Part shown: positions 1-38,593 of the stretch, piece after piece | Position numbering within the stretch: the first letter of the stretch is position 1 | Layout: the number at the start of each line of letters is the position of its first letter | IMG/VR virus record: IMGVR_UViG_2778261460_000002 | DNA: 38,593 bases | Strand: one strand, 5' to 3' | Origin: a virus | Lineage: Duplodnaviria > Heunggongvirae > Uroviricota > Caudoviricetes | The notes under the pieces: model-generated | Database searches by the model: none | Told to the model about the DNA's origin: nothing | What the model saw: the letters and a program-made list of their open reading frames with translations, nothing else | Translations under genes and position numbers: made by a program

Positions 1-1053
1 TTACGGGGTAATGCCAACCGCTGCCGCCACTTTGTCGCCACTTGGCAGCGTTGCCAGAGGATTGAAACGGAGCGCCGTTTCCAGATGATCCGGTGCCAGA
101 TGTGCGTAACGCATAGTCATTTTTATATCGTGGTGTCCGAGAATTTTTTGTAAGGCCAGAATGTTTCCACCCGACATCATGAAGTGCGCCGCAAACGTAT
201 GGCGCAGAACGTGTGTGAGTTGACCGCGAGGGAGCACGATAGACGTTTTTTCCATCACGGATAAAAATTGAAAATAGCAGTCTGTGAAGAAATTGAACCC
301 ATCAAGCGCCATGATCTCTTCGTAAAGCTCTTTACTGATAGGGATGCTTCTGTTTTTCTTCCCCTTCGTTCTGACAAAGGTAATTCGGTATTTGGTCACC
401 TGTGAGCGAGTAAGATTTACGGCTTCACGCCAGCGTGCGCCTGTGCTTAAGCATATCTTAACTACCAGTGCCAGAATTGGGTCCTGACGTTTGCAATCAG
501 CCAGCAATTCAACAATCTGCTCATGGGTAAGCCATGCCATCTCTTTTTCTGCGATGGTGAATTTTCGCATGTTCTCCAGTGGGTTCGGATACGACCATTC
601 GCCCAGACGGGATAGTTCGCTAAAAACACTACTTAGATAGCTTTGCTCCAGGTTAATGGTGACCGGGCTTGCTCCTTTCTTCCATTTCTCGCTGAAGTAG
701 ATCTCGCCTGTCAGGCGTTTATCTCGATAGTGGGCAAACATTTTAGAGGTGAGATCGGTTGCAAGAGGATTGCCCAGAGCGTCAACCATCAACAGCAATT
801 TGTCATAGACATGCTGCCCAGCTGTCAGAGATTTACCATGTAGTTTGAACCATAGTTCAACCACGTCTTTCAGTGTTCGACGATCCACTGATTCACCCAG
901 CCAGGGCTTTGCTTCGGTTTCTTCCATCGTGTGACGCTCAAAAGCCAGAGCTTCGCCTTTGGTGGCGAATTGTTTACGCACACGACGTCCACTACGTCCG
1001 GCGGGGTAACATTCGCAAAGCCATTTTCCTGTGGTGAGTTTTCGTACTGCCAT
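1..1053 (-). CDS. int: Phage integrase (tyrosine recombinase), P2/186 Int-like
   Basis: 350-aa ORF with tyrosine-recombinase C-terminal motifs (HVLRHTFA, MRYAHL); sits at the prophage end as in P2/186. Stop codon is at positions 3..1. Confidence 0.9.
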   Translation of the reverse strand: MAVRKLTTGKWLCECYPAGRSGRRVRKQFATKGEALAFERHTMEETEAKPWLGESVDRRTLKDVVELWFKLHGKSLTAGQHVYDKLLLMVDALGNPLATDLTSKMFAHYRDKRLTGEIYFSEKWKKGASPVTINLEQSYLSSVFSELSRLGEWSYPNPLENMRKFTIAEKEMAWLTHEQIVELLADCKRQDPILALVVKICLSTGARWREAVNLTRSQVTKYRITFVRTKGKKNRSIPISKELYEEIMALDGFNFFTDCYFQFLSVMEKTSIVLPRGQLTHVLRHTFAAHFMMSGGNILALQKILGHHDIKMTMRYAHLAPDHLETALRFNPLATLPSGDKVAAAVGITP

Positions 1054-1077
1054 AAAAAAGCCCTCATATCAGAGGGC
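1054..1077 (-). terminator. Rho-independent terminator on the minus strand (stem gccctc/gagggc followed by a U6 run) abutting the int start codon
   Basis: Plus strand reads aaaaaa-gccctc-atatca-gagggc at 1054-1077; on the minus strand this is a hairpin followed by six U residues, ending at the int ATG (1053). Confidence 0.55.
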
Positions 1078-1136
1078 TAAATTTAACTGTATATACAACC
1101 AGTAATCAATGTGTGATTACTATGAAACATACATTG

Positions 1137-2813
1137 CTAAGCAACATGCAGTTCATCGTTGGCGGAAGTTGCTGCTTTGCGCTCTTGCTCAATCGCCAGT
1201 GACTCTCTATATTCTTTCGCTTCCGCAAACATTGTCCATTGTGCGTTGATGTTCATATCTTCAATAACAGACTTAATTTCTTTAATATTTACGTTGAAAA
1301 ACTCTTTTCGTGAGTTAATTTTATTGACCTGTTTTTCGTTGAAGACTTTATGCAGATGATTTTCTAATGATGGTGCATCATCACTATAAATCATCGCATG
1401 AACATCGAACGAAAAAGGAACACTAGCATCACCGAGTTCACGAACACGATCAAGTGGTTCAAGGCGGCGTGTCATTCCAATTTTATATACATCTTCGCCA
1501 AATGAGCCAATATTACTAATTATATAAACGTGGCCTGATCTAGTTTGTTGAGCCATAGAAATAGCTCGTTGGTTTTTAGCTTCAGCTTCTTCATATTTTA
1601 ACTGTAGTTCAGCTATTTTTTGCTCTAAAGCTAAGCGTTGTTCTTCATTTGCAAGCATAAGCTCTTTTGTTGCTTTATTTATAGCTTGCTGAATAGCTTT
1701 CTCTTCTTTTTCAGCTTCTTTTATCGCTTTTTCATACTCCCTACGAGCTCTTTCCTCTTCACGAAGTTGTTCTTTAATCCTTCTTTGCTCTTCTTTTTCT
1801 TCGAGCATAATTTCATTAACTGCAACTCCCCATTTTAGCTCGTTGAGTCGAGCTTGAAGATAGATGTCACTTATTTTTGCGGACCTAAAGGCAGAACCAT
1901 TGTAATTTACAAGTTGAAACGCATCTTTTATCTCTTGGGAAAGTTTTCCAAAATTGTTGTGTTTGACTTTTGATAAAATACTGTCAACTCTTCCATTGAA
2001 GGCATCTAAAACAAAGTTGATAGCAGTATTACGCCTGTTTTGTTCAACATAATCACACGAAGCAGCTTTATTAGTTTTTATTAATGATTTTGTTAACTCC
2101 CTGGCTTTTTGTAATTCCTTACCTGCATCTGTAAACTCATAATTTTCTGCCAATTCATCGAGAACGCTACGGTTAGGGATGATCCATTCATCACCATAAC
2201 CTTCAATTTTATTTTTCATTGATTTGGCAACTGCTTCATATTTTTCTGCAAACTCTTTAGCTTCATATGCTGAACCAGCAATCTCTTTTGCTCTTTCTTC
2301 TGCATCGGAAATAATTTTCACTGCATTGTCATTAGCATTTGAGATCAGCTCATTTGCTTTACTATTGGCATTATCAAGACGTTCTTTAGCTTTCAGGCGT
2401 GCATCGCGAGCGTCTTTAGTAATTGCTATAGCTTCGCTATTAGCGTTGCTTATTTTTATCTGAGCTTGATAATTTGCTTCGTTTACTGTCTTAGCAGCCT
2501 TTATTTGGGCTTCTTCTATTTTTTGCCTGGCTATTGAGTCTGCATTTTTTATCTTATTCTCTGCTTCCATCACTGCGCTGTGCAATTCTACGTATTGCCA
2601 TAATGGCGCAGCTCGTCCTTCAAGCTCTGATAGATCTCGTACAGTCTGTGCTAATTCTTCTTGATTTTCTTTCAGTTGGTTGGAAAGGGCTATGTTGTTA
2701 GCTGTCAAGGTATTTATAGCCGCTTTATGTTTTTTGCTTTGCTTAAATAATATTACAGCTAGAATGGGGGCGAGAAATGCTAATAAGAATATAACGATGG
2801 AAAATGAATTCAT
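1137..2813 (-). CDS. Membrane-anchored coiled-coil protein with C-terminal T5orf172 (GIY-YIG-like) domain; DUF4041-type architecture; candidate anti-phage/moron gene
   Basis: 558-aa ORF. N-terminal hydrophobic helix (SIVIFLLAFLAPILAVILF), long E/K/A/Q-rich coiled-coil region, C-terminal segment GHVYIISNIGSFGEDVYKIGMTRRLEPLDRVRELG typical of T5orf172. AT-rich relative to the phage backbone. Start codon 20 nt downstream of the cI stop with a GGA Shine-Dalgarno, same strand as cI and int. Confidence 0.7.
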   Translation of the reverse strand: MNSFSIVIFLLAFLAPILAVILFKQSKKHKAAINTLTANNIALSNQLKENQEELAQTVRDLSELEGRAAPLWQYVELHSAVMEAENKIKNADSIARQKIEEAQIKAAKTVNEANYQAQIKISNANSEAIAITKDARDARLKAKERLDNANSKANELISNANDNAVKIISDAEERAKEIAGSAYEAKEFAEKYEAVAKSMKNKIEGYGDEWIIPNRSVLDELAENYEFTDAGKELQKARELTKSLIKTNKAASCDYVEQNRRNTAINFVLDAFNGRVDSILSKVKHNNFGKLSQEIKDAFQLVNYNGSAFRSAKISDIYLQARLNELKWGVAVNEIMLEEKEEQRRIKEQLREEERARREYEKAIKEAEKEEKAIQQAINKATKELMLANEEQRLALEQKIAELQLKYEEAEAKNQRAISMAQQTRSGHVYIISNIGSFGEDVYKIGMTRRLEPLDRVRELGDASVPFSFDVHAMIYSDDAPSLENHLHKVFNEKQVNKINSRKEFFNVNIKEIKSVIEDMNINAQWTMFAEAKEYRESLAIEQERKAATSANDELHVA

Positions 2814-2833
2814 TTTTAAATCCTTTTACTATA

Positions 2834-3430
2834 TTAATTTGAAACTATTGTACTTCTTATACAAGCAACTACTTCAATATCAGAAAATGCACATTCAAAG
2901 CTATTCTCTGTACTTGTAATTTTAATCATACCTTTTGGAAGCTTTGTGATTTTTCGAATGGAATAGGTTCCGTCGATGTTGATTAACCAGTGCCCATCAA
3001 GTACTTCAGAAAATTTTTGATCACAAATGTATGTGACGAGCCCATCCTGAATAACAATTGGTGATGAAAGATTTGCAGGAAGAAATGATGAATCGAAGAC
3101 ATATGAACCATCTTCAATCATTTTGCCTGCGGTAAGGCGAAACTTGGCAAGCTCTTCTGTAGCTGCTGTCAGCGAGCTTTGCTTAAGGCCTTGCCCGGTG
3201 GTTAACCATTTCAGTGAGGTTCCTGTTTCAAGAGCACATTGGATTATCCAGTCTGCAGGAAACGTATCCCGCAAATACCTGTTCGCCAGAGTGCTTTTTG
3301 ATACTTCCAAGTGATCAGCTAAAGCCTGTCGTGTCGTAAAGCCATAAGCTTCGACTAATCGCTCAATCGCAGCCTTACCACCTTTATTGGGATTTATTTT
3401 GATCTCATTTGGGTACTTTGATGTTGACAT
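2834..3430 (-). CDS. cI: Immunity repressor, phage 186 CI-like
   Basis: 198-aa ORF divergent from the apl/cII lytic operon; N-terminal helix-turn-helix-like region, size and position match 186 CI. Confidence 0.7.
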   Translation of the reverse strand: MSTSKYPNEIKINPNKGGKAAIERLVEAYGFTTRQALADHLEVSKSTLANRYLRDTFPADWIIQCALETGTSLKWLTTGQGLKQSSLTAATEELAKFRLTAGKMIEDGSYVFDSSFLPANLSSPIVIQDGLVTYICDQKFSEVLDGHWLINIDGTYSIRKITKLPKGMIKITSTENSFECAFSDIEVVACIRSTIVSN

Positions 3431-3477
3431 ATCTCTTTTGCGATCCTAGTATCAATTTTGTCCCCATTTGGGTACTT
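3406..3477 (+). repeat. Two exact copies of CATTTGGGTACTT (3406-3418 and 3465-3477) flanking the lytic promoter; candidate repressor/Apl operator elements
   Basis: 13-bp direct repeat read directly from the sequence, 59 bp apart, bracketing the -35/-10 of the putative pR. Confidence 0.4.
3424..3452 (+). promoter_or_regulatory. Putative early lytic promoter pR: -35 TTGACA (3424-3429), 17-bp spacer, -10 TAGTAT (3447-3452)
   Basis: Perfect -35 hexamer with canonical spacing to a near-consensus -10, upstream of apl and oriented toward it. Confidence 0.55.
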
Positions 3478-3525
3478 GTCACGATTACTACAGGCTCACC
3501 ACAAGCCAATAGGAGATGTTGCATC

Positions 3526-3747
3526 ATGACCCCTAACATTTCAATAACTCTGAATACGCCACATGTCACAATTGAGCGTTATAGCGAACTTACTGGTCTT
3601 TCTATCGACACCATCAACGATATGCTGGCTGATGGTCGCATCCCTCGCCATCGCCTTCGGAAAGACAAGAAAAGAGAAAAGGTAATGATCAACCTTGCTG
3701 CTCTTACCGTTGATGCACTTACTGATTGCAATGTTGTATTCAACTAG
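3526..3747 (+). CDS. apl: Apl/Cox-like excisionase and transcriptional regulator
   Basis: 73-aa product from the internal ATG at 3526 (AGGAG-like RBS upstream); small basic protein in first position of the rightward early operon as in 186. Confidence 0.6.
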
Positions 3748-3779
3748 TTCCATTTTGGGATACATCAGGGGTGTCGACT

Positions 3780-4289
3780 ATGTTTGATTACCAAGTTTCC
3801 AAACATCCACATTTTGACGAAGCCTGTCGTGCATTCGCACTGCGCCACAACCTGGTGCAACTGGCAGAACGTGCAGGCATGAATGTACAGATTCTGCGGA
3901 ACAAGCTGAACCCAGCTCAACCTCATTTATTAACCGCACCAGAAATCTGGTTGCTTACCGATCTGACTGAAGATTCAACGCTGGTAGATGGCTTTCTGGC
4001 ACAGATTCACTGCCTGCCATGTGTACCGATTAATGAGGTGGCAAAAGAGAAACTGCCGCATTATGTCATGAGTGCAACCGCAGAGATCGGGCGTGTTGCT
4101 GCAGGTGCGGTATCCGGCGATGTAAAAACCAGTGCAGGTCGTCGTGATGCTATCAGCAGCATTAACTCTGTAACACGGCTGATGGCGCTGGCCGCTGTTT
4201 CATTGCAGGCCCGTTTACAGGCTAATCCTGCGATGGCGAGTGCAGTTGATACCGTTACTGGCCTCGGTGCTTCATTCGGTTTGCTGTGA
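3780..4289 (+). CDS. cII: CII-like lysogeny establishment activator (phage 186 type)
   Basis: 169-aa product from ATG 3780 ([10 protein letters not shown]...); position after apl and size match 186 CII. Confidence 0.6.
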
Positions 4290-4296
4290 GGTGCTT

Positions 4297-4497
4297 ATGC
4301 TGACGAAAGAACCATCATTTGCATCGCTGCTGGTAAAACAAAGCCCGGCAATGCACTACGGTCACGGCTGGATCATGGGGGAGGATGGTAAACGCTGGCA
4401 TCCGTGCCGTTCACAGGATGAATTGCTGGCAGAACTATCTACGAAAAAACGGGGGAACAAATGGCTATTGAAGGCGCTGCGGCAACTGTTCCATTAA
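4297..4497 (+). CDS. fil: Fil-like small early protein (186 filamentation protein-like)
   Basis: 66-aa product from ATG 4297 with GAGGTG RBS; position after cII as in 186. Confidence 0.45.
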   Translation: MLTKEPSFASLLVKQSPAMHYGHGWIMGEDGKRWHPCRSQDELLAELSTKKRGNKWLLKALRQLFH

Positions 4498-4802
4498 GCC
4501 CTGGTGAACGCCTGAATGGACTTAATCACATTGCGGAGTTAAGGGCGAAAGTTTTTGGCCTGAATATTGAGTCAGAGCTTGAGCGGTTTATTAAAGATAT
4601 GCGTGATCCACGGGATATCAATAATGAACAAAATAAACGAGCACTGGCTGCCATATTCTTTATGGCAAAAATTCCAGCTGAACGTCATAGCATCAGCATT
4701 AATGAGCTGACCACTGACGAAAAGCGGGAGCTGATTAAAGCAATGAATCATTTTCGTGCAGTGGTGAGCTTATTTCCCAGACGGCTAACCATGCCGAATT
4801 AA
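4461..4802 (+). CDS. Early-region protein of unknown function (186 Dhr-like position)
   Basis: 113-aa ORF in the early operon; function not recognisable from sequence. Confidence 0.4.
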   Translation: MAIEGAAATVPLSPGERLNGLNHIAELRAKVFGLNIESELERFIKDMRDPRDINNEQNKRALAAIFFMAKIPAERHSISINELTTDEKRELIKAMNHFRAVVSLFPRRLTMPN

Positions 4803-4869
4803 CCAACTAATGAAATTAATGGCGTAAACCCGCCGGGCATCCCTTTATCTAAATTCAGGAGAATTGATT

Positions 4870-5103
4870 ATGCGTAATATTGAAACCCTCACGACTAAAA
4901 CCGGACCGGATGACGCAGGGCTTAATATTTTACTGACAGAGGCTCGTCTGGAAGAACGCCGGGCAAGGGCTGAAGCAATGGCAGCTCGCCTTGATAGCCT
5001 GGCGTGTCATATCTCATCCCGTCAGCTAAACCACGTGGAAGCGGCAGAACTGCTGCGTGTGACTGCTGAAGCAATCCAGAACGAAGCGCAGGAGATCCAC
5101 TAA
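4870..5103 (+). CDS. Small early-region protein, unknown function
   Basis: 77-aa product from ATG 4870 with AGGAG RBS at 4856-4860. Confidence 0.4.
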   Translation: MRNIETLTTKTGPDDAGLNILLTEARLEERRARAEAMAARLDSLACHISSRQLNHVEAAELLRVTAEAIQNEAQEIH

Positions 5104-5330
5104 TGGCTGATGCAATGGATCTCGTACAGCAGCGCGTTGAAGAAGAACGCCAGCGCCATATCCGTGCTGCCCGTGCCAAAACGCCGGGCGTGTCCCGCGT
5201 GCTTTGCGTTGAGTGTGAAGCGCCAATTCCGCCAGCACGCCGCCGTGCCATTCCGGGTGTGCAGCTTTGCATTACATGTCAGGAAATCGCAGAGCTGAAA
5301 GGCAAACATTACAACGGAGGTGCTGTATGA
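5103..5330 (+). CDS. TraR/DksA-family C4 zinc-finger protein
   Basis: 75 aa with CVEC-x17-CITC zinc-finger spacing; start overlaps the upstream stop (TAATG). Confidence 0.55.
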   Translation: MADAMDLVQQRVEEERQRHIRAARAKTPGVSRVLCVECEAPIPPARRRAIPGVQLCITCQEIAELKGKHYNGGAV

Positions 5331-6184
5331 GCACCATCTTGAAATGGGCGGGAAATAAAACCGCCGTAATGTCCGAACTGAAAAAACATCTTCCTGCTGG
5401 TCCGCGACTAGTTGAACCTTTCGCGGGTTCCTGTGCTGTGATGATGGAGACGGATTATCCCTGCTATCTGGTTGCGGATATTAATCCTGATTTAATCAAC
5501 CTCTATAAAAAGGTTGCCGCTGATTGTGAATCGTTTATATCTCGCGCCAAAGTTTTATTTGAGATCGCAAACAGGGAGGTGGCTTATTACAACATAAGGC
5601 AGGAGTTTAATTACTCAACTGAAATTACTGATTTCATGAAAGCGGTATATTTCCTGTATCTCAATCGTCACGGTTACCGTGGGTTATGTCGCTATAACAA
5701 GAGCGGGCATTTCAACATTCCCTACGGTAATTATAAAAATCCGTATTTCCCTGAAAAAGAAATTCGCGCTTTTGCAGAAAAAGCCCAGCGAGCAACGTTT
5801 ATCTGCGCCAGCTTTGATGAAACGCTGGCGATGTTGAAGGCGGGGGATGTGGTGTATTGCGATCCGCCTTATGACGGTACGTTTTCCGGCTATCACGCTG
5901 ACGGCTTTACTGAAGATGACCAGTATCACCTGGCATCCGTTCTTGAACATCGGTCATCAGAAGGACATCCGGTCATTGTTTCTAACAGTGACACATCCCT
6001 GATCCGTTCGCTGTATCGCAATTTTACTCACCACTATATCAAGGTAAAACGCAGCATCGGCGTAGCAGCTGGTGAGAGTAAATCAGCAACAGAAATCATT
6101 GCTGTTTCCGGGCCGCGCTGCTGGGTGGGATTTGATTATTCGCGTGGCGTGGATAGTTCTGCCGTGTACGGAGTACGTGCATGA
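5327..6184 (+). CDS. dam: DNA adenine methyltransferase (Dam-like, N6-adenine, probable GATC specificity)
   Basis: 285-aa product from ATG 5327 ([11 protein letters not shown]...); N-terminal AdoMet-binding region (EPFAGSCAV) and catalytic DPPY motif; ATGA overlap with the upstream stop. Confidence 0.75.
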
Positions 6185-8595
6185 GCCATGCCGATATGAG
6201 CAACTGCTGCGGCTTTAACGAGGCTGCCGCATCGTTCTCATGGAACAGTCCGAAAAAGGCCATTAACCCTTATCTGGACCCGGCGGAAGTTGCGCCGGTT
6301 TCTGCGCTTTCAAACCTGATCACTCTGTACGCTGCCGATAACGAGCAGGAACAACTGCGCCGCGAGGCACTGAGTGATCAGGTCTGGGAGCGTTATTTCT
6401 TTAATGAATCCCGTGATCCTGTCCAACGCGAAATAGAGCAGGATAAGCTCATTAGCCGGGCAAAGTTGGCGCATGAGCAGCAGCGTTTTAACCCGGACAT
6501 GGTCATTCTGGCAGACGTCAGCGCCCAGCCCTCCCATATCAGCAAGCCGCTGATGCAACGTATTGAATACTTCAGCAGCCTGGGCAGGCCAAAGGCTTAT
6601 TCCCGCTATTTACGTGAGACGATTAAGCCATGTCTGGAACGACTGGAGCATGTACGCGACAGCCAGCTATCTGCATCTTTTCGTTTTATGGCAAGCCATG
6701 TAGGGCTGGACGGCCTGCTGATTCTGCCTGAAATGAGTCAGGATCAGGTGAAACGCCTGTCTACCCTTGTCGCTGCGCATATGAGCATGTGCCTTGATGC
6801 AGCTTGTGGTGATTTGTATGCCACCGATGACGTTAAGCCAGAAGAAATCCGCAAGACATGGGAAAAGGTGGCAGCGGAAACCCTGCGTCTGGATGTCATC
6901 CCGCCTGCGTTTGAGCAACTCCGTCGGAAAAGAAACCGCCGTAAACCCGTGCCCTATGAACTCATTCCGGGTTCGCTGGCGCGTATGTTGTGCGCCGACT
7001 GGTGGTACCGGAAATTATGGAAAATGCGTTGCGAATGGCGGGAAGAGCAGTTGCGTGCTGTCTGCCTGGTCAGCAAAAAAGCATCTCCCTATGTCAGCTA
7101 TGAAGCCGTGATGCATAAACGTGAGCAGCGCCGCAAGTCACTGGAGTTTTTCCGTTCTCATGAACTGGTGAACGAAGAGGGCGACACGCTGGATATGGAA
7201 GACGTGGTAAACGCCAGCAGCAGCAACCCGGCGCACCGCCGCAATGAGATGATGGCCTGTGTTAAAGGTCTGGAGCTTATCGCGGAAATGCGCGGTGACT
7301 GCGCCGTTTTCTACACCATTACCTGTCCGTCACGTTTCCATTCCACGCTCAATAACGGCAGACCAAACCCAACCTGGACAAATGCGACGGTAAGACAAAG
7401 CAGCGATTATCTGGTCGGCATGTTTGCTGCATTTCGTAAGGCGATGCACAAAGCCGGGTTGCGCTGGTATGGCGTGCGGGTGGCTGAGCCGCATCATGAC
7501 GGTACAGTTCACTGGCACCTGTTGTGTTTCATGCGCAAAAAAGACCGCCGCGCCATTACTGCATTGTTGCGTAAGTTTGCCATCCGTGAAGACCGCGAGG
7601 AACTGGGTAATAACACTGGTCCACGCTTTAAATCTGAGCTGATAAACCCGCGCAAAGGAACGCCGACAAGCTACATCGCGAAATACATCAGTAAGAACAT
7701 TGACGGGCGTGGTCTGGCTGGCGAGATCAGCAAGGAAACGGGTAAATCCCTGCGTGATAACGCTGAATACGTTAATGCCTGGGCGTCTCTGCATCGTGTT
7801 CAGCAATTCCGCTTCTTTGGTATTCCGGGACGTCAGGCTTACCGTGAACTTCGCTTGCTGGCTGGTCAGGCGGCAAGGCAACAGGGTGACAAAAAAGCAG
7901 GTGCGCCGGTACTGGATAACCCGCGTCTTGATGCCATTCTGGCTGCTGCTGATGCTGGTTGTTTTGCCACCTACATCATGAAGCAGGGCGGCGTACTGGT
8001 TCCCCGCAAATATCACCTCATCAGAACCGCTTATGAAATCAACGAAGAGCCAACCGCCTATGGCGATCACGGTATTCGTATTTATGGCATCTGGTCACCC
8101 ATTGCAGAGGGCAAGATCTGCACTCATGCAGTGAAGTGGAAAATGGTTCGTAAGGCCGTTGACGTTCAGGAGGCGGCAGCCGACCAGGGCGCTTGCGCCC
8201 CTTGGACTCGTGGCAATAACTGTCCCCTTGCTGAAAATTTGAACCAACAGGAGAAAGATAAATCAGCTGATGGAGACACCAGAACGGACATTACCCGCAT
8301 GGATGACAAGGAGTTGCACGATTACCTGCACAGTATGAGCAAAAAAGAGCGCCGGGAACTGGCAGCAAGGTTACGCCAGGTGAAGCCGAAAAGGCGTAAA
8401 GACTACAAACAGCGAATTACAGATCATCAGCATCAGCAGCTCGTCTATGAACTGAAGTCCAGAGGATTTGATGGCAGCGAGAAAGAGGTCGATTTACTCC
8501 TTCGCGGTGGCAGTATTCCGTCAGGAGCAGGCCTGCGTATTTTCTATCGGAACCAGCGTTTGCAGGAAGATGATAAGTGGCGGAACCTGTATTAA
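6181..8595 (+). CDS. Replication initiation protein A (P2 gpA / 186 replication endonuclease-like)
   Basis: 804-aa ORF after the early operon; size and position match P2 A; ATGA overlap with dam stop. Confidence 0.8.
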
Positions 8596-8689
8596 TTACG
8601 CGGGTTAACAATTCGTGCTCTTAATAATACCAGGCATATCAGGCTGATGAACGTAAAAAAACGTTTTACATCAGTAAGATTATTATATA

Positions 8690-8705
8690 CTGTAAATATA
8701 AACAG
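8690..8705 (+). promoter_or_regulatory. LexA (SOS) box CTGTAAATATAAACAG
   Basis: Exact match to the CTGT-N8-ACAG LexA operator consensus, about 45 nt upstream of the tum-like start, inside an AT-rich promoter-like region. Confidence 0.7.
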
Positions 8706-8748
8706 TGTTTATGCATACAGTATTGTTTGTGGTGTCATAGGAGGAAAG

Positions 8749-8937
8749 ATGCAGGACTATTTTTTGGAGTCTTTGAAGCTCCAGCGCATTGATTTTTTTC
8801 TTAAGCTTGTAGCGGCTAGTGAGTGTAGTGATGAAGAGAAGGGGCTGGCTCTGCAGTGGGTTTCTGAATTGACTGATGAACTCATGGCAAAAATCAGAAG
8901 CCACGAATACAACCGCTCAATGGATGTCATCAGCTGA
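8749..8937 (+). CDS. Small SOS-regulated protein, candidate Tum-like antirepressor
   Basis: 62-aa product from ATG 8749 with AGGAGG RBS (8739-8744); directly downstream of the LexA box; position matches the 186 tum locus. Confidence 0.45.
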   Translation: MQDYFLESLKLQRIDFFLKLVAASECSDEEKGLALQWVSELTDELMAKIRSHEYNRSMDVIS

Positions 8938-8947
8938 GGTGACTTTT

Positions 8948-9181
8948 ATGCGCATTGAAATAATGATCGATAAAGAGCAGAAGATTAGCCAGTCTACCCT
9001 GGACGCTCTGGAGTCCGAGCTTTACCGCAACCTGCAACCCATCTATCCCAAGACAGCTATCCGCATCCGTAAAGGGTCGGCAAACGGCGTTGAGCTGAGT
9101 GGCTTAAAGCTTGATGAAGACAAAAAGCGGGTGATGGAAATTATGCAGCAGGTTTGGGAAGACGACAGATGGCTGCACTAA
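8948..9181 (+). CDS. DinI-family protein
   Basis: 77-aa product MRIEIMIDKEQK...IMQQVWEDDRWLH aligns by eye with E. coli DinI (MRIEVTIAK ... ILQETWE ... W); second gene in the LexA-boxed operon. Confidence 0.65.
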   Translation: MRIEIMIDKEQKISQSTLDALESELYRNLQPIYPKTAIRIRKGSANGVELSGLKLDEDKKRVMEIMQQVWEDDRWLH

Positions 9182-9254
9182 GGAACGTTCCTGATGTAAG
9201 AACTTGATTCTGACGTCAGCAAGGTTGAACAACGAGAGTAGCGAGGCGTTAGCC

Positions 9255-9515
9255 ATGGGTAAAAAAGACAGTAATCACCAGATTATTTATCGGGGCCAGG
9301 TGCTGGAACGGTTTACCCCTGGCGGCTGGGTCTTCTTTCAACGCCCAAAGGAGTGTGGCGGAGGTTTTTAGTTGGGCCGCACCTATGAAGACTGCTTCTG
9401 GCTTGAGCTGGAATTCCCCGTTTCGCTATATGACGGCCTGGAGTTTTTGATGGAAGTCACCAGGGTAGAGCAGAGAAGTGATGAGGTTGACGCGAATTAT
9501 TCCCTGTTTGATTAA
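9255..9515 (+). pseudogene. Small ORF interrupted by an in-frame amber codon (TAG at 9369-9371); probable pseudogene
   Basis: ATG at 9255 opens 38 codons, TAG, then the same frame stays open for 47 more codons to TAA at 9513-9515. Confidence 0.3.
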
Positions 9516-9534
9516 AAATGTATTAGCTTATAAT
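9507..9534 (+). promoter_or_regulatory. Putative sigma70 promoter for the 203-aa gene (-35 TTTGAT/TTGATT, -10 TATAAT at 9529-9534)
   Basis: Perfect -10 hexamer with a plausible -35 at 15-16 bp spacing, about 30 nt upstream of the ATG at 9564. Confidence 0.4.
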
Positions 9535-9563
9535 GGAATACTATTTTTGCAGGTGGGGGCGCA

Positions 9564-10175
9564 ATGGATTTAGTCTTTAAAATTCTGGCTTCGTTGGGTG
9601 GGGTGTCTTTTGTTGCATCTGGCATATTTGTTTGGATCGGGAAAGTTTATTTAGAAAGATATAAGTCGCGGCTAAACAAAGATATTGCTGAATTTCAATC
9701 ACAACTGAGTGCAACTAATGAAAGAATAAAGGCTAAGTTAGACAATTCTGTTTATGTAACGAAAGCGTATTTTGATAAGGAGTTATCAGCATATAGTCTC
9801 ATTTGGAATTCGATGTTTGAAACCAGAGAAAGCGTGCTTAAGCTGAGGCCTGCGCTGGATCATTTTGACCCCAACGAACCATTTGAAGAGAGAAAATTTA
9901 GAAGGTTGAAAGTTTTTTTCGATGCATTTAATACTTTTGTTACAAGTGTTGAGTCTAACAAACCGTTCATCTCACCAGAGGTTTATATAATCTTGGACCG
10001 TTTCCGGAAGGAATGCCTTTCAGAGTCAATATCGTTTCAGCATGGCGATCCAGAATTTGACTGGCAAAATTATTGGAAAGAGGCAGAGTTGAACCGTACA
10101 ACCATCACCAAGCTTTTTGATGAGACGTGTGATGCAATTCGAGACAGGATGCACACATTAACTGTGGTTACGTAG
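9564..10175 (+). CDS. Single-pass membrane protein of unknown function; accessory cargo in the old/tin-equivalent position
   Basis: 203-aa ORF with N-terminal hydrophobic helix (ILASLGGVSFVASGIFVWIG) and a soluble domain with no recognisable motifs; AT-rich; own promoter and terminator. Confidence 0.6.
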   Translation: MDLVFKILASLGGVSFVASGIFVWIGKVYLERYKSRLNKDIAEFQSQLSATNERIKAKLDNSVYVTKAYFDKELSAYSLIWNSMFETRESVLKLRPALDHFDPNEPFEERKFRRLKVFFDAFNTFVTSVESNKPFISPEVYIILDRFRKECLSESISFQHGDPEFDWQNYWKEAELNRTTITKLFDETCDAIRDRMHTLTVVT

Positions 10176-10266
10176 TTTTCCAAAAAGTCTCGATGCCCGC
10201 TTTGGCGATTGTGCATGTCTATGCCGCATGAATCCGCATGATCGTTTGAGGATCGTTTTAGCTGAG

Positions 10267-10290
10267 GCCCGCTAGGAATGGCGGGCTTTT
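10267..10290 (+). terminator. Rho-independent terminator (gcccgc-loop-gcgggc-tttt)
   Basis: Perfect 6-bp GC stem with 8-nt loop followed by TTTT, about 90 nt downstream of the 203-aa gene. Confidence 0.55.
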
Positions 10291-10335
10291 GCTTATGTCA
10301 TGCAGGCGCATGAAAACCACTACATAAAGCGGGCA

Positions 10336-10354
10336 GGCGTGGCGGGGATACGAG
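10336..10354. other. Probable cos site (cohesive-end region) GGCGTGGCGGGGATACGAG
   Basis: Matches from memory the start of the P2/186 cohesive end (GGCG[A/T]GGCGGGGA...), with a GCGCGCT tract after it as in P2; lies between the replication side and the portal gene. Not verified by alignment. Confidence 0.45.
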
Positions 10355-10367
10355 CGCGCGCTCATGG

Positions 10368-10396
10368 TTGAATTAATGAAATTATGGTGTTAAATA
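10368..10396 (+). promoter_or_regulatory. Putative sigma70 promoter for the 232-aa gene: -35 TTGAAT (10368-10373), 17-bp spacer, extended -10 TGtTAAATA (10388-10396)
   Basis: Read directly from the sequence; about 70 nt upstream of the ATG at 10465, which has a GGGAGGAG RBS. Confidence 0.45.
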
Positions 10397-10464
10397 GGCT
10401 AGCTTTTTAAGTCGTGAATATTCAATTTTTCAACTCATTTTTTTCATAGGGAGGAGTAATTGAC

Positions 10465-11163
10465 ATGGTTATGTTAGTGGATGACTGTCCACGATGTGGA
10501 TCACAAAAAATAGCGTTTGATGTTAATGGGCTGAATTGCACTAGGGTTTACAATGCATTGGGCGGGGGTAAAACATACGAGTACGAGGTCTATTGTGTTT
10601 GCCGAGAGTGTCATAAAACGACAATGTTTCTTTGCAGACCTTTAACGAAAAATAAAACTTTAGATGGCTATAATTGGAAAAGTGGAATATTCGGCTTAAA
10701 GGAAGTTGCAGAGGTTGTTAGGCCTATATCACCGGCAGACTTAGCAGTAGAGGAGCCACCAGAGTTCTTACCTGAGCATATCAATAGTGCATATGAGGAA
10801 GGGGCGAAATGTTTGGCTATAGGTTGTTATAATGCAGCAGCAACCATGTTTAGGCTTTGCCTTGATTATGCCACAAAAGGACTTCTTCCTGATGGGGAGC
10901 AAGGGCCTGCGCAAAAAATAAGGAGAAGCCTAGGGTTAAGAATGGAGTGGTTATTTGATAATCATCTACTGCCTGAAGCTTTAAGGGAACTAGCTGAATG
11001 CGTTAAAGATGACGGAAATGATGGAGCGCATGAAGGTATTTTGGATAAAGCTGCTGCTGAGGATCTTGAAGATTTTACCTATCTTTTTTTAGAACGGCTT
11101 TACACTGAACCTCAACGCCTTATCGAAGCCAAGACAAGGCGTGAACAAAGAAGAAACAAATAA
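10465..11163 (+). CDS. Zinc-ribbon protein with DUF4145/HEPN-like C-terminal domain; accessory cargo between cos and the portal gene
   Basis: 232-aa ORF; N-terminal CPRC-x35-CRECH Cys cluster; C-terminal helical region with GNDGAHEG resembling the RN..AHG motif of DUF4145 as recalled (arginine replaced). AT-rich, own promoter. Confidence 0.55.
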   Translation: MVMLVDDCPRCGSQKIAFDVNGLNCTRVYNALGGGKTYEYEVYCVCRECHKTTMFLCRPLTKNKTLDGYNWKSGIFGLKEVAEVVRPISPADLAVEEPPEFLPEHINSAYEEGAKCLAIGCYNAAATMFRLCLDYATKGLLPDGEQGPAQKIRRSLGLRMEWLFDNHLLPEALRELAECVKDDGNDGAHEGILDKAAAEDLEDFTYLFLERLYTEPQRLIEAKTRREQRRNK

Positions 11164-11171
11164 GTTCGGAA

Positions 11172-12209
11172 TTATTCTTCTGAAAGAATATAGGGCGTAA
11201 ATTTAATCACTTCTTCGCCCAGCCAGTCGTTCAGCTCTTGTAGCCTTTTTTGCAAGGGCGTTAATTCATTACGTACAAATACGCGACTGGCCTTCTCCAC
11301 ATCCCCAAATCCCCCAACATTATTAGGCATTATCCCCATCATTTGTGGCGGTACACGGTGCGCAGCCATCATGTCATCGCGGCTGACATTTTTGATATTC
11401 AGAAACTCATCCTTCGCCGCGACTTCTGACAGAGGAATGATCTGAAGGCCGTCCTTTTTGCCGTTCGGCGAGTACATAAACAGGTTACGGAAATTGCCAG
11501 GTCCTTTGGCGCTTTTCATCGCATTACGGAGGTTGTTTACATCCTCCTGGTTCTGCGCGGCGTCGGTCATGTACATGATGAAGCCTGCGTGGCTGCCGTT
11601 AATGTAATACTTGCGGCGGAACAGCGTGGCGGACTCGTTGAGTAGGGCTGACGGAATGGCAGAAAGATAACCGGGCAGGCCGTAGATCTCCTGGTTGATA
11701 TCCGGTTCCATCAGGTGAAAAATGCTGCCTTTCGTGAACTGATACGGTTGCGTGGTCATGCCGTATTGCACAAACCAGTAGGTATCCAGGTCTAATCCGC
11801 GTCGGGTGTATTTTGCCAGGGCAGGTTCAAGGGCGATAACTTCACCGAAGCGGTTCGTGCGTTTCTCCAGGTAGGCGTTACCAAAAACCAGATAGTCCTG
11901 CACAAAACGCGAAAAAGCCTGCTGGCTGAGCAGCGGGTGAGGGATGTAGGTGCTGGTCAGAATGTTGCACTTTACTGCAATCGGGGAACTATGATGCACG
12001 GCAGCGCGGAAGGTGCGCGCCAGTCCGTCAAAGCTGACGGGCGGCTCATACCAGCGGTCCATCTGTACGCATTCCACATAATCCAGCAGTTCTCGGCGGT
12101 CCAGAACAGGAACGGGATCGCCGAAGCTGAATGCTTCGGCTGTAGTTTGACTTTTAAGCTGGATCTGTTTCGTCGCCGCAGCGCGGTTCTTCTTACTCTT
12201 TCCCATCAA
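11172..12209 (-). CDS. Portal protein (P2 gpQ-like)
   Basis: 345-aa ORF adjacent to and overlapping the terminase gene start; first gene after cos as in P2. Confidence 0.8.
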   Translation of the reverse strand: MMGKSKKNRAAATKQIQLKSQTTAEAFSFGDPVPVLDRRELLDYVECVQMDRWYEPPVSFDGLARTFRAAVHHSSPIAVKCNILTSTYIPHPLLSQQAFSRFVQDYLVFGNAYLEKRTNRFGEVIALEPALAKYTRRGLDLDTYWFVQYGMTTQPYQFTKGSIFHLMEPDINQEIYGLPGYLSAIPSALLNESATLFRRKYYINGSHAGFIMYMTDAAQNQEDVNNLRNAMKSAKGPGNFRNLFMYSPNGKKDGLQIIPLSEVAAKDEFLNIKNVSRDDMMAAHRVPPQMMGIMPNNVGGFGDVEKASRVFVRNELTPLQKRLQELNDWLGEEVIKFTPYILSEE

Positions 12210-13972
12210 AAAATCTCCACAATATTGCTGGTATTGGCGGATTCGCCCTGCAGCGGTTCGTTAAACAGTGCGTGCATTGTTGCCCAGGCCAGATCGGCAT
12301 GGCTGGCTTCTTCGCTGCGGCTGGCTTCATAGGTTGGGCGGTTGCCGCTGGCGGTGGTGGCGCGACGGATTGCCATAAATGACTGCGCTATGTCGGTGTG
12401 TCCGGCGTCAAACTCCAGACGACGGTGACTGATAATGTCGTAGGCCTTGAGTACCAGGGCGTTTTTAACGTTGGGGTTGTAGACAAACTCCCGGACGGCT
12501 GGAAAAAACGCTTTCACGTTCTCGTAAACCCCGTGGCCGACACCTGTCGAGTCGATGCCGATGTAGGTCACGTTGTACTGTTCGGTCAGTTTTTTGATGG
12601 CGTCAGCCTGGGCGCGAAAGTCCATTCCGCGCCACTGGTGACGCTCAAGAATGCGGAACTTGCCGCCCGGCACGGCTGGCGGTGCCACCACCACGCATCC
12701 GGCGCTGTCGCCATTCTGCGTACCTTTCGCCGGGTCATAACCGATCCATACTTCGCGCCAGCCAAACGGGCGCAGGGCCAGTGCATGAAAGTCAGTCCAG
12801 ACTTCCCAGCTGTCTACCATGCACGCCTGCAGCTCGCTGAGCGGGAACACGGACGCGAGATCGTCCACAAACTCGCACATCAGCAGGTTCTGGTATTCGT
12901 CCGGACTGTACTCCATGCGCAACTGGTCAAGGTCGAACAGGTTACAGCCGCCGCGCACCGCATCTTCCACGGTGACTATCTGGCGGTATTGCCCGTCTGC
13001 GCACAGCAGGCCGGGGGCCAGATTGCTGTGGGACAGGTCGATGTCCACCTTATCGGCTTTGTTGCGCCCACGGTTGAACAGCGCACCGGACCAGAACGGA
13101 TAAGCACTGTGTGTCAGGCTGGATGGCGTGGAAAAATAGGTTTGTCGCCATTTTTTGTGAATAGCCATACCGGAAGCCACTTTGCGCAGCTCCTGGAATT
13201 TCGGTATCCAGAAATATTCATCCAGATACAGGTTGCCGTGGTAACTCTGGGCCGTGCGGGCATTGGTGCCGAGGAAGTAAAGCGTGGCCCCGTTGGGAAG
13301 CACCATCGGATCGCCTTTCAGCTCCACCTCCACTTCTTTGGCGAAGTCGATGATGTACTGCTTAAAGACGTGGGCCTGTGCCTTACTGGCAGAAAGGAAA
13401 ATCTGGTTACGTCCGGTAAGCAGGGCGTCAATCAGGGCTTCACGGGCAAAATAGAAGGTCGCGCCGATCTGGCGTGACTTCAGCAGGTTGCGGATGCGGT
13501 TGGTTTTTCCGGCTTCCCACCAGTGGCGCTGGTAGTTGAACATGGAGGAATGGAAAATTTCTTCCAGCTTCTCAATCTGTTCATCGGTGAAAACATTCTT
13601 TTCAGGCTGACGGCGTGGGCCTTTGTTGCGGTTGGCGACGTTAGGGTTTAAGTCAGCTTCGTTGCCGCCATTGTTAAACTTGCCGATCCGCGCGTGGCGC
13701 TCCGACTGGCGCGCCAGCAGGTCAATCTCTTTGAAATCTTTCCCTTCTTTGTGCTCCTTCATGATGAGCTGGCAGTAGCGTGCGGCGGTGGTGAGCTGCA
13801 TCTGATCCAGCGGCCCATAGTCACCCCACTTGTCGCGTTTTTTCCAGCTGTGAACGGTTGCAACTTTCTCGCCCAGCATTTCAGCAATGCGGGCTACGCG
13901 GTATCCCTGAAAGTACAGCAGCATGGCCTGCCGACGGGGATCGAGATCTGCGGGTGTCAGTGTGGTGTTCAT
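12206..13972 (-). CDS. Terminase large (ATPase) subunit (P2 gpP-like)
   Basis: 588-aa ORF, same strand as portal, divergent from the capsid operon. Confidence 0.8.
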   Translation of the reverse strand: MNTTLTPADLDPRRQAMLLYFQGYRVARIAEMLGEKVATVHSWKKRDKWGDYGPLDQMQLTTAARYCQLIMKEHKEGKDFKEIDLLARQSERHARIGKFNNGGNEADLNPNVANRNKGPRRQPEKNVFTDEQIEKLEEIFHSSMFNYQRHWWEAGKTNRIRNLLKSRQIGATFYFAREALIDALLTGRNQIFLSASKAQAHVFKQYIIDFAKEVEVELKGDPMVLPNGATLYFLGTNARTAQSYHGNLYLDEYFWIPKFQELRKVASGMAIHKKWRQTYFSTPSSLTHSAYPFWSGALFNRGRNKADKVDIDLSHSNLAPGLLCADGQYRQIVTVEDAVRGGCNLFDLDQLRMEYSPDEYQNLLMCEFVDDLASVFPLSELQACMVDSWEVWTDFHALALRPFGWREVWIGYDPAKGTQNGDSAGCVVVAPPAVPGGKFRILERHQWRGMDFRAQADAIKKLTEQYNVTYIGIDSTGVGHGVYENVKAFFPAVREFVYNPNVKNALVLKAYDIISHRRLEFDAGHTDIAQSFMAIRRATTASGNRPTYEASRSEEASHADLAWATMHALFNEPLQGESANTSNIVEIF

Positions 13973-14018
13973 GGCACAAACCTACAACCTTGAATGAAGG
14001 CTTTCCCCGCCTGCGGTT

Positions 14019-14036
14019 TGTGTGGTTGTCGGTACA
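14019..14036. promoter_or_regulatory. P2-type late promoter activator site TGT-N12-ACA in the P/O divergent region
   Basis: TGT gtggttgtcggt ACA; centre about 55-60 nt upstream of a plausible start site for O (ATG 14115). Confidence 0.5.
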
Positions 14037-14114
14037 AATACCGCGCATTGTTTCACTGCCCCCATCACCGCAACCATAAGGCTCCAGTAAGTTTTTTCTA
14101 ACGGAGCACGGCTC

Positions 14115-14948
14115 ATGACAGTGAAAGCAAAGCGTTTTCGCATCGGGGTGGAAGGTGCCACCACCGACGGACGCGAAATCCAGCGTGAATGGCTGGAACA
14201 GATGGCAGCCAGCTACAACCCGGCGGTGTATACCGCGCTGATTAACCTTGAGCACATCAAGTCTTATCTGCCGGACAGCACCTTTAACCGCTACGGTAAG
14301 GTGACGGCGCTGTTTGCTGAAGAAATCACGGAAGGTCCGCTGGCAGGCAAGATGGCGCTGTATGCCGACGTTGAGCCAACGGAGTCCCTGGTGGAACTGG
14401 TGAAAAAAGGCCAGAAATTATTCACCTCTATGGAAGTCAGCCCGAAGTTTGCTGATACGGGCAAAGCCTACCTGGTCGGCCTGGCAGCCACTGATGACCC
14501 TGCCAGTCTGGGCACTGAAATGCTGACATTCAGCGCCAGTGCAGCCCATAACCCGCTGGCAAACCGCAAGCAGAATCCCGCCAATCTCTTTACAGCCGCA
14601 GAGGAAACGGTGATCGAACTGGAAGAAATCCAGGAGGACAAGCCGTCCCTGTTTGCCCGTGTCACGGCGCTGTTCACCAAAAAAGAGCAGTCCGATGACG
14701 CCCGGTTCTCTGATGTGCATAAGGCCGTGGAACTGGTCGCCACTGAGCAGCAGAACCTGAGTGCGCGCACCGAAAAATCCCTGTCTGAGCAGGAAGAGCG
14801 CCTGTCTGAGCTGGAGACAGCCCTGCAGGCACAGCAGACCGCCTTTAACGAACTGGTGGACAAGCTGAGCCAAGAAGACAGCCGCCAGGACTACCGCCAG
14901 CGTGCAACAGGCGGTAACGCCCCCGCTGACACTCTGACCAATTGCTGA
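14115..14948 (+). CDS. Capsid scaffolding protein (P2 gpO-like)
   Basis: 277-aa ORF, first gene of the rightward late operon, immediately before the major capsid gene. Confidence 0.75.
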   Translation: MTVKAKRFRIGVEGATTDGREIQREWLEQMAASYNPAVYTALINLEHIKSYLPDSTFNRYGKVTALFAEEITEGPLAGKMALYADVEPTESLVELVKKGQKLFTSMEVSPKFADTGKAYLVGLAATDDPASLGTEMLTFSASAAHNPLANRKQNPANLFTAAEETVIELEEIQEDKPSLFARVTALFTKKEQSDDARFSDVHKAVELVATEQQNLSARTEKSLSEQEERLSELETALQAQQTAFNELVDKLSQEDSRQDYRQRATGGNAPADTLTNC

Positions 14949-14964
14949 TGGAGCACAAAACCTG

Positions 14965-16020
14965 ATGAAGAAGAATACCCGCTTTGCTTTTAACGCTTAC
15001 CTGCAGCAACTGGCGCGTCTGAACGGTGTGGCAGTTGAAGAACTGTCCAGCAAGTTCACCGTAGAGCCGTCCGTGCAGCAGACATTGGAAGACCAGATCC
15101 AGCAGTCCGCCGCTTTCCTGACGCTGATTAACGTCACGCCAGTGACTGAGCAGTCCGGTCAGCTGCTGGGGTTGGGAGTTGGCAGCACCATTGCCGGAAC
15201 CACTGATACCACCGCGAAAGAGCGTGAACCTGTCGATCCGACGCTGATGGTCGATGTGGAATATAAATGCGAGCAGACCAACTTTGACACGGTGCTGACC
15301 TACGCGAAGCTGGACCTGTGGGCGAAGTTTCAGTATTTTCAGGTGCGTATCCGTGACGCCATCGTGAAACGTCAGGCACTGGACCGCATCATGATCGGCT
15401 TTAACGGCGTGAAGCGTGCGAAAACCTCCAACCGTAGCGAAAACCCGCTGCTGCAGGATGTGAATAAAGGCTGGCTGCAGAAAATCCGTGAGGATGCACC
15501 GGATCACGTCATGGGCAGCACCACCACGGGCGGTGAAACCACACCGGGCGCGGTGAAAGTCGGTAAAGGTGGCGAATATGCCAACCTGGACGCCGTGGTG
15601 ATGGATGCCGTTAATGAGCTTATCGACGTGGTCTACCAGGACGATGACGATCTGGTGGTGATTTGCGGTCGTGAACTGTTGTCTGATAAGTATTTCCCGC
15701 TGGTCAACAAAGAGCAGGAAAACAGTGAAAAACTGGCTGCCGATATGATCATCAGCCAGAAACGCATGGGTGGCCTGCAGGCCGTGCGTGCGCCGTTCTT
15801 CCCGCCGAATGCGCTGCTGATCACCCGTCTGGATAACCTGTCCATCTACTGGCAGGAAGACACCCGCCGCCGTTCAGTTATCGACAACCCGAAACGTGAC
15901 CGGATTGAAAACTTTGAATCCGTTAACGAAGCCTATGTGGTTGAGGACTACCGCTGCGCAGCACTGGTGGAAAACATCCAGATTGGCGACTTCAGCACCG
16001 CCGCAGAAGCCGGAGCATAA
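14965..16020 (+). CDS. Major capsid protein (P2 gpN-like)
   Basis: 351-aa ORF after the scaffold gene. Confidence 0.8.
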   Translation: MKKNTRFAFNAYLQQLARLNGVAVEELSSKFTVEPSVQQTLEDQIQQSAAFLTLINVTPVTEQSGQLLGLGVGSTIAGTTDTTAKEREPVDPTLMVDVEYKCEQTNFDTVLTYAKLDLWAKFQYFQVRIRDAIVKRQALDRIMIGFNGVKRAKTSNRSENPLLQDVNKGWLQKIREDAPDHVMGSTTTGGETTPGAVKVGKGGEYANLDAVVMDAVNELIDVVYQDDDDLVVICGRELLSDKYFPLVNKEQENSEKLAADMIISQKRMGGLQAVRAPFFPPNALLITRLDNLSIYWQEDTRRRSVIDNPKRDRIENFESVNEAYVVEDYRCAALVENIQIGDFSTAAEAGA

Positions 16021-16023
16021 ACC

Positions 16024-16674
16024 ATGAGCCTGAGTCCCGCACGGCAGCATCGCCTGCGCGTTCAGGCTGAACAGGCCGCCCGCGAGGGCGGCAGTGTTCG
16101 CCACGCGTCGGGCTATGACCTGATGCTGCTGCAACTGGCGGAAGACCGCCGCCGTCTCAAGGGCGTTCAGTCCACGGTCAAAAAAGCGGAAATCAAAGTG
16201 GAGCTGCTGCCGAAGTACGCCGCCTGGGCGGAGGGTGTCCTGGCTGCCGGAGGCGCACAGCAGGATGACGTGCTGATGTACGTGATGCTGTGGCGCATTG
16301 ATGCCGGAGATTATGCCGGGGCGCTGGAGATCGGGCGTCATGCCCTGCGTCATGGCTGGGTGATGCCGCTGGGTAACCGCAACGTGCAGACCGTGCTGGC
16401 AGAGGAAATGGCAGACGCAGCGCAGAGCGCAATGCTTGCCGCCATCGGCTTTGATGCTGATCTGTTGCTGCAGACGCTGGAACTGACAGACGATCTGGAT
16501 ATGCCGGACCAGTCACGGGCGCGTCTGCATAAAGCGATTGGCGCAGTCCTGAGTGAAAGCAATCCGGCTTTCGCCCTTAATCATCTCAACCATGCGTTAC
16601 AGCTCGATCCCCGCTGTGGCGTGAAAAAAGACAAACAGCAGCTGGAGCGCAGACTGCGCAATGACAGCCGCTGA
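16024..16674 (+). CDS. Terminase small (endonuclease) subunit (P2 gpM-like)
   Basis: 216-aa ORF after the capsid gene, as in P2. Confidence 0.7.
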   Translation: MSLSPARQHRLRVQAEQAAREGGSVRHASGYDLMLLQLAEDRRRLKGVQSTVKKAEIKVELLPKYAAWAEGVLAAGGAQQDDVLMYVMLWRIDAGDYAGALEIGRHALRHGWVMPLGNRNVQTVLAEEMADAAQSAMLAAIGFDADLLLQTLELTDDLDMPDQSRARLHKAIGAVLSESNPAFALNHLNHALQLDPRCGVKKDKQQLERRLRNDSR

Positions 16675-16769
16675 CAGAACGTGCCCCCGCGCACGAGCGG
16701 CACGGGGTGGCGAAAGGCTCTGCCACATCAAAACCCCGTCCACCGCCCTTTATTTCAGGAGAAAGCAGC

Positions 16770-17234
16770 ATGAAGTTTGTTGCGCCAGAACAGGCACCGG
16801 AACAGGCGGAAATCATCAGAAATACGCCGTTCTGGCCTGATGTGGACCTGTCGGAGTTTCGCAGTGTGATGCGCACTGACGGCACGGTGACGCAGCCGCG
16901 TTTAAAGCAGGTTGCGCTATCGGCAATTTCGGAGGTCAACGCAGAGCTGTATGAGTTTCGCAGACGTCAGCAGATGCTGGGGTATGCGTCGCTGGCTGAG
17001 GTTCCGGCGGAACAGTTGGACGGCAAAAGTGAGCGCATTCAGCACTATTTCAACGCGGTTTACTGCTGGGCACGCGCCATGCTCAACGAGCGTTATCAGG
17101 ACTATGACGCCACGGCGTCCGGTGTGAAGCGAGGCGAGGAACTGGCGGAAGCAAGCGGTGATTTGTGGCGTGACGCCCGCTGGGCCATCAGCCGGGTGCA
17201 GGATGCGCCGCACTGCACAGTGGAGCTTATCTGA
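16770..17234 (+). CDS. Head completion/stabilisation protein (P2 gpL-like)
   Basis: 154-aa product from ATG 16770 (MKFVAPEQAP...). Confidence 0.7.
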   Translation: MKFVAPEQAPEQAEIIRNTPFWPDVDLSEFRSVMRTDGTVTQPRLKQVALSAISEVNAELYEFRRRQQMLGYASLAEVPAEQLDGKSERIQHYFNAVYCWARAMLNERYQDYDATASGVKRGEELAEASGDLWRDARWAISRVQDAPHCTVELI

Positions 17235-17437
17235 TGAAAGTGCGTGCGCATCAGTATGACACGGTGGACGCGCTTTGCTGGCGTCATTACGGGCGCACGC
17301 AGGGTGTCACGGAGCAGGTACTGAAGGCAAATCCGGGGCTTGCCGAATACGGCCCCTTTTTACCTCACGGGCTGCAGGTGGAGCTGCCGGACATTCCGGC
17401 AACCACCACCGTGCAGACCGTCCAGCTATGGGACTGA
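17234..17437 (+). CDS. Tail protein X (P2 gpX-like)
   Basis: 67-aa ORF before the lysis genes. Confidence 0.65.
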   Translation: MKVRAHQYDTVDALCWRHYGRTQGVTEQVLKANPGLAEYGPFLPHGLQVELPDIPATTTVQTVQLWD

Positions 17438-17440
17438 ATT

Positions 17441-17656
17441 ATGACGCTTGAGCGAATCAGCGCCTTTATCACGTATTGCATCGCCGTCGTGCTGGCCTGG
17501 CTGGGCGATTTGTCCATCAAGGATATCTCAACGCTGGGCGGCCTGATGATTGGTGTGCTGATGCTGGCTATCAACTGGTACTACAAACACAAAGCCTACC
17601 AGCTTCTGCGCGACGGGCAGATCTCGCGGGAGGACTATGAATCCATCAGTCGTTAA
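17441..17656 (+). CDS. Holin
   Basis: 71 aa with two hydrophobic helices and a charged C-terminus; immediately upstream of the endolysin. Confidence 0.65.
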   Translation: MTLERISAFITYCIAVVLAWLGDLSIKDISTLGGLMIGVLMLAINWYYKHKAYQLLRDGQISREDYESISR

Positions 17657-18149
17657 ACGCTGCCTTGTCGGGGCCGTGCTGGCTATTGCTGCCACGCTGC
17701 CGGGCTTTCAGCAGCTTCATACGTCCGTGGAAGGGCTGAAACTGATTGCCGATTACGAAGGCTGTCGTCTGCAGCCGTATCAGTGCAGCGCGGGTGTCTG
17801 GACCGACGGCATTGGTAATACATCGGGCGTCATTCCCGGCAAAACAATCACGGAACGACAGGCAGCAGAAGGGCTGATCTCCAACGTGCTGCGTGTGGAG
17901 CGGGCACTGGAAAGGTGTGTGAAGCAACAGCCACCACAGAAGGTGTATGACGCTACGGTGTCGTTTGCCTTCAACGTGGGAACTAGCAATGCCTGCAGTT
18001 CCACACTGGTGAAATTGCTCAATCAGCGGCGCTGGGCGGATGCGTGCCGACAGTTACCGCGCTGGGTTTATGTGAAAGGTGTGTTTAATCAGGGGCTGGA
18101 TAACCGCCGTGCGCGGGAGATGGCCTGGTGTTTACAGGGAGCAAACTGA
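17637..18149 (+). CDS. Endolysin (T4-lysozyme-like GH24), possibly with N-terminal signal-arrest-release (SAR) segment
   Basis: 170 aa; E-x8-D-x5-T catalytic arrangement (EGCRLQPYQCSAGVWTDGIGNT); hydrophobic N-terminal stretch CLVGAVLAIAATLP. Confidence 0.75.
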   Translation: MNPSVVKRCLVGAVLAIAATLPGFQQLHTSVEGLKLIADYEGCRLQPYQCSAGVWTDGIGNTSGVIPGKTITERQAAEGLISNVLRVERALERCVKQQPPQKVYDATVSFAFNVGTSNACSSTLVKLLNQRRWADACRQLPRWVYVKGVFNQGLDNRRAREMAWCLQGAN

Positions 18150-18150
18150 A

Positions 18151-18528
18151 ATGAAAAAGAAATTAATCAGCGGGCTGTTTCTGATGTTATGGATGGCGCT
18201 GTTAATTGCAGCAATGGTGTATCCGCAGGGGATTTTTCCGGTACTGGCAGCGTCCGGCGTTTGGGTAGCCTGTTTACTGACATGGGCGGTAATTCCGGTA
18301 GCACTGGCTGCGTTAATTAAGAATGGCTCGCTCTGGCAGGAGTTGAGGGCATCTTTGCTGAAGACCATTACCCGAAAAGAAAACGTATTTATCAGCTGGG
18401 TGATGCGATTGCTGATTGTCGTAAGTCTCGCCTGGACGGGGTGGGCTATTACCCTGGTCTTTTATCTACTGACCGTTATTGCCTTCTGGATCACCCGTAA
18501 TCAGATGGCGCAACAGGTAGCAGCATGA
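18151..18528 (+). CDS. LysA-like membrane protein (lysis timing)
   Basis: 125-aa product from ATG 18151; four hydrophobic helices; follows the endolysin as in P2. Confidence 0.6.
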   Translation: MKKKLISGLFLMLWMALLIAAMVYPQGIFPVLAASGVWVACLLTWAVIPVALAALIKNGSLWQELRASLLKTITRKENVFISWVMRLLIVVSLAWTGWAITLVFYLLTVIAFWITRNQMAQQVAA

Positions 18529-18953
18529 ACCGGTTGCTGCTGGTTGTGCTGGCGTTATTACTGGCGGCGCTGGGCTGGCAGACGTGGCGGCTGGCTGATG
18601 CCAGCCAGACCATCAGCACGCAGGCAGACGAGCTGCAGAGCAAAAGTCAGGCACTGGCAAAGAGCAACAGCCAGCTTATCAGCCTGTCCATTCTGACTGA
18701 AACTAATAACCGGGAGCAGGCGCGGCTCTATGCCGAAGCAGAACAGACCAGCGCACAGCTGAGACAACGACAACGCCGGATCGAGGAACTGAAACGTGAG
18801 AACGAGGATTTACGCCGCTGGGCTGATACTCCTTTGCCTGCTGACATTATCCGGCTGCGGGAACGTCCGGCACTCACCGGAGGTGCAGCTTACCGTCAGT
18901 GGTTGTCCGCGAGTGACGCCGTGTCGGCTGGATCAGACAGCGCCGCGCACTAA
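18525..18953 (+). CDS. LysB, Rz-like inner-membrane spanin
   Basis: 142 aa; N-terminal TM helix then coiled-coil region. Confidence 0.65.
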   Translation: MNRLLLVVLALLLAALGWQTWRLADASQTISTQADELQSKSQALAKSNSQLISLSILTETNNREQARLYAEAEQTSAQLRQRQRRIEELKRENEDLRRWADTPLPADIIRLRERPALTGGAAYRQWLSASDAVSAGSDSAAH

Positions 18954-19083
18954 CGGTGATCTGAACGCATTGCTGGATGAAACGGAGGCCGCCTGGGCGG
19001 TCTGTGCAGACAAAGTGGACATGATTATTGCGTGTCAGGAGCGAAACAGTGAACAAACCACAATCCCTGCGCCACGCCCTTAA
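18796..19083 (+). CDS. LysC, Rz1-like outer-membrane lipoprotein spanin, embedded in an alternative frame within lysB
   Basis: GTG start at 18796; signal peptide with lipobox LTLSGC; overlaps the lysB 3' end. Confidence 0.6.
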   Translation: MRTRIYAAGLILLCLLTLSGCGNVRHSPEVQLTVSGCPRVTPCRLDQTAPRTNGDLNALLDETEAAWAVCADKVDMIIACQERNSEQTTIPAPRP

Positions 19084-19480
19084 TAAAGCAGTGCCTTATG
19101 TCCGTAATAACCCGGACAAACTGCATCTGTTTGTGGATAACGGTTCGCTGGTTGCCACGGGGGCCAGCTCCATGTCATGGGAGTACCGCTACACCCTGAA
19201 CGTGGTGATAGAGGATTTCAGTGGTGACCAGAATCTGTTGATGGCCCCGGTTTTGCTGTGGCTGCGTGATAACCAGCCCGATGCCATCAATAATCCCGCT
19301 TTACGGGAAAAGTTATTCACCTTTGAGGTGGATATTCTGCGCAACGATGTCTGTGATATCAGCCTTAACCTGCAACTGACGGAACGTGTGCTGGTCAGCA
19401 CTGACGGCACAGTGTCCAGCGTTGAAGCTGTAGCGGAACCCGATGAACCTGAAGAAATGTGGACGGTGAAACGTGGCTGA
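19049..19480 (+). CDS. Tail completion protein R (P2 gpR-like)
   Basis: GTG start at 19049 with AGGAG RBS; product begins MNKPQSLRHALNKAV, resembling the P2 gpR N-terminus as recalled. Confidence 0.65.
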   Translation: MNKPQSLRHALNKAVPYVRNNPDKLHLFVDNGSLVATGASSMSWEYRYTLNVVIEDFSGDQNLLMAPVLLWLRDNQPDAINNPALREKLFTFEVDILRNDVCDISLNLQLTERVLVSTDGTVSSVEAVAEPDEPEEMWTVKRG

Positions 19481-19919
19481 ATTGCAGAAGGTGGACGACT
19501 GGCTGAGTGCCTTGCTGGCGAATCTGGAGCCAGCCGCAAGAAGCCGTATGATGCGCCAACTGGCGCAGGAACTTCGCCGGACACAGCAGCAGAATATCAG
19601 GATGCAGCGCAACCCTGACGGCAGCAGCTATGAACCGCGACGGGTAACAGCACGCAGTAAAAAAGGCCGCATTAAACGTCAGATGTTTGCGAAGCTGCGC
19701 ACCACAAAATACCTGAAAACTGCCGCCAGCGCCGATTCTGCCAGCGTGCAGTTTGAAGGCAAGGTGCAGCGCATTGCCCGCGTTCATCACTACGGCCTGC
19801 GTGATCGCGTCAGTCGCAAAGGACCTGAGGTCCGTTACGCAGAGCGTAAGCTATTGGGTATCCACGATAAAGAATATTATCAAATCAAGGATACCCTATT
19901 TGAATGGTTATCTAAATAA
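19473..19919 (+). CDS. Tail completion protein S (P2 gpS-like)
   Basis: 148-aa ORF after R; start overlaps the R stop. Confidence 0.65.
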   Translation: MAELQKVDDWLSALLANLEPAARSRMMRQLAQELRRTQQQNIRMQRNPDGSSYEPRRVTARSKKGRIKRQMFAKLRTTKYLKTAASADSASVQFEGKVQRIARVHHYGLRDRVSRKGPEVRYAERKLLGIHDKEYYQIKDTLFEWLSK

Positions 19920-19920
19920 T

Positions 19921-19941
19921 ATAAAAATACATCTGTATTTT
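19921..19941. terminator. Bidirectional hairpin (aaaaataca / tgtattttt) between convergent S and the AriB-like gene
   Basis: 9-bp perfect inverted repeat with A-run on one side and T-run on the other. Confidence 0.45.
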
Positions 19942-19944
19942 TTC

Positions 19945-20796
19945 TTATTTCATTTCGTGTGGCATATTTATGGCTTTAATTTTTTCGTGGTAATGATTAA
20001 ACTCAATATGAGCATTGGTAAAATTAGATTCAAATGTATTCATTAAATTGGAATATAATGATTCATATGATAAGGATACTTTTTTTCCATTTTTTTCTGC
20101 AGTTGTGCTAATGTACCTATGTACTGCAGAAAAAAGAAAATGACCTCTAAGCCACTTTCTGTATTCTATCGATTTTGATTTGAAAGATGAATCGATGTTA
20201 TCTGGTTCCACACCTAATTTTTCAATGATGGTGTTTTTGTAACTCGTGATTTTTTGCTCGCAAATTTCATTTGATTTTCTAGATTTCATGAAACGATCTG
20301 CACTGTCACCAATAACTGAAATGCCTTTTCTATAAATATGATTGTATATATCAAGTTTTATTAGGGGTTCCATTTTGGTATAAAAGTCTTCTGTCCAAGA
20401 ATCGACGTTGACATCGTTCATTATCTTTTGAGGTAATTTTCCGAGAGTTTTTATTGCCTTATATATGCCTGTTTTGTCAATAAACGTGTTTTCGATGGAG
20501 TGCCCATAAGTTTTTACAATGCGACTATCAGCGTTTTCCTCATTTTCAAATGTAGTGAAGTCTGCATCACATGCAATTATAATTTGAAGATCTTCATCAG
20601 TAACTCTATCAATATATTTTTTTAATTCTTCACAGCCGCCAACATCTTTGATTTCAACCTTTAATGAACTAGCTTTATTAAAGATGATTTCCCAAAAGCA
20701 AATATCATCTGGGCCTTCAACATAAACCATGGCTTCAGCTTGGTAAAATAAATTCATTACATTTTCTGCTTCGGCAGAATAATGGAAATCATCCAT
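19945..20796 (-). CDS. DUF4435/Toprim-like nuclease, PARIS AriB-like (OLD-family Toprim fold)
   Basis: Open frame extends to 20880 (311 aa). The ATG at 20796 overlaps the upstream stop as ATGGATGA, so 283 aa is more likely. Toprim-like acidic motifs YVEGPDD and IIACDADF. Very AT-rich. Confidence 0.55.
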   Translation of the reverse strand: MDDFHYSAEAENVMNLFYQAEAMVYVEGPDDICFWEIIFNKASSLKVEIKDVGGCEELKKYIDRVTDEDLQIIIACDADFTTFENEENADSRIVKTYGHSIENTFIDKTGIYKAIKTLGKLPQKIMNDVNVDSWTEDFYTKMEPLIKLDIYNHIYRKGISVIGDSADRFMKSRKSNEICEQKITSYKNTIIEKLGVEPDNIDSSFKSKSIEYRKWLRGHFLFSAVHRYISTTAEKNGKKVSLSYESLYSNLMNTFESNFTNAHIEFNHYHEKIKAINMPHEMK

Positions 20797-22048
20797 GAAC
20801 CAATTTCTCCATATCAAAGATTGCATTTCGATATTTAGAAGCCACTTCTGGTGAATGCGTAGCGGCGATAATTTGCGCATTAGGATTAAGTTGTTTGATT
20901 GCAGGTATTATTTTTCGTTGCCATGCAATATGTAGCGATAATTCTGGTTCATCAGTAAGATAGATGAAAGGTTTGTTTTGCTGTAGCAAAGTTTCAATAA
21001 AAAGAATTAATAGCTGTTTTTCACCAGACGATAAATTACTATGGCTAATCGGCCCATGCTCGTTTTCTATTACTAGCTCACCGGAGATAAAATTAAATTT
21101 TTTATCGGTTATGAACTCATGTAATGTTTCTAAAAATAGATTTATAGGAAGAAATATGTTTTTTATTTTCTCCTCGGATTTTAAAGACATCTTTATAATT
21201 CTTTGCGTCTTTCGTAATGCCTCAAATGATCTGTAATCTACATTTAAAATATTTCTGTTATTTTTTTCTGCAAGTCGTAATTCTTCAAATGTTTTGGCAA
21301 TAGATTCAACGTGAAAGTTAATCTTCTTTCTGACATCACTATCAAAAGCTCCAAGCTGAGAATATGCAGCTATTAAATTTCTACGTTCTTTTTCTTTATC
21401 AAAAGAAAAGTTAAATGTGTCATCGATACCATCTTCTTTACTATAAAGAATAGAAGCAAGAACCTCTTTCTGTAATATTGCAGAAACATCACGAGCTCTT
21501 TGTGATAAATAAAGTTGATATTTTGTTAGGTTCTGCAATAATTGTTCTAATCGGTAATCAACAGGGTTGATTAATTTTGAGCCATATTTGTCTCTGATTT
21601 CAAAATCTTCACCGCTTCTAAGTCGGTAAACTGATAGAGAAGATAAAGCAACTAATTTATCTAACTCTAATTTAAGTTTTTCAACGTCTTCCTGATATTT
21701 TCTCCTCATATAAATAGGTAGTCTACGATCTTCAAAGGATCTGATAATATATTTCTTTCTAGAAATTGTATATTCAAACGTAGGCAAAGCTTTAGTTATG
21801 TCAAATTTACTCACAACTTTTATTGTTTTAGTTTTGCTTCCTTCTTTTATTTTTATTGTTACATTATCAAAACTATTCTCATTTAGTGATTCGAGTTCTA
21901 ATGCCAGAACTGAGTGAAGAATATTCATAAAGGTTGTTTTACCGGTCCCATTTCGACCAATAATAATATTTACATCTTCATTAAATGAACATGATGCATT
22001 TAGTCTTCCCCAAAAACCTTCAATCTTGACACTAGATAATCTAAACAT
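20789..22048 (-). CDS. ABC-type ATPase (AAA_15/AAA_21-like), PARIS AriA-like
   Basis: 419 aa; Walker A GRNGTGKTT, Walker B-like IYLTDEPE, H-loop AATHSPEV; translationally coupled to the downstream DUF4435 gene. Confidence 0.6.
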   Translation of the reverse strand: MFRLSSVKIEGFWGRLNASCSFNEDVNIIIGRNGTGKTTFMNILHSVLALELESLNENSFDNVTIKIKEGSKTKTIKVVSKFDITKALPTFEYTISRKKYIIRSFEDRRLPIYMRRKYQEDVEKLKLELDKLVALSSLSVYRLRSGEDFEIRDKYGSKLINPVDYRLEQLLQNLTKYQLYLSQRARDVSAILQKEVLASILYSKEDGIDDTFNFSFDKEKERRNLIAAYSQLGAFDSDVRKKINFHVESIAKTFEELRLAEKNNRNILNVDYRSFEALRKTQRIIKMSLKSEEKIKNIFLPINLFLETLHEFITDKKFNFISGELVIENEHGPISHSNLSSGEKQLLILFIETLLQQNKPFIYLTDEPELSLHIAWQRKIIPAIKQLNPNAQIIAATHSPEVASKYRNAIFDMEKLVHG

Positions 22049-22084
22049 AGGAATCCTTTATTTAGTCCATGAGTAAATGCACTT

Positions 22085-22102
22085 TGTATCATAACTGGCA
22101 CA
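22085..22102 (+). promoter_or_regulatory. P2-type late promoter activator site TGT-N12-ACA upstream of V
   Basis: TGT atcataactggc ACA, 47 nt upstream of the V ATG. Confidence 0.4.
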
Positions 22103-22148
22103 AAACTAAAGAGTTTTTTTATCAATCTTATCTCGGCATGATTAAATT

Positions 22149-22727
22149 ATGAACGCACAATTAACCGAAATCATGCGCCTTATCACCAACCTGATCCGCA
22201 CTGGTGTAGTCACCGAAGTGGACCGGGAACACTGGCTTTGTCGGGTGAAAACGGGCGACCTTGAAACCAACTGGATTAACTGGCTGACGCTGCGCGCGGG
22301 TAATGCCCGCACATGGTGGCGACCATCGGAAGGTGAGCAGGTGGTGCTGCTGAGTCTGGGCGGCAATCTGGAAACCGCCTTTGCGCTGCCCGCTGTCTAT
22401 TCGAATCAGTTCGCACCACCGTCGGCGTCGGTGGACGCCTGTGTGACAGAACATCCTGACGGTGGCTGGTTTGAATACGAACCCGCTACCGGGCGCTGGT
22501 ATGTCAGGGGAATCAAATCCATGGTCATTGAAGCTGCCGACAACATCACCCTGAAAACCAGTGAGTTTGTACTGGAGGCTGACCGCACACGCATTAACAG
22601 CGAAGTAGTGATCAATGGTGGTGTTACCCAGGGCGGCGGTGCAATGAGTTCTAACGGAATTGTGGTTGATGCACATCAGCATACTGGCGTCCTGAAAGGC
22701 GGCGACACAACCGGAGGCCCGGTATGA
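22149..22727 (+). CDS. Baseplate assembly protein V (spike)
   Basis: 192-aa ORF; resembles P2 gpV as recalled (conserved RAGN-RTWW-PS-GEQV region). Confidence 0.75.
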   Translation: MNAQLTEIMRLITNLIRTGVVTEVDREHWLCRVKTGDLETNWINWLTLRAGNARTWWRPSEGEQVVLLSLGGNLETAFALPAVYSNQFAPPSASVDACVTEHPDGGWFEYEPATGRWYVRGIKSMVIEAADNITLKTSEFVLEADRTRINSEVVINGGVTQGGGAMSSNGIVVDAHQHTGVLKGGDTTGGPV

Positions 22728-23083
22728 CGCTTTATAGCGGGATGAACAATACCAGCGGTAAAGCCATTACTGATATTGACCATCTGCGCCAGTCGGTGCG
22801 GGACATTTTGCTGACGCCGCAGGGTAGCCGCATTGCCCGTCGGGAATATGGTTCCCTGCTGTCGGCACTGATAGACCAGCCACAAAATCCGGCATTACGC
22901 CTGCAGGTCATGTCGGCAGTGTATGTGGCGCTGAGTCGCTGGGAGCCACGGCTGACGCTGGATTCCATCACCATTAAAAGCAATTTTGACGGTTCAATGG
23001 TGGTGGGGCTGACCGGGCGGCGTAATAACGGTGTGCCTGTTTCCCTTTCCGTATCAACAGGAGCAGAGAATGGCAGTGATTGA
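22724..23083 (+). CDS. Baseplate protein W (gp25-like wedge)
   Basis: 119-aa ORF after V. Confidence 0.7.
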   Translation: MTLYSGMNNTSGKAITDIDHLRQSVRDILLTPQGSRIARREYGSLLSALIDQPQNPALRLQVMSAVYVALSRWEPRLTLDSITIKSNFDGSMVVGLTGRRNNGVPVSLSVSTGAENGSD

Positions 23084-23978
23084 CCTTTCGCAGTTGCCTG
23101 CGCCGCAGATTGTCGATGTGCCGGACTTTGAGACGCTGCTTGCCGAACGCAAGGCCGAATTTGTTGCGCTTCATCCGAAAGATGAGCAGGAAGCAGTGAT
23201 CCGCACGCTGGAACTGGAATCTGAACCCGTCACCAAATTGTTGCAGGAGAACGCTTACCGTGAGTTGCTTCTGCGCCAGCGCATTAACGAAGCCGCGCAG
23301 GCGGTAATGGTGGCTTACGCGATGGGCGGCGATCTTGACCAGATCGCTGCCAACTACAACGTGAAACGCCTGACGGTGACGCCTGCTGATAATGACGCTG
23401 TGCCGCCCGTTGCGGCTGTGATGGAAAGCGATGAAGCGTTACGCCTGCGTGTGCCTGCAGCCTTTGAGGGGCTTTCAGTTGCGGGGCCAACCGCAGCTTA
23501 TGAATTTCATGCCCGAAGCGCCGACGGTCGGGTGGCGGATGCCAGTGCAACCAGTCCGGCTCCTGCAGAGGTGGTGCTGACTGTCCTTAGCCGCGAAGGC
23601 GACGGAACAGCAGAAAAAGACCTGCTGGATGTGGTGGAAAAAGCTCTGAACAGTGAGAACGTCCGCCCGGTGGCTGACCGTCTTACGGTTCGCAGCGCAG
23701 AAATAATCCCGTATCGCGTGGAAGCCACCATTTTTCTCTATCCGGGACCGGAAGCAGAGCCGGTAATGGCAGCGGCAAAAGCCAGTCTGCAGAAGTACAT
23801 TGCCAGCCAGACGAGGCTTGGTCGGGATATTCGCCGTAGCGCCATCTTTGCTGCTCTGCATGTTGAGGGTGTTCAACGTGTGGAACTGGCTTCTCCGCTG
23901 GCGGATGTGGTCCTGAACAAAACACAGGCGGCATCATGTACGCAGTGGAGCGTAACCAACGGAGGAACGGATGAATAG
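23070..23978 (+). CDS. Baseplate protein J
   Basis: 302-aa product from ATG 23070 (MAVIDLSQLPAP...). Confidence 0.75.
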   Translation: MAVIDLSQLPAPQIVDVPDFETLLAERKAEFVALHPKDEQEAVIRTLELESEPVTKLLQENAYRELLLRQRINEAAQAVMVAYAMGGDLDQIAANYNVKRLTVTPADNDAVPPVAAVMESDEALRLRVPAAFEGLSVAGPTAAYEFHARSADGRVADASATSPAPAEVVLTVLSREGDGTAEKDLLDVVEKALNSENVRPVADRLTVRSAEIIPYRVEATIFLYPGPEAEPVMAAAKASLQKYIASQTRLGRDIRRSAIFAALHVEGVQRVELASPLADVVLNKTQAASCTQWSVTNGGTDE

Positions 23979-24576
23979 TCTGCTGCCACCGGGTTCAACT
24001 TCACTGGAGCGCCGACTGGCGCAAACCTGTAGCGGGATTTCTGATTTGCAGGTGCCGCTGCGTGACTTGTGGAATCCGGCTACCTGTCCGGTCAGCTTCC
24101 TGCCTTATCTCGCCTGGGCGTTCTCTGTGGATCGCTGGGACGAGGGCTGGACAGAAAGCGTCAAACGCCAGGTAGTGAAGGATGCTTTTTATATTCATCA
24201 GCATAAAGGAACCACCAGTGCCGTGCGGCGGGTGGTGGAACCGTTCGGATTCCTGATCCGCATTATTGAGTGGTGGCAGACCGGAGAAACACCGGGCACG
24301 TTTCGCCTGGATATCGGCGTGCAGGACCAGGGCATCACTGAAGATACCTATCTGGAACTTGAGCGACTGATAAGCGATGCCAAACCATGTAGCCGCCACA
24401 TGATCGGCATGTCCATCAATCTGCAGACCAGCGGCCCGCATTGGGTGGGAGCCGCCAGCTATCTTGGCGAAGAAATCACGATCTATCCGTATATCAACGA
24501 AACGATTATTTCCGGTGGCACCGCGCATGAAGGCGGGGCGGTCCATGTTATTGACACAATGAGAGTGAATCCATGA
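23971..24576 (+). CDS. Baseplate/tail protein I
   Basis: 201-aa ORF between J and the tail fibre gene. Confidence 0.7.
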   Translation: MNSLLPPGSTSLERRLAQTCSGISDLQVPLRDLWNPATCPVSFLPYLAWAFSVDRWDEGWTESVKRQVVKDAFYIHQHKGTTSAVRRVVEPFGFLIRIIEWWQTGETPGTFRLDIGVQDQGITEDTYLELERLISDAKPCSRHMIGMSINLQTSGPHWVGAASYLGEEITIYPYINETIISGGTAHEGGAVHVIDTMRVNP

Positions 24577-25916
24577 GCACAAAATTTTATACCCTGCTGA
24601 CGGATATTGGCGCGGCGAAACTTGCCAGCGCCGCCGCGCTCGGTGTGCCGCTAAAAATTACCTATATGGCGGTGGGCGATGGCGGTGGAGTATTGCCAAC
24701 GCCGGACGCAAAGCAGACGGCACTGGTAAATGAGAAACGCCGGGCTGCGCTGAATATGCTTTATATCGACCCGCAGAACAGCAGCCAGATTATTGCCGAA
24801 CAGGTGATCCCTGAAAACGAGGGCGGTTGGTGGATACGTGAAGTGGGCTTGTTTGATGAGTCCGGGGCATTGATTGCTGTGGGCAACTGCCCGGAAAGCT
24901 ATAAGCCGCAACTGGCTGAAGGTAGCGGGCGCACTCAGACCGTGCGCATGGTGCTGATTACCAGCAGCACGGTCAATATCACCCTGAAAATCGACCCTGC
25001 TGTAGTGCTGGCAACCCGCAAGTATGTGGATGACAAGGCACTGGAGCTGAAGGTGTACGCGGATGATCAGATGGCAAAACATCTTGCCGCACCGGACCCG
25101 CATTCACAGTACGCGCCAAAAGCCAGCCCGACATTTACCGGAACCCCCAAAGCGCCAACGCCAGCGGCGGGGAATAATACCACGCAGGTTGCGACCACTG
25201 CGTTTGTACAGGCGGCACTGACGGCCCTTATTAATGGTACGCCAGCCACGCTGGACACGCTGAAAGAAATAGCCGCAGCCATTAACAATGATCCGAATTT
25301 CAGTACCACCATTAACAATGCGCTGGCACTTAAAGCACCGTTGTCGAGTCCGGCACTCACCGGAACGCCAACAGCCCCCACGGCGGCGCAGTCGGTCAAC
25401 AATACACAGATTGCCACTACGGCTTTTGTGAAATCGGCGATTGCAGGAATGGTGGGTTCTGCACCTGCTGCACTGGATACACTGAACGAACTGGCGGCGG
25501 CACTGGGGAATGATCCGAACTTTGCCACGACAATGCTTAATGCGCTGGCAGGTAAACAACCGCTGGACAATACGCTTACCAATTTGAGTGGAAAGGATGT
25601 AGCTGGTCTTCTCACATACCTTGGTTTTGGAGAAGGTGCTAACTGGGTTATGTTACCTGGAGGAATGATAATTCAGCGTGTTTATCTTGGATTTCCTATT
25701 GGCACCAATGCAAGACACATAACTTTCCCCCGGTCGTTTACAACAACGAACTATTCCATCTCAATTAACTGGAATGATATCGGTACTGTAACAACTGAAA
25801 CACAATCACCAGCAAATGTGGCGGTTGTTCATCAAACAAAATCATTAACAGGGGCCAGCATCTGGCAGGCAGGTCCCGGGGGATTTAATGTGGACATTAT
25901 AGCGGTGGGGTATTGA
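24573..25916 (+). CDS. Tail fibre protein H; the C-terminal ~94 codons lie inside the invertible segment
   Basis: 447-aa ORF with repeated [11 protein letters not shown] / [11 protein letters not shown] motifs; contains a hix/gix-like crossover site at 25609-25634. Confidence 0.8.
25609..25634 (+). repeat. hix/gix-like 26-bp recombination site (left): TTCTCACATACC TT GGTTTTGGAGAA
   Basis: Right half GGTTTTGGAGAA matches 11 of 12 positions of the gix right half as recalled; 2-bp core TT. Confidence 0.6.
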
Positions 25917-25917
25917 T

Positions 25918-26346
25918 ATGTACGTATGGAGCGCTAAATCAAATGGCTTTTTCCCCATATCGGAGAAAGAAAAATTTGAGGCATCAGGTCTGTGGCCTGA
26001 TGATGGTGTAATAGTCAGTGAGGAAGAACATAAAAAGTTATTTATGGATATTCCACCAGGAAAACAGATTGGAACACTGAATGGAAAACCAGCACTGATA
26101 GATATTCCTCAGCCGACCAAAAAGGAATTAATAGCTATTGCTGAAGTTAAAAAATCCCAATTACGGGAAAAAGCTGACAGTGAAATATCCTGGCGTCAGG
26201 ATGCTGTTGATGCTGATATCGCAACTGATGAAGAAACTTCAACTCTCACCGAATGGAAGAAATACCGTGTGCTGCTGATGCGTGTTGATACTTCAACAGC
26301 ACCCGATATTGAATGGCCTACGCCTCCGGCAGTTCAGGCCAGATGA
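25918..26346 (+). CDS. Tail fibre assembly protein (P2 gpG / Tfa-like), current-orientation copy
   Basis: 142 aa, C-terminal [13 protein letters not shown] shared with the inverted copy. Confidence 0.7.
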
Positions 26347-26911
26347 CATCCGGCGCGGTGCTGGTATCTGTTGCCGTCACCGCGTCAATGTAATCCAGCA
26401 CGGTGTTAAGTCGGGTTGTTTCTGCCTGAGTCAGTTTCCGTCCGGCCTGTAATTTCAGCTGAATCAGACTAATGGAAGCCATTACTGCATCAATCAGTGA
26501 CTGGCGCTGTGCTTCTGCTGCTTCTACTGCGGCACCGTGTTGTGCCTCAGTATCTGTCACCCATTTCTCACCATCCCATTTATCATATGGCGTTAACGGT
26601 GAAAGCGTGACATAACCGTTTTTGATGGCACCGATATAATCCACTGTAACAGCTGCGCCATTTTCTGTTGAGTAAACAGTCTCATTGCGATGGTCTTCTT
26701 CATGGCTCCATCCCTTACCCGTAAATACTGCCACTTTCCCCGGAATGTTTTCGCCCGGGTCAATACCAGTGGAACAGGCGGGCATACTTACGCCAGTATT
26801 AATATATTCATCAGACCAGCCCGTATATTCAGACGTTACTGCATCATAATAAAAACAACGCATATCACCCGGCACTGTAGCCAGTCCATTTTCATCAAAA
26901 ACAGGTTTCAT
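26318..26911 (-). CDS. Alternative tail fibre assembly protein (Tfa'), inverted-orientation copy
   Basis: 197 aa on the minus strand, C-terminal [14 protein letters not shown]. Confidence 0.65.
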
Positions 26912-27408
26912 TATTTAGCCCTCACCAGAAAGTTAAATGCAATATTTCGCGGTCTGACAGCAACAAAATTCACACCATCACCCACAGAGTTACTGGTGAA
27001 ATTAAATCGTGAAAATCCTGGCTGATTTCCGGCGATGCCATCATGAAAGTTAATTGCGTGTCCCGCACCTCCGCCTATATTCCCGGCAAACTGAGAAAAG
27101 TTTGTAGCTTCCTGCCAGCTTAATAATTCGCGACCACCGTCTGCACCTCGCCCGTCATCCCAGATACGAATGAAATCACCGCGGGCTTCAGGTAATATCA
27201 GCGAAGGAAACACTTTCGCCAGCACAGGATAATCAGTGGCAGAGAATTTCGCGCCGTTGAACTTCAAAAACACCATACTGGACCAGCTGTCGATTACAGT
27301 ATTTGGCATTGCAGCGGACGGCCAGAAGAACGGAACGCCAATAGCTGGAGCACCTTCTCCCAAACCAACGTTTATGAAAATGCAGAGATAACGGCTAACT
27401 GGCATCAT
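26911..27408 (-). CDS. Alternative tail-fibre C-terminal cassette (H'), promoterless, expressed only after inversion
   Basis: Minus-strand frame open through the right hix-like site; my frame arithmetic shows it joins H in frame after inversion about the 2-bp cores. Confidence 0.55.
   Translation of the reverse strand: MMPVSRYLCIFINVGLGEGAPAIGVPFFWPSAAMPNTVIDSWSSMVFLKFNGAKFSATDYPVLAKVFPSLILPEARGDFIRIWDDGRGADGGRELLSWQEATNFSQFAGNIGGGAGHAINFHDGIAGNQPGFSRFNFTSNSVGDGVNFVAVRPRNIAFNFLVRAK
27355..27380 (+). repeat. hix/gix-like 26-bp recombination site (right, inverted): TTCTCCCAAACC AA CGTTTATGAAAA
   Basis: Reverse complement TTTTCATAAACG TT GGTTTGGGAGAA aligns with the left site at about 21 of 26 positions with the same TT core. 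Confidence 0.55.
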
Positions 27409-27435
27409 CCCCGGTTTTTATTCAGGGGATTGATC

Positions 27436-28002
27436 ATGCTTATTGGCTATGTACGCGTGTCAACAAATGACCAGAACACCGATTTGCAACGTAATGCACT
27501 GAACTGCGCGGGATGTGAGCGGATTTTTGAGGACAAAATCAGTGGCACTAAGTCCGACAGACCGGGGCTGAAAAAACTACTCAGGACACTATCGGCAGGA
27601 GACACGCTGGTTGTCTGGAAGCTGGACAGGTTGGGGCGCAGTATGCGGCATCTTGTTACGCTGATAGAAGAGTTGCGCCAGCGTGGTGTGAATTTCAGAA
27701 GCCTGACTGACAGTATTGATACCAGTACCCCAATGGGCCGTTTCTTTTTTCATGTCATGGGTGCCCTGGCTGAAATGGAACGCGAACTGATAGTTGAACG
27801 TACCAGGGCAGGGCTGGCTGCAGCTCGTGCCAAAGGCAGAGTAGGTGGACGCCGTCCTAAGTTGACCACCGAACAGTGGGCACAGATTGGGCGTTTACTC
27901 GAGGCCGGAGAATCAAGACAGCGTATTGCACTGATTTTTGATGTAGGCGTTTCTACCATTTATAGAAAATTTCCGGCAAATAAGATCAATGAATCCCCCT
28001 GA
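27436..28002 (+). CDS. Serine recombinase, DNA invertase of the Hin/Gin/Cin/Pin family
   Basis: 188-aa product from ATG 27436 (MLIGYVRVSTNDQ...); catalytic serine context YVRVST, C-terminal helix-turn-helix; adjacent to the invertible segment. Confidence 0.85.
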   Translation: MLIGYVRVSTNDQNTDLQRNALNCAGCERIFEDKISGTKSDRPGLKKLLRTLSAGDTLVVWKLDRLGRSMRHLVTLIEELRQRGVNFRSLTDSIDTSTPMGRFFFHVMGALAEMERELIVERTRAGLAAARAKGRVGGRRPKLTTEQWAQIGRLLEAGESRQRIALIFDVGVSTIYRKFPANKINESP

Positions 28003-28050
28003 ATCAGCATTATGTTGATTATCCCTGCAAGCAGACAAATACCGTTATTT

Positions 28051-28068
28051 TGTGTGAATAACGACACA
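28051..28068 (+). promoter_or_regulatory. P2-type late promoter activator site TGT-N12-ACA upstream of FI
   Basis: TGT gtgaataacgac ACA, 77 nt upstream of the FI ATG. Confidence 0.5.
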
Positions 28069-28144
28069 ACTGCGCTTAGCTGTTTGTCAGGCACAATCAC
28101 TTCAACATAGGGCGAAGCCTAATCCAATCAGGAGGTTCGCCACT

Positions 28145-29317
28145 ATGGCTCAGGATTACCACCACGGGGTGCGCGTTGTTGAAGTCAACGAAGGCACCCG
28201 ATCTATTACCACGGTGAGCACCGCCATCGTGGGTATGGTCTGCACGGGCGATGATGCCGATGCAAAAATGTTTCCTCTTAATAAACCCGTGCTGATCACT
28301 GATGTGCTGACTGCCAGCGGTAAAGCGGGTGAGTCAGGTACTCTGGCCCGTTCGCTGGATGCCATCGCTGACCAGGCAAAACCCGTGACCATTGTTGTGC
28401 GTGTGCCGCAGGGTGAAACGGAAGACGAAACCACGACCAATATCATCGGCGCAGTGACCGCTGAAGGTAAAAAAACAGGTATGAAAGCCCTGTTATCTGC
28501 CCAGTCACAGCTCGGCGTTAAACCGCGCATTCTCGGCGTGCCAGGCCACGACACCAAGGCGGTAGCTACTGAGTTGCTGAGCGTGGCGCAAAGCCTGCGT
28601 GGATTTGCTTACCTGTCAGCGTATGGCTGCAAGACAGTGCAGGAGGCGATCACTTACCGCGAAAACTTCAGCCAGCGCGAAGGGATGCTGATCTGGCCTG
28701 ACTTTACTGGCTGGGACACGGTGCTGAATGCCGAAGCAACGGCATATGCCACCGCCCGTGCGCTTGGTCTGCGCGCCAAAATTGACGAGCAGACCGGATG
28801 GCACAAAAGCCTGTCCAACGTGGGCGTGAACGGTGTCACCGGAATTTCTGCAGATGTGTTCTGGGATCTGCAGGACCCGGCAACCGATGCAGGTCTGCTG
28901 AACCAGAACGACGTCACCACGCTTGTGCGTAAAGACGGTTTCCGCTTCTGGGGTTCCCGCTGCCTGAGTGATGACCCGCTCTTTGCCTTCGAAAACTACA
29001 CCCGCACGGCGCAGGTGCTGATGGACACGATGGCAGAAGCACACATGTGGGCGGTGGATAAACCGCTTAACCCGTCGCTGGCCCGCGACATTATCGAAGG
29101 TATCCGCGCCAAAATGCGCAGCCTGGTCAGTCAGGGCTATCTCATTGGTGGTGATTGCTGGCTGGATGAGTCGGTGAACGACAAAGACACGCTGAAAGCC
29201 GGAAAACTCACCATCGACTACGACTACACGCCAGTGCCGCCACTTGAAAACCTGATGCTGCGTCAGCGCATCACCGATCAGTACCTGGTGAATTTCGCCA
29301 GCCAGGTCAGCGCGTAA
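28145..29317 (+). CDS. Tail sheath protein (P2 gpFI-like)
   Basis: 390-aa ORF preceding the tail tube gene. Confidence 0.8.
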
Positions 29318-29326
29318 GGGGACAAC

Positions 29327-29842
29327 ATGGCTTTACCACGCAAATTAAAACACCTGAACCTGTTTAACGACGGGAACAACTGGCAGGGGATCGTTGAGTC
29401 GCTGACGCTGCCGAAATTTACCCGCAAATATGAGAAGTATCGCGGCGGCGGAATGCCGGGTGCGGTGGATGTGGATCTGGGGCTTGATGACAGTGCGCTG
29501 GACACAGAATTTTCCATTGGTGGTACTGAATTGCTGCTGTTTAAACAGATGGGTAAAGCCACGGTGGATGGCATCCAGCTGCGCTTTACCGGCTCTATTC
29601 AGCGTGACGATACCGGGGAAGTGCAGGCCGTGGAGCTTGTCGTGCGTGGACGTCACAAAGAAGTGGATTCCGGCGAGTGGAAGACGGGCGAAAGCAACAC
29701 GACCAAAGTGACCAGTACCAACAGCTACGCGAAGCTGACCATCAATGGTGAGGTGCTCTATGAAGTGGACCTTATCAACATGGTGGAAATTGTGGACGGT
29801 GTGGACCTGATGGAAGCGCACCGCAACGCCCTCGGCCTCTGA
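29327..29842 (+). CDS. Tail tube protein (P2 gpFII-like)
   Basis: 171-aa ORF after the sheath gene. Confidence 0.8.
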   Translation: MALPRKLKHLNLFNDGNNWQGIVESLTLPKFTRKYEKYRGGGMPGAVDVDLGLDDSALDTEFSIGGTELLLFKQMGKATVDGIQLRFTGSIQRDDTGEVQAVELVVRGRHKEVDSGEWKTGESNTTKVTSTNSYAKLTINGEVLYEVDLINMVEIVDGVDLMEAHRNALGL

Positions 29843-29896
29843 TATATCTGAACGGCGCGGGATACCGCGCCAGAACCCAATTGACAGGACAGTAAA

Positions 29897-30199
29897 ATGA
29901 GCGATAAGCAGACTGAAAAGACTATTCAACTGGATACCCCCATCAAGCGCGGTAAAACAGAAATCACCGAAATTGTGCTGCGTAAACCGCAGTCTGGTGC
30001 GCTACGCGGTACACGCCTGCAGGCCATTATGGATATGGATGTGAACGCGATGATGACCGTGATCCCCCGCATCTCCAGCCCGGCACTGACTGCACAGGAA
30101 ATTGCAGAGATGGACCCGGCAGATCTCACTGCCATGTCGGTTGAGGTTGTCACTTTTTTGTTGAAGAAGTCGGTGCTTGCCGGTTTACCGACAGCCTGA
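29897..30199 (+). CDS. Tail assembly chaperone E
   Basis: 100-aa ORF containing the TTTTTTG slippery heptamer near its 3' end. Confidence 0.7.
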   Translation: MSDKQTEKTIQLDTPIKRGKTEITEIVLRKPQSGALRGTRLQAIMDMDVNAMMTVIPRISSPALTAQEIAEMDPADLTAMSVEVVTFLLKKSVLAGLPTA

Positions 30200-30333
30200 C
30201 GGTTGACGATCTGGTGGCAGATATCGCCACCATTTTTCACTGGCCGCCATCCGTTACTGACGTTATGCCGCTGACCGAAGTGCTGGAATGGCGGTATAAA
30301 GCGATTCAGAGAAGCGGGGCCAACGATGAGTGA
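29897..30333 (+). CDS. E+E' fusion produced by programmed -1 ribosomal frameshift at TTTTTTG (30154-30160)
   Basis: After a -1 slip at the heptamer the -1 frame stays open for 58 codons (FVEEVGACRFTDSL...LEWRYKAIQRSGANDE) and stops at 30331-30333, overlapping the T start at 30326. Confidence 0.6.
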
Positions 30334-33300
30334 TAACAACCTGCGTCTGCAGGTCATTCTTAATGCGGTTGACAAACTCACCCGCCCATTCCGTGCTGCA
30401 CAGGCCAGTTCGAAAGAGCTGGCTGGCGCAATTCAGAATACCAGAAACAGCCTCAAAGAACTGAATAAGCAGGCTGGCAGAATTGATGAGTTTCGCAAGA
30501 CGCGCTCGCAACTAGCCATAACAGCCAACAACCTGAACGCAGCCCGCGAAGAGGCGGCAAAACTCGCCACACAATTTGCTGCCACTAACAGGCCAACCGC
30601 CGCGCAGGCAAAGTTATTCAGTCAGGCCAAAACACGAGTACAGGAACTTCAGCAGACCTATAACGGCTTGGTGGGGGCGGTCCAGAGACAACGTCAGGCA
30701 CTTAAAGAATCAGGGATTGATACCAGGCAACTCAGTAGTGCCCAGCGAGAACTTAAGAAAAATGCTGAAGAAACAAGGCAGGCACTGGAGGGCCAGCAAA
30801 AAGCACTTAAACGTCTGGGTGAACAACAGGCACGGATGAACGCTGCCAGAGAACAATACTCAAGACGGCTTGAAGTGCGCGATCGTATCGCAGGAGCCGG
30901 AGCCACCACCACGGCTGCAGGGCTGGCAATGGGCGCGCCAGTGATGGCGGCGGTAAAAAGCTATACCAGCATGGAAGATGCCATGAAAGGTGTGGCAAAG
31001 CAGGTCAATGGTCTGCGTGACGATAATGGCAACCGCACTGCGCGTTTTTACGAAATGCAGGATGCCATCAAGGCTGCCAGCGAACAGTTGCCGATGGAAA
31101 ACGGTGCGGTGGACTTCGCTGCACTGGTTGAAGGTGGTGCGCGCATGAACGTGGCAAACCCTGACGACAGCTGGGAAGACCAGAAACGTGACCTGCTGGC
31201 CTTCGCCAGTACGGCAGCAAAGGCGGCAACAGCCTTTGAGCTGCCAGCGGATGAACTGTCAGAAAGTCTGGGGAAAATCGCCCAGCTCTACAAAATACCT
31301 ACCCGCAATATTGAACAGCTCGGCGATGCGCTGAACTATCTGGATGATAACGCCATGTCGAAAGGGGCGGACATCATTGATGTGATGCAACGTCTGGGCG
31401 GTGTGGCTGACCGTCTGGATTATCGTAAAGCGGCGGCACTGGGTTCCACCTTTCTGACACTGGGCGCTGCGCCGGAGGTTGCAGCCAGTGCAGCAAACGC
31501 GATGGTGCGTGAATTGTCCATTGCCACCATGCAAAGCAAGAGTTTCTTTGAAGGGATGAATCTGCTGAAACTCAATCCTGAAGTGATTGAAAAGCAGATG
31601 ACGAAGGATGCGATGGGAACCATCCAGCGTGTACTGGAGAAGGTGAACGCACTGCCGCAGGACAAGCGTCTGTCTGCCATGACCATGTTGTTTGGTAAAG
31701 AGTTTGGCGATGACGCGGCGAAACTGGCAAACAACCTGCCGGAACTACAGCGCCAGCTAAAACTGACAGCGGGCAATGATGCGCTCGGTTCGATGCAGAA
31801 AGAATCCGACATCAACAAAGACTCACTTTCTGCTCAGTGGTTGCTGGTCAAAACCGGAGCGCAGAACACCTTCAGCAGCCTGGGCGAAACGCTGCGCCAG
31901 CCGCTGATGGATATTCTGTACACGGTGAAAAGCGTCACGGGGGCGTTGCGTCGCTGGGTGGAAGCTAACCCGGAACTGACAGGCACACTGATGAAAGTAG
32001 CGGCTGTTGTGGCTGCGGTTACCGTAGGCCTCGGCACCTTAGCGGTGGCGCTGGCTGCAGTGCTGGGGCCGCTGGCAGTGATCCGTCTGGGATTCTCTGT
32101 GCTGGGTATCAAAACGTTACCTTCCGTTACGGCAGCAGTAACCCGAACCAACAACGCGGTGTCCTGGCTGGCAGGCGCACCACTGGCAGTGCTGCGACGC
32201 GGGCTTGCTTCATCGGGTAACGCAGCGGGTTTACTTACTGCGCCGTTGTCGTCTTTGCGCCGTACGGCATCACTGACGGGAAATGTCCTGAAAACTGTAG
32301 CAGGTGCGCCGGTTGCACTATTGCGGTCTGGATTATCCGGTTTACGTGCTGTTGCTGTGATGTTTGTGAATCCTCTGGCGGTACTGCGCGGTGGACTGGC
32401 TGCCGCAGGCGTGGTGCTTCGTGTGCTGGCATCCGGTCCGCTGGCGATGCTGCGCGTTGCCCTGTATGCCATATCTGGTCTGTTAGGTGCTCTGCTCAGT
32501 CCGATAGGTCTTGTGGTTACTGCACTGGCGGGCGTGGCGCTGGTTGTCTGGAAATACTGGCAACCCATCACCGCATTTCTCGGTGGCGTGGTGGAAGGAT
32601 TCAAAGCGGCGGCAGGTCCCATCAGTGCCGCATTCGAACCACTTAAGCCCGTGTTTCAGTGGATTGGTGACAAAGTGCAGGCTCTGTGGGGCTGGTTTAC
32701 TGATCTGCTGACGCCCGTTAAGTCGACCTCTGTCGAACTGCAGAGCGCAGCGGCAATGGGGCGACGATTCGGGGAGGCACTGGCGGAAGGGCTGAATATG
32801 GTCATGCATCCGCTGGACTCCCTGAAATCCGGCGTTTCCTGGTTGCTGGAGAAACTCGGCATTATCAGTAAAGAGGCTGCAAAGGCGAAACTGCCGGAAA
32901 GCGTGACGCGTCAGCAACCCGCAACAGTGAATGCAGACGGCAAAGTGATGATGCCATCAGGTGGTTTTCCGTCATGGGGATATGGCTTTGCGGGGATGTA
33001 TGACAGCGGCGGGTATATCCCGCGCGGGCAGTTTGGCATCGTCGGTGAAAACGGGCCGGAAATTGTTAACGGCCCGGCAAATGTGACCAGCCGGAGAAAT
33101 ACAGCTGCACTGGCTGCCGTTGTTGCCGGAATGATGGGCGTTGCTGCCGCGCCAGTAGAGCTTCCACCGTTGCATCCTTTGGCGCTTCCCGCGAAAGGCG
33201 GTGAAGCGATGGTGAGTCGCGCAGCTGCTGTGCCGCCCGTTCAACGGATTGAGGCACCGACGCAGATCATCATTCAGACGCAGCCAGGACAAAGTGCGCA

Positions 33301-33403
33301 GGATATTGCGCGGGAGGTGGCCCGCCAGCTTGATGAACGTGAACGCAGGCTGAAGGCAAAAGCCAGGAGTAACTACAGCGATCAGGGGGGATACGACGCA
33401 TGA
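30326..33403 (+). CDS. Tail tape measure protein (P2 gpT-like)
   Basis: 1025-aa ORF with coiled-coil N-terminal half and Gly/Ala-rich hydrophobic central region. Confidence 0.85.
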   Translation: MSDNNLRLQVILNAVDKLTRPFRAAQASSKELAGAIQNTRNSLKELNKQAGRIDEFRKTRSQLAITANNLNAAREEAAKLATQFAATNRPTAAQAKLFSQAKTRVQELQQTYNGLVGAVQRQRQALKESGIDTRQLSSAQRELKKNAEETRQALEGQQKALKRLGEQQARMNAAREQYSRRLEVRDRIAGAGATTTAAGLAMGAPVMAAVKSYTSMEDAMKGVAKQVNGLRDDNGNRTARFYEMQDAIKAASEQLPMENGAVDFAALVEGGARMNVANPDDSWEDQKRDLLAFASTAAKAATAFELPADELSESLGKIAQLYKIPTRNIEQLGDALNYLDDNAMSKGADIIDVMQRLGGVADRLDYRKAAALGSTFLTLGAAPEVAASAANAMVRELSIATMQSKSFFEGMNLLKLNPEVIEKQMTKDAMGTIQRVLEKVNALPQDKRLSAMTMLFGKEFGDDAAKLANNLPELQRQLKLTAGNDALGSMQKESDINKDSLSAQWLLVKTGAQNTFSSLGETLRQPLMDILYTVKSVTGALRRWVEANPELTGTLMKVAAVVAAVTVGLGTLAVALAAVLGPLAVIRLGFSVLGIKTLPSVTAAVTRTNNAVSWLAGAPLAVLRRGLASSGNAAGLLTAPLSSLRRTASLTGNVLKTVAGAPVALLRSGLSGLRAVAVMFVNPLAVLRGGLAAAGVVLRVLASGPLAMLRVALYAISGLLGALLSPIGLVVTALAGVALVVWKYWQPITAFLGGVVEGFKAAAGPISAAFEPLKPVFQWIGDKVQALWGWFTDLLTPVKSTSVELQSAAAMGRRFGEALAEGLNMVMHPLDSLKSGVSWLLEKLGIISKEAAKAKLPESVTRQQPATVNADGKVMMPSGGFPSWGYGFAGMYDSGGYIPRGQFGIVGENGPEIVNGPANVTSRRNTAALAAVVAGMMGVAAAPVELPPLHPLALPAKGGEAMVSRAAAVPPVQRIEAPTQIIIQTQPGQSAQDIAREVARQLDERERRLKAKARSNYSDQGGYDA

Positions 33404-33885
33404 TGATGGTGCTGGGATTGTACGTGTTTATGCTGCGCACCGTGCCGTATCAGGAGCTGCAGTACCAGCGCAGCTGGCGACATGCGGCTAACAGCCGGGT
33501 TAACCGACGCCCGTCAACGCAGTTTCTGGGACCGGACAATGACATGCTGACGCTTTCTGGTGTTCTTATGCCGGAGATAACAGGCGGCAGGCTGTCGTTG
33601 CTGGCACTGGAGCAGATGGCGGAACAGGGGAAAGCATGGCCTCTGATTGAAGGCAGCGGCACGATTTACGGCATGTATGTGATTGAGGGACTGAATCAGA
33701 CTAAAACGGAGTTTTTCCGCGACGGTATGCCGCGCCGGATTGAGTTCACCCTGTCGCTCAAACGGGTGGATGAATCCCTGTCCGATATGTTCGGTGATCT
33801 CAGTACGCAACTGAATAATCTGCAGGACACGGCAACATCTGCCTTAAGTGATATCAGTAAAACGGTGGGAGGGCTGCTGTCGTGA
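33400..33885 (+). CDS. Tail protein U
   Basis: 161-aa ORF after the tape measure gene. Confidence 0.7.
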   Translation: MMMVLGLYVFMLRTVPYQELQYQRSWRHAANSRVNRRPSTQFLGPDNDMLTLSGVLMPEITGGRLSLLALEQMAEQGKAWPLIEGSGTIYGMYVIEGLNQTKTEFFRDGMPRRIEFTLSLKRVDESLSDMFGDLSTQLNNLQDTATSALSDISKTVGGLLS

Positions 33886-34982
33886 ATTTCAGCTCTGAAC
33901 TGCTTAACAAAGGCAACAAAACTCCGGCATTCAGCATCAGTATTGAGGGCAGGGATATCACCACTGTGCTGGACAACCGCCTGATGGGGCTGACGTTGAC
34001 GGATAACCGGGGCTTTGAAGCAGACCAGCTTGATCTGGAACTGGACGACGCCGACAGAAAAATCGCGCTGCCGCGCCGTGGTGCGGTCATTACGCTGGCG
34101 CTGGGCTGGAAGGGGCAGCCGCTTTTCCCGAAAGGGGCATTCACGGTGGACGAGATTGAACACACTGGCGCGCCGGATCGCCTGACTATCCGGGCGCGAA
34201 GTGCTGATTTTCGTGAAACGCTGAATACCCGCCGTGAAAAGTCGTGGCACAAGACCACAGTCGGGGAAGTGGTGAAGGAAATAGCCGCGCGGCACAAACT
34301 GAAGATGGCACTGGGTAAAGACCTGTCGAATAAACCCGTGGATCATATAGACCAGACCAATGAAAGTGACGGCAGTTTTTTGATGCGGCTGGCGCGCCAG
34401 TACGGTGCTATTGCGTCGGTGAAAAATGGCAATCTGTTATTCATTCGGCAGGGACAGGGCAAAAGCGCCAGCGGTAAACCACTACCGGTTATCACTATCA
34501 CACGCAAGGACGGCGACAGTCACCGCTTTACCCTGGCAGATCGCGGAGCCTACACGGGCGTAATTGCCAGCTGGTTGCATACCCGCGAACCCGAGAAGAA
34601 AGAAAGCACCACGGTGAAGCGTAAGCGCAGGACTAAGAAGCAGAAGAAAGAGCCGGAAGCGAAGCAGGGCGATTACCTGGTGGGTACGGATGAAAATGTG
34701 CTGGTACTTAATCGCACTTATGCCAACCGGAGCAACGCCGAACGAGCGGCGAAAATGCAGTGGGAACGCCTGCAACGCGGCGTTGCGTCATTCTCGCTAC
34801 AACTGGCAGAAGGTCGGGCAGATCTCTACACGGAAATGCCTGTGAAGGTCAGTGGCTTTAAACAGCCGATAGATGATGCGGAATGGACCATTACCACCCT
34901 GACGCATACTGTCAGCCCGGATAACGGTTTTACGACCAGTCTGGAGCTTGAAGTGAAGATTGATGATTTCGAAATTGAATGA
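33882..34982 (+). CDS. Tail protein D (late control gene D)
   Basis: 366-aa ORF, last tail gene before ogr. Confidence 0.75.
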   Translation: MNFSSELLNKGNKTPAFSISIEGRDITTVLDNRLMGLTLTDNRGFEADQLDLELDDADRKIALPRRGAVITLALGWKGQPLFPKGAFTVDEIEHTGAPDRLTIRARSADFRETLNTRREKSWHKTTVGEVVKEIAARHKLKMALGKDLSNKPVDHIDQTNESDGSFLMRLARQYGAIASVKNGNLLFIRQGQGKSASGKPLPVITITRKDGDSHRFTLADRGAYTGVIASWLHTREPEKKESTTVKRKRRTKKQKKEPEAKQGDYLVGTDENVLVLNRTYANRSNAERAAKMQWERLQRGVASFSLQLAEGRADLYTEMPVKVSGFKQPIDDAEWTITTLTHTVSPDNGFTTSLELEVKIDDFEIE

Positions 34983-35072
34983 TTCTTCGCAATGGAGAAC
35001 TTTTAAGTTTTCAAAATGGAATAATGCGGTATCATTATTGTGAATTTAGCAAAAATGGGGAGAACTCGAAAA

Positions 35073-35291
35073 ATGATGATTTGCCCACTGTGTGGAAGTG
35101 CCGCCCATACTCGCAGCAGTTTTCAGGTATCTTCATTGACCAAAGAGCGTTACAACCAGTGCCAGAACATTAACTGCAGCCATACTTTTGTTACCCATGA
35201 AACTTTTGTTCGTTCGATTGCAACGCCAAAAGAGTCAAATCCGGTTCAGCCGCATCCAATGAAATCAGGACAGGTGGCGCTCTCTCTTTGA
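35073..35291 (+). CDS. ogr: Ogr/Delta-family zinc-finger late transcription activator
   Basis: 72-aa product MMICPLCGSAAHTRSS...QCQNINCSHTF with the Cys4 zinc finger (CPLC ... CQNINC) characteristic of P2 Ogr; terminal phage gene. Confidence 0.8.
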   Translation: MMICPLCGSAAHTRSSFQVSSLTKERYNQCQNINCSHTFVTHETFVRSIATPKESNPVQPHPMKSGQVALSL

Positions 35292-35370
35292 CTCTGCCGC
35301 CAATTTGTCGCCATCGTTAAAAAACACTGCTTCTAACATCATGATTTTAAAAGGCATAAATTTCAGGCAA

Positions 35371-35414
35371 CAAAAAACCCATCAACCTTGAACCGAAATG
35401 GCGGGGTTGATGGG
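35371..35414 (-). terminator. Rho-independent terminator for ybjL (stem cccatcaacc/ggttgatggg then U-run on the minus strand)
   Basis: 10-bp perfect inverted repeat; minus-strand transcript ends with UUUUUUG; about 115 nt downstream of the ybjL stop. Confidence 0.5.
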
Positions 35415-35526
35415 CTCCACAAAATGGGGACATCAAAGAAAAGCAGTGGCACTAATTAAGACTGATGCCCTGCGGAAAAGTTCTGCGGTTGTGCAAAAAA
35501 ATTTCATTTTCAGGGCAACTTCAGTT

Positions 35527-37212
35527 TTATCCTAATCCTGGCCATACCATGACGATGATTGTCCCTGCCAGCGTCAGCAGGACGTTGGCGATTGCGTAGG
35601 TGCCCGCATAGCCCAGCGCAGGGATGTTACTGCGAGCTGTATCACTGATGATCTCCATTGCCGGCGCGCAGGTGCGTGCGCCCATCATTGCGCCGAACAA
35701 CAGTGCGCGGTTCATTCGCAATACATAAGCACCGAACAAGAAACAGATAACCACGGGCACAAGACTGACAATTAATCCGGCAATCAACATCTGACCGCCA
35801 ATCGCGCCCAGGCCGTTATTAATACCGCTACCGGCGCTCAGACCAACGCCTGCCATAAACACCATCAAGCCGAACTCTTTCACCATGCTTAATGCACCTT
35901 GCGGAATGTAACCGAAGGTCGGGTGGTTAGCACGCATAAAGCCCAGCATAATTCCGGCGAATAACAACCCGGCAGCGTTCCCCATGCCGAAACTGAATGT
36001 GCTGAACTGGAAGGTGATCATCCCGATCATCAGCCCAATAACAAAGAAGGCGCAAAATGCCAGCAGGTCAGTGACCTGGCTGTGAATCGAGATAAAGCCG
36101 ATGCGATCGGCGATGGTTTTTACGCGACGGGCATCACCGCTGACTTGTAAAACGTCACCTTTGTTAAGCACGACGTTGTCATCTATCGGCATCTCAATCT
36201 GGCTACGAATGACGCGGTTAAGGAAGCAACCGTGATCGGTCAACTTCAGTTGTGCGAGACGTTTACCTACAGCGTTATGGTTTTTAACGACCACTTCTTC
36301 AGTGACGATACGCATGTCGAGAAGGTCACGATCGAAAACTTCTTTACCGTTACGGAAGCTGGGATCGAGTCGGGCATGGGCGTCGGGATAGCCTACCAAC
36401 GCTATTTCATCGCCCATTTGTAGCACGGCATCACCGTCTGGATTTGCAAGAATCCCGTTACGTCGAATACGTTCAATGTAGCAGCCGGTTTGTCGATAAA
36501 TACCCAGTTCACGCAGATTTTTGCCGTCGGTCCAGGCCACGAGCTCCGGGCCGACGCGATAGGCGCGGATCACCGGTAAATAAACCTTACGGTTGGCATC
36601 AGTGTCCAGGCCACGTTCGCGGGCGATTTGCTGGGCGCTGGTCTGTAAGTCCTGATGCTGCAATTTCGGCAAGTAACGCGCACCAACAATCAAACTCACC
36701 AGACCGATTAAATAGGTTAAGGCATACCCGAGGCTCAGATTATCCAGTGCCAGTGAGAGCTGCCTGCTTTCCATGCCGGAATGACGCAGTGTATCGCCAG
36801 CACCGACCAGAACCGGTGTCGACGTCATAGAGCCTGCTAACATACCGGCCGTCAGGCCAATATCCCAGCCAAACAGCTTACCTAACCCTAAGGCGATCAC
36901 CAGCGCACTGCCAACCATCACCAGTGCTAACATTAGGTAATTTTTCCCATCGCGAAAAAAAATGGAAAAAAAGTTCGGTCCGGCTTCGACCCCGACGCAG
37001 AAAATAAACAGCATAAAGCCAAGATTAAGCGCATCGGTGTTAATGCTGAAATGTTGTTGGCCTAATAACAGCGATACGACTAAAACGCCAATGGAATTAC
37101 CCAGTTGGATCGAACCAAGTCGTAACTTTCCGAGACATAGCCCAAGCGCGAGGACCACAAATAATAACAGAATGTAATTCCCATTTAACAATTCGGCGAC
37201 GTTTATATTCAC
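35527..37212 (-). CDS. ybjL: Putative transport protein YbjL (AAE-family transporter)
   Basis: 561-aa polytopic membrane protein with two membrane domains flanking a cytoplasmic region; matches E. coli YbjL as recalled. Confidence 0.85.
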
Positions 37213-37481
37213 GGAGGCTAACTTCTTGTTTACTAGTAAGCTGTTGAAAGAAATGGTAATTTACGATAATGTTTTTTACCAGAATTCAGGGCGCAGATTC
37301 ATTCAGCGCACCTAAACGATAGTAAAGTAACAATATATTTTACTAGTGTAATCACATTAGGTATCAACGGCTATATGAATTGCGTTGGCCTATATTAGCA
37401 TGGAATGCGAAGCGGCTTTATCTTACTGAACGCCACACTGGCGAAAAATGTGTTCGATAGACGCAGTGTCAGGAGGAACGA

Positions 37482-37859
37482 GTGAAACATAAACAACGTT
37501 GGGCGGGGGCAATCTGCTGTTTTGTCCTCTTCATTGTGGTGTGCCTTTTTCTGGCGACGCACATGAAAGGCGCTTTTCGGGCTGCCGGGCATCCTGAAAT
37601 CGGCTTGCTATTTTTCATTCTTCCTGGAGCAGTCGCCAGCTTCTTTTCACAGCGTAGAGAAGTCCTGAAACCTCTGTTTGGCGCAATGCTGGCGGCACCC
37701 TGTTCGATGCTCATTATGCGGCTGTTTTTTTCACCGACGCGCTCATTCTGGCAAGAGCTGGCATGGTTACTAAGCGCGGTGTTCTGGTGTGCGCTGGGGG
37801 CACTGTGTTTCTTATTTATCAGTAGTTTGTTTAAACCACAGCACAGAAAAAATCAGTAA
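37482..37859 (+). CDS. ybjM: Inner membrane protein YbjM
   Basis: 125-aa hydrophobic protein, conserved synteny ybjL-ybjM-grxA. Confidence 0.8.
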   Translation: MKHKQRWAGAICCFVLFIVVCLFLATHMKGAFRAAGHPEIGLLFFILPGAVASFFSQRREVLKPLFGAMLAAPCSMLIMRLFFSPTRSFWQELAWLLSAVFWCALGALCFLFISSLFKPQHRKNQ

Positions 37860-37888
37860 AGCCCTCAACGCGAGGGCTTGTCAGACGA

Positions 37889-38146
37889 TCAGGCGTCCAG
37901 ATTTTCTTTCACCCATGCAGCAAAATCGGTATAGCCGCCGATATGTTGCTGATCGACAAAAATCTGCGGCACGGTTTCTACGGGTTTACCTGCCTTTTGT
38001 TGTAGATCTTCTTTAGTGATCCCTTCCGCACGAATATCTACATACTGATACTGAAAATCATCGCGTTCATTGCTCAATTTCTCAGCCAGATCTTTTGCAC
38101 GCACACAGTAAGGGCAACCCGAACGACCAAAAATAACGGTTTGCAT
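37889..38146 (-). CDS. grxA: Glutaredoxin 1
   Basis: 85-aa product MQTVIFGRSGCPYCVRAKDLAEKL... with CPYC active site. Confidence 0.9.
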   Translation of the reverse strand: MQTVIFGRSGCPYCVRAKDLAEKLSNERDDFQYQYVDIRAEGITKEDLQQKAGKPVETVPQIFVDQQHIGGYTDFAAWVKENLDA

Positions 38147-38305
38147 TATTTCTCTCCTCATAGATTTATGCCTGTAATGATCACGCTAAAATGTATTCGC
38201 TGAAAGTAGGTTTAACCTGTTGCATTAATTGCTAAAAGCTATAACTGTTAAACACAATACAGTGAAAAGTTTTAGACTGAAGGCTCACTTTGCAGAGGGA
38301 AGCGT

Positions 38306-38593
38306 ATGCGCGCGATCGGTAAATTGCCTAAAGGCGTGTTGATACTGGAATTTATCGGAATGATGCTACTGGCGGTGGCGCTGCTGTCGGTAAGCGACTC
38401 CCTGTCGCTGCCTGAGCCATTTTCTCGGCCAGAAGTGCAGATTCTGATGATTTTTCTCGGTGTTTTGCTCATGCTTCCCGCTGCGGTGGTGGTTATTCTT
38501 CAGGTGGCAAAACGTCTTGCCCCACAGCTGATGAACCGTCCACCGCAATATTCACGTTCAGAAAGAGAAAAAGATAATGACGCCAACCATTGA
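38306..38593 (+). CDS. ybjC: Membrane protein YbjC
   Basis: 95-aa ORF with two hydrophobic helices; stop codon is the last triplet of the window; synteny with grxA. Confidence 0.8.
   Translation: MRAIGKLPKGVLILEFIGMMLLAVALLSVSDSLSLPEPFSRPEVQILMIFLGVLLMLPAAVVVILQVAKRLAPQLMNRPPQYSRSEREKDNDANH

Follow-up and report, generated by a model that had tools for sequence, protein, structure and literature searches.

Is the AT-rich DNA carried by a 186-like (Peduoviridae) prophage lying between rcdA and ybjL of E. coli a single defence island, or a set of cassettes that came to share one element? The window analysed is a stretch of 38,593 nt that covers this prophage from its integrase gene onward, and a preliminary description of it had suggested that membrane, nuclease and ATPase effectors in four AT-rich blocks might act in combination. 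The reading favoured here, with a probability of about 85%, is that this is an intact 186-like prophage with four independently exchangeable cargo slots at operon boundaries, that the cargos were acquired separately, and that each is most likely protective alone.

The prophage backbone

The element is intact, with a gene order of the P2/186 type (int, cI, apl, cII, fil ... dam, A, cos, Q, P, O ... S, V ... D, ogr), and from int through to ogr the backbone is complete, every gene being intact both in the window and in the RefSeq prophages of 99.7% identity. The left end of the prophage is the integrase gene, with attL just beyond the window. The backbone features that border the cargo are as follows.

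1..1053, minus strand: integrase, an ORF of 350 aa (phage integrase in the annotation of near-identical prophages)
2834..3430, minus strand: CI immunity repressor of the 186 type (Pfam Phage_CI_repr 8e-32, Phage_CI_C 4e-27)
10336..10354, plus strand: cos, GGCGTGGCGGGG, the sole match in the window
11172..12209, minus strand: portal gene Q, from the portal annotation in relatives; backbone flank of slot 3
19473..19919, plus strand: tail completion gene S, from the annotation of relatives; closes the O operon and borders slot 4 on the left
22085..22102, plus strand: TGT-N12-ACA late-activator (Ogr/B) site of the pV promoter, a pattern match adjoining V; right edge of slot 4

Matches to the TGT-N12-ACA pattern are placed exactly upstream of P/O, V, and FI, and the pV site, the equivalent of which is annotated in P2, is kept in a relative where the S-V junction is empty. 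The CI repressor is 33% identical to CI of 186 (E 4e-35). Its gene has a GC content of 39.9% and is backbone despite being AT-rich, which means that the insertion in the cI-int region is limited to 1054-2833.

An invertible tail-fibre segment (25609-27380) is a fifth variable region, which was absent from the list in the preliminary description. Its orientation is opposite to that in the near-identical prophage of strain CUVET, which implies recent recombinase activity. This activity and the intact backbone argue against the cargo being decaying remnants, without current function, in a defective prophage, as do the four main cargo ORFs, which are full length against their family profiles, and the rarity of defence pseudogenes in P2-like elements, as reported in one survey (NAR 2026, PMC13586616). 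Decay would account for a small ORF in slot 2 that is interrupted by an in-frame stop, and would agree with the truncated prophage that is the closest deposited 'phage' record, but as an explanation of the cargo as a whole it is scarcely credible.

Composition and extent of the accessory regions

In 500 bp windows, the GC content of the backbone is 53.4 ± 4.6% (n=273) and that of the cargo is 36.3 ± 4.6% (n=45), with a cargo maximum of 44.8%. The low-GC blocks are at 1137-2813 (36.8%; slot 1, cI-int), 9564-10175 (38.6%; slot 2, left of cos), 10465-11163 (41.6%; slot 3, cos-portal), and 19920-22148 (30.9%; slot 4, S-V), which are the junctions where the preliminary description had placed them. 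It had also called this an unusual load for a temperate phage. The cargo totals approximately 5.7 kb, or approximately 16% of 35.3 kb, which is comparable to the 5.2 kb (15.6%) of the genome of classical P2 (NC_001895) that is taken up by orf30, fun, orf91, tin, and old. The slots of relatives are often filled too, with extra genes listed in every complete A-to-portal region sampled, and the suggestion of an unusual load is not supported.

The blocks were further said to have their own translation or transcription signals. A Shine-Dalgarno sequence can be read before each gene, but scans for promoter and terminator consensus sequences around the AT-rich blocks gave no more than the shuffle expectation, so that it is the translational part of this suggestion that is retained. 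Likewise, there are AT-rich accessory genes unrelated to the backbone at discrete junctions, but cI and the SOS operon part of the A-cos region have to be removed from their number, both being backbone. When the junctions are compared with those of relatives, the contents of cI-int, the left of cos, cos-Q, and S-V differ, while 8596-9181 is conserved. The homology of the cargo, its positions, its low GC content, and its variability among relatives are matters of observation.

The SOS operon 3' of gene A

The conserved region at 8596-9181 (43% GC) contains three features.

8688..8707, plus strand: LexA box, TACTGTAAATATAAACAGTG (TACTGTAAATATAAACAGT at 8688-8706), a perfect match to TACTGT-N8-ACAGT, upstream of the SOS operon and between A and cos
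8749..8937, plus strand: ORF of 62 aa, first gene of the SOS operon (phrog_698, E 6e-38)
8948..9181, plus strand: DinI-like protein of 77 aa, member of the SOS operon (Pfam DinI 1.3e-23)

The LexA box, for which 0.39 matches with one mismatch or fewer would be expected by chance, recurs at the equivalent place in 186 (p95), as it does in 12 further loci of the P2/186 type. Indeed, the LexA box and the 62 aa ORF are present in all of the P2/186-like A-to-portal loci that were fetched, and most E. coli relatives have a DinI-like gene, with no such gene called in eight fetched loci. This conservation identifies the block as backbone, a LexA-controlled SOS operon of the 186 type and not cargo, and leaves only 9254-10210 as the variable stretch of the A-cos region. 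The Tum protein of 186 is a single protein of 146 aa that joins an antirepressor part at the N terminus to a DinI-like part at the C terminus, whereas here the 62 aa and DinI-like ORFs are separate. Residues 71-145 of Tum, its C-terminal half, are 41% identical to the DinI-like protein (E 9e-25); similarity between the 62 aa ORF, a candidate antirepressor, and the N-terminal half of Tum was not detected.

SNIPE and PARIS homologues

The genes in the first and fourth slots have matches to characterised defence systems.

1137..2813, minus strand: SNIPE / PD-lambda-1 homologue of 558 aa, from PADLOC and Pfam (cargo slot 1)
19945..20796, minus strand: PARIS AriB, 283 aa, DUF4435/TOPRIM (DUF4435 90.9 bits against 27; GC 32%)
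20789..22048, minus strand: PARIS AriA, 419 aa, ABC-type ATPase (AAA_21 82.3 bits, AAA_15 64.6 bits)

On its profile matches the gene in slot 1 is a homologue of SNIPE / PD-lambda-1, aligning with PADLOC PD-Lambda-1 (PDLC03976) at E 4.7e-120 over residues 114-550 (profile 35-481 of 491). It has a central DUF4041 domain at residues 267-322 (Pfam PF13250, 46.6 bits against a cut-off of 27) and a C-terminal GIY-YIG nuclease domain at residues 427-520 (T5orf172 61.8 bits, MUG113 70.7 bits, above the Pfam cut-offs), while the unbroken hydrophobic stretch at residues 4-24 (FSIVIFLLAFLAPILAVILFK) reads as a single N-terminal TM helix. The gene begins 20 nt past the cI stop codon, behind the Shine-Dalgarno sequence AAAGGA. 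The characterised SNIPE cleaves the DNA of siphoviruses while it is being injected, and is associated with ManYZ or with the tape measure protein (PMC13190303). A membrane-anchored GIY-YIG nuclease encoded inside the lysogenic cI-int operon would be expected to protect at this injection stage.

The two genes in slot 4 are adjacent, share their orientation, and overlap by 8 nt at the ariA stop and ariB start (ATGGATGA). They score above the thresholds published for detection of PARIS, which are AAA_15 of at least 32 bits or AAA_21 of at least 27 bits, with DUF4435 of at least 27 bits (Rousset 2022, PMC9122126), and match the PADLOC models of AriA (E 5.7e-40) and AriB (E 3e-24, profile 3-230 of 236). 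The best sequence match of AriA in the PDB is the solved AriA (8ux9/8v45, E 6e-17), over residues 245-411 only, and AriB has no PDB sequence match at E ≤ 0.01, the solved AriB included, which would suggest that this is a divergent PARIS. In PARIS, anti-restriction proteins such as Ocr trigger AriA, and the AriB that is released cleaves tRNA-Lys (PMC9122126, PMC11464382). Here the AriA ATPase, whose gene runs antisense to the late genes at the junction between S, where the O operon ends, and the pV activator site, would sense anti-restriction proteins and would then release the AriB TOPRIM nuclease, leading to cleavage of tRNA-Lys. P2 has orf30 at this same junction, likewise on the antisense strand, but AriB is unrelated to Orf30.

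The S-V flanks are present in 1055 of 5426 complete E. coli genomes, 18 of which have the same PARIS cassette. The final codons of S vary from cassette to cassette. In a sample spread across the relatives, the junction is empty in 18 of 38, so that about half are occupied, by DUF6216, AIPR, GmrSD, SIR2, and other genes.

Two slots on either side of cos

The A-to-portal region holds the remaining cargo.

9256..9516, plus strand: pseudogene, an 85 aa phrog_2100-type ORF with an in-frame stop ('internal stop' in RefSeq at the identical locus)
9564..10175, plus strand: protein of 203 aa that has a TM helix at its N terminus and a four-helix bundle (cargo slot 2)
10465..11163, plus strand: protein of 232 aa with a Cys4 zinc ribbon and a DUF4145/HEPN-like domain, of RAZR-like architecture (cargo slot 3)

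The cos site has a conserved flank of approximately 150 bp (10211-10361), with sequences that align to the two termini of the 186 genome. This core lies between two variable gaps, and its motif is found in all of the fetched P2/186-like loci that cover the region. The two sides of cos are therefore separate, independently exchanging slots, split by the conserved core. In this lineage the portal side is the hyper-variable one, and in relatives it contains P-loop NTPase, TIGR02391, AIPR, retron, or OLD-like genes, or AAA_21 with RloB. The A-to-Q region was matched in 1298 of the 5426 genomes, and the content described here is present in 26.

Left of cos, downstream of the LexA-controlled SOS operon, slot 2 would supply a membrane-anchored four-helix-bundle protein beside a decayed small ORF, the conceptual translation of which matches phrog_2100 (E 9e-38). 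The family of the 203 aa protein comprises approximately 900 clusters and is covered by neither a Pfam nor a PADLOC model, and the link of this protein to defence is its location alone. In 186, the accessory gene orf97, which blocks infection, follows the SOS operon and is followed by cos; the 203 aa protein is in the equivalent place but is not homologous to Orf97.

The protein in slot 3, between cos and the portal gene, would be a stand-alone RAZR-like zinc-ribbon/HEPN protein. It matches Pfam DUF4145 (30.3 bits, cut-off 23.1) and, weakly and in part, PADLOC PD-T7-4 (E 1.2e-6, 26 bits, profile 39-165 of 211); no sequence match was found in the PDB, including by profile search. In 25 homologues C8, C11, C46, and C49, which form the N-terminal Cys4 zinc ribbon, are invariant, as is K181-x7-H189 (CVKDDGNDGAHEG). 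An AF2 model (pLDDT 83) has a beta-rich N-terminal domain, and its top Foldseek matches in the PDB are the HEPN proteins 1o3u, 2q00, and 1wol, which are weak (E 0.035, target TM 0.6). Shared with RAZR / PD-T7-4 are a stand-alone length of about 210-230 aa, the Cys4 zinc ribbon at the N terminus, a linker, and, at the C terminus, a helical domain of the DUF4145/HEPN type that has the conserved His. RAZR is an abortive-infection RNase that is switched on by ring-forming phage proteins, with the catalytic pair R146 and H154 (R-x7-H; PMC13017515). At the place of Arg146, eight residues before the invariant His, the protein here has the invariant K181, and it has therefore not been filed as RAZR; the equivalence of K181/H189 to R146/H154 is deduced from the spacing and the PD-T7-4 profile coordinates.

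In a published screen of such slots, roughly a third of the cloned unknowns proved to be defence genes (Rousset 2022, PMC9122126). That at least one of the 203 aa membrane protein and the Lys-variant zinc-ribbon/HEPN protein has a new anti-phage function is a tentative suggestion, and the odds are somewhat against it.

Could the AT-rich blocks instead be mostly lysogenic-conversion or phage regulatory genes, concerned with SOS control, superinfection immunity, or host physiology as morons? Part of the region does have this character, in the SOS operon and the AT-rich backbone cI, and the 203 aa protein, without defence annotation, stands in the place of orf97 of the 186 SOS operon. Yet three of the cassettes match validated defence families, by sequence comparisons of strong to moderate significance, and the slots of relatives carry other recognised defence genes, including retron, GmrSD, SIR2, AIPR, and OLD-like genes. 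A mostly non-defensive cargo is therefore unlikely.

Distribution of the cassettes among relatives

Eight of the 5426 complete E. coli genomes share this four-cargo arrangement, and across the 25 kb compared the identity is 99.7%. In favour of a single multi-component defence island, whose parts cooperate, are the position of all four blocks in one 35 kb element and the retention of the full combination in these eight genomes; the three recognisable systems would also act at different stages of infection, so that layered protection is plausible. Of the eight genomes, however, seven are of one clonal lineage, and each module also turns up in close relatives that lack the others. SNIPE and PARIS occur with another gene in cos-Q and without the membrane protein, as in Escherichia phage vB_EcoM-813R9 (ON470620.1; 97.5% identical, same SNIPE and PARIS), where a Hypoth_Ymh/TIGR02391 gene is in the cos-Q slot. 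The 203 aa protein is found beside six other cos-Q cargos, and the zinc-ribbon/HEPN gene occurs with other A-cos cargo or alone in unrelated elements. The frequencies are also unequal, with PARIS in 18 of 1055 genomes and SNIPE in 165 of the 1136 (of 5426) that carry the same int, and SNIPE, PARIS, and RAZR are each functional when cloned singly (PMC13190303, PMC9122126, PMC13017515).

The fact that each module occurs without the others supports independent cassettes, and makes a cooperating island very unlikely. The proposal of combined action is not upheld; what survives of the defence island is that most of the cargo consists of defence genes (SNIPE/PD-lambda-1, PARIS, and the RAZR-like zinc-ribbon/HEPN gene). 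As independent cassettes, these would have been gained separately through recombination at hotspots, and each most likely guards the lysogen alone, with its own point of action in the course of infection by a competitor. We infer their expression in the lysogen, their activity, and their target ranges.

Comparison with known P2-like phages

P2-like prophages are the textbook case of cargo hotspots, with defence content catalogued across thousands of elements, and the pattern seen here is already known, since both the hotspots and prophages with several of them filled have been published (Rousset 2022; Egorov 2024 preprint; NAR 2026). An arrangement that is 99.7% identical over the first 25 kb, with all four cargos, is already in RefSeq, in the prophages of E. 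coli CUVET and WP8-S17-ESBL-05, so the locus has little weight as a discovery. It is a clean worked example of stacked systems, directed at injection (SNIPE), at early anti-restriction proteins (PARIS), and probably at late ring-shaped structural proteins (the RAZR-like gene). Two leads remain, a membrane-protein family that has no annotation and the zinc-ribbon/HEPN family in which Lys replaces Arg.

Phage 186 (NC_001317) shares the CI/Apl/CII/Fil type of regulation, the cos sequence, and the LexA-controlled operon after A, but its cI and int overlap without cargo and its S-V and cos-portal junctions are empty. P2 has orf91, tin, and old between A and cos and fun(Z) between G and FI, with an empty cos-Q interval of 187 bp and an empty int-C interval, and its cargo genes are unrelated to those here.

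The slots here correspond to hotspots described for P2-like phages, namely gpA-gpQ beside cos, the stretch that runs from integrase to primase near CI, and a place among the tail genes, downstream of gpL (PMC9122126; 10.1101/2024.10.15.618418; PMC13586616). A further one is placed between int and att by de Sousa et al. (NAR 2026, PMC13586616), and attL falls outside the present window; the same paper reports several hotspots filled in 10% of defence-carrying P2-like prophages. As here, the published hotspots have AT-rich cargo, rapid exchange, and several systems per prophage in different hotspots. These reports appear to treat gpA-gpQ as one hotspot, whereas here there are two slots around cos, and in 186-like phages this hotspot may be two independent slots, in which case the hyper-variable one lies at the far left of the packaged genome.

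Prophage organization

The window contains a P2/186-type (Peduoviridae) prophage, as seen from the ORF layout and from megablast against phage records. The gene order agrees with that annotated in 813R9 (ON470620.1, 97.5% identity), the closest phage record, and in near-identical RefSeq prophages:

Left part: int (minus strand), cI (minus strand), apl/cox, cII, fil, DUF5347, DUF2732, TraR/DksA-like, dam, A
Middle: Q (minus strand), P (minus strand), O, N, M, L, X, holin, lysozyme, lysA/B/C, R, S
Right part: V, W, J, I, H, G, invertible tail-fibre segment and invertase, FI, FII, E, T, U, D, ogr

To the right of the prophage (35.3-38.6 kb) are the E. coli genes ybjL-ybjM-grxA, found in 5,420 of 5,426 complete genomes, and rcdA is the left neighbour of the prophage in relatives. 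The regulatory module is 186-like, with a CI that carries Phage_CI_repr and Phage_CI_C and is 33% identical to 186 CI. TGT-N12-ACA sites at 13961-14036, 22085-22102, and 28051-28068 each lie exactly in front of an operon (P/O, V, and FI). They match the four late promoters of P2 that depend on Ogr/B, and their positions show an intact late-transcription layout around the insertions.

A Dam-type (D12 class) adenine methyltransferase gene (5267-6184, 46% GC) is present in the early operon just before A. Relatives have at this position a Dam-type methyltransferase, a PAPS-reductase-like gene, or both. The methyltransferase may have a counter-restriction function, and its position may be another variable spot.

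Base composition and extent of the cargo

The preliminary description recognised four AT-rich accessory insertions, and the GC profile separates these blocks clearly. In 500-bp windows the backbone has 53.4 +/- 4.6% GC, while windows entirely within the defined cargo have 36.3 +/- 4.6%, with a maximum of 44.8%. Cargo is defined here as 1054-2833, 9254-10210, 10362-11171, and ~19920-22084, making ~5.7 kb or 16% of the 35.3 kb prophage. By gene, the values are 36.8% (SNIPE), 38.6% (203-aa gene), 41.6% (ZnR-DUF4145 gene), 32.4% (ariB), and 30.9% (ariA). Two of the blocks had been drawn too widely. That beside int is a real insertion, but also included the CI repressor (2834-3430, 39.9% GC), which is backbone. 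In the block between A and cos, 9254-10210 is variable, but the first ~600 bp after A (43% GC) are in the lower tail of the backbone and are not an insertion.

Promoter and terminator scans near the cI-int slot and the two slots beside cos gave counts at or below shuffle expectation. A GC-rich hairpin with a T-run at ~10267-10294, 3' of the membrane-protein gene, was seen by eye only and is absent from the terminator scan output.

SNIPE between cI and int

1137-2813, minus strand: SNIPE, 558 aa, PADLOC PD-Lambda-1 over nearly the whole profile (E 4.7e-120)

This protein combines a hydrophobic helix at its N-terminus with DUF4041 and a GIY-YIG domain (T5orf172/MUG113), and is labelled in RefSeq as 'DUF4041' or 'SNIPE associated domain-containing protein'; it has no match among PDB sequences. 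PD-lambda-1 has been renamed SNIPE, an inner-membrane nuclease that cuts phage DNA during injection (PMC13190303). The start codon is 20 nt past the cI stop and is preceded by an AAAGGA ribosome-binding site, and SNIPE would be co-transcribed with cI from the lysogenic promoter.

Among the 5,426 complete E. coli genomes, the int of the window is found in 1,136, with int, SNIPE, and cI of the window together in 165. Others of the int-bearing genomes have different genes or a different repressor.

In the stretch from the SNIPE stop to a terminator-like hairpin (1078-1059) there is a LexA-like box with one mismatch (TACTGGTTGTATATACAGT, minus strand, 1086-1104). The int start codon is within the T-run of the hairpin. 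The box may be due to chance, with ~0.4 matches expected per window, or may affect int expression downstream of the cassette.

PARIS between S and V

20789-22048, minus strand: ariA, AAA_21 (82 bits) and AAA_15 (65 bits), PADLOC AriA model
19945-20796, minus strand: ariB, DUF4435 (91 bits), PADLOC AriB model

The two genes overlap by 8 nt and satisfy the published PARIS detection rule as well as the PADLOC AriA and AriB models. In the PDB sequence search the closest solved structure to the ATPase is AriA itself, whereas AriB has no match, which would make this a divergent PARIS. The mechanism is that described in PMC9122126 and PMC11464382, taken for this pair by homology. AriB was also compared with P2 Orf30 and shows no similarity to it.

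The S-V flanks are present in 1,055 of the 5,426 genomes, and the PARIS of the window in 18. Of 40 evenly spaced matches, 38 were informative; the junction is empty in 18 of these, with DUF6216, AIPR, GmrSD, SIR2, another ATPase, or hypothetical genes in the others. One relative has nothing inserted at this junction, and there the pV activator site TGT-N12-ACA comes immediately after the S stop. This site is retained in the window at 22085-22102, which places the PARIS cassette after the O operon ends and before pV, the same geometry as orf30 in P2.

An SOS operon and two cargo slots beside cos

8688-8707: LexA box, perfect match
After the LexA box: 62-aa ORF, phrog_698
After the 62-aa ORF: DinI-like ORF, 41% identity to the C-terminal half of the 186 antirepressor Tum
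9564-10175: 203-aa protein, predicted N-terminal TM helix and four-helix bundle
10336-10354: cos, GGCGTGGCGGGGATACGAG, sole match to the 186/P2 cos core in the window
10465-11163: ZnR-DUF4145 protein, 232 aa, invariant Cys4 zinc ribbon and DUF4145

The P2 cos 19-mer has no match in the window at up to 3 mismatches, and cos was found with the shorter 186/P2 core GGCGNGGCGGGG; the sequence on either side of it aligns to the two genome ends of 186.

From A to cos, the window has in turn the LexA box, the 62-aa ORF, the DinI-like ORF, a broken 85-aa ORF, and the 203-aa gene, comparable to the LexA-controlled p95-tum-orf97 operon at the equivalent position in 186. A LexA box is present at the equivalent place in 186 and in 12 further loci among those fetched. 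The 62-aa ORF follows A in all related prophages with genes examined, and 'DinI-like + hypothetical' is annotated in nearly all E. coli relatives, with no DinI-like gene called in the Enterobacter, Citrobacter, and Klebsiella loci. On account of this recurrence the three are regulatory backbone, and the A-cos block is therefore not wholly accessory, contrary to what had been supposed. The 62-aa ORF was compared with 186 Tum, to which it has no similarity. The broken ORF (9256-9516, phrog_2100 type) is interrupted by an in-frame TAG, is a pseudogene according to RefSeq in an identical locus, and is the sole decayed gene seen in the cargo slots.

P2 and 186 DNA is too divergent for mapping the slot boundaries, and close E. 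coli relatives were used instead. The closest phage relative is without 9254-10210 and has a different sequence at 10362-11260, with the cos core (10211-10361) kept between these gaps. Across cos from the 203-aa gene there are six alternatives (a P-loop NTPase, AIPR, a retron RT with STM3845, an OLD-like ATPase-TOPRIM, AAA_21 with RloB, and an unknown gene), and the ZnR-DUF4145 gene adjoins the portal gene also where there is a different three-gene cargo left of cos. Cargo on either side of cos is exchanged independently. With the SOS operon left out, the preliminary division into one insertion on the A side of cos and another on the portal side therefore holds. The cos-portal interval of P2 and 186 measures only ~190 bp and has no cargo.

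The hyper-variable defence cargo of the 186-like lineage is in the cos-portal interval, starting ~55 bp right of the cos cut site (10211-11171, in the related A-to-portal loci L001, L003-L011, and L021-L022). Just 8 bp separate the stop codons of the ZnR-DUF4145 gene and the convergent portal gene, too little for each to have its own terminator.

The 203-aa and ZnR-DUF4145 families

The 203-aa protein has no Pfam, NCBIfam, or PADLOC match. In the model a four-helix bundle comes after a long TM helix at the N-terminus, and the fold neighbours are only generic. A profile search places it in a family of 915 clusters at E <= 1e-3 (384 at 1e-10), in which E73, R95-P96, P134-F135, E154, and R193/R195 are conserved, and Pfam and PADLOC models match no consistent set of members. 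One distant member is beside Phage_AlpA and another beside DUF4411, on contigs too short for reading context. From location alone, the best guess is a membrane-acting exclusion or abortive-infection protein. It has no similarity to 186 Orf97, the two being positional analogues only. The RefSeq label 'valyl-tRNA synthetase' on some of these proteins is a mislabel from a sub-threshold coiled-coil match.

The ZnR-DUF4145 protein has no match among PDB sequences, as a single sequence or as a profile. In the AF2 model (pLDDT 83) the N-terminal domain is beta-rich and the C-terminal domain helical, and the best PDB structural neighbours are HEPN proteins, weakly matched. Its architecture of zinc ribbon and DUF4145/HEPN is shared with RAZR (PD-T7-4), a ring-activated HEPN RNase (PMC13017515), but this family has an invariant K181-x7-H189 at the presumed equivalent of R146-x7-H154 in RAZR. 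Since the PD-T7-4 model matches weakly (E 1.2e-6) and the Lys is invariant, the protein is named RAZR-like and is not filed as RAZR. The motif CxKDDGNDGAHEG, with Lys at the place of the HEPN/RAZR Arg, is invariant in 25/25 aligned homologues, from Enterobacteriaceae to Nitrospira. In distant bacteria the gene stands alone in mobile-element contexts.

An additional variable region

A fifth variable region, moderately AT-rich (41-46% GC) and absent from the preliminary description, is the tail-fibre switch. A pair of 32-nt inverted repeats flanks the invertible segment (25609-27380), and a serine invertase gene (27430-28002) adjoins it. Positions 25609-26599 align reversed to the 99.7%-identical prophage of strain CUVET24-CCU22, so that the switch is in opposite states in these two prophages; the remaining half, 26600-27348, differs in sequence.

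Comparison with related prophages and known hotspots

Across the 5,426 complete E. coli genomes, all four slots are variable in content. The A-to-Q region is matched in 1,298 genomes, with equal content in 26. The first 25 kb of the window includes all four slots, and 8 genomes match it over its whole length at 99.7% identity, 7 of them from one dog/hospital lineage. Over this length, RefSeq already has the same arrangement. Close relatives have other cargo combinations, such as SNIPE with PARIS and TIGR02391. The proposed combined action of the effectors is not borne out: assortment of the cassettes is independent, and for every characterised family a clone of that system by itself is active. 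The description as a defence island is largely right for three cassettes and may or may not extend to the 203-aa gene.

The AT-rich cargo is real, its reading mostly correct, and it is already known in kind. The residual leads are the unannotated membrane-protein family, the Lys-variant ZnR-HEPN family, and the 'gpA-gpQ hotspot', observed here in 186-like phages as what appear to be two slots split by cos. The slots of the window coincide with published hotspots: gpA-gpQ next to cos has been described (Rousset 2022, PMC9122126), as has a third near CI, with hotspot islands averaging 9% of the phage genome (iLund4u preprint, 10.1101/2024.10.15.618418). The figures of a further study (NAR 2026, PMC13586616) are 8% for integrase-primase and 16% for the site downstream of gpL; it also states that, of the P2-like prophages with defence genes, 10% carry systems in more than one hotspot. 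Nor is the load unusual, as had been thought: the 16% cargo of the window compares with 15.6% in classical P2 (orf30, fun(Z), orf91, tin, and old; 5,226 bp).

What the first reader, a model, noticed from the sequence alone, without database searches (positions are those of the whole stretch)
1054..1077. Terminator hairpin overlaps the integrase ribosome-binding region
The minus-strand hairpin and U6 run that should stop transcription from the upstream cargo gene ends exactly at the int ATG. The only purine-rich candidate Shine-Dalgarno for int (GAGGG) is the 3' arm of that hairpin. This would keep Int translation low unless the structure is melted or an alternative transcript is made, a possible control point for integration versus excision.
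Basis: seen in the sequence. Interest (0 to 1): 0.35.

Follow-up and report, generated by a model that had tools for sequence, protein, structure and literature searches.

The report
Insulating hairpin inside SOS-controlled integrase promoter
The terminator-like hairpin that covers the integrase ribosome-binding site is real and conserved, but it belongs to an 85-base control module in front of the integrase gene that also holds a strong LexA (DNA-damage) operator and a promoter predicted to start transcription inside the hairpin, so integrase would be made only from that promoter and not from upstream transcription.

Summary
On the minus strand, AGCCCTC (1078-1072), loop TGATAT and GAGGGCT (1065-1059) form a -13 kcal/mol hairpin. 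A T-run (1059-1054) follows and ends at the int ATG (1053). The GAGGG Shine-Dalgarno lies in the 3' arm.

The hairpin does not belong to the cargo gene. It is part of an ~85-bp module attached to int (1054-1134), found next to at least 29 different upstream contexts. The int 5' end matches 1120 of 5426 complete E. coli genomes.

The module reads, in order:
- a 186-CII-type dyad
- a -35-like TTGAyy
- the best LexA box in the whole window (1085-1104)
- an A/T-rich -10
- the hairpin
- the ATG

The same layout occurs from Escherichia to Pantoea (Int identity down to 51%), with eleven unrelated hairpin sequences. In most of them the Shine-Dalgarno sits in or overlaps the 3' arm. Only the E. coli/Klebsiella clade adds the T-run.

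Best reading, with the start site inferred: RNA arriving from the cI-cargo operon is terminated and its ribosome site masked. The LexA-controlled promoter starts at the end of the 5' arm and gives an unstructured leader.

This is a new variant of known kinds, of moderate interest.

The parts
1..1053 (-). int, a P2/186-family tyrosine integrase of 350 aa. ATG at 1053..1051, stop at 3..1.
   Evidence: ORF list. Pfam Int_N 3e-32 and Phage_integrase 7e-22. 52-56% identical to the Int proteins of phages 186, RE2010 and ST437-OXA245phi4.1 and of Vibrio phage yong1.
1054..1059 (-). T6 (U6) run between the hairpin and the ATG. It is the terminator tail and also the U-rich spacer between the Shine-Dalgarno and the start codon.
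   Evidence: Sequence. Kept, with small variants (T5, TTTATT, TTTTTA), in the clade with Int identity of 78% or more. Absent in more distant relatives.
1059..1065 (-). 3' arm GAGGGCT, holding the only Shine-Dalgarno candidate, GAGGG (1065..1061), 7 nt from the ATG.
   Evidence: The GAGG core (alignment columns 20-23) is invariant and the fifth G nearly so in the close clade. Variant L059 has GAGGA, paired with a compensating C-to-T change in the 5' arm.
1066..1071 (-). Hairpin loop TGATAT.
   Evidence: The loop varies among relatives (TGACAT, AGACAT, ACT, AAAA).
1072..1078 (-). 5' arm AGCCCTC. It lies between the predicted -10 and the predicted transcription start (about 1074-1071).
   Evidence: Geometry. 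The start site is inferred, not mapped.
1080..1086 (-). A/T-rich -10-like element. TTAAAT (1086..1081) at 17 bp from the -35-like hexamer, or TAAATT (1085..1080) at 18 bp.
   Evidence: Sequence. The equivalent TTGACA-17-AAAAAT in the type B variant is flagged by the promoter scan (L090 3448-3476, 10 of 12). The window's own variant falls below that scan's threshold.
1085..1104 (-). Predicted LexA (SOS) box, TACTGGTTGTATATACAGTT, of the form CTG-N10-CAG.
   Evidence: Top-scoring 20-mer of all 38,574 in the window (24.3 bits; the training sites have median 19.5, range 12.9-26.1). cACTG and ACAGT are at least 60% and at least 90% conserved across 38 unique variants. Found at a fixed -47..-56 from the ATG in 14 enterobacterial genera and at -29..-37 in Vibrio and Photobacterium. 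About 700-fold enriched over the rest of the loci.
1104..1109 (-). -35-like hexamer TTGATT. Relatives have TTGACA or TTGACC.
1109..1134 (-). Dyad ATGTATG-N12-CACACAT. It resembles the phage 186 CII operator ATGTTTG-N13-CAAACAT and starts 2 nt after the cargo stop codon.
   Evidence: The 186 CII site is annotated in U32222. Most of the 29 loci with the module show two such dyads, one at the cII start (pE) and one in front of int.
1137..2813 (-). Upstream cargo gene, 558 aa: PD-Lambda-1 / SNIPE-type defence protein (DUF4041 plus T5orf172/MUG113).
   Evidence: Pfam. PADLOC PD-Lambda-1, 5e-120. RefSeq names.
2834..3430 (-). cI repressor, 198 aa, 20 nt upstream of the cargo gene on the same strand. 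It marks the lysogenic operon that would read towards int.
   Evidence: Pfam Phage_CI_repr 8e-32 and Phage_CI_C 4e-27.
3780..3806 (.). Perfect CII-type dyad ATGTTTG-N13-CAAACAT at the cII start codon. This is the pE site of this prophage and the reference for the int-proximal dyad.
   Evidence: Same arrangement as in phage 186.

Best explanation
The hairpin is the insulating element of a self-contained int control module (window 1054-1134, minus strand).

Shown by sequence and comparison:
- The module reads: CII-type dyad, -35-like hexamer, LexA box, A/T-rich -10, G+C-rich 5' arm, loop, 3' arm holding the Shine-Dalgarno, (T-run), ATG.
- This order and spacing are conserved across Enterobacterales, while the hairpin sequence itself is replaced many times.

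Inferred mechanism:
1. In the lysogen, transcripts from pL run through cI and the defence cargo into the module. On these RNAs the full hairpin forms. In this clade the U-run then terminates most of them, and any read-through RNA has its Shine-Dalgarno locked in a -13 kcal/mol stem. Int is therefore not made from lysogenic or cargo transcription.
2. LexA bound at 1085-1104, between the -35 and the -10, keeps the int promoter shut.
3. DNA damage cleaves LexA. The same signal fires the tum-type antirepressor promoter at 8688-8722. The int promoter then starts at about 1074-1071, at the 3' end of the 5' arm. Its roughly 20-nt leader cannot form the hairpin, is not terminated, and has a free GAGGG and a U-rich spacer, so Int is translated when excision is needed.
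4. During infection the upstream dyad may let CII switch on the same promoter for integration, as lambda pI does. This last step is the weakest.
For: Hairpin and Shine-Dalgarno masking.

The module travels with int, not with the cargo:
- 1120 of 5426 complete E. coli genomes match. In 33 of the 34 partial-match rows sampled evenly down the ranking, homology starts at window 1112-1136 and stops at the cargo end; 6 further rows match the whole query.
- 102 loci hold the module, with 29 distinct upstream contexts.

LexA box:
- It is the best hit in the window (24.3).
- It sits at a fixed position in 29 loci from 16 genera, with Int identity from 100% down to 51% in the enterobacterial genera and 49% in Vibrio.
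- There are 25 hits of 17 bits or more in 2,880 positions upstream of int, against 7 in about 596,000 positions elsewhere.
- The second- and third-best hits in the window lie upstream of a DinI-like (Tum-type) ORF, so this prophage already uses LexA.

Promoter:
- TTGACA-17-AAAAAT is flagged in the type B variant, its -10 overlapping the first bases of the 5' arm.
- TTGAC is kept in the large majority of the 38 variants.

Geometry: in 10 of 11 independent hairpin types the 5' arm ends 11-14 nt after the LexA box (up to 15 in phage ESSI2_ev040). That is where a start site 7 +/- 1 nt after the -10 would fall.

Leader folding: RNA starting at 1074 or 1072 folds at only -4.3 or -3.7 kcal/mol (z about 0). 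RNA that includes the 5' arm folds at -12.9.

Need for insulation: relatives without a U-run on the leader hairpin often carry a separate terminator just upstream of the dyad (Rahnella rivi, Winslowiella, Erwinia, Pantoea, and weakly Brenneria). The E. coli clade has none other than the hairpin.

Contrast: in phage 186, RE2010 and Klebsiella phages ST15 and ST437, cI and int overlap or abut with no module. 186 int is read from pL and pE.

CII dyad:
- Same half-sites as the annotated 186 site.
- Most of the 29 loci show two dyads.
- Photobacterium L122 carries the same variant half-sites, TTGTTTC-N12-TAAACAT, at both places.
Against: - No transcript end, LexA binding or termination was measured. 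Everything about the start site is geometry.
- The window's own promoter is a weak consensus match (TTGATT and TTAAAT/TAAATT, 8 of 12) and was not flagged by the scan. The predicted start bases are pyrimidines.
- The LexA matrix was built from about 28 E. coli sites that I recalled from memory.
- The window's dyad has 12 of 14 half-site matches and a 12-bp rather than 13-bp spacer. From memory of Shearwin and Egan (2000), a 1-bp spacing change weakens 186 CII binding.
- The dyad lies about 12 bp further upstream of the start than I estimate for pE.
- If CII used a pE-like geometry, the start would lie about 31 nt before the ATG and the RNA would contain the whole hairpin.
- The tool's terminator scan did not list the type B hairpin in L090, although my own scan did.
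- The Pantoea L161 hairpin is weak (-3.9 kcal/mol, not significant), and the Winslowiella L106 and Erwinia L125 hairpins are only marginally significant (-6.8 and -6.1 kcal/mol, p about 0.04-0.05).
Confidence: 0.5

Rival explanations
1. The int promoter is real, but it starts upstream of the 5' arm, at or before 1078. Every int mRNA then carries the hairpin, which acts as a constitutive attenuator and translational throttle on int's own transcript and keeps Int low at all times.
For: The start site is unmapped. The A/T-rich core of the LexA box offers alternative -10 hexamers (TATATA at 1095..1090). A pE-like CII geometry would put the start about 31 nt before the ATG. Tight limits on integrase level are common, by general knowledge.
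Against: A promoter whose RNA meets a terminator 25 nt downstream would be largely futile. TTGAC is kept in the large majority of variants, and in all variants an A/T-rich hexamer follows the LexA box 16-18 bp after the -35-like element. The 5' arm ends at a near-constant 11-14 nt after the LexA box in unrelated hairpins. That constancy is expected if the start must fall there and is unexplained otherwise.
Confidence: 0.25
2. The hairpin is an ordinary intrinsic terminator of the cI-cargo operon that happens to abut int. Int is made only from the fraction of upstream transcripts that read through, at low efficiency because the Shine-Dalgarno is paired. There is no dedicated int promoter.
For: It is the only terminator-like site after the cargo gene. 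In phages 186 and P2, int is expressed from the lysogenic operon.
Against: The hairpin is kept with int and not with the cargo. It persists without a U-run in relatives. A top-scoring, position-fixed LexA box, a -35 and a -10 sit directly in front of it across 16 genera.
Confidence: 0.12
3. The G+C-rich 5' arm is a promoter discriminator (growth-rate or ppGpp control). Alternatively, the stretch 1052-1120 encodes a small RNA that ends at the terminator. In either case the pairing with the Shine-Dalgarno is incidental.
For: The 5' arm lies between the -10 and the predicted start. Rfam gives a sub-threshold RyhB-like match (30 bits against a gathering score of 55, E = 0.001).
Against: Compensatory changes keep the pairing (C-G to U-A in L059; A-U, U-G and C-G at the closing pair). 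The hairpin has been replaced wholesale while the pairing is kept. All Rfam matches are below threshold and rest on the terminator shape. The first hairpin of the putative small RNA (1101-1121) is not conserved in other variants.
Confidence: 0.04

Closest known systems
Lysogenic operons of phages 186 and P2 (pL/pE-cI-int; Pc-C-int)
   Same: Same phage family (Peduoviridae), same gene order (cII, apl, cI ... int) and the same CII operator at the cII start. In 186 and P2, int is expressed with the repressor gene.
   Different: In 186, cI and int overlap by one base and there is a single CII-activated promoter. Here a defence gene and an 85-bp module with its own operator, promoter elements and hairpin separate cI from int.
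Phage lambda int control: CII-activated pI, and sib/tI retroregulation
   Same: The logic is the same. Whether Int is made depends on which promoter the RNA came from, because only one class of transcript can form a given RNA structure. An establishment activator (CII) may drive a dedicated int promoter. This comparison rests on textbook knowledge, not on a test made here.
   Different: In lambda the discriminating structure is at the 3' end (an RNase III site formed only on anti-terminated pL read-through RNA). Here it would be at the 5' end (a terminator and ribosome-site mask formed only on RNA that starts upstream). There is no sequence relationship. Lambda int is not LexA-controlled.
LexA-repressed integrase promoters: integron intI, and a Gram-positive phage integrase from the gut metagenome
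   Same: A LexA box overlaps the promoter of a tyrosine recombinase gene, which couples recombination to the SOS response (PMC3108266, listed; PMC3998124).
   Different: Different elements and recombinase families. No such control of P2/186-like phage integrases was found in the paper library. Those systems have no reported hairpin embedded at the start site.
The 186 SOS operon (p95-tum), LexA-controlled antirepressor
   Same: This prophage has tandem LexA boxes at 8688-8722 upstream of a DinI-like (Tum-type) ORF, as 186 does.
   Different: That operator controls induction of the switch, not int. The int-proximal box is an additional, higher-scoring LexA site.
Intrinsic (Rho-independent) terminators and hairpins that sequester the Shine-Dalgarno
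   Same: G+C-rich 7-bp stem, 6-nt loop, U6 tail, and the Shine-Dalgarno base-paired in the 3' arm.
   Different: One hairpin does both jobs, and it sits between the -10 and the start of the next gene's promoter. The downstream promoter would therefore escape it.

Membership tests
Intrinsic (Rho-independent) terminator | G+C-rich stem of about 5-14 bp with a loop of 3-8 nt | tested here: met
   7 pairs, 5 of them G-C, loop of 6 nt, -12.9 to -13.3 kcal/mol.
Intrinsic (Rho-independent) terminator | U-rich tract immediately 3' of the stem | tested here: met
   T6 at 1059..1054. Kept in the clade with Int identity of 78% or more. Absent in Kluyvera, Serratia, Yersinia, Rahnella, Brenneria and phage ESSI2_ev040.
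Intrinsic (Rho-independent) terminator | Lies downstream of a co-directional gene, with no other terminator in between | tested here: met
   The cargo stop codon is at 1139..1137. No other terminator-like site lies in the 400 nt upstream.
Intrinsic (Rho-independent) terminator | Transcripts actually end in the U-tract | not testable with these tools
   Needs 3' end mapping or in vitro transcription.
Translational repression by Shine-Dalgarno sequestration | The Shine-Dalgarno is base-paired in a stable local structure | tested here: met
   GAGGG lies fully inside the 3' arm in the MFE and centroid structures. In 8 of 11 independent hairpin types from relatives the matched Shine-Dalgarno motif is entirely or almost entirely paired in the 3' arm; in Rahnella and Pantoea it is only partly paired, and in Serratia the matched motif falls in the loop.
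Translational repression by Shine-Dalgarno sequestration | The pairing is kept in evolution through compensatory change | tested here: met
   95.7% of cells are paired, 2 of 7 pairs have changes on both sides, and the covariation score is reached by 1 of 500 shuffles. Distant relatives have wholly different arms. The close-clade sample is phylogenetically related, so the shuffle count is not a probability.
LexA (SOS) operator, gammaproteobacterial type | CTG-N10-CAG palindrome with an A/T-rich core, scoring within the range of known sites | tested here: met
   TACTGGTTGTATATACAGTT scores 24.3, the best of 38,574 positions. The training sites score 12.9-26.1. The matrix was built from sites recalled from memory.
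LexA (SOS) operator, gammaproteobacterial type | Overlaps the core promoter elements of the regulated gene | tested here: inconclusive
   It lies between the predicted -35 and -10, but the promoter itself is only predicted.
LexA (SOS) operator, gammaproteobacterial type | Conserved in front of orthologous genes in other species | tested here: met
   29 of 82 loci examined (the 80 genome loci, this window and phage ESSI2_ev040), from 16 genera, carry a box at a fixed offset. There are 25 hits in the slot against 7 in about 596 kb elsewhere.
LexA (SOS) operator, gammaproteobacterial type | LexA binds, and the gene is induced by DNA damage | not testable with these tools
   Needs EMSA or ChIP, and expression data.
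Phage 186 CII operator (as at pE) | Inverted 7-bp half-sites ATGTTTG / CAAACAT | tested here: inconclusive
   The window has ATGTATG / CACACAT, 12 of 14 matches. Relatives reach 13-14 of 14, and ESSI2_ev040 is perfect.
Phage 186 CII operator (as at pE) | Half-sites 20 bp apart centre to centre (13-bp spacer) | tested here: not met
   The window's spacer is 12 bp (19 bp centre to centre). Relatives have both 12 and 13. I therefore do not file the window's dyad as a proven CII site.
Phage 186 CII operator (as at pE) | Half-sites straddle the -35 region of the activated promoter | tested here: not met
   With TTGAyy as the -35, the dyad lies wholly upstream, with its right half-site abutting the -35. 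The pE geometry was estimated from the 186 sequence and from memory.
Any described RNA family (Rfam 15) | A match at or above the family's gathering score | tested here: not met
   The best match is RyhB at 30 bits against 55. All matches are below threshold.

The most novel reading that the evidence does not exclude
In a large group of P2/186-like prophages, carried by about a fifth of complete E. coli genomes and extending to Vibrio, the integrase gene is a direct member of the host SOS regulon. It has a two-input promoter, repressed by LexA and possibly activated by phage CII. Its transcription start lies inside a hairpin that terminates and translationally silences every transcript arriving from upstream. 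This would be a 5'-end counterpart of lambda's sib logic. It would also explain how defence cargo can be expressed constitutively between cI and int without producing integrase.
Probability: 0.4. Interest if true: 0.6.

Novelty: new variant of a known kind. Interest (0 to 1): 0.5.

Why it matters
If the model holds, it matters in four ways.
- It shows how temperate phages of this family uncoupled int from the repressor operon. That opened a slot for anti-phage defence genes next to cI while keeping integrase silent in the lysogen.
- It ties prophage excision directly to DNA damage through LexA as well as through the Tum antirepressor.
- It gives a compact, portable part: a terminator hidden inside a promoter, so that only locally started RNA is translated.
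- It adds a very common prophage gene to the predicted E. coli SOS regulon.

Everything is directly testable with a few reporter fusions and 5'-end mapping in available strains, for example BL21(DE3), which carries the type B variant.

Tried and rejected
- Rfam search of 900-1300: only sub-threshold matches driven by the terminator shape.
- Apl/Cox binding at the dyad: the annotated Apl sites of 186 are TTGGCAA/TTGCCA-type repeats, unlike ATGTWTG. Rejected.
- CI binding: the 186 FR site is TTCAC-N5-GTGAA, unlike either dyad. Rejected.
- My first pattern search for the dyad with a 14-bp spacer found nothing because the spacer is 12 bp. This was corrected.
- The perfect inverted repeat AGTAATCA-cacat-TGATTACT (1121..1101), which RNAfold draws as a second hairpin, is specific to the window's variant and is not kept in other variants. 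I do not treat it as part of the conserved element.
- The hairpin as a terminator for the plus strand: the plus-strand tail is AAATTT, not a T-run, and no plus-strand gene converges there.
- Papers on P2 int regulation (Yu et al. 1994, PMC236345) and the P2 review (PMC4836473) could not be read. Statements about them are from memory or from citing papers.
- Four literature searches for LexA control of P2/186-like int found nothing specific.
- No protein structure or large homology search was needed.
Full report
**1. The observation**

The window starts at the stop codon of a minus-strand integrase gene (1..1053, 350 aa). Pfam matches are Int_N and Phage_integrase.

Read on the minus strand, the sequence before the ATG is TTTAGCCCTCTGATATGAGGGCTTTTTTATG.
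- 5' arm AGCCCTC: 1078..1072
- loop TGATAT: 1071..1066
- 3' arm GAGGGCT: 1065..1059
- T-run: 1059..1054
- ATG: 1053..1051

GAGGG (1065..1061) is 7 nt from the ATG and lies wholly in the 3' arm. RNAfold returns this hairpin as the MFE and centroid structure in every context tried. The 45-nt RNA folds at -12.9 kcal/mol. The 34-nt segment folds at -13.3, with 0 of 500 shuffles as stable. It heads the list of terminator-like sites in the first 4.5 kb.

**2. Surroundings**

Upstream on the same strand lie two genes.
- A 558-aa defence gene at 2813..1137. Pfam gives DUF4041 plus T5orf172/MUG113. PADLOC gives PD-Lambda-1 at 5e-120. RefSeq calls relatives 'SNIPE associated'.
- The 186-type CI repressor at 3430..2834, 20 nt further up.

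On the other strand are an Apl-sized ORF and a 186-type CII (Phage_CP76, 3e-42), whose start codon lies in a perfect ATGTTTG-N13-CAAACAT dyad at 3780-3806. That dyad is the annotated CII operator of pE in phage 186.

The window is therefore a 186-like prophage. Host ybjL/ybjM-like genes lie at its right end.

In phage 186 itself, cI and int overlap by one base. There int is read from pL and pE, and pE is described as the only CII-activated promoter. Salmonella phage RE2010 and Klebsiella phages ST15-OXA48phi14.1 and ST437-OXA245phi4.1 also have cI abutting int. P2 likewise expresses C and int as one operon.

**3. The hairpin belongs to int, not to the cargo**

A 501-bp query spanning the cargo end and the int start matches 1120 of 5426 complete E. 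coli genomes. Only 165 of them match through the cargo. In 33 of the 34 partial-match rows sampled evenly down the ranking, the match begins at window 1112-1136 (at or just inside the upstream edge of the module, whose far end adjoins the cargo stop codon) and runs into int; 6 further rows match the whole query.

Examples are BL21(DE3), with CI, a 63-aa ORF and then int, and strain 98207, with a long CI, a 329-aa ORF and then int. Klebsiella phage 4LV2017 is another.

Among IMG/VR and species-representative loci I found 102 copies of the module, behind 29 different upstream contexts. The stretch between integrase and primase is a known minor defence hotspot of P2-like phages (PMC13586616). That paper does not mention LexA or terminators.

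**4. What else is in the 85 bp**

Aligning the variants showed a fixed series of elements.

(a) A dyad ATGTWTN-N12/13-NAWACAT. In the window it is ATGTATG-N12-CACACAT at 1134..1109, starting 2 nt after the cargo stop codon.

(b) TTGAC(A/C). In the window it is TTGATT at 1109..1104.

(c) ACTG-N10-CAGT, which has the form of a LexA box.
- I built a position weight matrix from about 28 E. coli SOS boxes that I recalled from memory.
- It places 1085-1104 first among all 38,574 positions of the window (24.3 bits; the training sites have a median of 19.5).
- Second and third come the tandem sites at 8688-8707 and 8703-8722.
- Those lie just upstream of a DinI-like (Tum-type) ORF behind the replication gene A, as at p95 in phage 186.

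(d) An A/T-rich hexamer 16-18 bp after the -35. It is TTAAAT or TAAATT in the window and AAAAAT in type B.
- In type B the tool's own promoter scan flags TTGACA-17-AAAAAT (10 of 12). Its -10 overlaps the first bases of the 5' arm.
- The window's variant is weaker (8 of 12) and was not flagged.

(e) The hairpin, and (f) the ATG.

**5. Breadth**

I scanned one genome per species with an Int alignment. LexA boxes scoring at least 14 bits lie at -47..-56 from the int ATG in these genera: Escherichia, Silvania, Raoultella, Klebsiella, Citrobacter, Kluyvera, Dryocola, Serratia, Yersinia, Rahnella, Winslowiella, Brenneria, Erwinia and Pantoea. Int identity there falls to 51%.

In Vibrio and Photobacterium the box lies at -29..-37. 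There it overlaps a good -10 (for example TTGCTC-17-TATACT) and there is no leader hairpin.

Hits of 17 bits or more number 25 in the 2,880 positions of that slot, against 7 in about 596,000 other positions of the same loci.

Loci without the box mostly have cI running straight into int.

**6. The hairpin across relatives**

Within the close clade there are two main alleles: AGCCCTC/GAGGGCT and ATGCTCTC/GAGGGCAT. There is also AGTCCTC/GAGGACT, which is a C-G to U-A double change, plus variants at the closing pair (A-U, U-G, C-G).
- 95.7% of cells are paired, against 38.6-70.3% when the 3' partners are slid.
- 2 of 7 pairs show changes on both sides.

Further out, the arms are entirely different but a hairpin is still there, and the Shine-Dalgarno motif lies in or overlaps its 3' arm in all but Serratia.

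| Relative | Arms | Energy (kcal/mol) |
|---|---|---|
| Kluyvera | AAACTCTCCTA / TAGGAGAGTTT | -14.2 |
| Serratia | GTAGCCC / GGGCTAC | -13.0 |
| Yersinia | ACCCCCTT / AAGGGGGT | -12.9 |
| Rahnella | CACATTCTC / GAGAATGTG | -14.0 |
| Brenneria | TACAGCCCC / GGGGGCTGTA | -19.0 |
| ESSI2_ev040 | ATACCCCT / AGGGGTAT | -11.7 |

Most of these have z below -4. Two are only marginally significant (Winslowiella and Erwinia), and one is weak and not significant (Pantoea).

None of these distant hairpins is followed by a U-run. The U-run is confined to the clade with Int identity of 78% or more.

In that clade the upstream gene stops 70-91 nt before the ATG (about 188 nt in the BL21-type variant), and no other terminator is present. 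By contrast, Rahnella rivi, Winslowiella, Erwinia and Pantoea have a canonical terminator, and Brenneria a weak one, just upstream of the dyad.

So the widely kept feature is a hairpin at the ribosome-binding site. Termination is provided either by a separate upstream terminator or, in the window's clade, by giving the same hairpin a U-tail.

**7. Geometry and mechanism (inferred)**

The -35 abuts the LexA box and the -10 follows it. A start 7 +/- 1 nt after the -10 therefore falls 11-13 nt after the box. In 10 of 11 independent hairpin types the 5' arm ends 11-14 nt after the box (up to 15 in ESSI2_ev040). In the window the predicted start is about 1074-1071, at the 3' end of the 5' arm (1078..1072).

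RNA beginning at 1074 or 1072 folds at only -4.3 or -3.7 kcal/mol (z about 0). RNA that includes the arm folds at -12.9.

The reading that fits all of this has two parts.
- Transcripts arriving from cI and the cargo form the hairpin, are terminated, and if they read through have a masked Shine-Dalgarno.
- Transcripts from the LexA-controlled int promoter begin inside the hairpin, escape both effects, and carry a free GAGGG with a U-rich spacer.

None of it has been measured.

**8. The dyad**

Its half-sites match the 186 CII operator. Most of the 29 loci with the module have two such dyads, one at the cII start and one in front of int. Photobacterium L122 carries the same variant form, TTGTTTC-N12-TAAACAT, at both places. 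Apl and CI sites look different. A CII-activated int promoter would parallel lambda pI.

Three points count against it.
- The window's copy has 12 of 14 matches and a 12-bp spacer.
- It sits about 12 bp further upstream than I estimate for pE.
- As I recall, 186 CII is sensitive to 1-bp spacing changes.

I treat this step as a plausible but weaker inference.

**9. Comparison with what is known**

Each ingredient has a precedent.
- Intrinsic terminators and hairpins that mask the Shine-Dalgarno are well known.
- LexA-repressed integrase promoters are described for integrons (PMC3108266) and for one Gram-positive phage integrase (PMC3998124).
- Lambda int is controlled by CII at pI and, through sib, according to which promoter the RNA came from (textbook knowledge).

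I found no description of a LexA box or of this module at the int gene of P2/186-like phages. The library lacks most subscription papers, and the 1994 P2 int paper could not be read.

Rfam has no matching family.

I class this as a new variant of known kinds.

**10. Verdict**

- Observation: confirmed.

The best explanation carries about 0.5 confidence overall. My estimates for its separate steps are:
- a conserved hairpin that masks the Shine-Dalgarno on read-through RNA: about 0.8
- a functional LexA operator: about 0.8
- a start site inside the hairpin: about 0.55
- CII activation: about 0.35

Interest is 0.5.

Noticed in passing
window 1085-1104 (minus strand 1104..1085): The strongest LexA-box match in the whole window sits 32-51 nt upstream of the int ATG. 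It recurs at the same offset in 14 enterobacterial genera and nearer the ATG in Vibrio and Photobacterium. It became the core of the explanation.
   Followed up: yes
window 8688-8707 and 8703-8722: Two overlapping LexA-box matches (22.8 and 15.6 bits) lie behind a TTTACA -35-like hexamer. They are downstream of replication gene A and upstream of a DinI-like (Tum-type) ORF at 8876-9181. This is probably the p95/tum SOS operon of this prophage.
   Followed up: partly
window 1137-2813 (-): The cargo between cI and int is a PD-Lambda-1 / SNIPE-type defence gene (N-terminal hydrophobic segment, DUF4041, T5orf172/MUG113). In other genomes the same slot holds at least 28 other inserts of 62-670 codons.
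   Followed up: partly
window 19945-22048 (-): Overlapping genes for an AAA_21/AAA_15 ATPase (419 aa) and a DUF4435 protein (311 aa) lie on the minus strand inside the late region. This domain pair is that of PARIS-type defence systems, which I identify from memory and did not test.
   Followed up: no
window 10465-11163 (+) and 9564-10175 (+): A DUF4145 protein and an ORF with no family match lie between the tum region and the portal gene, in the known GpA-GpQ hotspot of P2-like phages. They are probably further cargo.
   Followed up: no
window 1101-1121 (minus strand): A perfect 8-bp inverted repeat, AGTAATCA-cacat-TGATTACT, overlaps the right half of the dyad, the -35 and the start of the LexA box. 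It is present only in the variant linked to the SNIPE-type cargo and is not conserved elsewhere. Its meaning is unknown.
   Followed up: partly
window 3780-3806: A perfect 186-type CII operator (ATGTTTG-N13-CAAACAT) whose left half is the cII start codon, exactly as in phage 186.
   Followed up: yes
window 35527-37859: Host-like genes lie at the right end: a ybjL-type Asp-Al_Ex/TrkA_C permease and ybjM. The prophage therefore ends near 35.2-35.5 kb, and the window overshoots attR. Relatives sit next to rcdA and ybjJ.
   Followed up: no
window 26075-26094: A weaker LexA-like match (14.5 bits, CACTGAATGGAAAACCAGCA) lies in the tail-fibre region. It is probably chance.
   Followed up: no
L090 3474-3500 (type B hairpin): The tool's terminator scan did not list the type B hairpin ATGCTCTCT-ACT-GGAGGGCAT followed by T6, although it meets the stated criteria by my own scan. 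The reason may be its two G-U pairs or the way the tool picks stems.
   Followed up: no

What the first reader, a model, noticed from the sequence alone, without database searches (positions are those of the whole stretch)
1137..2813. Membrane-anchored coiled-coil T5orf172/GIY-YIG-like protein inserted into the cI-int operon
186/P2-type phages normally have the repressor and integrase genes adjacent. Here a 1.7-kb AT-rich gene sits between them on the same strand, starting 20 nt after the cI stop with its own Shine-Dalgarno, so it is probably expressed from the lysogenic promoter in the prophage state, which is the expected arrangement for a prophage-encoded defence gene. The product combines an N-terminal TM helix, a long coiled coil and a C-terminal T5orf172 domain. 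From memory this resembles recently described membrane-associated DUF4041 plus GIY-YIG nucleases reported to attack incoming phage DNA (SNIPE-type); I cannot confirm homology without a search.
Basis: partly seen in the sequence, partly recalled or inferred. Interest (0 to 1): 0.8.

Follow-up and report, generated by a model that had tools for sequence, protein, structure and literature searches.

The report
SNIPE-family defence nuclease in prophage

Summary
Window 1137-2813 (- strand) is a 558-aa ORF at 36.8% GC. It starts 20 nt after the cI stop behind an AAGGA Shine-Dalgarno and lies upstream of int.

The protein passes Pfam thresholds for DUF4041 (since renamed 'SNIPE'), T5orf172 and MUG113. 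It matches PADLOC's PD-Lambda-1 profile at E=4.7e-120. The identical protein (WP_001084068.1) is named 'SNIPE associated domain-containing protein' in newer RefSeq records.

Against a proxy for the experimentally studied SNIPE it is 49% identical over the C-terminal 293 residues. The catalytic Glu is conserved (E414 = window E484). A confident model of the C-terminal domain finds GIY-YIG nucleases (SLX1) as its best structural matches.

The N-terminal anchor and stalk are about 70 residues longer than in SNIPE and show no detectable similarity to it. The DUF4041 core is only about 28% identical. Phage range and membrane partner may therefore differ.

The gene occurs in about 3% of complete E. 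coli genomes, apparently always with this cI allele. Sister prophages with near-identical Int carry Old or KAP-NTPase genes in the same slot. A defence hotspot between int and gpA has already been published.

Verdict: an untested member of a known family. Interest is low to moderate.

The parts
1137..2813 (-). SNIPE / PD-lambda-1 family gene, 558 aa (stop codon included)
   Evidence: ORF. PADLOC PD-Lambda-1 E=4.7e-120. Pfam DUF4041, T5orf172 and MUG113. Identical RefSeq protein WP_001084068.1 is named 'SNIPE associated domain-containing protein'.
2821..2825 (-). Shine-Dalgarno AAGGA, 7 nt before the ATG at 2813-2811
   Evidence: Read directly from the sequence.
2745..2804 (-). Predicted transmembrane helix, residues 4-23 (FSIVIFLLAFLAPILAVILF), followed by KQSKKHK. 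By the positive-inside rule the N-terminus would be out and the rest cytoplasmic.
   Evidence: Hydropathy maximum 2.99. Hydrophobic N-terminus kept across the clade and in distant relatives. Topology is inferred, by analogy with the PhoA/LacZ data for SNIPE.
2205..2744 (-). Long alpha-helical stalk, residues 24-203. It is about 70 residues longer than in SNIPE and is the fastest-evolving part of the protein.
   Evidence: AF2 helix 2-203, with pLDDT mostly 60-86 up to about residue 170 and falling below 50 after that. No BLASTP similarity to the SNIPE proxy before residue 265. Non-synonymous and synonymous codon changes are about equal in codons 1-81. Only sub-threshold DivIVA/Scy/SMC coiled-coil hits.
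1839..2204 (-). Globular DUF4041 ('SNIPE') region, residues about 204-325; Pfam core 267-322 (nt 1848-2015)
   Evidence: Pfam PF13250 at 46.6 bits against a gathering score of 27. Conserved motifs GYGD..P..S.LDELAE and DAFNGKVDS in 28 diverse relatives. About 28% identity to the SNIPE proxy.
1542..1838 (-). Charged linker helix, residues 326-424
   Evidence: AF2 helices 316-387 and 390-424. 47% identity to the SNIPE proxy.
1239..1541 (-). GIY-YIG (T5orf172/MUG113) nuclease domain, residues 425-525. The codon for E484, the equivalent of SNIPE catalytic E414, is at 1362-1364.
2834..3430 (-). 186-type CI repressor gene, directly upstream on the same strand. This cI allele appears to co-occur with the SNIPE-family gene.
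   Evidence: Pfam Phage_CI_repr plus Phage_CI_C. 165 E. coli genomes carry this allele at 80% coverage or more, and 165 carry the SNIPE-family gene. The same pair is found in Klebsiella and Citrobacter.
1054..1078 (-). Terminator-like hairpin AGCCCTC-TGATAT-GAGGGCT plus T-run, ending at the int ATG. The 3' arm contains the only SD-like sequence for int (GAGGG).
   Evidence: Terminator scan. RNA fold z=-3.87 for the 101-nt leader. Kept with loop changes in L006, L017 and L018, and replaced by a different pairing stem (GCTCTCC/GGAGGGC) in L004, L019 and L020.
1..1053 (-). Tyrosine integrase gene downstream
   Evidence: Pfam Int_N plus Phage_integrase. 98-100% identical Int in prophages that carry other cargo.
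3424..3482 (.). Candidate interleaved promoter pair: rightward TTGACA-17-TAGTAT (3424-3452) and leftward GTGACA-16-CAAAAT (3482-3455). The leftward one would drive cI and the cargo.
   Evidence: Consensus scan only. Placement is analogous to pR/pL of phage 186. Not evidence of function.

Best explanation
The gene most likely encodes a SNIPE-type (PD-lambda-1 family) single-protein anti-phage defence.

Proposed mechanism. A short N-terminal helix anchors the protein in the inner membrane. A long helical stalk, the DUF4041 domain and a C-terminal GIY-YIG nuclease sit in the cytoplasm. By analogy with E. coli SNIPE, the membrane-tethered nuclease stays inactive toward host DNA. It cuts the DNA of a superinfecting phage as that DNA is injected. 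It is positioned by contacts of its N-terminal and DUF4041 parts with the injection machinery, meaning the tape measure protein and possibly an inner-membrane channel. The cell survives.

Expression. In the lysogen the gene is probably co-transcribed with cI from the lysogenic promoter, and the transcript mostly ends at the hairpin before int. The prophage would thus protect its host, and itself, constitutively.

Shown here: gene, domains, family membership, conserved catalytic residues, GIY-YIG fold, cargo status, gene order.

Inferred: membrane localisation and topology, nuclease activity, defence, phage range, transcription pattern.
For: - PADLOC PD-Lambda-1 profiles match at E=4.7e-120 and 2.1e-116, covering residues 114-551.
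- Pfam DUF4041, T5orf172 and MUG113 are all above gathering scores.
- RefSeq names the identical protein 'SNIPE associated domain-containing protein'. Newer Pfam calls PF13250 'SNIPE'.
- The proxy for SNIPE is a 500-aa E. coli protein (L002:5984-7486). It carries all nine residues named in the SNIPE paper at the stated positions and has the published gene length.
- The window protein is 49% identical to that proxy over 293 residues, E=3e-76. By region this is 69% in the nuclease domain, 47% in the linker and 28% in the DUF4041 core.
- SNIPE E414, whose mutation abolishes defence and toxicity, aligns with E484. E484 is invariant in 123 homologues.
- There is a TM-like helix at residues 4-23 with a positive flank, as in SNIPE, where the topology was shown experimentally.
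- No terminator-like site lies between cI and the gene. One lies right after it.
- The same cI-gene-int order and spacing occur in Klebsiella, Citrobacter and two isolated phages.
- Sister prophages carry Old or PDC-S20 in the same slot.
- Distant PD-Lambda-1 homologues in S. thermophilus also defend.
Against: - No experiment exists for this protein or its 558-aa clade in the literature I could search.
- Activity cannot be assumed from homology. Two S. thermophilus PD-Lambda-1 homologues that are 98.5% identical differed completely in activity.
- The N-terminal part, which in SNIPE is thought to mediate the ManYZ association, has no detectable similarity to SNIPE. The DUF4041 core is only about 28% identical. 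Targeting details may therefore not transfer.
- The full-length model is unreliable, with pLDDT 54.
- The promoter assignment rests only on consensus matches.
Confidence: 0.82

Rival explanations
1. The protein is an abortive-infection or toxin-like nuclease. On infection it is released or activated and degrades host as well as phage DNA, killing the infected cell instead of rescuing it.
For: SNIPE lacking its TM helix is highly toxic and cuts the host chromosome, so the family has the capacity. The window protein's anchor and stalk are different from SNIPE's. The same prophage also carries an AriA/AriB-like pair, a class known for abortive infection.
Against: The characterised family member gives direct defence with cell survival. 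The architecture (TM, DUF4041, GIY-YIG) is fully retained. Nothing in the sequence indicates a release mechanism.
Confidence: 0.07
2. The protein is a superinfection-exclusion factor that blocks DNA entry sterically at the inner membrane. The nuclease domain would be dispensable or inactive.
For: It is membrane-anchored, expressed from the immunity region and prophage-encoded, like classical exclusion proteins. The stalk and DUF4041 domain could bind the injection machinery (inference).
Against: The nuclease domain is the most conserved part: 69% identical to SNIPE, with few non-synonymous changes. All catalytic-type residues are invariant. That argues for selection on catalysis. SNIPE E414A loses defence.
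Confidence: 0.05
3. The protein is a housekeeping or structural phage protein, such as a 'chromosome segregation ATPase', a DivIVA-like factor or a V-ATPase subunit H. These are the names given in some phage and JGI records.
For: Phage records KP12 and vB_EcoM-813R9 annotate it as 'chromosome segregation ATPase'. JGI names relatives 'vacuolar-type H+-ATPase subunit H'. There are weak DivIVA and SMC hits.
Against: Those hits are far below the curated cut-offs: DivIVA 14.7 against 28 bits, DivIVA_Wag31 23.3 against 260, SMC 15.5 against 729. They fall only in the coiled-coil segments. No P-loop or ATPase domain is found. The gene is absent from most related phages.
Confidence: 0.02
4. The protein is a selfish homing-type GIY-YIG endonuclease, the original context of T5orf172 genes in phage T5. 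It would be spreading the cI-cargo cassette rather than defending the host.
For: The T5orf172 domain is present. The gene sits at a recombination-prone slot where cassettes are exchanged between prophages with identical Int.
Against: Homing endonucleases are not membrane-anchored and lack DUF4041. The slot also holds unrelated cargo (Old, KAP NTPases), so the exchange does not depend on this gene.
Confidence: 0.02

Closest known systems
[quoted passage not shown] 2022, PMC9519451; Saxton et al. 2026, PMC13190303)
   Same: - A single gene with the same order of parts: N-terminal TM helix, helical stalk, DUF4041, charged linker helix, GIY-YIG/T5orf172 nuclease.
- 49% identity over the C-terminal 293 residues, and 69% in the nuclease domain.
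- Catalytic Glu conserved (E414 = E484).
- Prophage-borne.
   Different: - 558 aa against 500 aa. The stalk between the TM helix and the globular region is about 70 residues longer.
- Residues 1-264 show no BLASTP similarity to SNIPE.
- The DUF4041 core is only about 28% identical and lacks SNIPE's insertion (CTTQWTVEGSRAEGKKMT).
- SNIPE W257, where W257R strengthened binding to the Bas14 tape measure protein, is Lys (K327) here. That Lys is invariant in the clade.
- SNIPE sits in the nin region of a lambdoid prophage. This gene sits between cI and int of a 186-like myovirus prophage.
- ManYZ association and phage range are untested.
The wider DUF4041 + T5orf172 family (PADLOC PD-Lambda-1, PHROG 1847), including the tested S. 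thermophilus PD-Lambda-1 EU01
   Same: The window protein fits the family consensus better than SNIPE itself does. It is 41-53% identical to most of 26 diverse representatives, against 36% for the SNIPE proxy, and it shares the GYGD..P..S.LDELAE and DAFNGKVDS motifs. PHROG 1847 matches at E=4e-132.
   Different: It belongs to the Enterobacteriaceae-specific 558-aa clade. No member of that clade has been tested, as far as I could find.
Defence hotspots of P2-like prophages (Rousset et al. 2022, PMC9122126; Vassallo et al. 2022; NAR 2026, PMC13586616)
   Same: It is AT-rich cargo in a Peduoviridae prophage. [quoted passage not shown] Sister prophages carry Old and PDC-S20 there.
   Different: The classical hotspots are gpA-to-portal and the tail-gene (Z/fun) locus. 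Here the cargo lies inside the lysogenic transcription unit and appears to be exchanged together with the cI allele. I did not find that detail stated in the texts I read.
GIY-YIG nucleases with solved structures (SLX1, I-TevI, UvrC N-terminal domain, R.Eco29kI, PD-T4-3)
   Same: The predicted core fold matches, and the Tyr/Arg/Glu/Asn-type residues are conserved.
   Different: Sequence identity is only 12-28%. No PDB entry is detectable by sequence or by profile search. The extra C-terminal helix (residues 533-557) and the membrane tether are specific to this family.

Membership tests
SNIPE / PD-lambda-1 | Whole-protein match to the family profile | tested here: met
   PADLOC PDLC03976 at E=4.7e-120 (399.8 bits, residues 114-550 on profile positions 35-481 of 491). 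PDLC03977 at E=2.1e-116.
SNIPE / PD-lambda-1 | Central DUF4041 (Pfam PF13250, now named 'SNIPE') domain | tested here: met
   46.6 bits against a gathering score of 27, residues 267-322. The precomputed label PF13250:SNIPE appears on orthologues.
SNIPE / PD-lambda-1 | C-terminal GIY-YIG (T5orf172) nuclease domain with the catalytic Glu (E414 in SNIPE) | tested here: met
SNIPE / PD-lambda-1 | N-terminal membrane anchor within the first ~70 residues (present in about two thirds of homologues according to the paper) | tested here: met
   Hydrophobic residues 4-23, mean hydropathy 2.99, followed by KQSKKHK. The feature is conserved across the clade and in distant relatives. This is a prediction only.
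SNIPE / PD-lambda-1 | Inner-membrane localisation with periplasmic N-terminus and cytoplasmic nuclease | not testable with these tools
   Needs PhoA/LacZ fusions or fractionation, as done for SNIPE.
SNIPE / PD-lambda-1 | Direct defence: cleavage of phage DNA during injection, with survival of the infected cell | not testable with these tools
   Shown for SNIPE only (and the abstract).
SNIPE / PD-lambda-1 | Association with ManYZ and with siphovirus tape measure proteins | not testable with these tools
   The regions implicated in these contacts (N-terminal part, DUF4041 surface) are the least similar to SNIPE. I treat this as open.
GIY-YIG nuclease superfamily | Three-stranded sheet flanked by helices, carrying conserved Tyr, Arg, Glu and Asn | tested here: met
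Prophage accessory (moron / defence hotspot) cargo, as opposed to 186-like backbone | Absent from close relatives, deviant composition, and replaced by other cargo at the same position | tested here: met
   Absent in 186 and RE-2010. GC is 0.368 against 0.50 for the window. About 165 of 1135 genomes with this int carry it. Old, PDC-S20 and other genes occupy the slot next to 98-100% identical Int.
SMC / 'chromosome segregation ATPase' (name used in phage records) | ATPase head domains and a family-level profile score | tested here: not met
   SMC_prok_A scores 15.5 bits against a cut-off of 729.4, within the coiled coil only. No P-loop family appears in Pfam.
DivIVA | Pfam or NCBIfam score above the curated cut-off | tested here: not met
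   Pfam DivIVA scores 14.7 against 28 bits. NCBIfam DivIVA_Wag31 scores 23.3 against 260.

The most novel reading that the evidence does not exclude
The 558-aa enterobacterial clade may be a functionally distinct SNIPE subtype.

- Its unrelated anchor, its stalk about 70 residues longer and its divergent DUF4041 surface (for example Lys at the position of SNIPE W257) could dock it to a different inner-membrane entry route than ManYZ. That would give it a different phage range.
- It may travel as a two-gene 'immunity plus entry-nuclease' cassette (cI allele plus cargo) that is swapped as a whole between prophages sharing the same integrase.
- It may be transcribed from the lysogenic promoter and insulated from int by a terminator-like hairpin.
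Probability: 0.4. Interest if true: 0.45.

Novelty: new member of a known kind. Interest (0 to 1): 0.25.

Why it matters
This adds little that is conceptually new. The family, its mechanism and the tendency of P2-like prophages to carry defence cargo are all published. Standard annotation already names this exact protein.

Its practical value is as a natural, widespread variant (about 3% of complete E. coli genomes; also found in Klebsiella, Citrobacter and Salmonella). It keeps the catalytic module of SNIPE but has a different anchor, stalk and DUF4041 surface. That makes it a convenient comparison for asking which parts of SNIPE set phage specificity and choice of membrane partner.

The cI-plus-cargo cassette next to a nearly invariant integrase is also a clean system for studying how immunity regions and defence genes are exchanged together.

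Tried and rejected
1. Full-length AF2 model. With 51 close homologues it was poor (mean pLDDT 54, globular parts below 50). I used it only for the long helices.
2. PDB sequence searches. Both the single-sequence search and the profile search found nothing meaningful; the only hits were GpW and a quorum-sensing antiactivator at E>0.4. There is no solved close relative.
4. Exact identity of the SNIPE proxy. I could not confirm that L002:5984-7486 is RCP76574.1, because the accession was not among the 15 cluster members listed. I treat it as a proxy because its length (1503 nt) and all nine residues named in the paper match.
5. Borrowed anchor? I tested whether the N-terminal 264 residues come from a host membrane protein. 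A search of 1.84 billion representatives gave 321 hits. Of the ten longer (506-682 aa) hits checked against Pfam, seven carry DUF4041 plus T5orf172, two carry DUF4041 only, and one is an unrelated thioredoxin/NHL protein. There is no sign of mimicry. The DivIVA, Scy and SMC hits are sub-threshold coiled-coil noise.
6. The shorter 477-aa annotation (start at Met82, no TM helix; P0052). I rejected it as the main product. The upstream 81 codons are conserved with third-position bias, the TM helix is conserved across genera, and the long ORF has a good SD.
7. Other cargo genes. The cargo of Klebsiella phage 4LV2017 (349 aa) and the post-int gene of RE-2010 (401 aa) gave no PADLOC or Pfam hit.
8. 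Python scripts. Searches failed on file naming. One search gave an empty alignment because of a record-name clash. They were redone.
Full report
OBSERVATION

The window has a single 558-aa ORF at 1137..2813 on the minus strand. It lies between a 198-aa ORF (2834..3430, -) and a 350-aa ORF (1..1053, -). Pfam identifies the flanking ORFs as a 186-type CI repressor (Phage_CI_repr plus Phage_CI_C) and a tyrosine integrase.

The sequence shows the cI stop TAA at 2836-2834, a 20-nt spacer with AAGGA at 2825-2821, and the ATG at 2813. The gene has 36.8% GC, against 48.6% for int and 50% for the window.

It is under coding selection. Compared with the Klebsiella orthologue, substitutions concentrate at third codon positions. 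Synonymous codon changes outnumber non-synonymous ones about 4-5 to 1 in the DUF4041, linker and nuclease parts.

In phage 186 and in Salmonella phage RE-2010, cI and int abut. The statement that the gene sits where these phages normally have nothing is therefore correct.

WHAT THE GENE IS

Profile matches:
- Pfam gives DUF4041 (267-322, 46.6 bits), T5orf172 (427-520, 61.8 bits) and MUG113 (443-520, 70.7 bits), all above gathering scores.
- PADLOC's two PD-Lambda-1 profiles match at E=4.7e-120 and 2.1e-116 over residues 114-551.
- PHROG 1847 matches at 4e-132.
- The identical protein, WP_001084068.1, is labelled 'DUF4041 domain-containing protein' in older RefSeq records and 'SNIPE associated domain-containing protein' in newer ones. 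The precomputed Pfam label for PF13250 on orthologues is now 'SNIPE'.

PD-lambda-1 was found by functional selection in E. coli ECOR26: RCP76574.1, a 1503-nt gene with DUF4041 at 197-252 and T5orf172 at 357-448 (Vassallo et al. 2022, PMC9519451). Saxton et al. (Nature 2026, PMC13190303) renamed it SNIPE.

What is known about SNIPE:
- Its GIY-YIG domain (catalytic E414) and its DUF4041 domain are both required for defence.
- Removing the TM helix makes it attack the host chromosome.
- It cleaves lambda DNA during injection but not after prophage induction.
- It associates with ManYZ and with the tape measure protein.
- It acts on siphoviruses but not on myoviruses or podoviruses.

COMPARISON WITH THE CHARACTERISED PROTEIN

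I did not have RCP76574.1 itself. A 500-aa DUF4041 gene from a lambdoid prophage (L002:5984-7486) has the published length. It also carries all nine residues named in the paper (E223, N250, L253, W257, E264, K305, I308, T319, E414) at exactly those positions. I used it as a proxy. The accession itself could not be confirmed.

The window protein is 49% identical to the proxy over 293 residues (265-555 against 196-487, E=3e-76). Identity by region:

| Region | Identity to SNIPE proxy |
|---|---|
| Nuclease domain | 69% |
| Linker helix | 47% |
| DUF4041 core | 28% |
| Residues 1-264 | nothing BLASTP detects |

E414 aligns with E484. SNIPE W257, where the W257R change strengthened binding to a tape measure protein, is Lys327 here.

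In an alignment with 26 diverse full-length relatives, the window protein is closer to the family consensus (41-53% identity to most) than the SNIPE proxy is (36%). It shares strong motifs in an extended DUF4041 region from about residue 150 to 330. It therefore represents the mainstream of the family, and the studied SNIPE is a somewhat divergent member.

FOLD OF THE NUCLEASE DOMAIN

- A full-length AF2 model from close homologues was poor (pLDDT 54).
- With 123 more diverse sequences, the C-terminal 140 residues modelled at pLDDT 90.9.
- Foldseek ranks Slx1 first, but without significance.
- Y430, R449, R450, E484, N497 and N500 are invariant.
- No solved structure is detectable by sequence or profile.

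ANCHOR AND STALK

Residues 4-23 form the strongest hydrophobic stretch (2.99) and are followed by KQSKKHK. By the positive-inside rule this predicts the SNIPE topology. This is inference.

The stalk between the anchor and the globular region is about 180 residues, against about 110 in the proxy. It is the fastest-evolving part of the protein.

A search of 1.84 billion representatives with residues 1-264 found 321 relatives. Of the ten longer (506-682 aa) hits checked against Pfam, seven are themselves DUF4041 plus T5orf172 proteins, two carry DUF4041 only, and one is an unrelated thioredoxin/NHL protein. The anchor is therefore not visibly copied from a host protein.

The DivIVA, Scy and SMC hits are far below their cut-offs. 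They explain the misleading names 'chromosome segregation ATPase' and 'V-ATPase subunit H' found in some records.

GENOMIC CONTEXT

The same cI(198 aa)-gene(558 aa)-int order, with the same 20-nt gap between cI and the gene, occurs in:
- E. coli;
- Klebsiella;
- Citrobacter;
- two deposited phage genomes, KP12 and vB_EcoM-813R9.

Among 5426 complete E. coli genomes, 165 carry the gene and 165 carry this cI allele. A further 143 or so carry genes related to SNIPE proper.

The integrase allele is present in 1135 genomes. In most of them, homology to the window begins just after the gene's stop codon. Examples with 98-100% identical Int, at the same rcdA-ybjJ site, carry other cargo next to cI alleles that are only 45-56% identical:
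- an Old homologue (PADLOC E=5.6e-234);
- KAP NTPases (PDC-S20);
- a DUF4917 gene (PDC-S21) placed after int.

So the gene is cargo in a variable slot, and cI and cargo appear to be exchanged together. A survey of P2-like prophages already lists a minor defence hotspot between integrase and primase, holding 8% of P2 systems (PMC13586616).

EXPRESSION

No terminator-like or promoter-like site separates cI from the gene. A 7-bp GC-rich hairpin plus T-run (1078-1054) lies between the gene and the int ATG. The 3' arm of that hairpin contains the only SD-like sequence for int.

The hairpin is conserved in sister prophages. It occurs in two sequence versions that both pair.

The likeliest picture is a cI-cargo transcript from the lysogenic promoter that largely stops before int. 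Candidate promoters at 3424-3482 are consensus matches only. All of this is inferred.

MECHANISM AND CONFIDENCE

Best explanation (0.82): a SNIPE-type membrane-tethered GIY-YIG nuclease, expressed in the lysogen, that cuts superinfecting phage DNA at the point of entry.

- Shown here: family membership, domain integrity, catalytic residues, fold, cargo status.
- Not shown: localisation, activity, phage range.
- Caveats: S. thermophilus homologues that are 98.5% identical differ in activity. The parts of SNIPE implicated in partner choice are the ones least conserved here.

NOVELTY

This is a known family and mechanism. The protein is already named by standard pipelines, and the hotspot region is already reported. 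The specific 558-aa clade appears untested. Its tight pairing with one cI allele inside the lysogenic unit is a modest new detail. Rating: new member of a known kind; interest 0.25.

Noticed in passing
window 19945-22048 (- strand): There is a second AT-rich island (GC 0.30-0.33) inside the tail-gene region. It holds a 419-aa AAA_21/AAA_15 ATPase (PADLOC AriA, 5.7e-40) and an overlapping 311-aa DUF4435 protein (AriB, 3e-24). This is a PARIS-like pair at the classical second P2 hotspot.
   Followed up: partly
window 8600-11170 (+ strand; ORFs 9564-10175 and 10465-11163): There is lower-GC cargo between the gpA-like replication endonuclease (6181-8595) and the portal-side genes, which is the classical P2 tin/old hotspot. 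The 232-aa ORF has DUF4145 (4.5e-07) and a weak PD-T7-4 hit (1.2e-06). The 203-aa ORF has no hit.
   Followed up: partly
window 1054-1136 (- strand); also L017, L018, L019, L020, L006, L004 upstream of int: The int leader of about 70-80 nt is conserved whatever cargo precedes it. It contains a possible promoter (TTGAyy-17 nt-TTAAAT) just before a hairpin plus T6 that ends at the int ATG and buries the GAGGG Shine-Dalgarno. The stem occurs in two versions (AGCCCTC/GAGGGCT and GCTCTCC/GGAGGGC), and both pair. This may insulate int from cI-cargo transcription and control int translation.
   Followed up: partly
L017:2255-5006, L018:2899-5001, L020:2869-4981, L019:4096-7171, L004:1851-3844: Prophages at the same rcdA-ybjJ site have 98-100% identical Int but different cI alleles (45-56% identity). 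They carry different cargo in the cI-int slot: an Old homologue, two PDC-S20 KAP NTPases, a 60-aa ORF, and an unknown 349-aa protein. L019 also has a DUF4917/PDC-S21 gene after int. The cI allele and the cargo seem to be swapped as one cassette.
   Followed up: partly
L010:7768-9255: In one Klebsiella genome a 495-aa reverse transcriptase gene (RVT_1, opposite strand, likely a group II intron) is inserted between the SNIPE-family gene and int.
   Followed up: no
window 5267-6184 (+ strand): A Dam-like orphan DNA adenine methyltransferase (PADLOC oMTase, 9.4e-111) lies in the early operon just before gpA. It is present in many but not all relatives; for example it is absent in L006-L008.
   Followed up: no
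window 35527-37859: The right end of the window is chromosomal: a ybjL-like Asp-Al_Ex/TrkA_C transporter and ybjM. The prophage therefore ends near 35.0-35.5 kb, and the window starts exactly at the int stop codon.
   Followed up: no
database entries for the window protein (P0052, 477 aa, 164 members): Many public annotations start this gene at Met82, which removes the TM helix. Others call it 'chromosome segregation ATPase' or 'V-type ATPase subunit H'. These look like annotation artefacts.
   Followed up: yes

What the first reader, a model, noticed from the sequence alone, without database searches (positions are those of the whole stretch)
8690..9181. LexA-boxed operon encoding a Tum-like small protein and a DinI homologue
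A perfect CTGT-N8-ACAG LexA box lies about 45 nt upstream of a two-gene operon at the position where 186 carries its SOS-inducible antirepressor tum. The repressor here is 186 CI-like rather than LexA-like self-cleaving, so SOS induction probably works through this module. The second gene is clearly DinI-like, which could also modulate RecA during induction.
Basis: partly seen in the sequence, partly recalled or inferred. Interest (0 to 1): 0.4.

Follow-up and report, generated by a model that had tools for sequence, protein, structure and literature searches.

The report
Split tum SOS induction operon (tumA-tumB)
This is the ordinary DNA-damage switch of a 186/Fels-2-type prophage: a LexA-repressed promoter drives a small antirepressor gene (tumA) and a DinI-like gene (tumB), an arrangement already described for phages Fels-2 and PSP3 and present in about a fifth of complete E. 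coli genomes.

Summary
A strong LexA box (TACTGTAAATATAAACAGTG, 8688-8707, 17/20 to consensus) is the only one in the window and overlaps the -10 of a p95-like promoter just downstream of replication gene A. It precedes two genes: tumA (8749-8937, 62 aa) and tumB (8948-9181, 77 aa).

TumB is a DinI-family protein, 41% identical to residues 71-145 of 186 Tum. TumA gives no BLASTP match to Tum, but a profile of its family matches Tum residues 3-45 (hhalign 94.9%, E 4.7e-8). The two genes together are therefore a split tum.

The same module occurs in Fels-2 (TumA 97% identical, identical LexA box). PSP3 has the same arrangement, annotated tumA/tumB. The literature states that the upstream gene is the antirepressor and that lexA-null lethality in Salmonella LT2 depends on Fels-2. 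The window's repressor is 186-CI-like with no self-cleavage domain.

Diverged TumA relatives always keep the LexA box but often lack the DinI gene, so TumA is the core part and TumB an accessory.

One mildly interesting point: a nearly invariant TumA is paired with many divergent CI types.

Novelty: already known. Interest: low.

The parts
8665..8670 (+). Putative -35 hexamer TTTACA of the p95-like SOS promoter
   Evidence: Read. It lies 17 nt upstream of TACTGT, mirroring the annotated 186 p95 layout (TTCACA, 18 nt, TACTGT). It is unchanged in 79 of the 80 related loci, the exception being L004, whose upstream region is replaced. It was not picked up by the generic promoter scan because TACTGT matches TATAAT at only 3/6.
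8688..8707 (+). LexA (SOS) box TACTGTAAATATAAACAGTG, overlapping the putative -10 (TACTGT, 8688-8693)
   Evidence: 17/20 to consensus, the only site in the window, 0 of 100 shuffles. Identical in Fels-2. The exact 20-mer is present in 67 of 82 tumA-bearing sequences compared (the 80 IMG/VR loci plus Fels-2 and the window), and the CTGT-N8-ACAG arms are intact in 78 of 82. An equivalent TACTG[T/G]-N8-ACAGT box sits 15-21 nt before the start codon in four diverged TumA lineages whose flanks are otherwise unalignable, and also in 186 and PSP3.
8749..8937 (+). tumA: 62-aa predicted antirepressor, homologue of the N-terminal part of 186 Tum
   Evidence: Fels-2 STM2728 is 96.8% identical. hhalign against 186 Tum: 94.9%, E 4.7e-8, residues 3-45. 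HMM hit to the 186 tum ORF at 35.6 bits. pN/pS 0.03. AF2 predicts a two-helix hairpin, pLDDT 86.9. Matches phrog_698, with no Pfam or NCBIfam model.
8926..8943 (+). Small hairpin GTCATCAGCTGAGGTGAC spanning the tumA stop codon and the tumB Shine-Dalgarno, followed by TTTTAT
   Evidence: Reported by the terminator-like scan. Predicted in most Fels-2-group loci at about -12 kcal/mol in a 52-nt context, but disrupted in 3 variants and absent from PSP3, 186 and L090/L091. A role in translational coupling or attenuation is only a possibility.
8948..9181 (+). tumB: 77-aa DinI-family protein, counterpart of the C-terminal half of 186 Tum
   Evidence: Pfam DinI E 6.8e-24. 41% identical to 186 Tum residues 71-145. 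91% identical to PSP3 TumB. E. coli DinI 1ghh E 2.9e-9. Below the NCBIfam equivalog cutoff for chromosomal DinI, 53 against 111 bits. pN/pS 0.17.
2834..3430 (-). cI: 186-type immunity repressor, the presumed target of TumA
   Evidence: Pfam Phage_CI_repr (E 8e-32) plus Phage_CI_C (E 4e-27), with no S24 peptidase domain. 33% identical to 186 CI and 40% to Fels-2 CI. Cox/Apl-like and CII (CP76) genes lie alongside at 3409-4289.

Best explanation
The region is the SOS induction operon of a Fels-2/186-type (Peduoviridae) prophage. It is a tum gene split into tumA and tumB.

In a healthy lysogen, host LexA binds the box at 8688-8707. The box overlaps the -10 of a p95-like promoter and keeps the operon silent. 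DNA damage activates RecA, LexA cleaves itself, and tumA-tumB is transcribed.

TumA is a 62-aa two-helix hairpin. It binds the 186-type CI repressor, which cannot self-cleave, and stops CI from holding its operators. pR then fires (Apl, CII, replication) and the prophage enters lytic growth.

TumB is a DinI-like protein. It is an accessory that most likely acts on RecA filaments or tunes the strength of induction, and it is not required for antirepression.

What is shown here: the anatomy, the homologies, the conservation of the LexA box across the family, and purifying selection on both genes. What is inferred from Fels-2, PSP3 and 186: LexA binding, the TumA-CI interaction, and the role of TumB.
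For: 1. The LexA box is strong, unique in the window, and identical to that of Fels-2.

2. Box-gene linkage is conserved across the family. 186, PSP3 and four TumA lineages at 33-48% identity all carry TACTG[T/G]-N8-ACAGT 15-21 nt before the start codon, in otherwise unrelated upstream DNA.

3. TumA is homologous to Tum residues 3-45. TumB is homologous to Tum residues 71-145.

4. Context is constant. The module always follows gene A in prophages with a Phage_CI_repr plus Phage_CI_C repressor.

5. Three diverged lineages carry LexA-boxed tumA with no DinI gene at all, so TumA is the indispensable part.

6. Literature. 186 Tum is a LexA-controlled antirepressor that inhibits or sequesters CI (PMC7708051). 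Fels-2 and PSP3 have split tum, with the antirepressor in the upstream gene in PSP3 (PMC3121763). PSP3 tumA is annotated 'UV induction of prophage'. All lexA-null survivors in LT2 had lost Fels-2 (Bunny et al. 2002, as summarised in PMC12626290).

7. tumA is under very strong purifying selection, pN/pS 0.03.
Against: Nothing was tested experimentally for this prophage.

The window's CI is only 40% identical to Fels-2 CI (N-terminal domain 64%, C-terminal domain 28%). Recognition of this CI by a Fels-2-type TumA is therefore an extrapolation.

The PSP3 statement that the upstream gene is the antirepressor is a personal communication cited second-hand. PSP3 TumA is also not detectably homologous to the window TumA.

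The promoter hexamers are assigned by analogy with 186 p95; the generic scan did not call them.

The primary paper on Fels-2 and lexA (Bunny 2002) could not be read.
Confidence: 0.85

Rival explanations
1. The operon is SOS-controlled, but antirepression needs TumB or a TumA-TumB complex. The two polypeptides would together reconstitute the fused 186 Tum, and TumA alone would be inactive.
For: 186 makes a single 146-aa protein containing both parts. tumA and tumB are only 10 nt apart, and the tumB Shine-Dalgarno overlaps the tumA stop codon, which suggests coupled synthesis. TumB is present in all 80 near-identical loci, one of which (L046) ends within the gene.
Against: Three diverged TumA lineages keep the LexA box and the 186-type CI but have no DinI gene; tumA is followed directly by a convergent ogr gene. 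The literature assigns the antirepressor activity to the upstream gene in PSP3. TumB is 91% identical between PSP3 and the window, whereas their TumA proteins give no detectable alignment and their CI proteins are only about 35% identical. TumB therefore does not track the repressor.
Confidence: 0.08
2. The module is LexA-regulated but is not the induction trigger for this prophage. Its TumA would be a conserved backbone gene that does not recognise this CI type. It would then act only in trans on other co-resident prophages, or the operon would mainly modulate RecA and SOS through TumB.
For: TumA is 98-100% identical across loci whose CI differs greatly (N-terminal domain 64-100%, C-terminal domain 28-99% identical to the window's). 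It is not obvious that one TumA can neutralise all of these. Trans-acting antirepressor crosstalk is known in Salmonella. Some E. coli genomes carry 2-3 copies of the module.
Against: pN/pS of 0.03 shows that tumA is maintained by selection in every lineage examined. No other LexA box or antirepressor candidate exists in the window. CI lacks a self-cleavage domain, so no alternative SOS route is visible. Within the group the CI N-terminal domain keeps long invariant stretches that could serve as a common docking site.
Confidence: 0.06
3. The LexA-like palindrome is a chance AT-rich sequence and the two ORFs are constitutively or otherwise expressed morons unrelated to induction.
For: The bare CTGT-N8-ACAG pattern is expected about 0.56 times per window by chance. 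The region is AT-rich.
Against: The 20-mer match never occurred in shuffles. The box is retained at the same place in every family member examined despite unalignable flanks. Homology to 186 Tum, whose p95 promoter is LexA-regulated, is significant.
Confidence: 0.01

Closest known systems
Fels-2 prophage of Salmonella LT2: STM2728 and STM2726.1 (split tum)
   Same: Same position after gene A. The -35, spacer and LexA box are identical. TumA is 96.8% and TumB 84% identical, with the same 10-nt junction. Fels-2 is the prophage responsible for lexA-null lethality in LT2. It is described as having tum split in two.
   Different: The CI repressor is only 40% identical overall (N-terminal domain 64%, C-terminal domain 28%). 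The cargo genes downstream of tumB differ. The host here is most likely E. coli.
Coliphage 186 Tum (p95 SOS operon)
   Same: A LexA box overlaps a TACTGT -10, downstream of gene A. The Tum N-terminal part (residues 3-45) is homologous to TumA and the C-terminal part (residues 71-145) to TumB. The repressor is the same type, and the mechanism is antirepression rather than cleavage.
   Different: In 186 the two parts are fused into one 146-aa protein, with extra internal starts that also yield a free DinI-like fragment. Pairwise identity to TumA is too low for BLASTP. The box lies 18 nt from the start codon, against 41 nt here. 186 has orf97 downstream where this prophage has different cargo.
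Phage PSP3 tumA/tumB
   Same: The same split architecture and LexA box. TumB is 91% identical. tumA is annotated as needed for UV induction, and the literature places the antirepressor in the upstream gene.
   Different: PSP3 TumA (60 aa) shows no significant similarity to the window TumA. Only a short C-x5-[KR]-LAL motif is shared by eye. PSP3 CI is a longer protein of 286 aa.
Gifsy-1/2/3 dinI-antirepressor operons (GfoA, GftA, GfhA)
   Same: A LexA-repressed operon that encodes a DinI homologue and a small antirepressor acting on a non-cleavable repressor.
   Different: The gene order is reversed (dinI first). The phage backbone is lambdoid, and the antirepressor and repressor families are unrelated. 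No sequence comparison was made here beyond what the literature states.

Membership tests
Tum/TumA antirepressor of 186-like phages | Sequence homology to the N-terminal (non-DinI) part of 186 Tum | tested here: met
   hhalign of the TumA family profile against 186 Tum: 94.9% probability, E 4.7e-8, residues 3-45 of both. hmmsearch: 35.6 bits, with the next-best ORF at 4.6 bits. Pairwise BLASTP was negative.
Tum/TumA antirepressor of 186-like phages | Gene lies downstream of replication gene A in a P2/186-like genome, under a promoter that carries a LexA box | tested here: met
   gpA occupies 6181-8595, the box 8688-8707, and tumA starts at 8749. The layout is the same in 186, PSP3, Fels-2 and four diverged lineages.
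Tum/TumA antirepressor of 186-like phages | Cognate repressor is 186-CI type without a RecA-stimulated self-cleavage domain | tested here: met
   Pfam finds Phage_CI_repr plus Phage_CI_C and no Peptidase_S24 hit at E<=0.01. 33% identical to 186 CI.
Tum/TumA antirepressor of 186-like phages | Protein binds CI and prevents operator binding; expression induces the prophage | not testable with these tools
   Known for 186 Tum and reported for PSP3 TumA. Needs genetics or biochemistry for this prophage.
DinI family (PF06183) | Matches the family profile above the curated threshold over the full domain | tested here: met
   84.4 bits against a cutoff of 24.2, profile positions 1-63 of 63. Aligns end to end with E. 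coli DinI 1ghh.
DinI family (PF06183) | Orthologue (equivalog) of chromosomal DinI | tested here: not met
   NCBIfam NF007893 scores 53.4 bits against a cutoff of 111. TumB is a phage paralogue, closest to PSP3 TumB (91%).
DinI family (PF06183) | Binds RecA filaments through the acidic C-terminal helix | not testable with these tools
   The C-terminal ..QQVWEDDRW aligns with DinI ..QETWESADDW.
E. coli-type SOS (LexA) box | Palindrome CTGT-N8-ACAG with an AT-rich spacer, close to the 20-mer consensus, placed over the promoter | tested here: met
   17/20 to consensus, unique in the window, 0 of 100 shuffles. It overlaps the TACTGT -10 that corresponds to the annotated 186 p95 -10.
E. coli-type SOS (LexA) box | Bound by LexA; transcription derepressed on DNA damage | not testable with these tools
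   Support is indirect only: Fels-2, with the identical box, is the prophage lost by all surviving lexA-null mutants of LT2.

The most novel reading that the evidence does not exclude
One almost invariant TumA (98-100% identical, pN/pS 0.03) may act as a universal antirepressor for a whole set of heteroimmune Fels-2-like prophages. Their CI repressors share 64-84% identity in the N-terminal DNA-binding domain but only 28-43% in the C-terminal oligomerisation domain. TumA would dock on a conserved surface of the CI N-terminal domain. Immunity specificity and induction would then be uncoupled, and co-resident prophages of different immunity (up to 3 copies of the module per E. coli genome) would be induced in trans by each other's TumA. 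A second possibility is that the LexA-controlled transcript reads through into the variable cargo or defence genes downstream (9564-11163), making them SOS-inducible, as orf97 is in 186.
Probability: 0.4. Interest if true: 0.4.

Novelty: already known. Interest (0 to 1): 0.15.

Why it matters
It explains how this prophage, whose repressor cannot cleave itself, senses DNA damage, and it predicts induction by SOS-inducing antibiotics. The module is very common, occurring in 1126 of 5426 complete E. coli genomes. Yet TumA has no Pfam or NCBIfam model and is labelled 'hypothetical protein', or wrongly 'levan regulatory protein', in public annotation. A curated TumA family would improve prophage annotation. 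Scientifically the mechanism is already established for 186 and described for Fels-2 and PSP3, so this copy adds no new principle.

Tried and rejected
- **Pairwise BLASTP.** TumA against 186 Tum and against PSP3 TumA, and PSP3 TumA against 186 Tum, all gave no alignment. Profile methods resolved this for 186 but not for PSP3 (probability 7%).
- **Representative-library phmmer with TumA**. It gave 67 hits, almost all short, and none was a TumA-DinI fusion. The window-type TumA is apparently never fused.
- **Fold search of the TumA model against the PDB**. Only generic helical hairpins were returned (best E 0.44), which is uninformative. No solved relative was found by sequence either.
- **The search for related loci with alignment A1 on genome contigs.** This failed for lack of a conserved stretch. 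Four encoding-contig look-ups replaced it.
- **Co-variation idea.** I asked whether the invariant TumA W37 pairs with CI W61. It was rejected: CI of diverged lineages whose TumA keeps W37 has I or L at that position.
- **Junction hairpin 8926-8943 as a conserved regulatory element.** It is not conserved outside the Fels-2 group and shows no compensatory changes.
- **A second LexA box.** CAGTGTTTATGCATACAGTA (8702-8721) matches 15/20 but has G in place of the critical C of CTGT. Most relatives have GTGG there. It was judged non-functional or a remnant.
- **Rfam scan of 8400-9700.** Nothing significant was found.
- **Minus-strand ORFs 8683-8904 and 8757-8930, and the minus-strand promoter-like hit at 8711-8682.** These were treated as by-products of the AT-rich palindrome and of tumA coding.
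- **Literature.** Bunny et al. 2002 (PMC151935) is not held. A full-text search for 'tumA/tumB' returned only unrelated papers. The Salmonella SOS regulon paper uses a strain that lacks Fels-2.

Full report
**What is in the sequence**

The window is a P2/186-like (Peduoviridae, Fels-2-like) prophage. Reading left to right it has:
- an integrase;
- a 186-type cI at 2834-3430(-);
- a Cox/Apl-like gene, a CII (CP76) gene and a Dam-like methylase;
- a gpA replication endonuclease at 6181-8595;
- the region of the finding;
- two cargo genes;
- the convergent portal and terminase genes.

The CTGT-N8-ACAG motif is present exactly once, at 8690-8705. On its own that pattern is not significant, because 45 of 100 shuffles contain one. 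The full 20-mer TACTGTAAATATAAACAGTG (8688-8707) matches the LexA consensus at 17/20. It is the only such site in the window and never appeared in 100 shuffles.

A TTTACA hexamer (8665-8670) lies 17 nt upstream of TACTGT (8688-8693). This is the layout annotated for the LexA-controlled p95 promoter of 186: TTCACA, 18 nt, TACTGT, with the LexA site beginning at the -10. The generic promoter scan did not call it, so this assignment rests on analogy.

Two ORFs follow on the + strand:
- 8749-8937, 62 aa, preceded by AGGAGG;
- 8948-9181, 77 aa, with GAGG overlapping the upstream stop codon.

**What the two genes are**

ORF2 is a DinI-family protein. The evidence is Pfam PF06183 at 84 bits and E. 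coli DinI 1ghh at E 2.9e-9. It is 41% identical, without gaps, to residues 71-145 of the 146-aa 186 Tum protein and 91% identical to PSP3 TumB. It falls below the NCBIfam equivalog cutoff for chromosomal DinI, so it is a phage paralogue.

ORF1 has no Pfam or NCBIfam model, matches phrog_698, and gives no BLASTP alignment to 186 Tum. To test the 'Tum-like' claim properly I did the following:
- I collected diverse relatives with an exhaustive phmmer search and aligned 27 of them at 33-74% identity (A1).
- Profile comparison with 186 Tum gave 94.9% probability and E 4.7e-8, aligning residues 3-45 of both proteins.
- An HMM of the family scored the 186 tum ORF at 35.6 bits, while every other ORF of 186, PSP3, Fels-2 and the window scored 4.6 bits or less.

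ORF1 is therefore the counterpart of the N-terminal part of Tum and ORF2 of its C-terminal part. The pair is a split tum.

AlphaFold2 predicts ORF1 as a two-helix hairpin (helices 2-23 and 28-61, pLDDT 86.9), with the nearly invariant Cys26 in the turn. The fold is too simple for a fold search to be informative.

ORF1 is clearly a coding gene under strong constraint. Across 24 alleles there are 17 synonymous and only 2 nonsynonymous variants, pN/pS 0.03. ORF2 gives 0.17.

**This is a known arrangement**

The same module occurs in Fels-2 of Salmonella LT2. STM2728 is 96.8% identical to ORF1, and the -35, spacer and LexA box are identical.

In PSP3 the two genes are annotated tumA ('similar to 5' end 186 tum; UV induction of prophage') and tumB ('similar to dinI and 3' end of 186 tum').

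Lemire et al. [quoted passage not shown] They cite Bunny, Liu and Roth 2002 and a personal communication from G. Christie (PMC3121763).

Bunny et al. found that all surviving lexA-null mutants of LT2 had lost Fels-2, as summarised in PMC12626290. I could not read the primary paper.

For 186 itself, Tum is an anti-CI factor expressed when the LexA-regulated p95 promoter is derepressed (PMC7708051).

The module is very common. It occurs in 67 phage records, in more than 590 IMG/VR contigs, and in 1126 of 5426 complete E. coli genomes. RefSeq still names TumA 'hypothetical protein' in those genomes.

**Comparative evidence for the mechanism**

I compared 80 IMG/VR loci carrying a 98-100% identical TumA, together with Fels-2 and the window (82 sequences in all). 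The exact LexA 20-mer is present in 67, and 78 keep the CTGT-N8-ACAG arms. The 20 nt just downstream of the box are visibly more variable. Because these loci are closely related, this is weak evidence on its own.

Stronger evidence comes from distant relatives. Four TumA lineages at 33-48% identity lie after gene A in prophages with a Phage_CI_repr plus Phage_CI_C repressor. Each has TACTG[T/G]-N8-ACAGT 15-21 nt before the start codon, within otherwise unalignable DNA. 186 and PSP3 have the same.

Three of those four lineages have no DinI gene at all; tumA is followed directly by a convergent ogr gene. The conserved unit is therefore a LexA box plus tumA, and tumB is an accessory. This agrees with the assignment of antirepressor activity to the upstream gene.

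The window's CI has no S24 self-cleavage domain, so no lambda-like induction route is visible.

**An unresolved point worth noting**

Among the near-identical loci the phage backbone is almost invariant: gpA 97-98%, CII 93-100%, TumA 98-100%. CI is highly variable:
- relative to the window, the CI N-terminal domain is 64-84% identical in the other immunity types;
- the CI C-terminal domain is only 28-43% identical in those types;
- only about nine loci share the window's CI type.

CI of 186 and PSP3, whose Tum or TumA is of a different type, is 41-42% identical in the N-terminal domain and 26-27% in the C-terminal domain.

If TumA neutralises all these repressors, it most plausibly docks on the conserved N-terminal DNA-binding domain. 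Long invariant stretches exist there, for example SKST.A.R..RD.FPA.W.IQCA.ETG. That would also fit a protein that blocks operator binding.

This is inference. A simple residue co-variation idea (TumA W37 with CI W61) failed when checked on diverged lineages. The alternative, that TumA does not act on every CI type, is kept as a rival at low probability.

**Verdict**

The one refinement is that the DinI homologue is the second half of Tum rather than an extra gene.

The best explanation is a LexA-repressed tumA-tumB operon in which TumA is the antirepressor of the 186-type CI and TumB is a DinI-like modulator. My confidence is about 0.85.

It is an already known system, with near-identical copies in the studied prophage Fels-2, so interest is low. 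Residual value lies in the missing curated family for TumA and in the question of how one TumA serves many CI types.

Noticed in passing
window 1137-2813 (-): A 558-aa protein between the integrase and cI matches the anti-phage defence protein PD-Lambda-1 (PADLOC E 4.7e-120). It is a defence cargo gene inserted in the int-cI interval.
   Followed up: partly
window 19945-22048 (-): Two overlapping minus-strand genes inside the late (structural) region match AriA (419 aa, E 5.7e-40) and AriB (311 aa, E 3e-24). This is a PARIS-like defence pair.
   Followed up: partly
window 9256-11163 (+): Directly downstream of tumB, with no intrinsic terminator detected, lie three features. The first is a pseudogene with an internal stop (9256-9515; annotated as such in an E. 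coli genome whose 701-nt tumAB segment is 99.7% identical). The second is a 203-aa protein of unknown function (9564-10175, phrog_26391). The third is a 232-aa DUF4145 protein (10465-11163) with a weak PD-T7-4 match. They occupy the position of 186 orf97 and could be read through from the LexA-controlled promoter. Fels-2 carries different genes here.
   Followed up: partly
window 2834-3430 (-) and CI genes of loci L004-L083: CI is the hypervariable gene of an otherwise 93-100% identical backbone. Its C-terminal (oligomerisation) domain diverges much more (28-43% identity) than its N-terminal DNA-binding domain (64-84%). Several loci have long CI variants of 308-318 aa.
   Followed up: partly
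window 8702-8727: The roughly 20 nt after the LexA box are a local variation hotspot among otherwise near-identical loci. In the window this stretch forms a degenerate second box, CAGTGTTTATGCATACAGTA (15/20, with G replacing the critical C of CTGT). It also places the box 41 nt from the start codon, against 15-21 nt in other family members.
   Followed up: partly
loci L004, L031, L075, L076 (upstream of tumA): Four of 80 related loci lack an intact LexA box. In L004 the upstream region is replaced by unrelated GC-rich DNA. The other three have single changes in the CTGT or ACAG arms (CTGC, GCAG, ATAG). These could be derepressed or defective prophages, or assembly errors.
   Followed up: no
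loci L084-L089: Diverged 186-like prophages carry a LexA-boxed tumA alone, followed immediately by a convergent ogr gene and the portal gene. They have no DinI-like gene and no cargo.
   Followed up: partly
window 8749-8937 (database annotation): TumA homologues are labelled 'levan regulatory protein' or 'levan regulatory domain protein' in UniRef and in some Klebsiella phage records. They are labelled 'hypothetical protein' in RefSeq. The levan label appears to be a propagated misannotation.
   Followed up: no
window 8926-8943: The hairpin GTCATCAGCTGAGGTGAC covers the tumA stop codon and the tumB Shine-Dalgarno and is followed by TTTTAT. It is present in most Fels-2-group loci but is not conserved in PSP3, 186 or L090/L091.
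   Followed up: yes

What the first reader, a model, noticed from the sequence alone, without database searches (positions are those of the whole stretch)
9564..10175. Unrecognised 203-aa single-TM protein in the old/tin-equivalent hotspot
P2-type phages carry variable anti-phage cargo (old, tin and others) between the replication gene and cos. That position here holds an AT-rich monocistronic gene with its own sigma70-like promoter (perfect TATAAT) and a strong terminator, encoding a protein with one N-terminal TM helix and a soluble domain in which I recognise no known motif. Small membrane-anchored single-gene systems are a common form of abortive-infection effector, so this is a good candidate for an undescribed defence or superinfection-exclusion gene.
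Basis: partly seen in the sequence, partly recalled or inferred. Interest (0 to 1): 0.72.

Follow-up and report, generated by a model that had tools for sequence, protein, structure and literature searches.

The report
Uncharacterised membrane-anchored prophage cargo protein
A real, expressed gene of an E. coli P2-like prophage encodes a membrane-anchored four-helix-bundle protein from a large family with no known function; the family rides on phages and other mobile elements, so it is a credible but untested and already catalogued candidate for a new anti-phage gene.

Summary
ORF 9564-10175(+) is intact and AT-rich (38.6% vs 50% GC). It has a conserved TATAAT promoter block, one N-terminal TM helix and no match in Pfam, NCBIfam, PADLOC or PDB.

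The window is a relative of prophage Cartapus of E. coli LF82, and the gene is Cartapus gp47/LF82_789. Published RNA-seq shows it transcribed in the lysogen independently of its upstream neighbours and about 30-fold higher in macrophages than in LB.

- **Family:** it belongs to at least 921 protein clusters across several phyla, almost all about 200 aa.
- **Structure:** the model (pLDDT 94) shows a TM helix, a stalk and a four-helix bundle predicted to be cytoplasmic. Only generic helical bundles resemble it.
- **Context:** homologues are stand-alone genes in prophages, satellites, integrative elements and defence islands, under purifying selection (dN/dS about 0.12).
- **In P2-like phages:** it fills the dinI-cos slot. 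It assorts independently of the hypervariable defence slot beyond cos, which here holds a DUF4145 gene.

Defence or exclusion is the best guess (about 0.45) but unproven. The gene is not a new sighting: Rousset et al. 2022 list it as untested P2-hotspot system #39 ('1 TM'), and Misson et al. 2023 list it as a moron. The terminator belongs to the conserved cos backbone, not to the gene cassette.

The parts
9508..9534 (+). Promoter block: -35 TTGATT (9508-9513), 15-bp spacer, -10 TATAAT (9529-9534)
   Evidence: Read from the sequence. The block is identical in seven P2-like loci, whereas the degraded cryptic copy has TATAAC. LF82 RNA-seq shows expression independent of the upstream genes. The consensus scan did not call it because the spacer is 15 bp.
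9551..9556 (+). Shine-Dalgarno AGGTGG, 7 nt before the ATG
   Evidence: Read from the sequence.
9564..10175 (+). CDS of 203 aa. It equals Cartapus gp47 / LF82_789 / WP_000366628 and belongs to PHROG 26391.
   Evidence: dN/dS is about 0.12 against the Enterobacter-type alleles. The exact protein is seen on 976 public contigs, all labelled hypothetical.
9582..9641 (+). Transmembrane helix (residues 7-26), containing the L11-G12-G13 motif that is invariant among the closer relatives (alignments A1 and A3) and a 'GG' majority consensus in the 67-member family alignment
   Evidence: Kyte-Doolittle score 2.02. Of 67 family members, 63 have an equivalent helix. Flanking K+R average 0.37 on the N side and 3.55 on the C side, which predicts N-out/C-in topology. 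L11, G12 and G13 are invariant in the closer-relative alignments; the 67-member consensus keeps LxxxGG as majority residues but these columns fall below 75% there. TM conservation is comparable to that of the bundle helices.
9642..9746 (+). Juxtamembrane basic region and stalk helix (residues 27-61); stalk length varies across the family
   Evidence: Structure model. Longer homologues differ mainly by stalk insertions.
9759..10157 (+). Four-helix bundle (residues 66-198), clasped by a beta bridge between residues 63-65 and 199-201. Invariant residues are E73, P134, E154 and R195; near-invariant are F70, W81, L94, R95, P96, F135, I192 and R193.
10264..10294 (+). Intrinsic terminator hairpin plus U-tract; a backbone element shared by P2-like phages
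   Evidence: deltaG -22.9 kcal/mol, z = -4.08. It lies within the block conserved in loci that lack the gene.
10304..10362 (.). cos site (context), which separates the gene's slot from the cos-to-portal cargo slot
   Evidence: Annotated in the Cartapus record at positions 1-59 and mapped to the window by BLAST. Recombination breakpoints lie at about 10207-10213 and 10360-10386.
9255..9515 (+). 86-aa ORF that travels with the gene in P2-like loci (context). In this window it is broken by a TGG-to-TAG change at 9370.
   Evidence: It is poorly expressed in LF82 and has no family match.
10465..11163 (+). Neighbouring DUF4145 gene in the cos-to-portal slot (context). It is a separate, independently assorting module.
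   Evidence: Pfam DUF4145 E = 4.5e-7; weak PADLOC PD-T7-4 match E = 1.2e-6. Independent assortment in E. coli genomes.

Best explanation
**What it is (shown).** The ORF is a genuine accessory (moron) gene of a P2-like prophage. It is transcribed in the lysogen from its own conserved promoter.

**The protein (shown or predicted).** It is a bitopic inner-membrane protein with four parts:
- a very short periplasmic N-terminus;
- a conserved glycine-containing TM helix;
- a basic juxtamembrane segment followed by a stalk helix;
- a four-helix bundle closed by a small beta clasp, predicted to face the cytoplasm.

**The family (shown).** It is the E. coli representative of a large, phylogenetically broad and uncharacterised family (PHROG 26391; at least 921 clusters at 50% identity). 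Members almost always occur as single genes in temperate phages, satellites, integrative elements and defence islands.

**Most likely role (inferred, not shown).** It is a stand-alone phage-exclusion factor that benefits the lysogen.
- The cytoplasmic bundle would recognise an infection-specific cue, probably a phage protein.
- This would change the association of the TM and stalk helices in the inner membrane.
- The membrane would then be permeabilised or depolarised, aborting the infection.
- A block of genome entry at the membrane is the close alternative.
For: **Identity and expression**
- The gene is 100% identical to LF82 Cartapus gp47.
- In Misson et al. 2023 (PMC9928086, S1 Table) LF82_789 is 7-fold above the prophage background in LB. 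Its log2 fpkm rises from 5.5 in LB to 7.2-8.6 in DMEM and 9.0-10.5 in macrophages.
- The gene just upstream stays at 2.6-3.6 in DMEM.
- The promoter block is conserved.

**Selection**
- dN/dS is about 0.12 at dS of about 0.8.
- dN is 0 among alleles that differ at up to dS 0.1.

**Accessory status**
- The gene is in 52 of 5,426 complete E. coli genomes, against about 1,279 that carry the P2-type cos block.
- The dinI-cos slot is empty or holds other genes in related phages.

**Family and structure**
- 921 clusters match at E <= 1e-3 and 386 at E <= 1e-10, nearly all full length at 190-225 aa.
- The model has pLDDT 94.4.
- Positive-inside counts favour a cytoplasmic C-terminal domain in 66 of 67 members.
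- The TM is as conserved as the bundle helices, and its L11-G12-G13 motif is invariant among the closer relatives.
- More distant relatives keep the N-terminal TM/juxtamembrane module while the C-terminal region diverges.

**Context**
- In P2-like prophages it sits beside retron, OLD-like, AAA_21+RloB, Schlafen-like, KAP NTPase, DprA-PRTase and DUF4145 cargo.
- It lies beside a type IIG RM and Abi_alpha.
- It lies next to the integrases of small satellite-like elements.
- It lies beside HigBA, resolvases, HNH-WYL, ArdC and Mrr.
- It lies near cI in Pseudomonas phage Riah.
- No partner gene is conserved across the family.
- The same prophage carries PARIS and PD-Lambda-1 in its other hotspots.
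Against: - No experiment links this gene or any homologue to phage resistance or toxicity.
- Rousset et al. catalogued it but did not test it.
- There is no sequence or fold relationship to any characterised defence, Abi or exclusion protein.
- The soluble domain has no buried hydrophobic hairpin, so any membrane damage would have to come from a single TM helix per subunit.
- In Enterobacter-type P2-like prophages the protein stays identical while the neighbouring slot swaps cargo. It therefore turns over more slowly than typical hotspot defence genes.
- A few homologues lie in apparently ordinary chromosomal neighbourhoods, for example directly after pheT in L009.
- Strong induction in DMEM and macrophages would also fit a host-physiology role.
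Confidence: 0.45

Rival explanations
1. It is a superinfection-exclusion protein that blocks genome entry at the inner membrane, like T4 Imm, P22 SieA or HK97 gp15, without harming the cell.
For: It is an inner-membrane protein expressed from a prophage during lysogeny. It occupies moron positions near cI or int in other temperate elements.
Against: Only about six residues are predicted to face the periplasm, and the conserved bulk faces the cytoplasm. The family spans Proteobacteria, Bacteroidota, Bdellovibrionota and Firmicutes elements. From my own knowledge, known Sie proteins form narrow families tied to particular phage groups. No PHROG with a Sie annotation matches.
Confidence: 0.15
2. 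It is a lysogenic-conversion or host-fitness factor, for example a membrane or stress adaptation factor useful inside macrophages or in poor media, with no anti-phage role.
For: Expression is about 30-fold higher in macrophages than in LB and is already raised in DMEM. This makes it one of the most expressed Cartapus genes there, above the CI repressor. The host is an adherent-invasive E. coli.
Against: Homologues are common in soil, freshwater and other environmental bacteria and their mobile elements, so a macrophage-specific function cannot explain the family. The neighbouring prophage genes rise in macrophages too. An SOS box lies upstream at 8690-8705, so part of the induction may be a general stress response.
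Confidence: 0.2
3. It is one half of a two-gene system with the adjacent DUF4145 protein, acting as sensor plus membrane effector.
For: A DUF4145 gene lies next to the gene here (10465-11163) and directly upstream of a 34%-identical homologue in a Burkholderiales MAG. Both genes rise together in DMEM and macrophages. They co-occur in 25 of the 52 E. coli genomes that carry the gene.
Against: The two genes are separated by a strong terminator and by cos. About 27 of those 52 genomes pair the gene with other downstream cargo, of which at least 16 are listed. At least 15 listed genomes have this DUF4145 gene without it, with breakpoints on either side of the cos block. The identical protein sits beside five different cargoes. 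The two DUF4145 proteins share only the domain. Gene order is reversed in the MAG.
Confidence: 0.08
4. It serves the phage's own life cycle, for example modulation of lysis timing, DNA packaging or lysogeny maintenance.
For: It lies next to cos. A homologue sits between terS and terL in Clostridium phage Maintenon.
Against: It is absent from most P2-like phages, including P2 itself. It is expressed in the lysogen while the lytic genes are silent. It also occurs in non-phage islands and in satellites. The prophage has its own holin, endolysin and spanin elsewhere.
Confidence: 0.07

Closest known systems
P2 hotspot cargo (tin, old and the systems of Rousset et al. 2022, e.g. DUF4238, 3HP, DprA-PRTase)
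   Same: It occupies the same gpA-to-Q accessory region of a P2-like prophage and is AT-rich like them. It is expressed in lysogeny and was catalogued by the same survey as system #39, '1 TM'.
   Different: It has no homology to any of those systems and was never tested. It sits in the dinI-cos sub-slot, and within the Enterobacter-type lineage it is kept while the cos-Q sub-slot swaps.
Defence effectors built as an N-terminal TM helix plus a cytoplasmic sensor domain. Examples are the type III CRISPR accessory protein Cam1 (my own knowledge) and the 1-TM partner of the P4 RT-nitrilase system (Rousset 2022 Table S2A).
   Same: The architecture is the same: a short N-terminus, one TM helix, a helical linker and a cytoplasmic globular domain of about 130-200 residues.
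   Different: hhalign against the RT-nitrilase 1-TM protein gives probability 1%. There is no CARF or other nucleotide-binding domain, and no signal-generating partner gene. It stands alone.
Four-helix-bundle sensor domains of chemoreceptors and histidine kinases (Tar/Tsr, TorS, PcaY, Adeh_2942)
   Different: Sequence identity is 3-12%, and Foldseek E-values are 0.03 or worse, with none at or below 1e-3. Talin, FAT domains and de novo designed bundles score equally well, so the match is generic. Those sensors are periplasmic and flanked by two TM helices. This bundle is predicted to be cytoplasmic and has a single TM helix. There is no Pfam 4HB_MCP hit.
Membrane morons and exclusion proteins of temperate phages (P4 Gop, lambda RexB, P22 SieA, T4 Imm; my own knowledge)
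   Same: It is a prophage-borne, lysogeny-expressed inner-membrane protein in an accessory slot.
   Different: No sequence relationship was detected through PHROGs or PADLOC. It has one TM helix rather than two to four, a large conserved cytoplasmic domain, and a far wider taxonomic spread.

Membership tests
Known anti-phage defence protein families (PADLOC-DB 2.0, which includes models named Old-type, PARIS, PD-T4/T7/Lambda and PDC candidates) | A significant profile match to a model of a described or candidate defence protein | tested here: not met
   The window protein has zero hits. Among 67 family members there are only scattered single hits at E >= 1e-4 to unrelated coiled-coil-rich models.
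P2 hotspot accessory cargo (gpA-to-Q region) | The gene lies between the replication gene A and the portal gene Q of a P2-like prophage, and its presence varies among relatives. | tested here: met
   gpA is at 6181-8595 and Q at 11172-12209. The slot is empty or differently filled in related phages. The gene is present in 52 of 5,426 genomes. It is listed in Rousset 2022 Tables S5A and S5B.
Prophage moron | The gene is transcribed autonomously in the lysogen while the surrounding lytic genes are silent. | tested here: met
   This rests on published RNA-seq for the identical gene in LF82. It is 7-fold above the prophage median in LB and about 60-fold above the upstream gene in DMEM, while gpA stays at background. 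It was not measured for this window's own strain.
Anti-phage defence or abortive-infection system (functional class) | It reduces phage plating or burst, or causes infection-dependent cell death or growth arrest. | not testable with these tools
   This needs plaque and infection assays. Neither the literature search nor the Rousset tested-systems table holds a test of this protein.
4HB_MCP / chemoreceptor-type four-helix-bundle sensor domain | A periplasmic bundle between two TM helices, with a Pfam 4HB_MCP-type sequence signature | tested here: not met
   There is no Pfam match. The protein has a single TM helix, and positive-inside counts place the bundle in the cytoplasm. The structural similarity is generic.
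Holin or antiholin | A small membrane protein encoded in the lysis cassette, next to the endolysin and spanin, and expressed late | tested here: not met
   The Cartapus holin, endolysin and spanin are gp09-gp11, far from this locus. This gene is expressed in lysogeny. There is no holin Pfam or PHROG match.
Valyl-tRNA synthetase (the name some RefSeq records give this protein) | A class I aminoacyl-tRNA synthetase catalytic core | tested here: not met
   The only match is a sub-threshold hit to the coiled-coil tRNA-binding arm: PF10458, 16.7 bits against a cut-off of 25.9. The name is an annotation artefact.

The most novel reading that the evidence does not exclude
PHROG 26391 would be a previously unrecognised, widespread family of single-gene anti-phage immunity proteins. 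In this reading a conserved single-pass TM and juxtamembrane module acts as a membrane-disrupting effector, fused directly to a cytoplasmic four-helix-bundle sensor. The gene is carried by temperate phages, satellites and integrative elements across several bacterial phyla. In LF82 it would be switched on during intracellular stress.
Probability: 0.3. Interest if true: 0.7.

Novelty: new variant of a known kind. Interest (0 to 1): 0.5.

Why it matters
- **A tractable candidate.** If the family proves to be defensive, it would add a compact single-gene, membrane-anchored system of about 200 aa. It would bring a new sensor fold and hundreds of natural variants to the known immune repertoire.
- **An unexplained hotspot entry.** It would account for one of the more frequent unexplained entries of the P2 hotspot: system #39, found in 103 loci.
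- **Hotspot architecture.** The locus shows that the P2 gpA-Q hotspot is really two slots that recombine independently on either side of a conserved terminator+cos block. This is useful when delimiting candidate systems.
- **Relevance to LF82.** The strong induction of this block inside macrophages links prophage cargo expression to the intracellular lifestyle of an adherent-invasive E. coli.
- **If it is not defensive.** It would still be a large, well-folded family of mobile-element proteins with no assigned role.

Tried and rejected
**Sequence-profile searches found nothing informative.**
- Pfam, PADLOC, NCBIfam and PHROGs gave no functional match for the window protein or for 67 diverse homologues. 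The only hits were coiled-coil noise and PHROG 26391, which has unknown function.
- PDB sequence searches, by single sequence and by profile, found nothing.

**Fold searches gave only generic helical bundles.**
- The AFDB library was not available.

**Specific leads tested by profile-profile comparison were all rejected.**
- The 1-TM partner of the P4 RT-nitrilase system: probability 1%.
- A DUF4760 protein seen in a related locus: 2%.
- HP1 orf1, which had been a weak BFVD hit: 0.2%.

**A conserved partner gene was sought and not found.**
- All-against-all BLASTP of 23 neighbouring ORFs from 15 loci found a single related pair, within one sub-lineage.
- Neighbours had no shared Pfam family.

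**The DUF4145 pairing was considered and rejected as obligatory**.

**Other dead ends.**
- The search for related loci with the 67-sequence alignment failed because no stretch was conserved enough. An 11-sequence alignment worked.
- Literature searches by accession and by architecture keywords found no characterisation.
- The supplement of the LF82 CRISPRi preprint holds no entry for this gene.
Full report
**1. What the window is**

The region matches Escherichia phage Cartapus at 99.2% over 1.7 kb. Cartapus is the P2-like prophage of the adherent-invasive E. coli LF82 (NC_070909, Peduoviridae).

The 612-bp ORF is 100% identical to LF82 locus LF82_RS13710 / WP_000366628, which is Cartapus gp47 and is annotated 'hypothetical protein'.

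The gene order across the region is as follows:

| Feature | Coordinates |
|---|---|
| gpA | 6181-8595 |
| 62-aa ORF | 8749-8937 |
| dinI | 8948-9181 |
| 86-aa ORF | 9255-9515 |
| Target | 9564-10175 |
| Terminator | 10264-10294 |
| cos | about 10304-10362 |
| DUF4145 gene | 10465-11163 |
| Portal Q | 11172-12209, minus strand |

**2. The observation**

- **ORF and composition.** The ORF encodes 203 aa. Its GC content is 38.6%, against 50.0% for the window.
- **TM helix.** There is one N-terminal hydrophobic helix, with a Kyte-Doolittle score of 2.02 for residues 7-25, and nothing comparable elsewhere in the protein.
- **Promoter.** A perfect TATAAT lies at 9529-9534 and an AGGTGG ribosome-binding site 7 nt before the ATG. 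The best -35 (TTGATT) is only 15 bp upstream, which is why the consensus scan did not report a promoter.
- **Promoter conservation.** The TTGATT-15-TATAAT block is identical in seven P2-like loci from E. coli and from Enterobacter-type hosts whose coding sequence differs by up to 17%. In a degraded cryptic copy it reads TATAAC.
- **Terminator.** The downstream hairpin is strong: -22.9 kcal/mol, z = -4.1, followed by a U-tract.

One correction is needed. The hairpin and cos form a block of about 135 bp that is conserved in P2-like phages with other cargo or with none. The terminator therefore belongs to the phage backbone rather than to this gene cassette.

**3. Expression (published data for the identical gene)**

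Misson et al. 2023 (PMC9928086) list LF82_789 as one of two Cartapus morons. It is 7-fold above the prophage background in LB.

Their S1 Table gives the coordinates 2759532-2760143, which are exactly those of the gene. The log2 fpkm values are:

| Gene | LB | DMEM | Macrophages |
|---|---|---|---|
| Target (LF82_789) | 5.4-5.6 | 7.1-8.6 | 9.0-10.5 |
| 86-aa gene just upstream | about 3.1-3.3 | 2.6-3.6 | 4.9-7.7 |
| gpA | background | background | background |

This supports autonomous, condition-responsive transcription in the lysogen.

A perfect LexA box (CTGTAAATATAAACAG, 8690-8705) precedes the 62-aa ORF and dinI. It probably explains why the upstream genes rise in macrophages. It cannot explain the target's much higher level.

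**4. The protein and its family**

No library recognises the protein. Pfam, PADLOC, NCBIfam and PDB sequences give nothing significant, and PHROGs gives only PHROG 26391, of unknown function.

Some RefSeq records name it 'valyl-tRNA synthetase'. That name comes from a sub-threshold coiled-coil hit (PF10458, 16.7 bits against a cut-off of 25.9) and is an artefact.

- **Close relatives.** Homologues at 67-96% identity occur in Escherichia, Enterobacter and Citrobacter.
- **Wider family.** A profile search of 1.84 billion representative proteins found 921 clusters at E <= 1e-3 and 386 at E <= 1e-10. Almost all are 190-225 aa and match over their full length.
- **Conserved residues.** In a 67-member alignment with 25-83% identity to the query, E73, P134, E154 and R195 are invariant. 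F70, W81, L94, R95, P96, F135, I192 and R193 are nearly so.
- **Family searches.** None of the 67 members hits a known family. All 67 hit PHROG 26391.

With this alignment AlphaFold2 gives a confident model: mean pLDDT 94.4, with all five models at or above 92.
- One long helix (residues 2-61) contains the TM segment and a stalk.
- An up-down four-helix bundle follows (residues 67-92, 107-131, 138-160, 167-198).
- A two-stranded beta bridge between residues 63-65 and the C-terminal 199-201 closes the bundle.

Basic residues flanking the TM helix average 0.37 on the N side and 3.55 on the C side, and the C side is richer in 66 of 67 members. By the positive-inside rule the bundle is cytoplasmic, and only a few residues face the periplasm.

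The TM helix is about as conserved as the bundle helices, and its L11-G12-G13 motif is invariant among the closer relatives. More distant relatives keep the N-terminal '...GG...LSSWLGKVWAxRI...' module while the C-terminal part diverges. Longer members mainly have longer stalks.

Fold comparison was not informative.
- Foldseek found nothing at E <= 1e-3 in PDB or BFVD.

**5. Selection**

Between the E. coli and Enterobacter-type alleles, dN/dS is 0.11-0.14 at dS of about 0.7-0.9. Among Enterobacter-type alleles dN is 0 while dS reaches 0.1. The protein is therefore under purifying selection.

About 91%-identical copies carrying indels lie in two cryptic islands, in E. coli 550 and E. coli 2015C-3121. 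They sit beside an integrase fragment, a cos remnant and DprA (with a phosphoribosyltransferase gene still annotated in strain 550). These look like decayed remnants of a P2 hotspot.

**6. What occupies this position elsewhere**

The gpA-Q hotspot splits into two slots around the conserved terminator+cos block.

*The dinI-cos slot* varies among relatives:

| Phage or locus | Content of the dinI-cos slot |
|---|---|
| vB_EcoM-813R9 | empty |
| ST15-OXA48phi14.1 | 72-aa and 280-aa ORFs |
| ST11-OXA245phi3.1 | 225-aa ORF |
| Cartapus-like and Enterobacter-type prophages | 86-aa ORF plus the target |

*The cos-Q slot*, next to the very same 203-aa protein (P0002, an identical sequence in five loci), holds five different cargoes:
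- a hypothetical gene;
- an STM3845+RT retron;
- an OLD-like ATPase-TOPRIM;
- AAA_21+RloB;
- a Schlafen/HATPase protein.

An E. coli locus has a P-loop NTPase there instead.

In complete E. coli genomes the counts are as follows:
- 52 carry the target.
- 25 carry the target together with this DUF4145 gene.
- At least 16 listed genomes carry the target with other downstream DNA.
- At least 15 listed genomes carry this DUF4145 gene without the target.
- Homology breaks at about 10207-10213 and about 10360-10386.

The two genes are therefore separate modules.

About 1,279 genomes carry the cos block, so the target is present in roughly 4% of them. Rousset et al. 2022 counted it in 103 of 18,150 P2 loci.

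**7. Context of distant homologues**

| Identity to query | Locus or element | Neighbourhood |
|---|---|---|
| 43-48% | Small satellite-like elements (one in Kosakonia; one on a metagenome contig, inserted in a lambdoid terminase gene) | Directly after the integrase |
| 30% | L019 | Type IIG RM and Abi_alpha |
| 22-29% | Various islands | Integrases, resolvases, HigBA, HNH-WYL, Prim-Pol, ArdC, Mrr |
| 34% | Burkholderiales MAG (L008) | Directly after a DUF4145 gene |
| 26.5% | Pseudomonas phage Riah | Near cI |
| 25.5% | Clostridium phage Maintenon | Between terS and terL |
| 23.6% | PICI-like element on a Lactiplantibacillus plasmid | Next to the integrase |

Two or three loci look like ordinary chromosomal neighbourhoods (L006, L009).

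No neighbouring gene is shared across the family. The only related pair of neighbours belongs to one sub-lineage.

**8. Interpretation**

*Shown.* The gene is real, expressed and selectively maintained. It is a stand-alone accessory gene of mobile elements, and it encodes a bitopic membrane protein with a well-defined helical-bundle domain.

*Inferred.* A role in phage exclusion is inferred from four lines of evidence:
- its position in the hotspot;
- its expression in lysogeny;
- its distribution on mobile elements and in defence islands;
- its resemblance in architecture, though not in sequence, to defence effectors that join one TM helix to a cytoplasmic sensor.

The TM module stays conserved while the cytoplasmic domain diverges. 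I therefore favour a model in which the bundle senses a phage product and the TM and stalk helices reorganise to compromise the inner membrane. I put 'some anti-phage role' at about 0.45 and this particular mechanism at about 0.25.

The rivals are:
- an entry block at the membrane;
- a host-fitness role, given the induction in DMEM and macrophages;
- a two-gene system with DUF4145, which the independent assortment argues against;
- a phage life-cycle role, which the gene's sporadic presence and lysogenic expression argue against.

**9. Novelty**

The gene is not a new sighting. Rousset et al. 2022 list this locus in Table S5A, and in Table S5B they list a near-identical allele of the protein (two residue differences) as system #39, '1 TM', 103 loci. 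It is absent from their tables of tested systems. Misson et al. 2023 list it as a moron.

This analysis adds:
- the size and breadth of the family;
- the confident structure and the predicted topology;
- the evidence that it stands alone and is under selection;
- the two-slot anatomy of the hotspot;
- the independence from DUF4145.

The function remains unknown. If the protein is defensive, it would be a new family within a known kind: single-protein, membrane-anchored exclusion.

Noticed in passing
window 19945-22048 (-): A PARIS system sits in a 29-34% GC island at the tail (Z/fun) hotspot. AriA (AAA_15/AAA_21) is at 20789-22048 and AriB (DUF4435) at 19945-20880. Cartapus of LF82 has a different, smaller gene there, so this prophage is a relative of Cartapus rather than Cartapus itself.
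   Followed up: partly
window 1137-2813 (-): A PD-Lambda-1 defence protein (DUF4041 + T5orf172/MUG113; PADLOC E = 5e-120) lies between the integrase (1-1053) and the CI repressor (2834-3430), in an AT-rich stretch.
   Followed up: partly
window 10465-11163 (+): A DUF4145 protein of 232 aa occupies the cos-to-portal slot and has a weak match to PADLOC PD-T7-4 (E = 1.2e-6). It is expressed in the LF82 lysogen and induced in macrophages (log2 4.7 rising to 9.6). It assorts independently of the target gene.
   Followed up: partly
L008 9111-9812 and 9965-10612: In a Burkholderiales MAG a DUF4145 gene lies directly upstream of a 34%-identical homologue of the target. This echoes the adjacency seen in the window, but the two DUF4145 proteins share only the domain. 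It could reflect defence-island co-location or a loose functional link.
   Followed up: partly
window 8690-8705: A perfect LexA (SOS) box, CTGTAAATATAAACAG, lies upstream of the 62-aa ORF and the dinI homologue. This fits their strong induction in macrophages in the LF82 data.
   Followed up: no
window 9255-9515 (position 9370): The 86-aa ORF that accompanies the target in P2-like loci carries a TGG-to-TAG nonsense change relative to LF82. It is a pseudogene here, while the target is intact.
   Followed up: yes
window 10230-10365: A block of about 135 bp (terminator hairpin plus cos) is conserved at 88-96% in all P2-like loci examined, and matches to it account for most of the about 1,279 E. 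coli genomes hit by the wider 9564-11163 query. Cargo recombination breakpoints lie immediately on both sides of it.
   Followed up: yes
L030 and L032 (E. coli 550 and E. coli 2015C-3121): These cryptic islands hold a degraded copy of the target (about 91% identity, with indels), an integrase fragment, a cos remnant and DprA; the phosphoribosyltransferase partner of the DprA-PRTase system is still annotated in strain 550 but not in 2015C-3121. They appear to be fossilised P2 hotspots.
   Followed up: partly
L021 and L022 (metagenome contigs), L003 (Kosakonia): A small integrase-bearing element carries a 43-48%-identical homologue right after its integrase. The element also encodes AAA_25 and DUF4222 proteins and, in L021, a protease-capsid fusion. 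In L021 and L022 it is inserted into the large-terminase gene of a lambdoid prophage, splitting GpA_ATPase from GpA_nuclease.
   Followed up: no
RefSeq records, e.g. NZ_CP025862.1 3302764-3303375: Several genomes annotate this protein as 'valyl-tRNA synthetase'. The error propagates from a sub-threshold coiled-coil match to PF10458.
   Followed up: yes

What the first reader, a model, noticed from the sequence alone, without database searches (positions are those of the whole stretch)
10176..10464. Probable cos site inside the cargo region, so accessory genes flank both genome ends
GGCGTGGCGGGGATACGAG at 10336-10354 resembles the P2/186 cohesive-end sequence as I recall it. If correct, the 203-aa gene is the last gene at the right end of the packaged genome and the 232-aa gene is inserted between cos and the portal gene, where P2 has only about 90 bp. 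An insertion that close to cos must preserve terminase recognition, so the exact boundaries are informative about how cargo is acquired.
Basis: partly seen in the sequence, partly recalled or inferred. Interest (0 to 1): 0.45.

Follow-up and report, generated by a model that had tools for sequence, protein, structure and literature searches.

The report
P2-type cos site between cargo genes
The flagged sequence is very probably the DNA-packaging cut site (cos) of a P2-like prophage with variable accessory genes on both sides, but this site and its cargo hotspot are already described for these phages.

Summary
Observation confirmed. GGCGTGGCGGGGATACGAG is at 10336-10354, and the 55-bp cos core around it (10307-10361) matches phage 186 at 43/55, P4 at 42/55 and P2 at 41/55. 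The best match in 200 shuffled windows was 33-35.

The window is a P2-like (Elveevirus) prophage. Across 9182-11171 it differs at two bases from Escherichia phage Cartapus, whose record annotates window 10304-10362 as "putative cos site". The SEN8 paper gives the identical 19-mer as cos.

The cos region is a 152-bp conserved island (10211-10362) between unrelated DNA. It occurs in 1,260 of 5,426 complete E. coli genomes. The 203-aa cassette is in 52 of them, the 232-aa DUF4145 cassette in 43, and both together in 25.

Across 67 prophages from other species, the gap from cos to the portal stop is 104-6,452 bp and exceeds 400 bp in 57. Cargo there is the rule. One correction: P2 has 167 bp there, not about 90.

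Homology stops 7-8 bp past the overhang, at the right edge of the P2/P4 core. That stretch mirrors the nick half-site on the other side. The extended recognition side carries GCAT motifs at -123, -110, -100 and -28.

The cos-proximal hotspot between gpA and gpQ is already published. Virion ends in this clade remain unmapped.

The parts
9255..9515 (+). 86-aa ORF of the right-end cargo slot. It is homologous to Cartapus CARTA_46 but is interrupted here by a stop codon created by G->A at 9370.
   Evidence: The same ORF is flagged 'internal stop' in E. coli EC26.
9564..10175 (+). 203-aa accessory gene with a hydrophobic N-terminus and no Pfam or PADLOC family. It is the last gene before the right genome end.
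   Evidence: It matches PHROG 26391, function unknown. The cassette is present in only 52 of 5,426 E. coli genomes.
10211..10362 (+). Conserved 152-bp cos island: 125 bp to the left of the top-strand nick, the 19-nt overhang, and 8 bp to its right. DNA on both sides is unrelated between relatives.
   Evidence: blastn breakpoints fall at 10209-10213 and 10359-10364 in most of the loci that carry the island. Supported by the per-column conservation of 66 sequences, 78 phage records and 1,260 E. coli genomes.
10213..10239 (+). Three phased GCAT motifs (10213, 10226, 10236; offsets -123, -110, -100 from the nick). Inferred to be a terminase-recognition array.
   Evidence: The same offsets occur in 186, P4, Fels-2, SopEphi and MLG42; in P2 the first motif sits at -122. 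In Pseudomonas-group loci the motif is GCAG, with matching offsets (-110/-109 and -100/-99) in most of them.
10260..10298 (+). GC-rich hairpin followed by a T-run, resembling an intrinsic terminator for rightward transcription (A, DinI, cargo). It lies inside the cos island.
   Evidence: Folding energy -22.9 kcal/mol, z = -4.1, with 0 of 200 shuffles folding as well. The stem is conserved across the clade.
10307..10361 (+). Homologue of the 55-bp P2/P4 cos core. It includes the fourth GCAT at 10308.
   Evidence: The core as a concept comes from Ziermann & Calendar 1990, as cited in PMC5694545 and PMC9594776.
10336..10354 (+). Predicted 19-nt 5' cohesive end, which would be the left end of the virion DNA.
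   Evidence: The identical 19-mer is given as cos for phage SEN8 (PMC5427200). It is also the exact 19-mer in 33 of the 67 surveyed prophages in which a cos was located.
10355..10362 (-). Bottom-strand nick half-site. CGCGCGCT is the reverse complement of AGCGCGCG and mirrors AAGCGGGCA on the top strand. It marks the right limit of the cos island.
   Evidence: GCGsGCr precedes both predicted nicks in the 66 cos-region sequences and in P2, 186 and P4.
10465..11163 (+). 232-aa DUF4145 gene with N-terminal Cys pairs. It is cargo of the left-end slot, and its stop codon lies 8 bp from the convergent portal stop.
   Evidence: Pfam DUF4145, 4.5e-7. Weak PADLOC hit to PD-T7-4, 1.2e-6. PHROG 1305. The cassette is in 43 of 5,426 E. 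coli genomes.
11172..12209 (-). Portal gene (gpQ homologue).
12206..13972 (-). Terminase large subunit (gpP homologue), full length.
16024..16674 (+). Terminase small subunit (gpM homologue, Pfam Phage_term_smal), full length. Presumed reader of the cos island.

Best explanation
The intergenic region holds the cos site of a P2-like (Elveevirus, Fels-2 group) prophage. Terminase (a gpP homologue plus a gpM homologue) is inferred to make staggered nicks: before G10336 on the top strand and after position 10354 on the bottom strand. This would give 19-nt 5' cohesive ends. In the virion the 203-aa gene would therefore be the last gene at the right end, and the 232-aa DUF4145 gene the first gene at the left end. 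The functional cos is asymmetric. About 125 bp on the right-end side is constrained: three phased GCAT motifs, a terminator-like hairpin, a fourth GCAT and the core. Only 7-8 bp beyond the overhang is constrained on the left-end side, and that stretch is the mirror-image nick half-site GCGsGCr. Cargo can therefore start 8-9 bp after the overhang. The conserved island splits the known gpA-gpQ hotspot into two slots. Their contents differ between otherwise syntenic phages. They probably swap by homologous recombination that uses the cos island, the DinI region and the 3' end of the portal gene as anchors. What is shown: the homology, the boundaries, the slot variability and an intact packaging gene set. 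What is inferred: the exact nick positions, the role of the GCAT array and the exchange mechanism.
For: Core and overhang homology to the annotated cos sites of P2, 186 and P4 lies far above chance. Position and orientation match P2 and 186: downstream of A/DinI and ahead of the convergent portal and terminase genes. The near-identical phage Cartapus annotates window 10304-10362 as a putative cos, and encapsidated Cartapus genomes are produced by LF82 (PMC9928086). SEN8, a plaque-forming CsCl-purified phage, has the identical 19-mer annotated as cos and also carries genes on both sides of it (PMC5427200). The 152-bp island is conserved with sharp edges in 78 phage records, in 1,260 of 5,426 E. 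coli genomes and in 66 prophages of other species, while both flanks vary. The right edge coincides with the end of the P2/P4 shared core, and P4 is packaged by P2 terminase although its sequence beyond +7 is unrelated (PMC9122126; PMC9594776). Symmetric GCGsGCr half-sites precede both predicted nicks. GCAT phasing at -123/-110/-100/-28 is shared with P2, 186 and P4, and the motif is GCAG at matching offsets in most Pseudomonas-group loci examined. Slot contents assort at least partly independently. The 203-aa cassette is in 52 genomes, the DUF4145 cassette in 43 and both in 25. Three other species carry the DUF4145 cassette without a 203-aa gene.
Against: No virion-end data exist for this prophage, for Cartapus or for SEN8. 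Every cos call in this clade is by similarity ('putative'; 'putative'; PMC5427200 'annotation resulted in the identification'). Four of the last six overhang positions differ from 186, so the bottom-strand nick position is extrapolated. Cartapus virion yield is very low and no particles were seen by TEM (PMC9928086). The window prophage is not Cartapus itself: it is 97.5% identical over the portal and terminase genes and has other cargo and flanks. I found no text on the role of the GCAT array, so it may already be described or may serve another factor.
Confidence: 0.88

Rival explanations
1. It is a true cos homologue, but the nicks or the overhang length differ from 10336/10354. For example, the bottom-strand cut could be shifted by a few bases, because the 3' part of the overhang has diverged from P2 and 186.
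For: Positions 14, 16, 17 and 19 differ from 186. Position 13 varies within the clade among A, C, G and T. A 20-nt overhang has been predicted for a Burkholderia relative (PMC5247547).
Against: The GCGsGCr half-sites sit at exactly the 19-nt stagger on both strands in this clade and in P2, 186 and P4. The distance between the conserved left flank and the conserved CGCGCGC is unchanged.
Confidence: 0.08
2. The island is conserved mainly as a transcriptional boundary (a terminator plus regulatory sites), and the cos similarity is a relic in a prophage that no longer packages DNA.
For: A strong terminator-like hairpin lies inside the island. Cartapus virion output is low and no plaque host was found (PMC9928086). 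One neighbouring ORF carries a premature stop.
Against: Conservation is highest over the overhang and both nick half-sites, not over the hairpin. The terminase, portal, scaffold and capsid genes are full length. Plaque-forming relatives (SEN8 and the Yersinia vB_YpM phages) keep the same island.
Confidence: 0.03
3. The 19-mer is a chance G-rich match with no relation to packaging.
For: A short 13-mer with one mismatch turns up by chance in 12 of 100 shuffles.
Against: The 55-bp core scores 43/55 against a shuffle maximum of 33-35. The flanking architecture, the position and the conservation across dozens of species all agree.
Confidence: 0.01

Closest known systems
cos sites of phages 186, P2 and satellite P4 (19-nt 5' cohesive ends; 55-bp core of Ziermann & Calendar 1990)
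   Same: The first 13 nt of the overhang are identical to 186. The 55-bp core matches at 41-43/55. GCAT motifs sit at the same offsets. The location is the same, ahead of the convergent portal and terminase genes. The GCGCGC half-site follows the overhang.
   Different: The overhang ends ATACGAG rather than AAAGCA(T/C). A terminator-like hairpin occupies the poorly conserved spacer. There are 817 bp with a gene between cos and the portal, against 167 bp in P2 and 176 bp in 186. The ends are not experimentally mapped.
Predicted cos of Fels-2-group phages: Escherichia phage Cartapus (OV696611/NC_070909) and Salmonella phage SEN8 (KT630647.2)
   Same: The 19-mer is identical. Cartapus differs from the window at two bases over 9182-11171 and carries the same two cargo genes. 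SEN8 also has genes on both sides of cos.
   Different: The window prophage is a mosaic relative. It is 97.5% identical over the portal and terminase genes, carries PD-Lambda-1 and PARIS-like cargo elsewhere, and no ssrA is present in the window.
cos-proximal (gpA-gpQ) defence and cargo hotspot of P2-like phages (Rousset et al. 2022, PMC9122126; PMC13586616; earlier Dodd & Egan 1996 and Nakayama 1999 as cited in PMC5694545)
   Same: Variable accessory genes lie between gpA/DinI and gpQ, next to cos. Relatives carry AIPR/Abi-alpha, TIR/SEFIR, Hypoth_Ymh and HNH genes in the same place.
   Different: Those papers treat the locus as one hotspot. Here it resolves into two slots separated by a 152-bp conserved cos island. 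The two cargo genes in this window have no demonstrated defence function.

Membership tests
P2/186/P4-type cos site | G-rich 19-nt cohesive-end sequence homologous to GGCG(A/T)GGCGGGGAAAGCA(C/T) | tested here: met
   15/19 to 186 and 14/19 to P2. Positions 1-12 are near-invariant in the 66 cos-region sequences examined.
P2/186/P4-type cos site | Conserved 55-bp core spanning the overhang (29 nt left, 19, 7 right) | tested here: met
   43/55 (186), 42/55 (P4) and 41/55 (P2), against at most 35 in 200 shuffles.
P2/186/P4-type cos site | Location between the right-end early/accessory region and the portal-terminase operon, in the same orientation | tested here: met
   The order gpA, DinI, cargo, cos, cargo, portal(-), terminase(-) is seen. 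The same order holds in 67 of 80 surveyed loci.
P2/186/P4-type cos site | Cognate P2-type terminase (gpP large subunit and gpM small subunit) encoded by the element | tested here: met
   Terminase_6N, Terminase_6C and Terminase_5 domains at 12206-13972, and Phage_term_smal at 16024-16674, both full length.
P2/186/P4-type cos site | Cleavage in vivo that yields virion DNA with 19-nt 5' cohesive ends at this site | not testable with these tools
   This needs virion DNA. The Cartapus and SEN8 records both say 'putative'.
P2/186/P4-type cos site | Sufficiency of the region for packaging or transduction (cosmid assay) | not testable with these tools
Indirect support comes from plaque-forming relatives that keep only this 152-bp island in common.
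cos-proximal cargo hotspot of P2-like phages | Gene content between gpA and gpQ varies among otherwise syntenic relatives | tested here: met
   The island is in 1,260 E. coli genomes, but the 203-aa cassette is in 52 and the DUF4145 cassette in 43. The cos-to-portal spacing is 104-6,452 bp.
cos-proximal cargo hotspot of P2-like phages | Cargo genes provide anti-phage defence | tested here: inconclusive
   The 232-aa protein has DUF4145 (4.5e-7) and a weak PADLOC hit to PD-T7-4 (1.2e-6). The 203-aa protein has no Pfam or PADLOC hit. There is no functional test.

The most novel reading that the evidence does not exclude
The sharp 152-bp limits show that recognition by P2-family terminase is strongly one-sided. 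A phased GCA(T/G) array on the right-end arm, which appears to change together with the phage lineage, would act as the binding site (a cosB analogue). The left-end arm would need only the 7-8-bp nick half-site. This asymmetry is what lets cargo sit within 9 bp of the genome end. It also makes the cos island a recombination anchor, so that two defence slots assort independently and could be exchanged with P4-like satellites. Parts of this may already be in Ziermann & Calendar 1990, which I could not read.
Probability: 0.45. Interest if true: 0.3.

Novelty: already known. Interest (0 to 1): 0.12.

Why it matters
Knowing where cos lies tells you which accessory genes sit at the physical ends of the packaged genome. 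It also gives the minimum DNA needed to build a packageable cosmid or to engineer cargo in Fels-2-type phages. The sharp boundaries give a testable definition of the minimal cos (10211-10362). They also give a practical way to split the published gpA-gpQ hotspot into two independently varying slots when mining for defence genes. None of this changes the current understanding of P2-like phages.

Tried and rejected
- Rfam search of 9900-10700 at a permissive threshold returned only sub-threshold chance hits, so no known RNA family explains the island.
- The promoter and terminator scan of 9100-11400 found no more sites than in shuffled sequence. It missed the 10260-10298 hairpin, which I confirmed separately by folding.
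- I tried to obtain the P2 review (Christie & Calendar 2016) by DOI and by a remembered PMC id; neither is held. Ziermann & Calendar 1990 is likewise not in the library. I therefore could not check the published minimal cos length, the packaging direction, or whether the GCAT array is already described.
- I tried to map the LF82 'moron' tags LF82_783 and LF82_789 to genes. The paper text does not allow it.
Their function does not bear on whether this is cos.
- Chance was considered and rejected as an explanation.

Full report
**What is in the sequence.**
The 289-bp gap 10176-10464 lies between the stop of a 203-aa ORF (9564-10175, +) and the start of a 232-aa ORF (10465-11163, +). The 19-mer GGCGTGGCGGGGATACGAG is at 10336-10354. 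The surroundings are a P2-type prophage with these parts:
- integrase at 1-1053;
- replication gene A at 6181-8595;
- DinI ending at 9181;
- portal at 11172-12209 (-);
- large terminase at 12206-13972 (-);
- scaffold, capsid and small terminase from 14115 to 16674, followed by tail genes.

**Is the resemblance real?**
I fetched the ends of P2, 186 and P4 from their GenBank records, where the cohesive ends are annotated, and joined right end to left end.
- The window 19-mer matches 186 at 15/19 and P2 at 14/19.
- The similarity covers the whole 55-bp block that P2 and P4 share: 29 nt left of the nick, the 19-nt overhang and 7 nt to its right.
- Window 10307-10361 matches 186 at 43/55, P4 at 42/55 and P2 at 41/55. 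It is the best hit on either strand of the window.
- In 200 dinucleotide-preserving shuffles the best score was 33-35, with a mean of about 29 and sd of about 1.1.

**Identity of the element.**
The region matches Escherichia phage Cartapus (OV696611/NC_070909, genus Elveevirus, prophage 4 of E. coli LF82). Over 9182-11171 the window differs from Cartapus at two bases.
- The Cartapus record is linearised at window 10304. It annotates its bases 1-59 (window 10304-10362) as "putative cos site, homologous to the cos of P2 phage".
- In that record the DUF4145 gene is gene 1 and the 203-aa gene is the last gene.
- LF82 releases encapsidated Cartapus genomes at a low level. No particles were seen by TEM and the ends were not mapped (PMC9928086).
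- A full-text search for the exact 19-mer found the SEN8 genome announcement, which gives "ggcgtggcggggatacgag" as the cos of a plaque-forming, CsCl-purified Fels-2-like Salmonella phage (PMC5427200).
- The SEN8 record starts at the first base of the 19-mer. It has two genes between cos and the portal, and one between DinI and cos.

All of these cos calls are by similarity ("putative"). None rests on end sequencing.

**The cos island and its edges.**
- blastn of the gap against 50,697 phage records found 78 relatives. Each shares only about 10211-10362.
- I fetched 80 prophage loci from different bacterial species through their portal gene. blastn of window 8600-12300 against them gave breakpoints at 10209-10213 and 10359-10364 in most of the loci that carry the island. 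Homology resumes only at 11185-11206, inside the last codons of the portal gene. On the left, homology ends near 9252 in many loci.
- Column-wise conservation across 66 distinct sequences shows the same limits.
- Among 5,426 complete E. coli genomes, 1,260 contain the island. Only 52 contain the 203-aa cassette, 43 contain the DUF4145 cassette, and 25 contain the whole stretch 9182-11171.
- Raoultella, Leclercia and Tatumella prophages carry the DUF4145 cassette at about 77-80% identity, with the same junctions but without the 203-aa gene.

Both genes are therefore cargo. The two slots assort at least partly independently.

**How common is cargo between cos and the portal?**
A strict cos match lies upstream of the portal stop, in the same orientation, in 67 of the 80 loci. 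The exact window 19-mer occurs in 33 of them.
- The distance from the end of the overhang to the portal stop ranges from 104 to 6,452 bp, with a median of 1,684 bp.
- It is at most 260 bp in 10 loci and more than 400 bp in 57.
- The distance from gpA to cos ranges from 460 to 4,390 bp.

Occupancy of the left-end slot is thus the rule in this clade. Relatives carry AIPR/Abi-alpha, TIR/SEFIR, Hypoth_Ymh and HNH genes there.

**Why cargo can sit so close.**
The right limit of the island (+7 or +8 after the overhang) coincides with the end of the P2/P4 shared core. P4 is packaged by P2 terminase although its sequence beyond GCGCGC is unrelated (PMC9122126; PMC9594776).

Reading the bottom strand, the 8 bp after the overhang (CGCGCGCT, i.e. 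AGCGCGCG) mirror the 8 bp before the top-strand nick (AAGCGGGCA). The motif GCGsGCr precedes both predicted nicks in the 66 sequences and in P2, 186 and P4. I infer that these are the two nicking half-sites and that nothing further is needed on the left-end arm.

The right-end arm carries about 125 constrained bp:
- GCAT motifs at -123, -110, -100 and -28 from the nick (window 10213, 10226, 10236, 10308). The offsets are the same in 186, P4, Fels-2, SopEphi and a Yersinia phage, and P2 has -122 for the first, although the spacer DNA is not alignable between P2, 186, P4 and this clade.
- In Pseudomonas and Stutzerimonas prophages the motif is GCAG. Most of those loci have it at -110/-109, -100/-99, -36 and -28, although a few lack one of these positions or show GCGG at -28. 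I read this shared motif change as the signature of a co-evolving DNA-binding protein, most plausibly the small terminase subunit. This is inference.
- A terminator-like hairpin at 10260-10298 lies in the spacer (-22.9 kcal/mol, z = -4.1). It would stop rightward transcription of A, DinI and the cargo before the core.

**Comparison with what is known.**
- The locus between gpA and gpQ, "adjacent to the cos site", is the published P2 defence hotspot (PMC9122126; PMC13586616).
- The position between cosL and the gpQ homologue was already called a hotspot for foreign genes, citing Dodd & Egan 1996 and Nakayama 1999 (PMC5694545).
- The 55-bp core is from Ziermann & Calendar 1990, as cited in PMC5694545 and PMC9594776.

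The finding is correct, but it re-derives known biology. The refinements made here may be only partly documented:
- the exact 152-bp limits of the island;
- the mirrored nick half-sites;
- the phased GCA(T/G) array;
- the separate assortment of the two slots.

I could not read the 1990 paper or the P2 review to check.

**The cargo genes.**
- The 232-aa protein has a DUF4145 domain (4.5e-7), N-terminal Cys pairs, PHROG 1305 and a weak PADLOC hit to PD-T7-4 (1.2e-6).
- The 203-aa protein has a hydrophobic N-terminus, no Pfam or PADLOC family and a PHROG of unknown function.

A defence role is plausible from the location but is untested.

**Limits.**
The nick positions, the overhang length, the role of the array and the recombination mechanism are all inferred. 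The decisive data are virion-end sequencing and cosmid deletion assays. My confidence that this is the functional cos with cargo on both genome ends is about 0.88. The novelty class is "already known" and the interest score is 0.12.

Noticed in passing
window 1137-2813 (-): A 558-aa protein between the integrase and the repressor matches PADLOC PD-Lambda-1 (4.7e-120) and has DUF4041 and T5orf172/MUG113 domains. It is a defence gene in a third cargo slot, which LF82 Cartapus lacks at this place.
   Followed up: partly
window 19945-22048 (-): An overlapping gene pair inside the tail-gene block (a 419-aa AAA ATPase and a 311-aa protein) matches PARIS AriA (5.7e-40) and AriB (3e-24). LF82 Cartapus has a different small gene at the corresponding position.
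   Followed up: partly
window 9370: A single G->A change relative to Cartapus turns a Trp codon into a stop in the 86-aa ORF at 9255-9515. The same ORF is flagged 'internal stop' in E. coli EC26.
   Followed up: yes
window 10240-10261: Tandem 11-mers GATCGTTTGAG / GATCGTTTTAG, each with a Dam site (GATC), lie inside the cos island and are well conserved in the clade. The phage encodes its own Dam methylase (5267-6184). Their function is unknown.
   Followed up: no
window 10194-10203 and 10326-10335: A perfect 10-nt inverted repeat, TGCCCGCTTT / AAAGCGGGCA. The second arm is the top-strand nick half-site. The first arm lies just outside the conserved island, at the tail of the 203-aa cassette. 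This may be chance and is unexplained.
   Followed up: no
window 11163-11206: The stop codons of the DUF4145 gene and the convergent portal gene are 8 bp apart with no hairpin between them, whereas many relatives have a bidirectional terminator hairpin there. DNA homology to relatives resumes only at 11185-11206, so the last 5-11 portal codons travel with the cassette. The portal C-terminal tails differ after a conserved PY.L motif.
   Followed up: partly
L079-L088 (Pseudomonas and Stutzerimonas loci), about 140 bp upstream of their cos: The repeated motif upstream of cos is GCAG instead of GCAT, at nearly the same offsets (-110/-109, -100/-99, -36, -28) in most of these loci. A few lack one position or have GCGG at -28. 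This suggests co-variation with the terminase small subunit.
   Followed up: partly
whole window; L095 (LF82 2734500-2771500): LF82 Cartapus sits next to ssrA. The window contains no tRNA or tmRNA gene and is followed by an Asp-Al_Ex family permease gene (35527-37212). The same cos and cargo module therefore sits in a mosaic relative with different flanks.
   Followed up: partly
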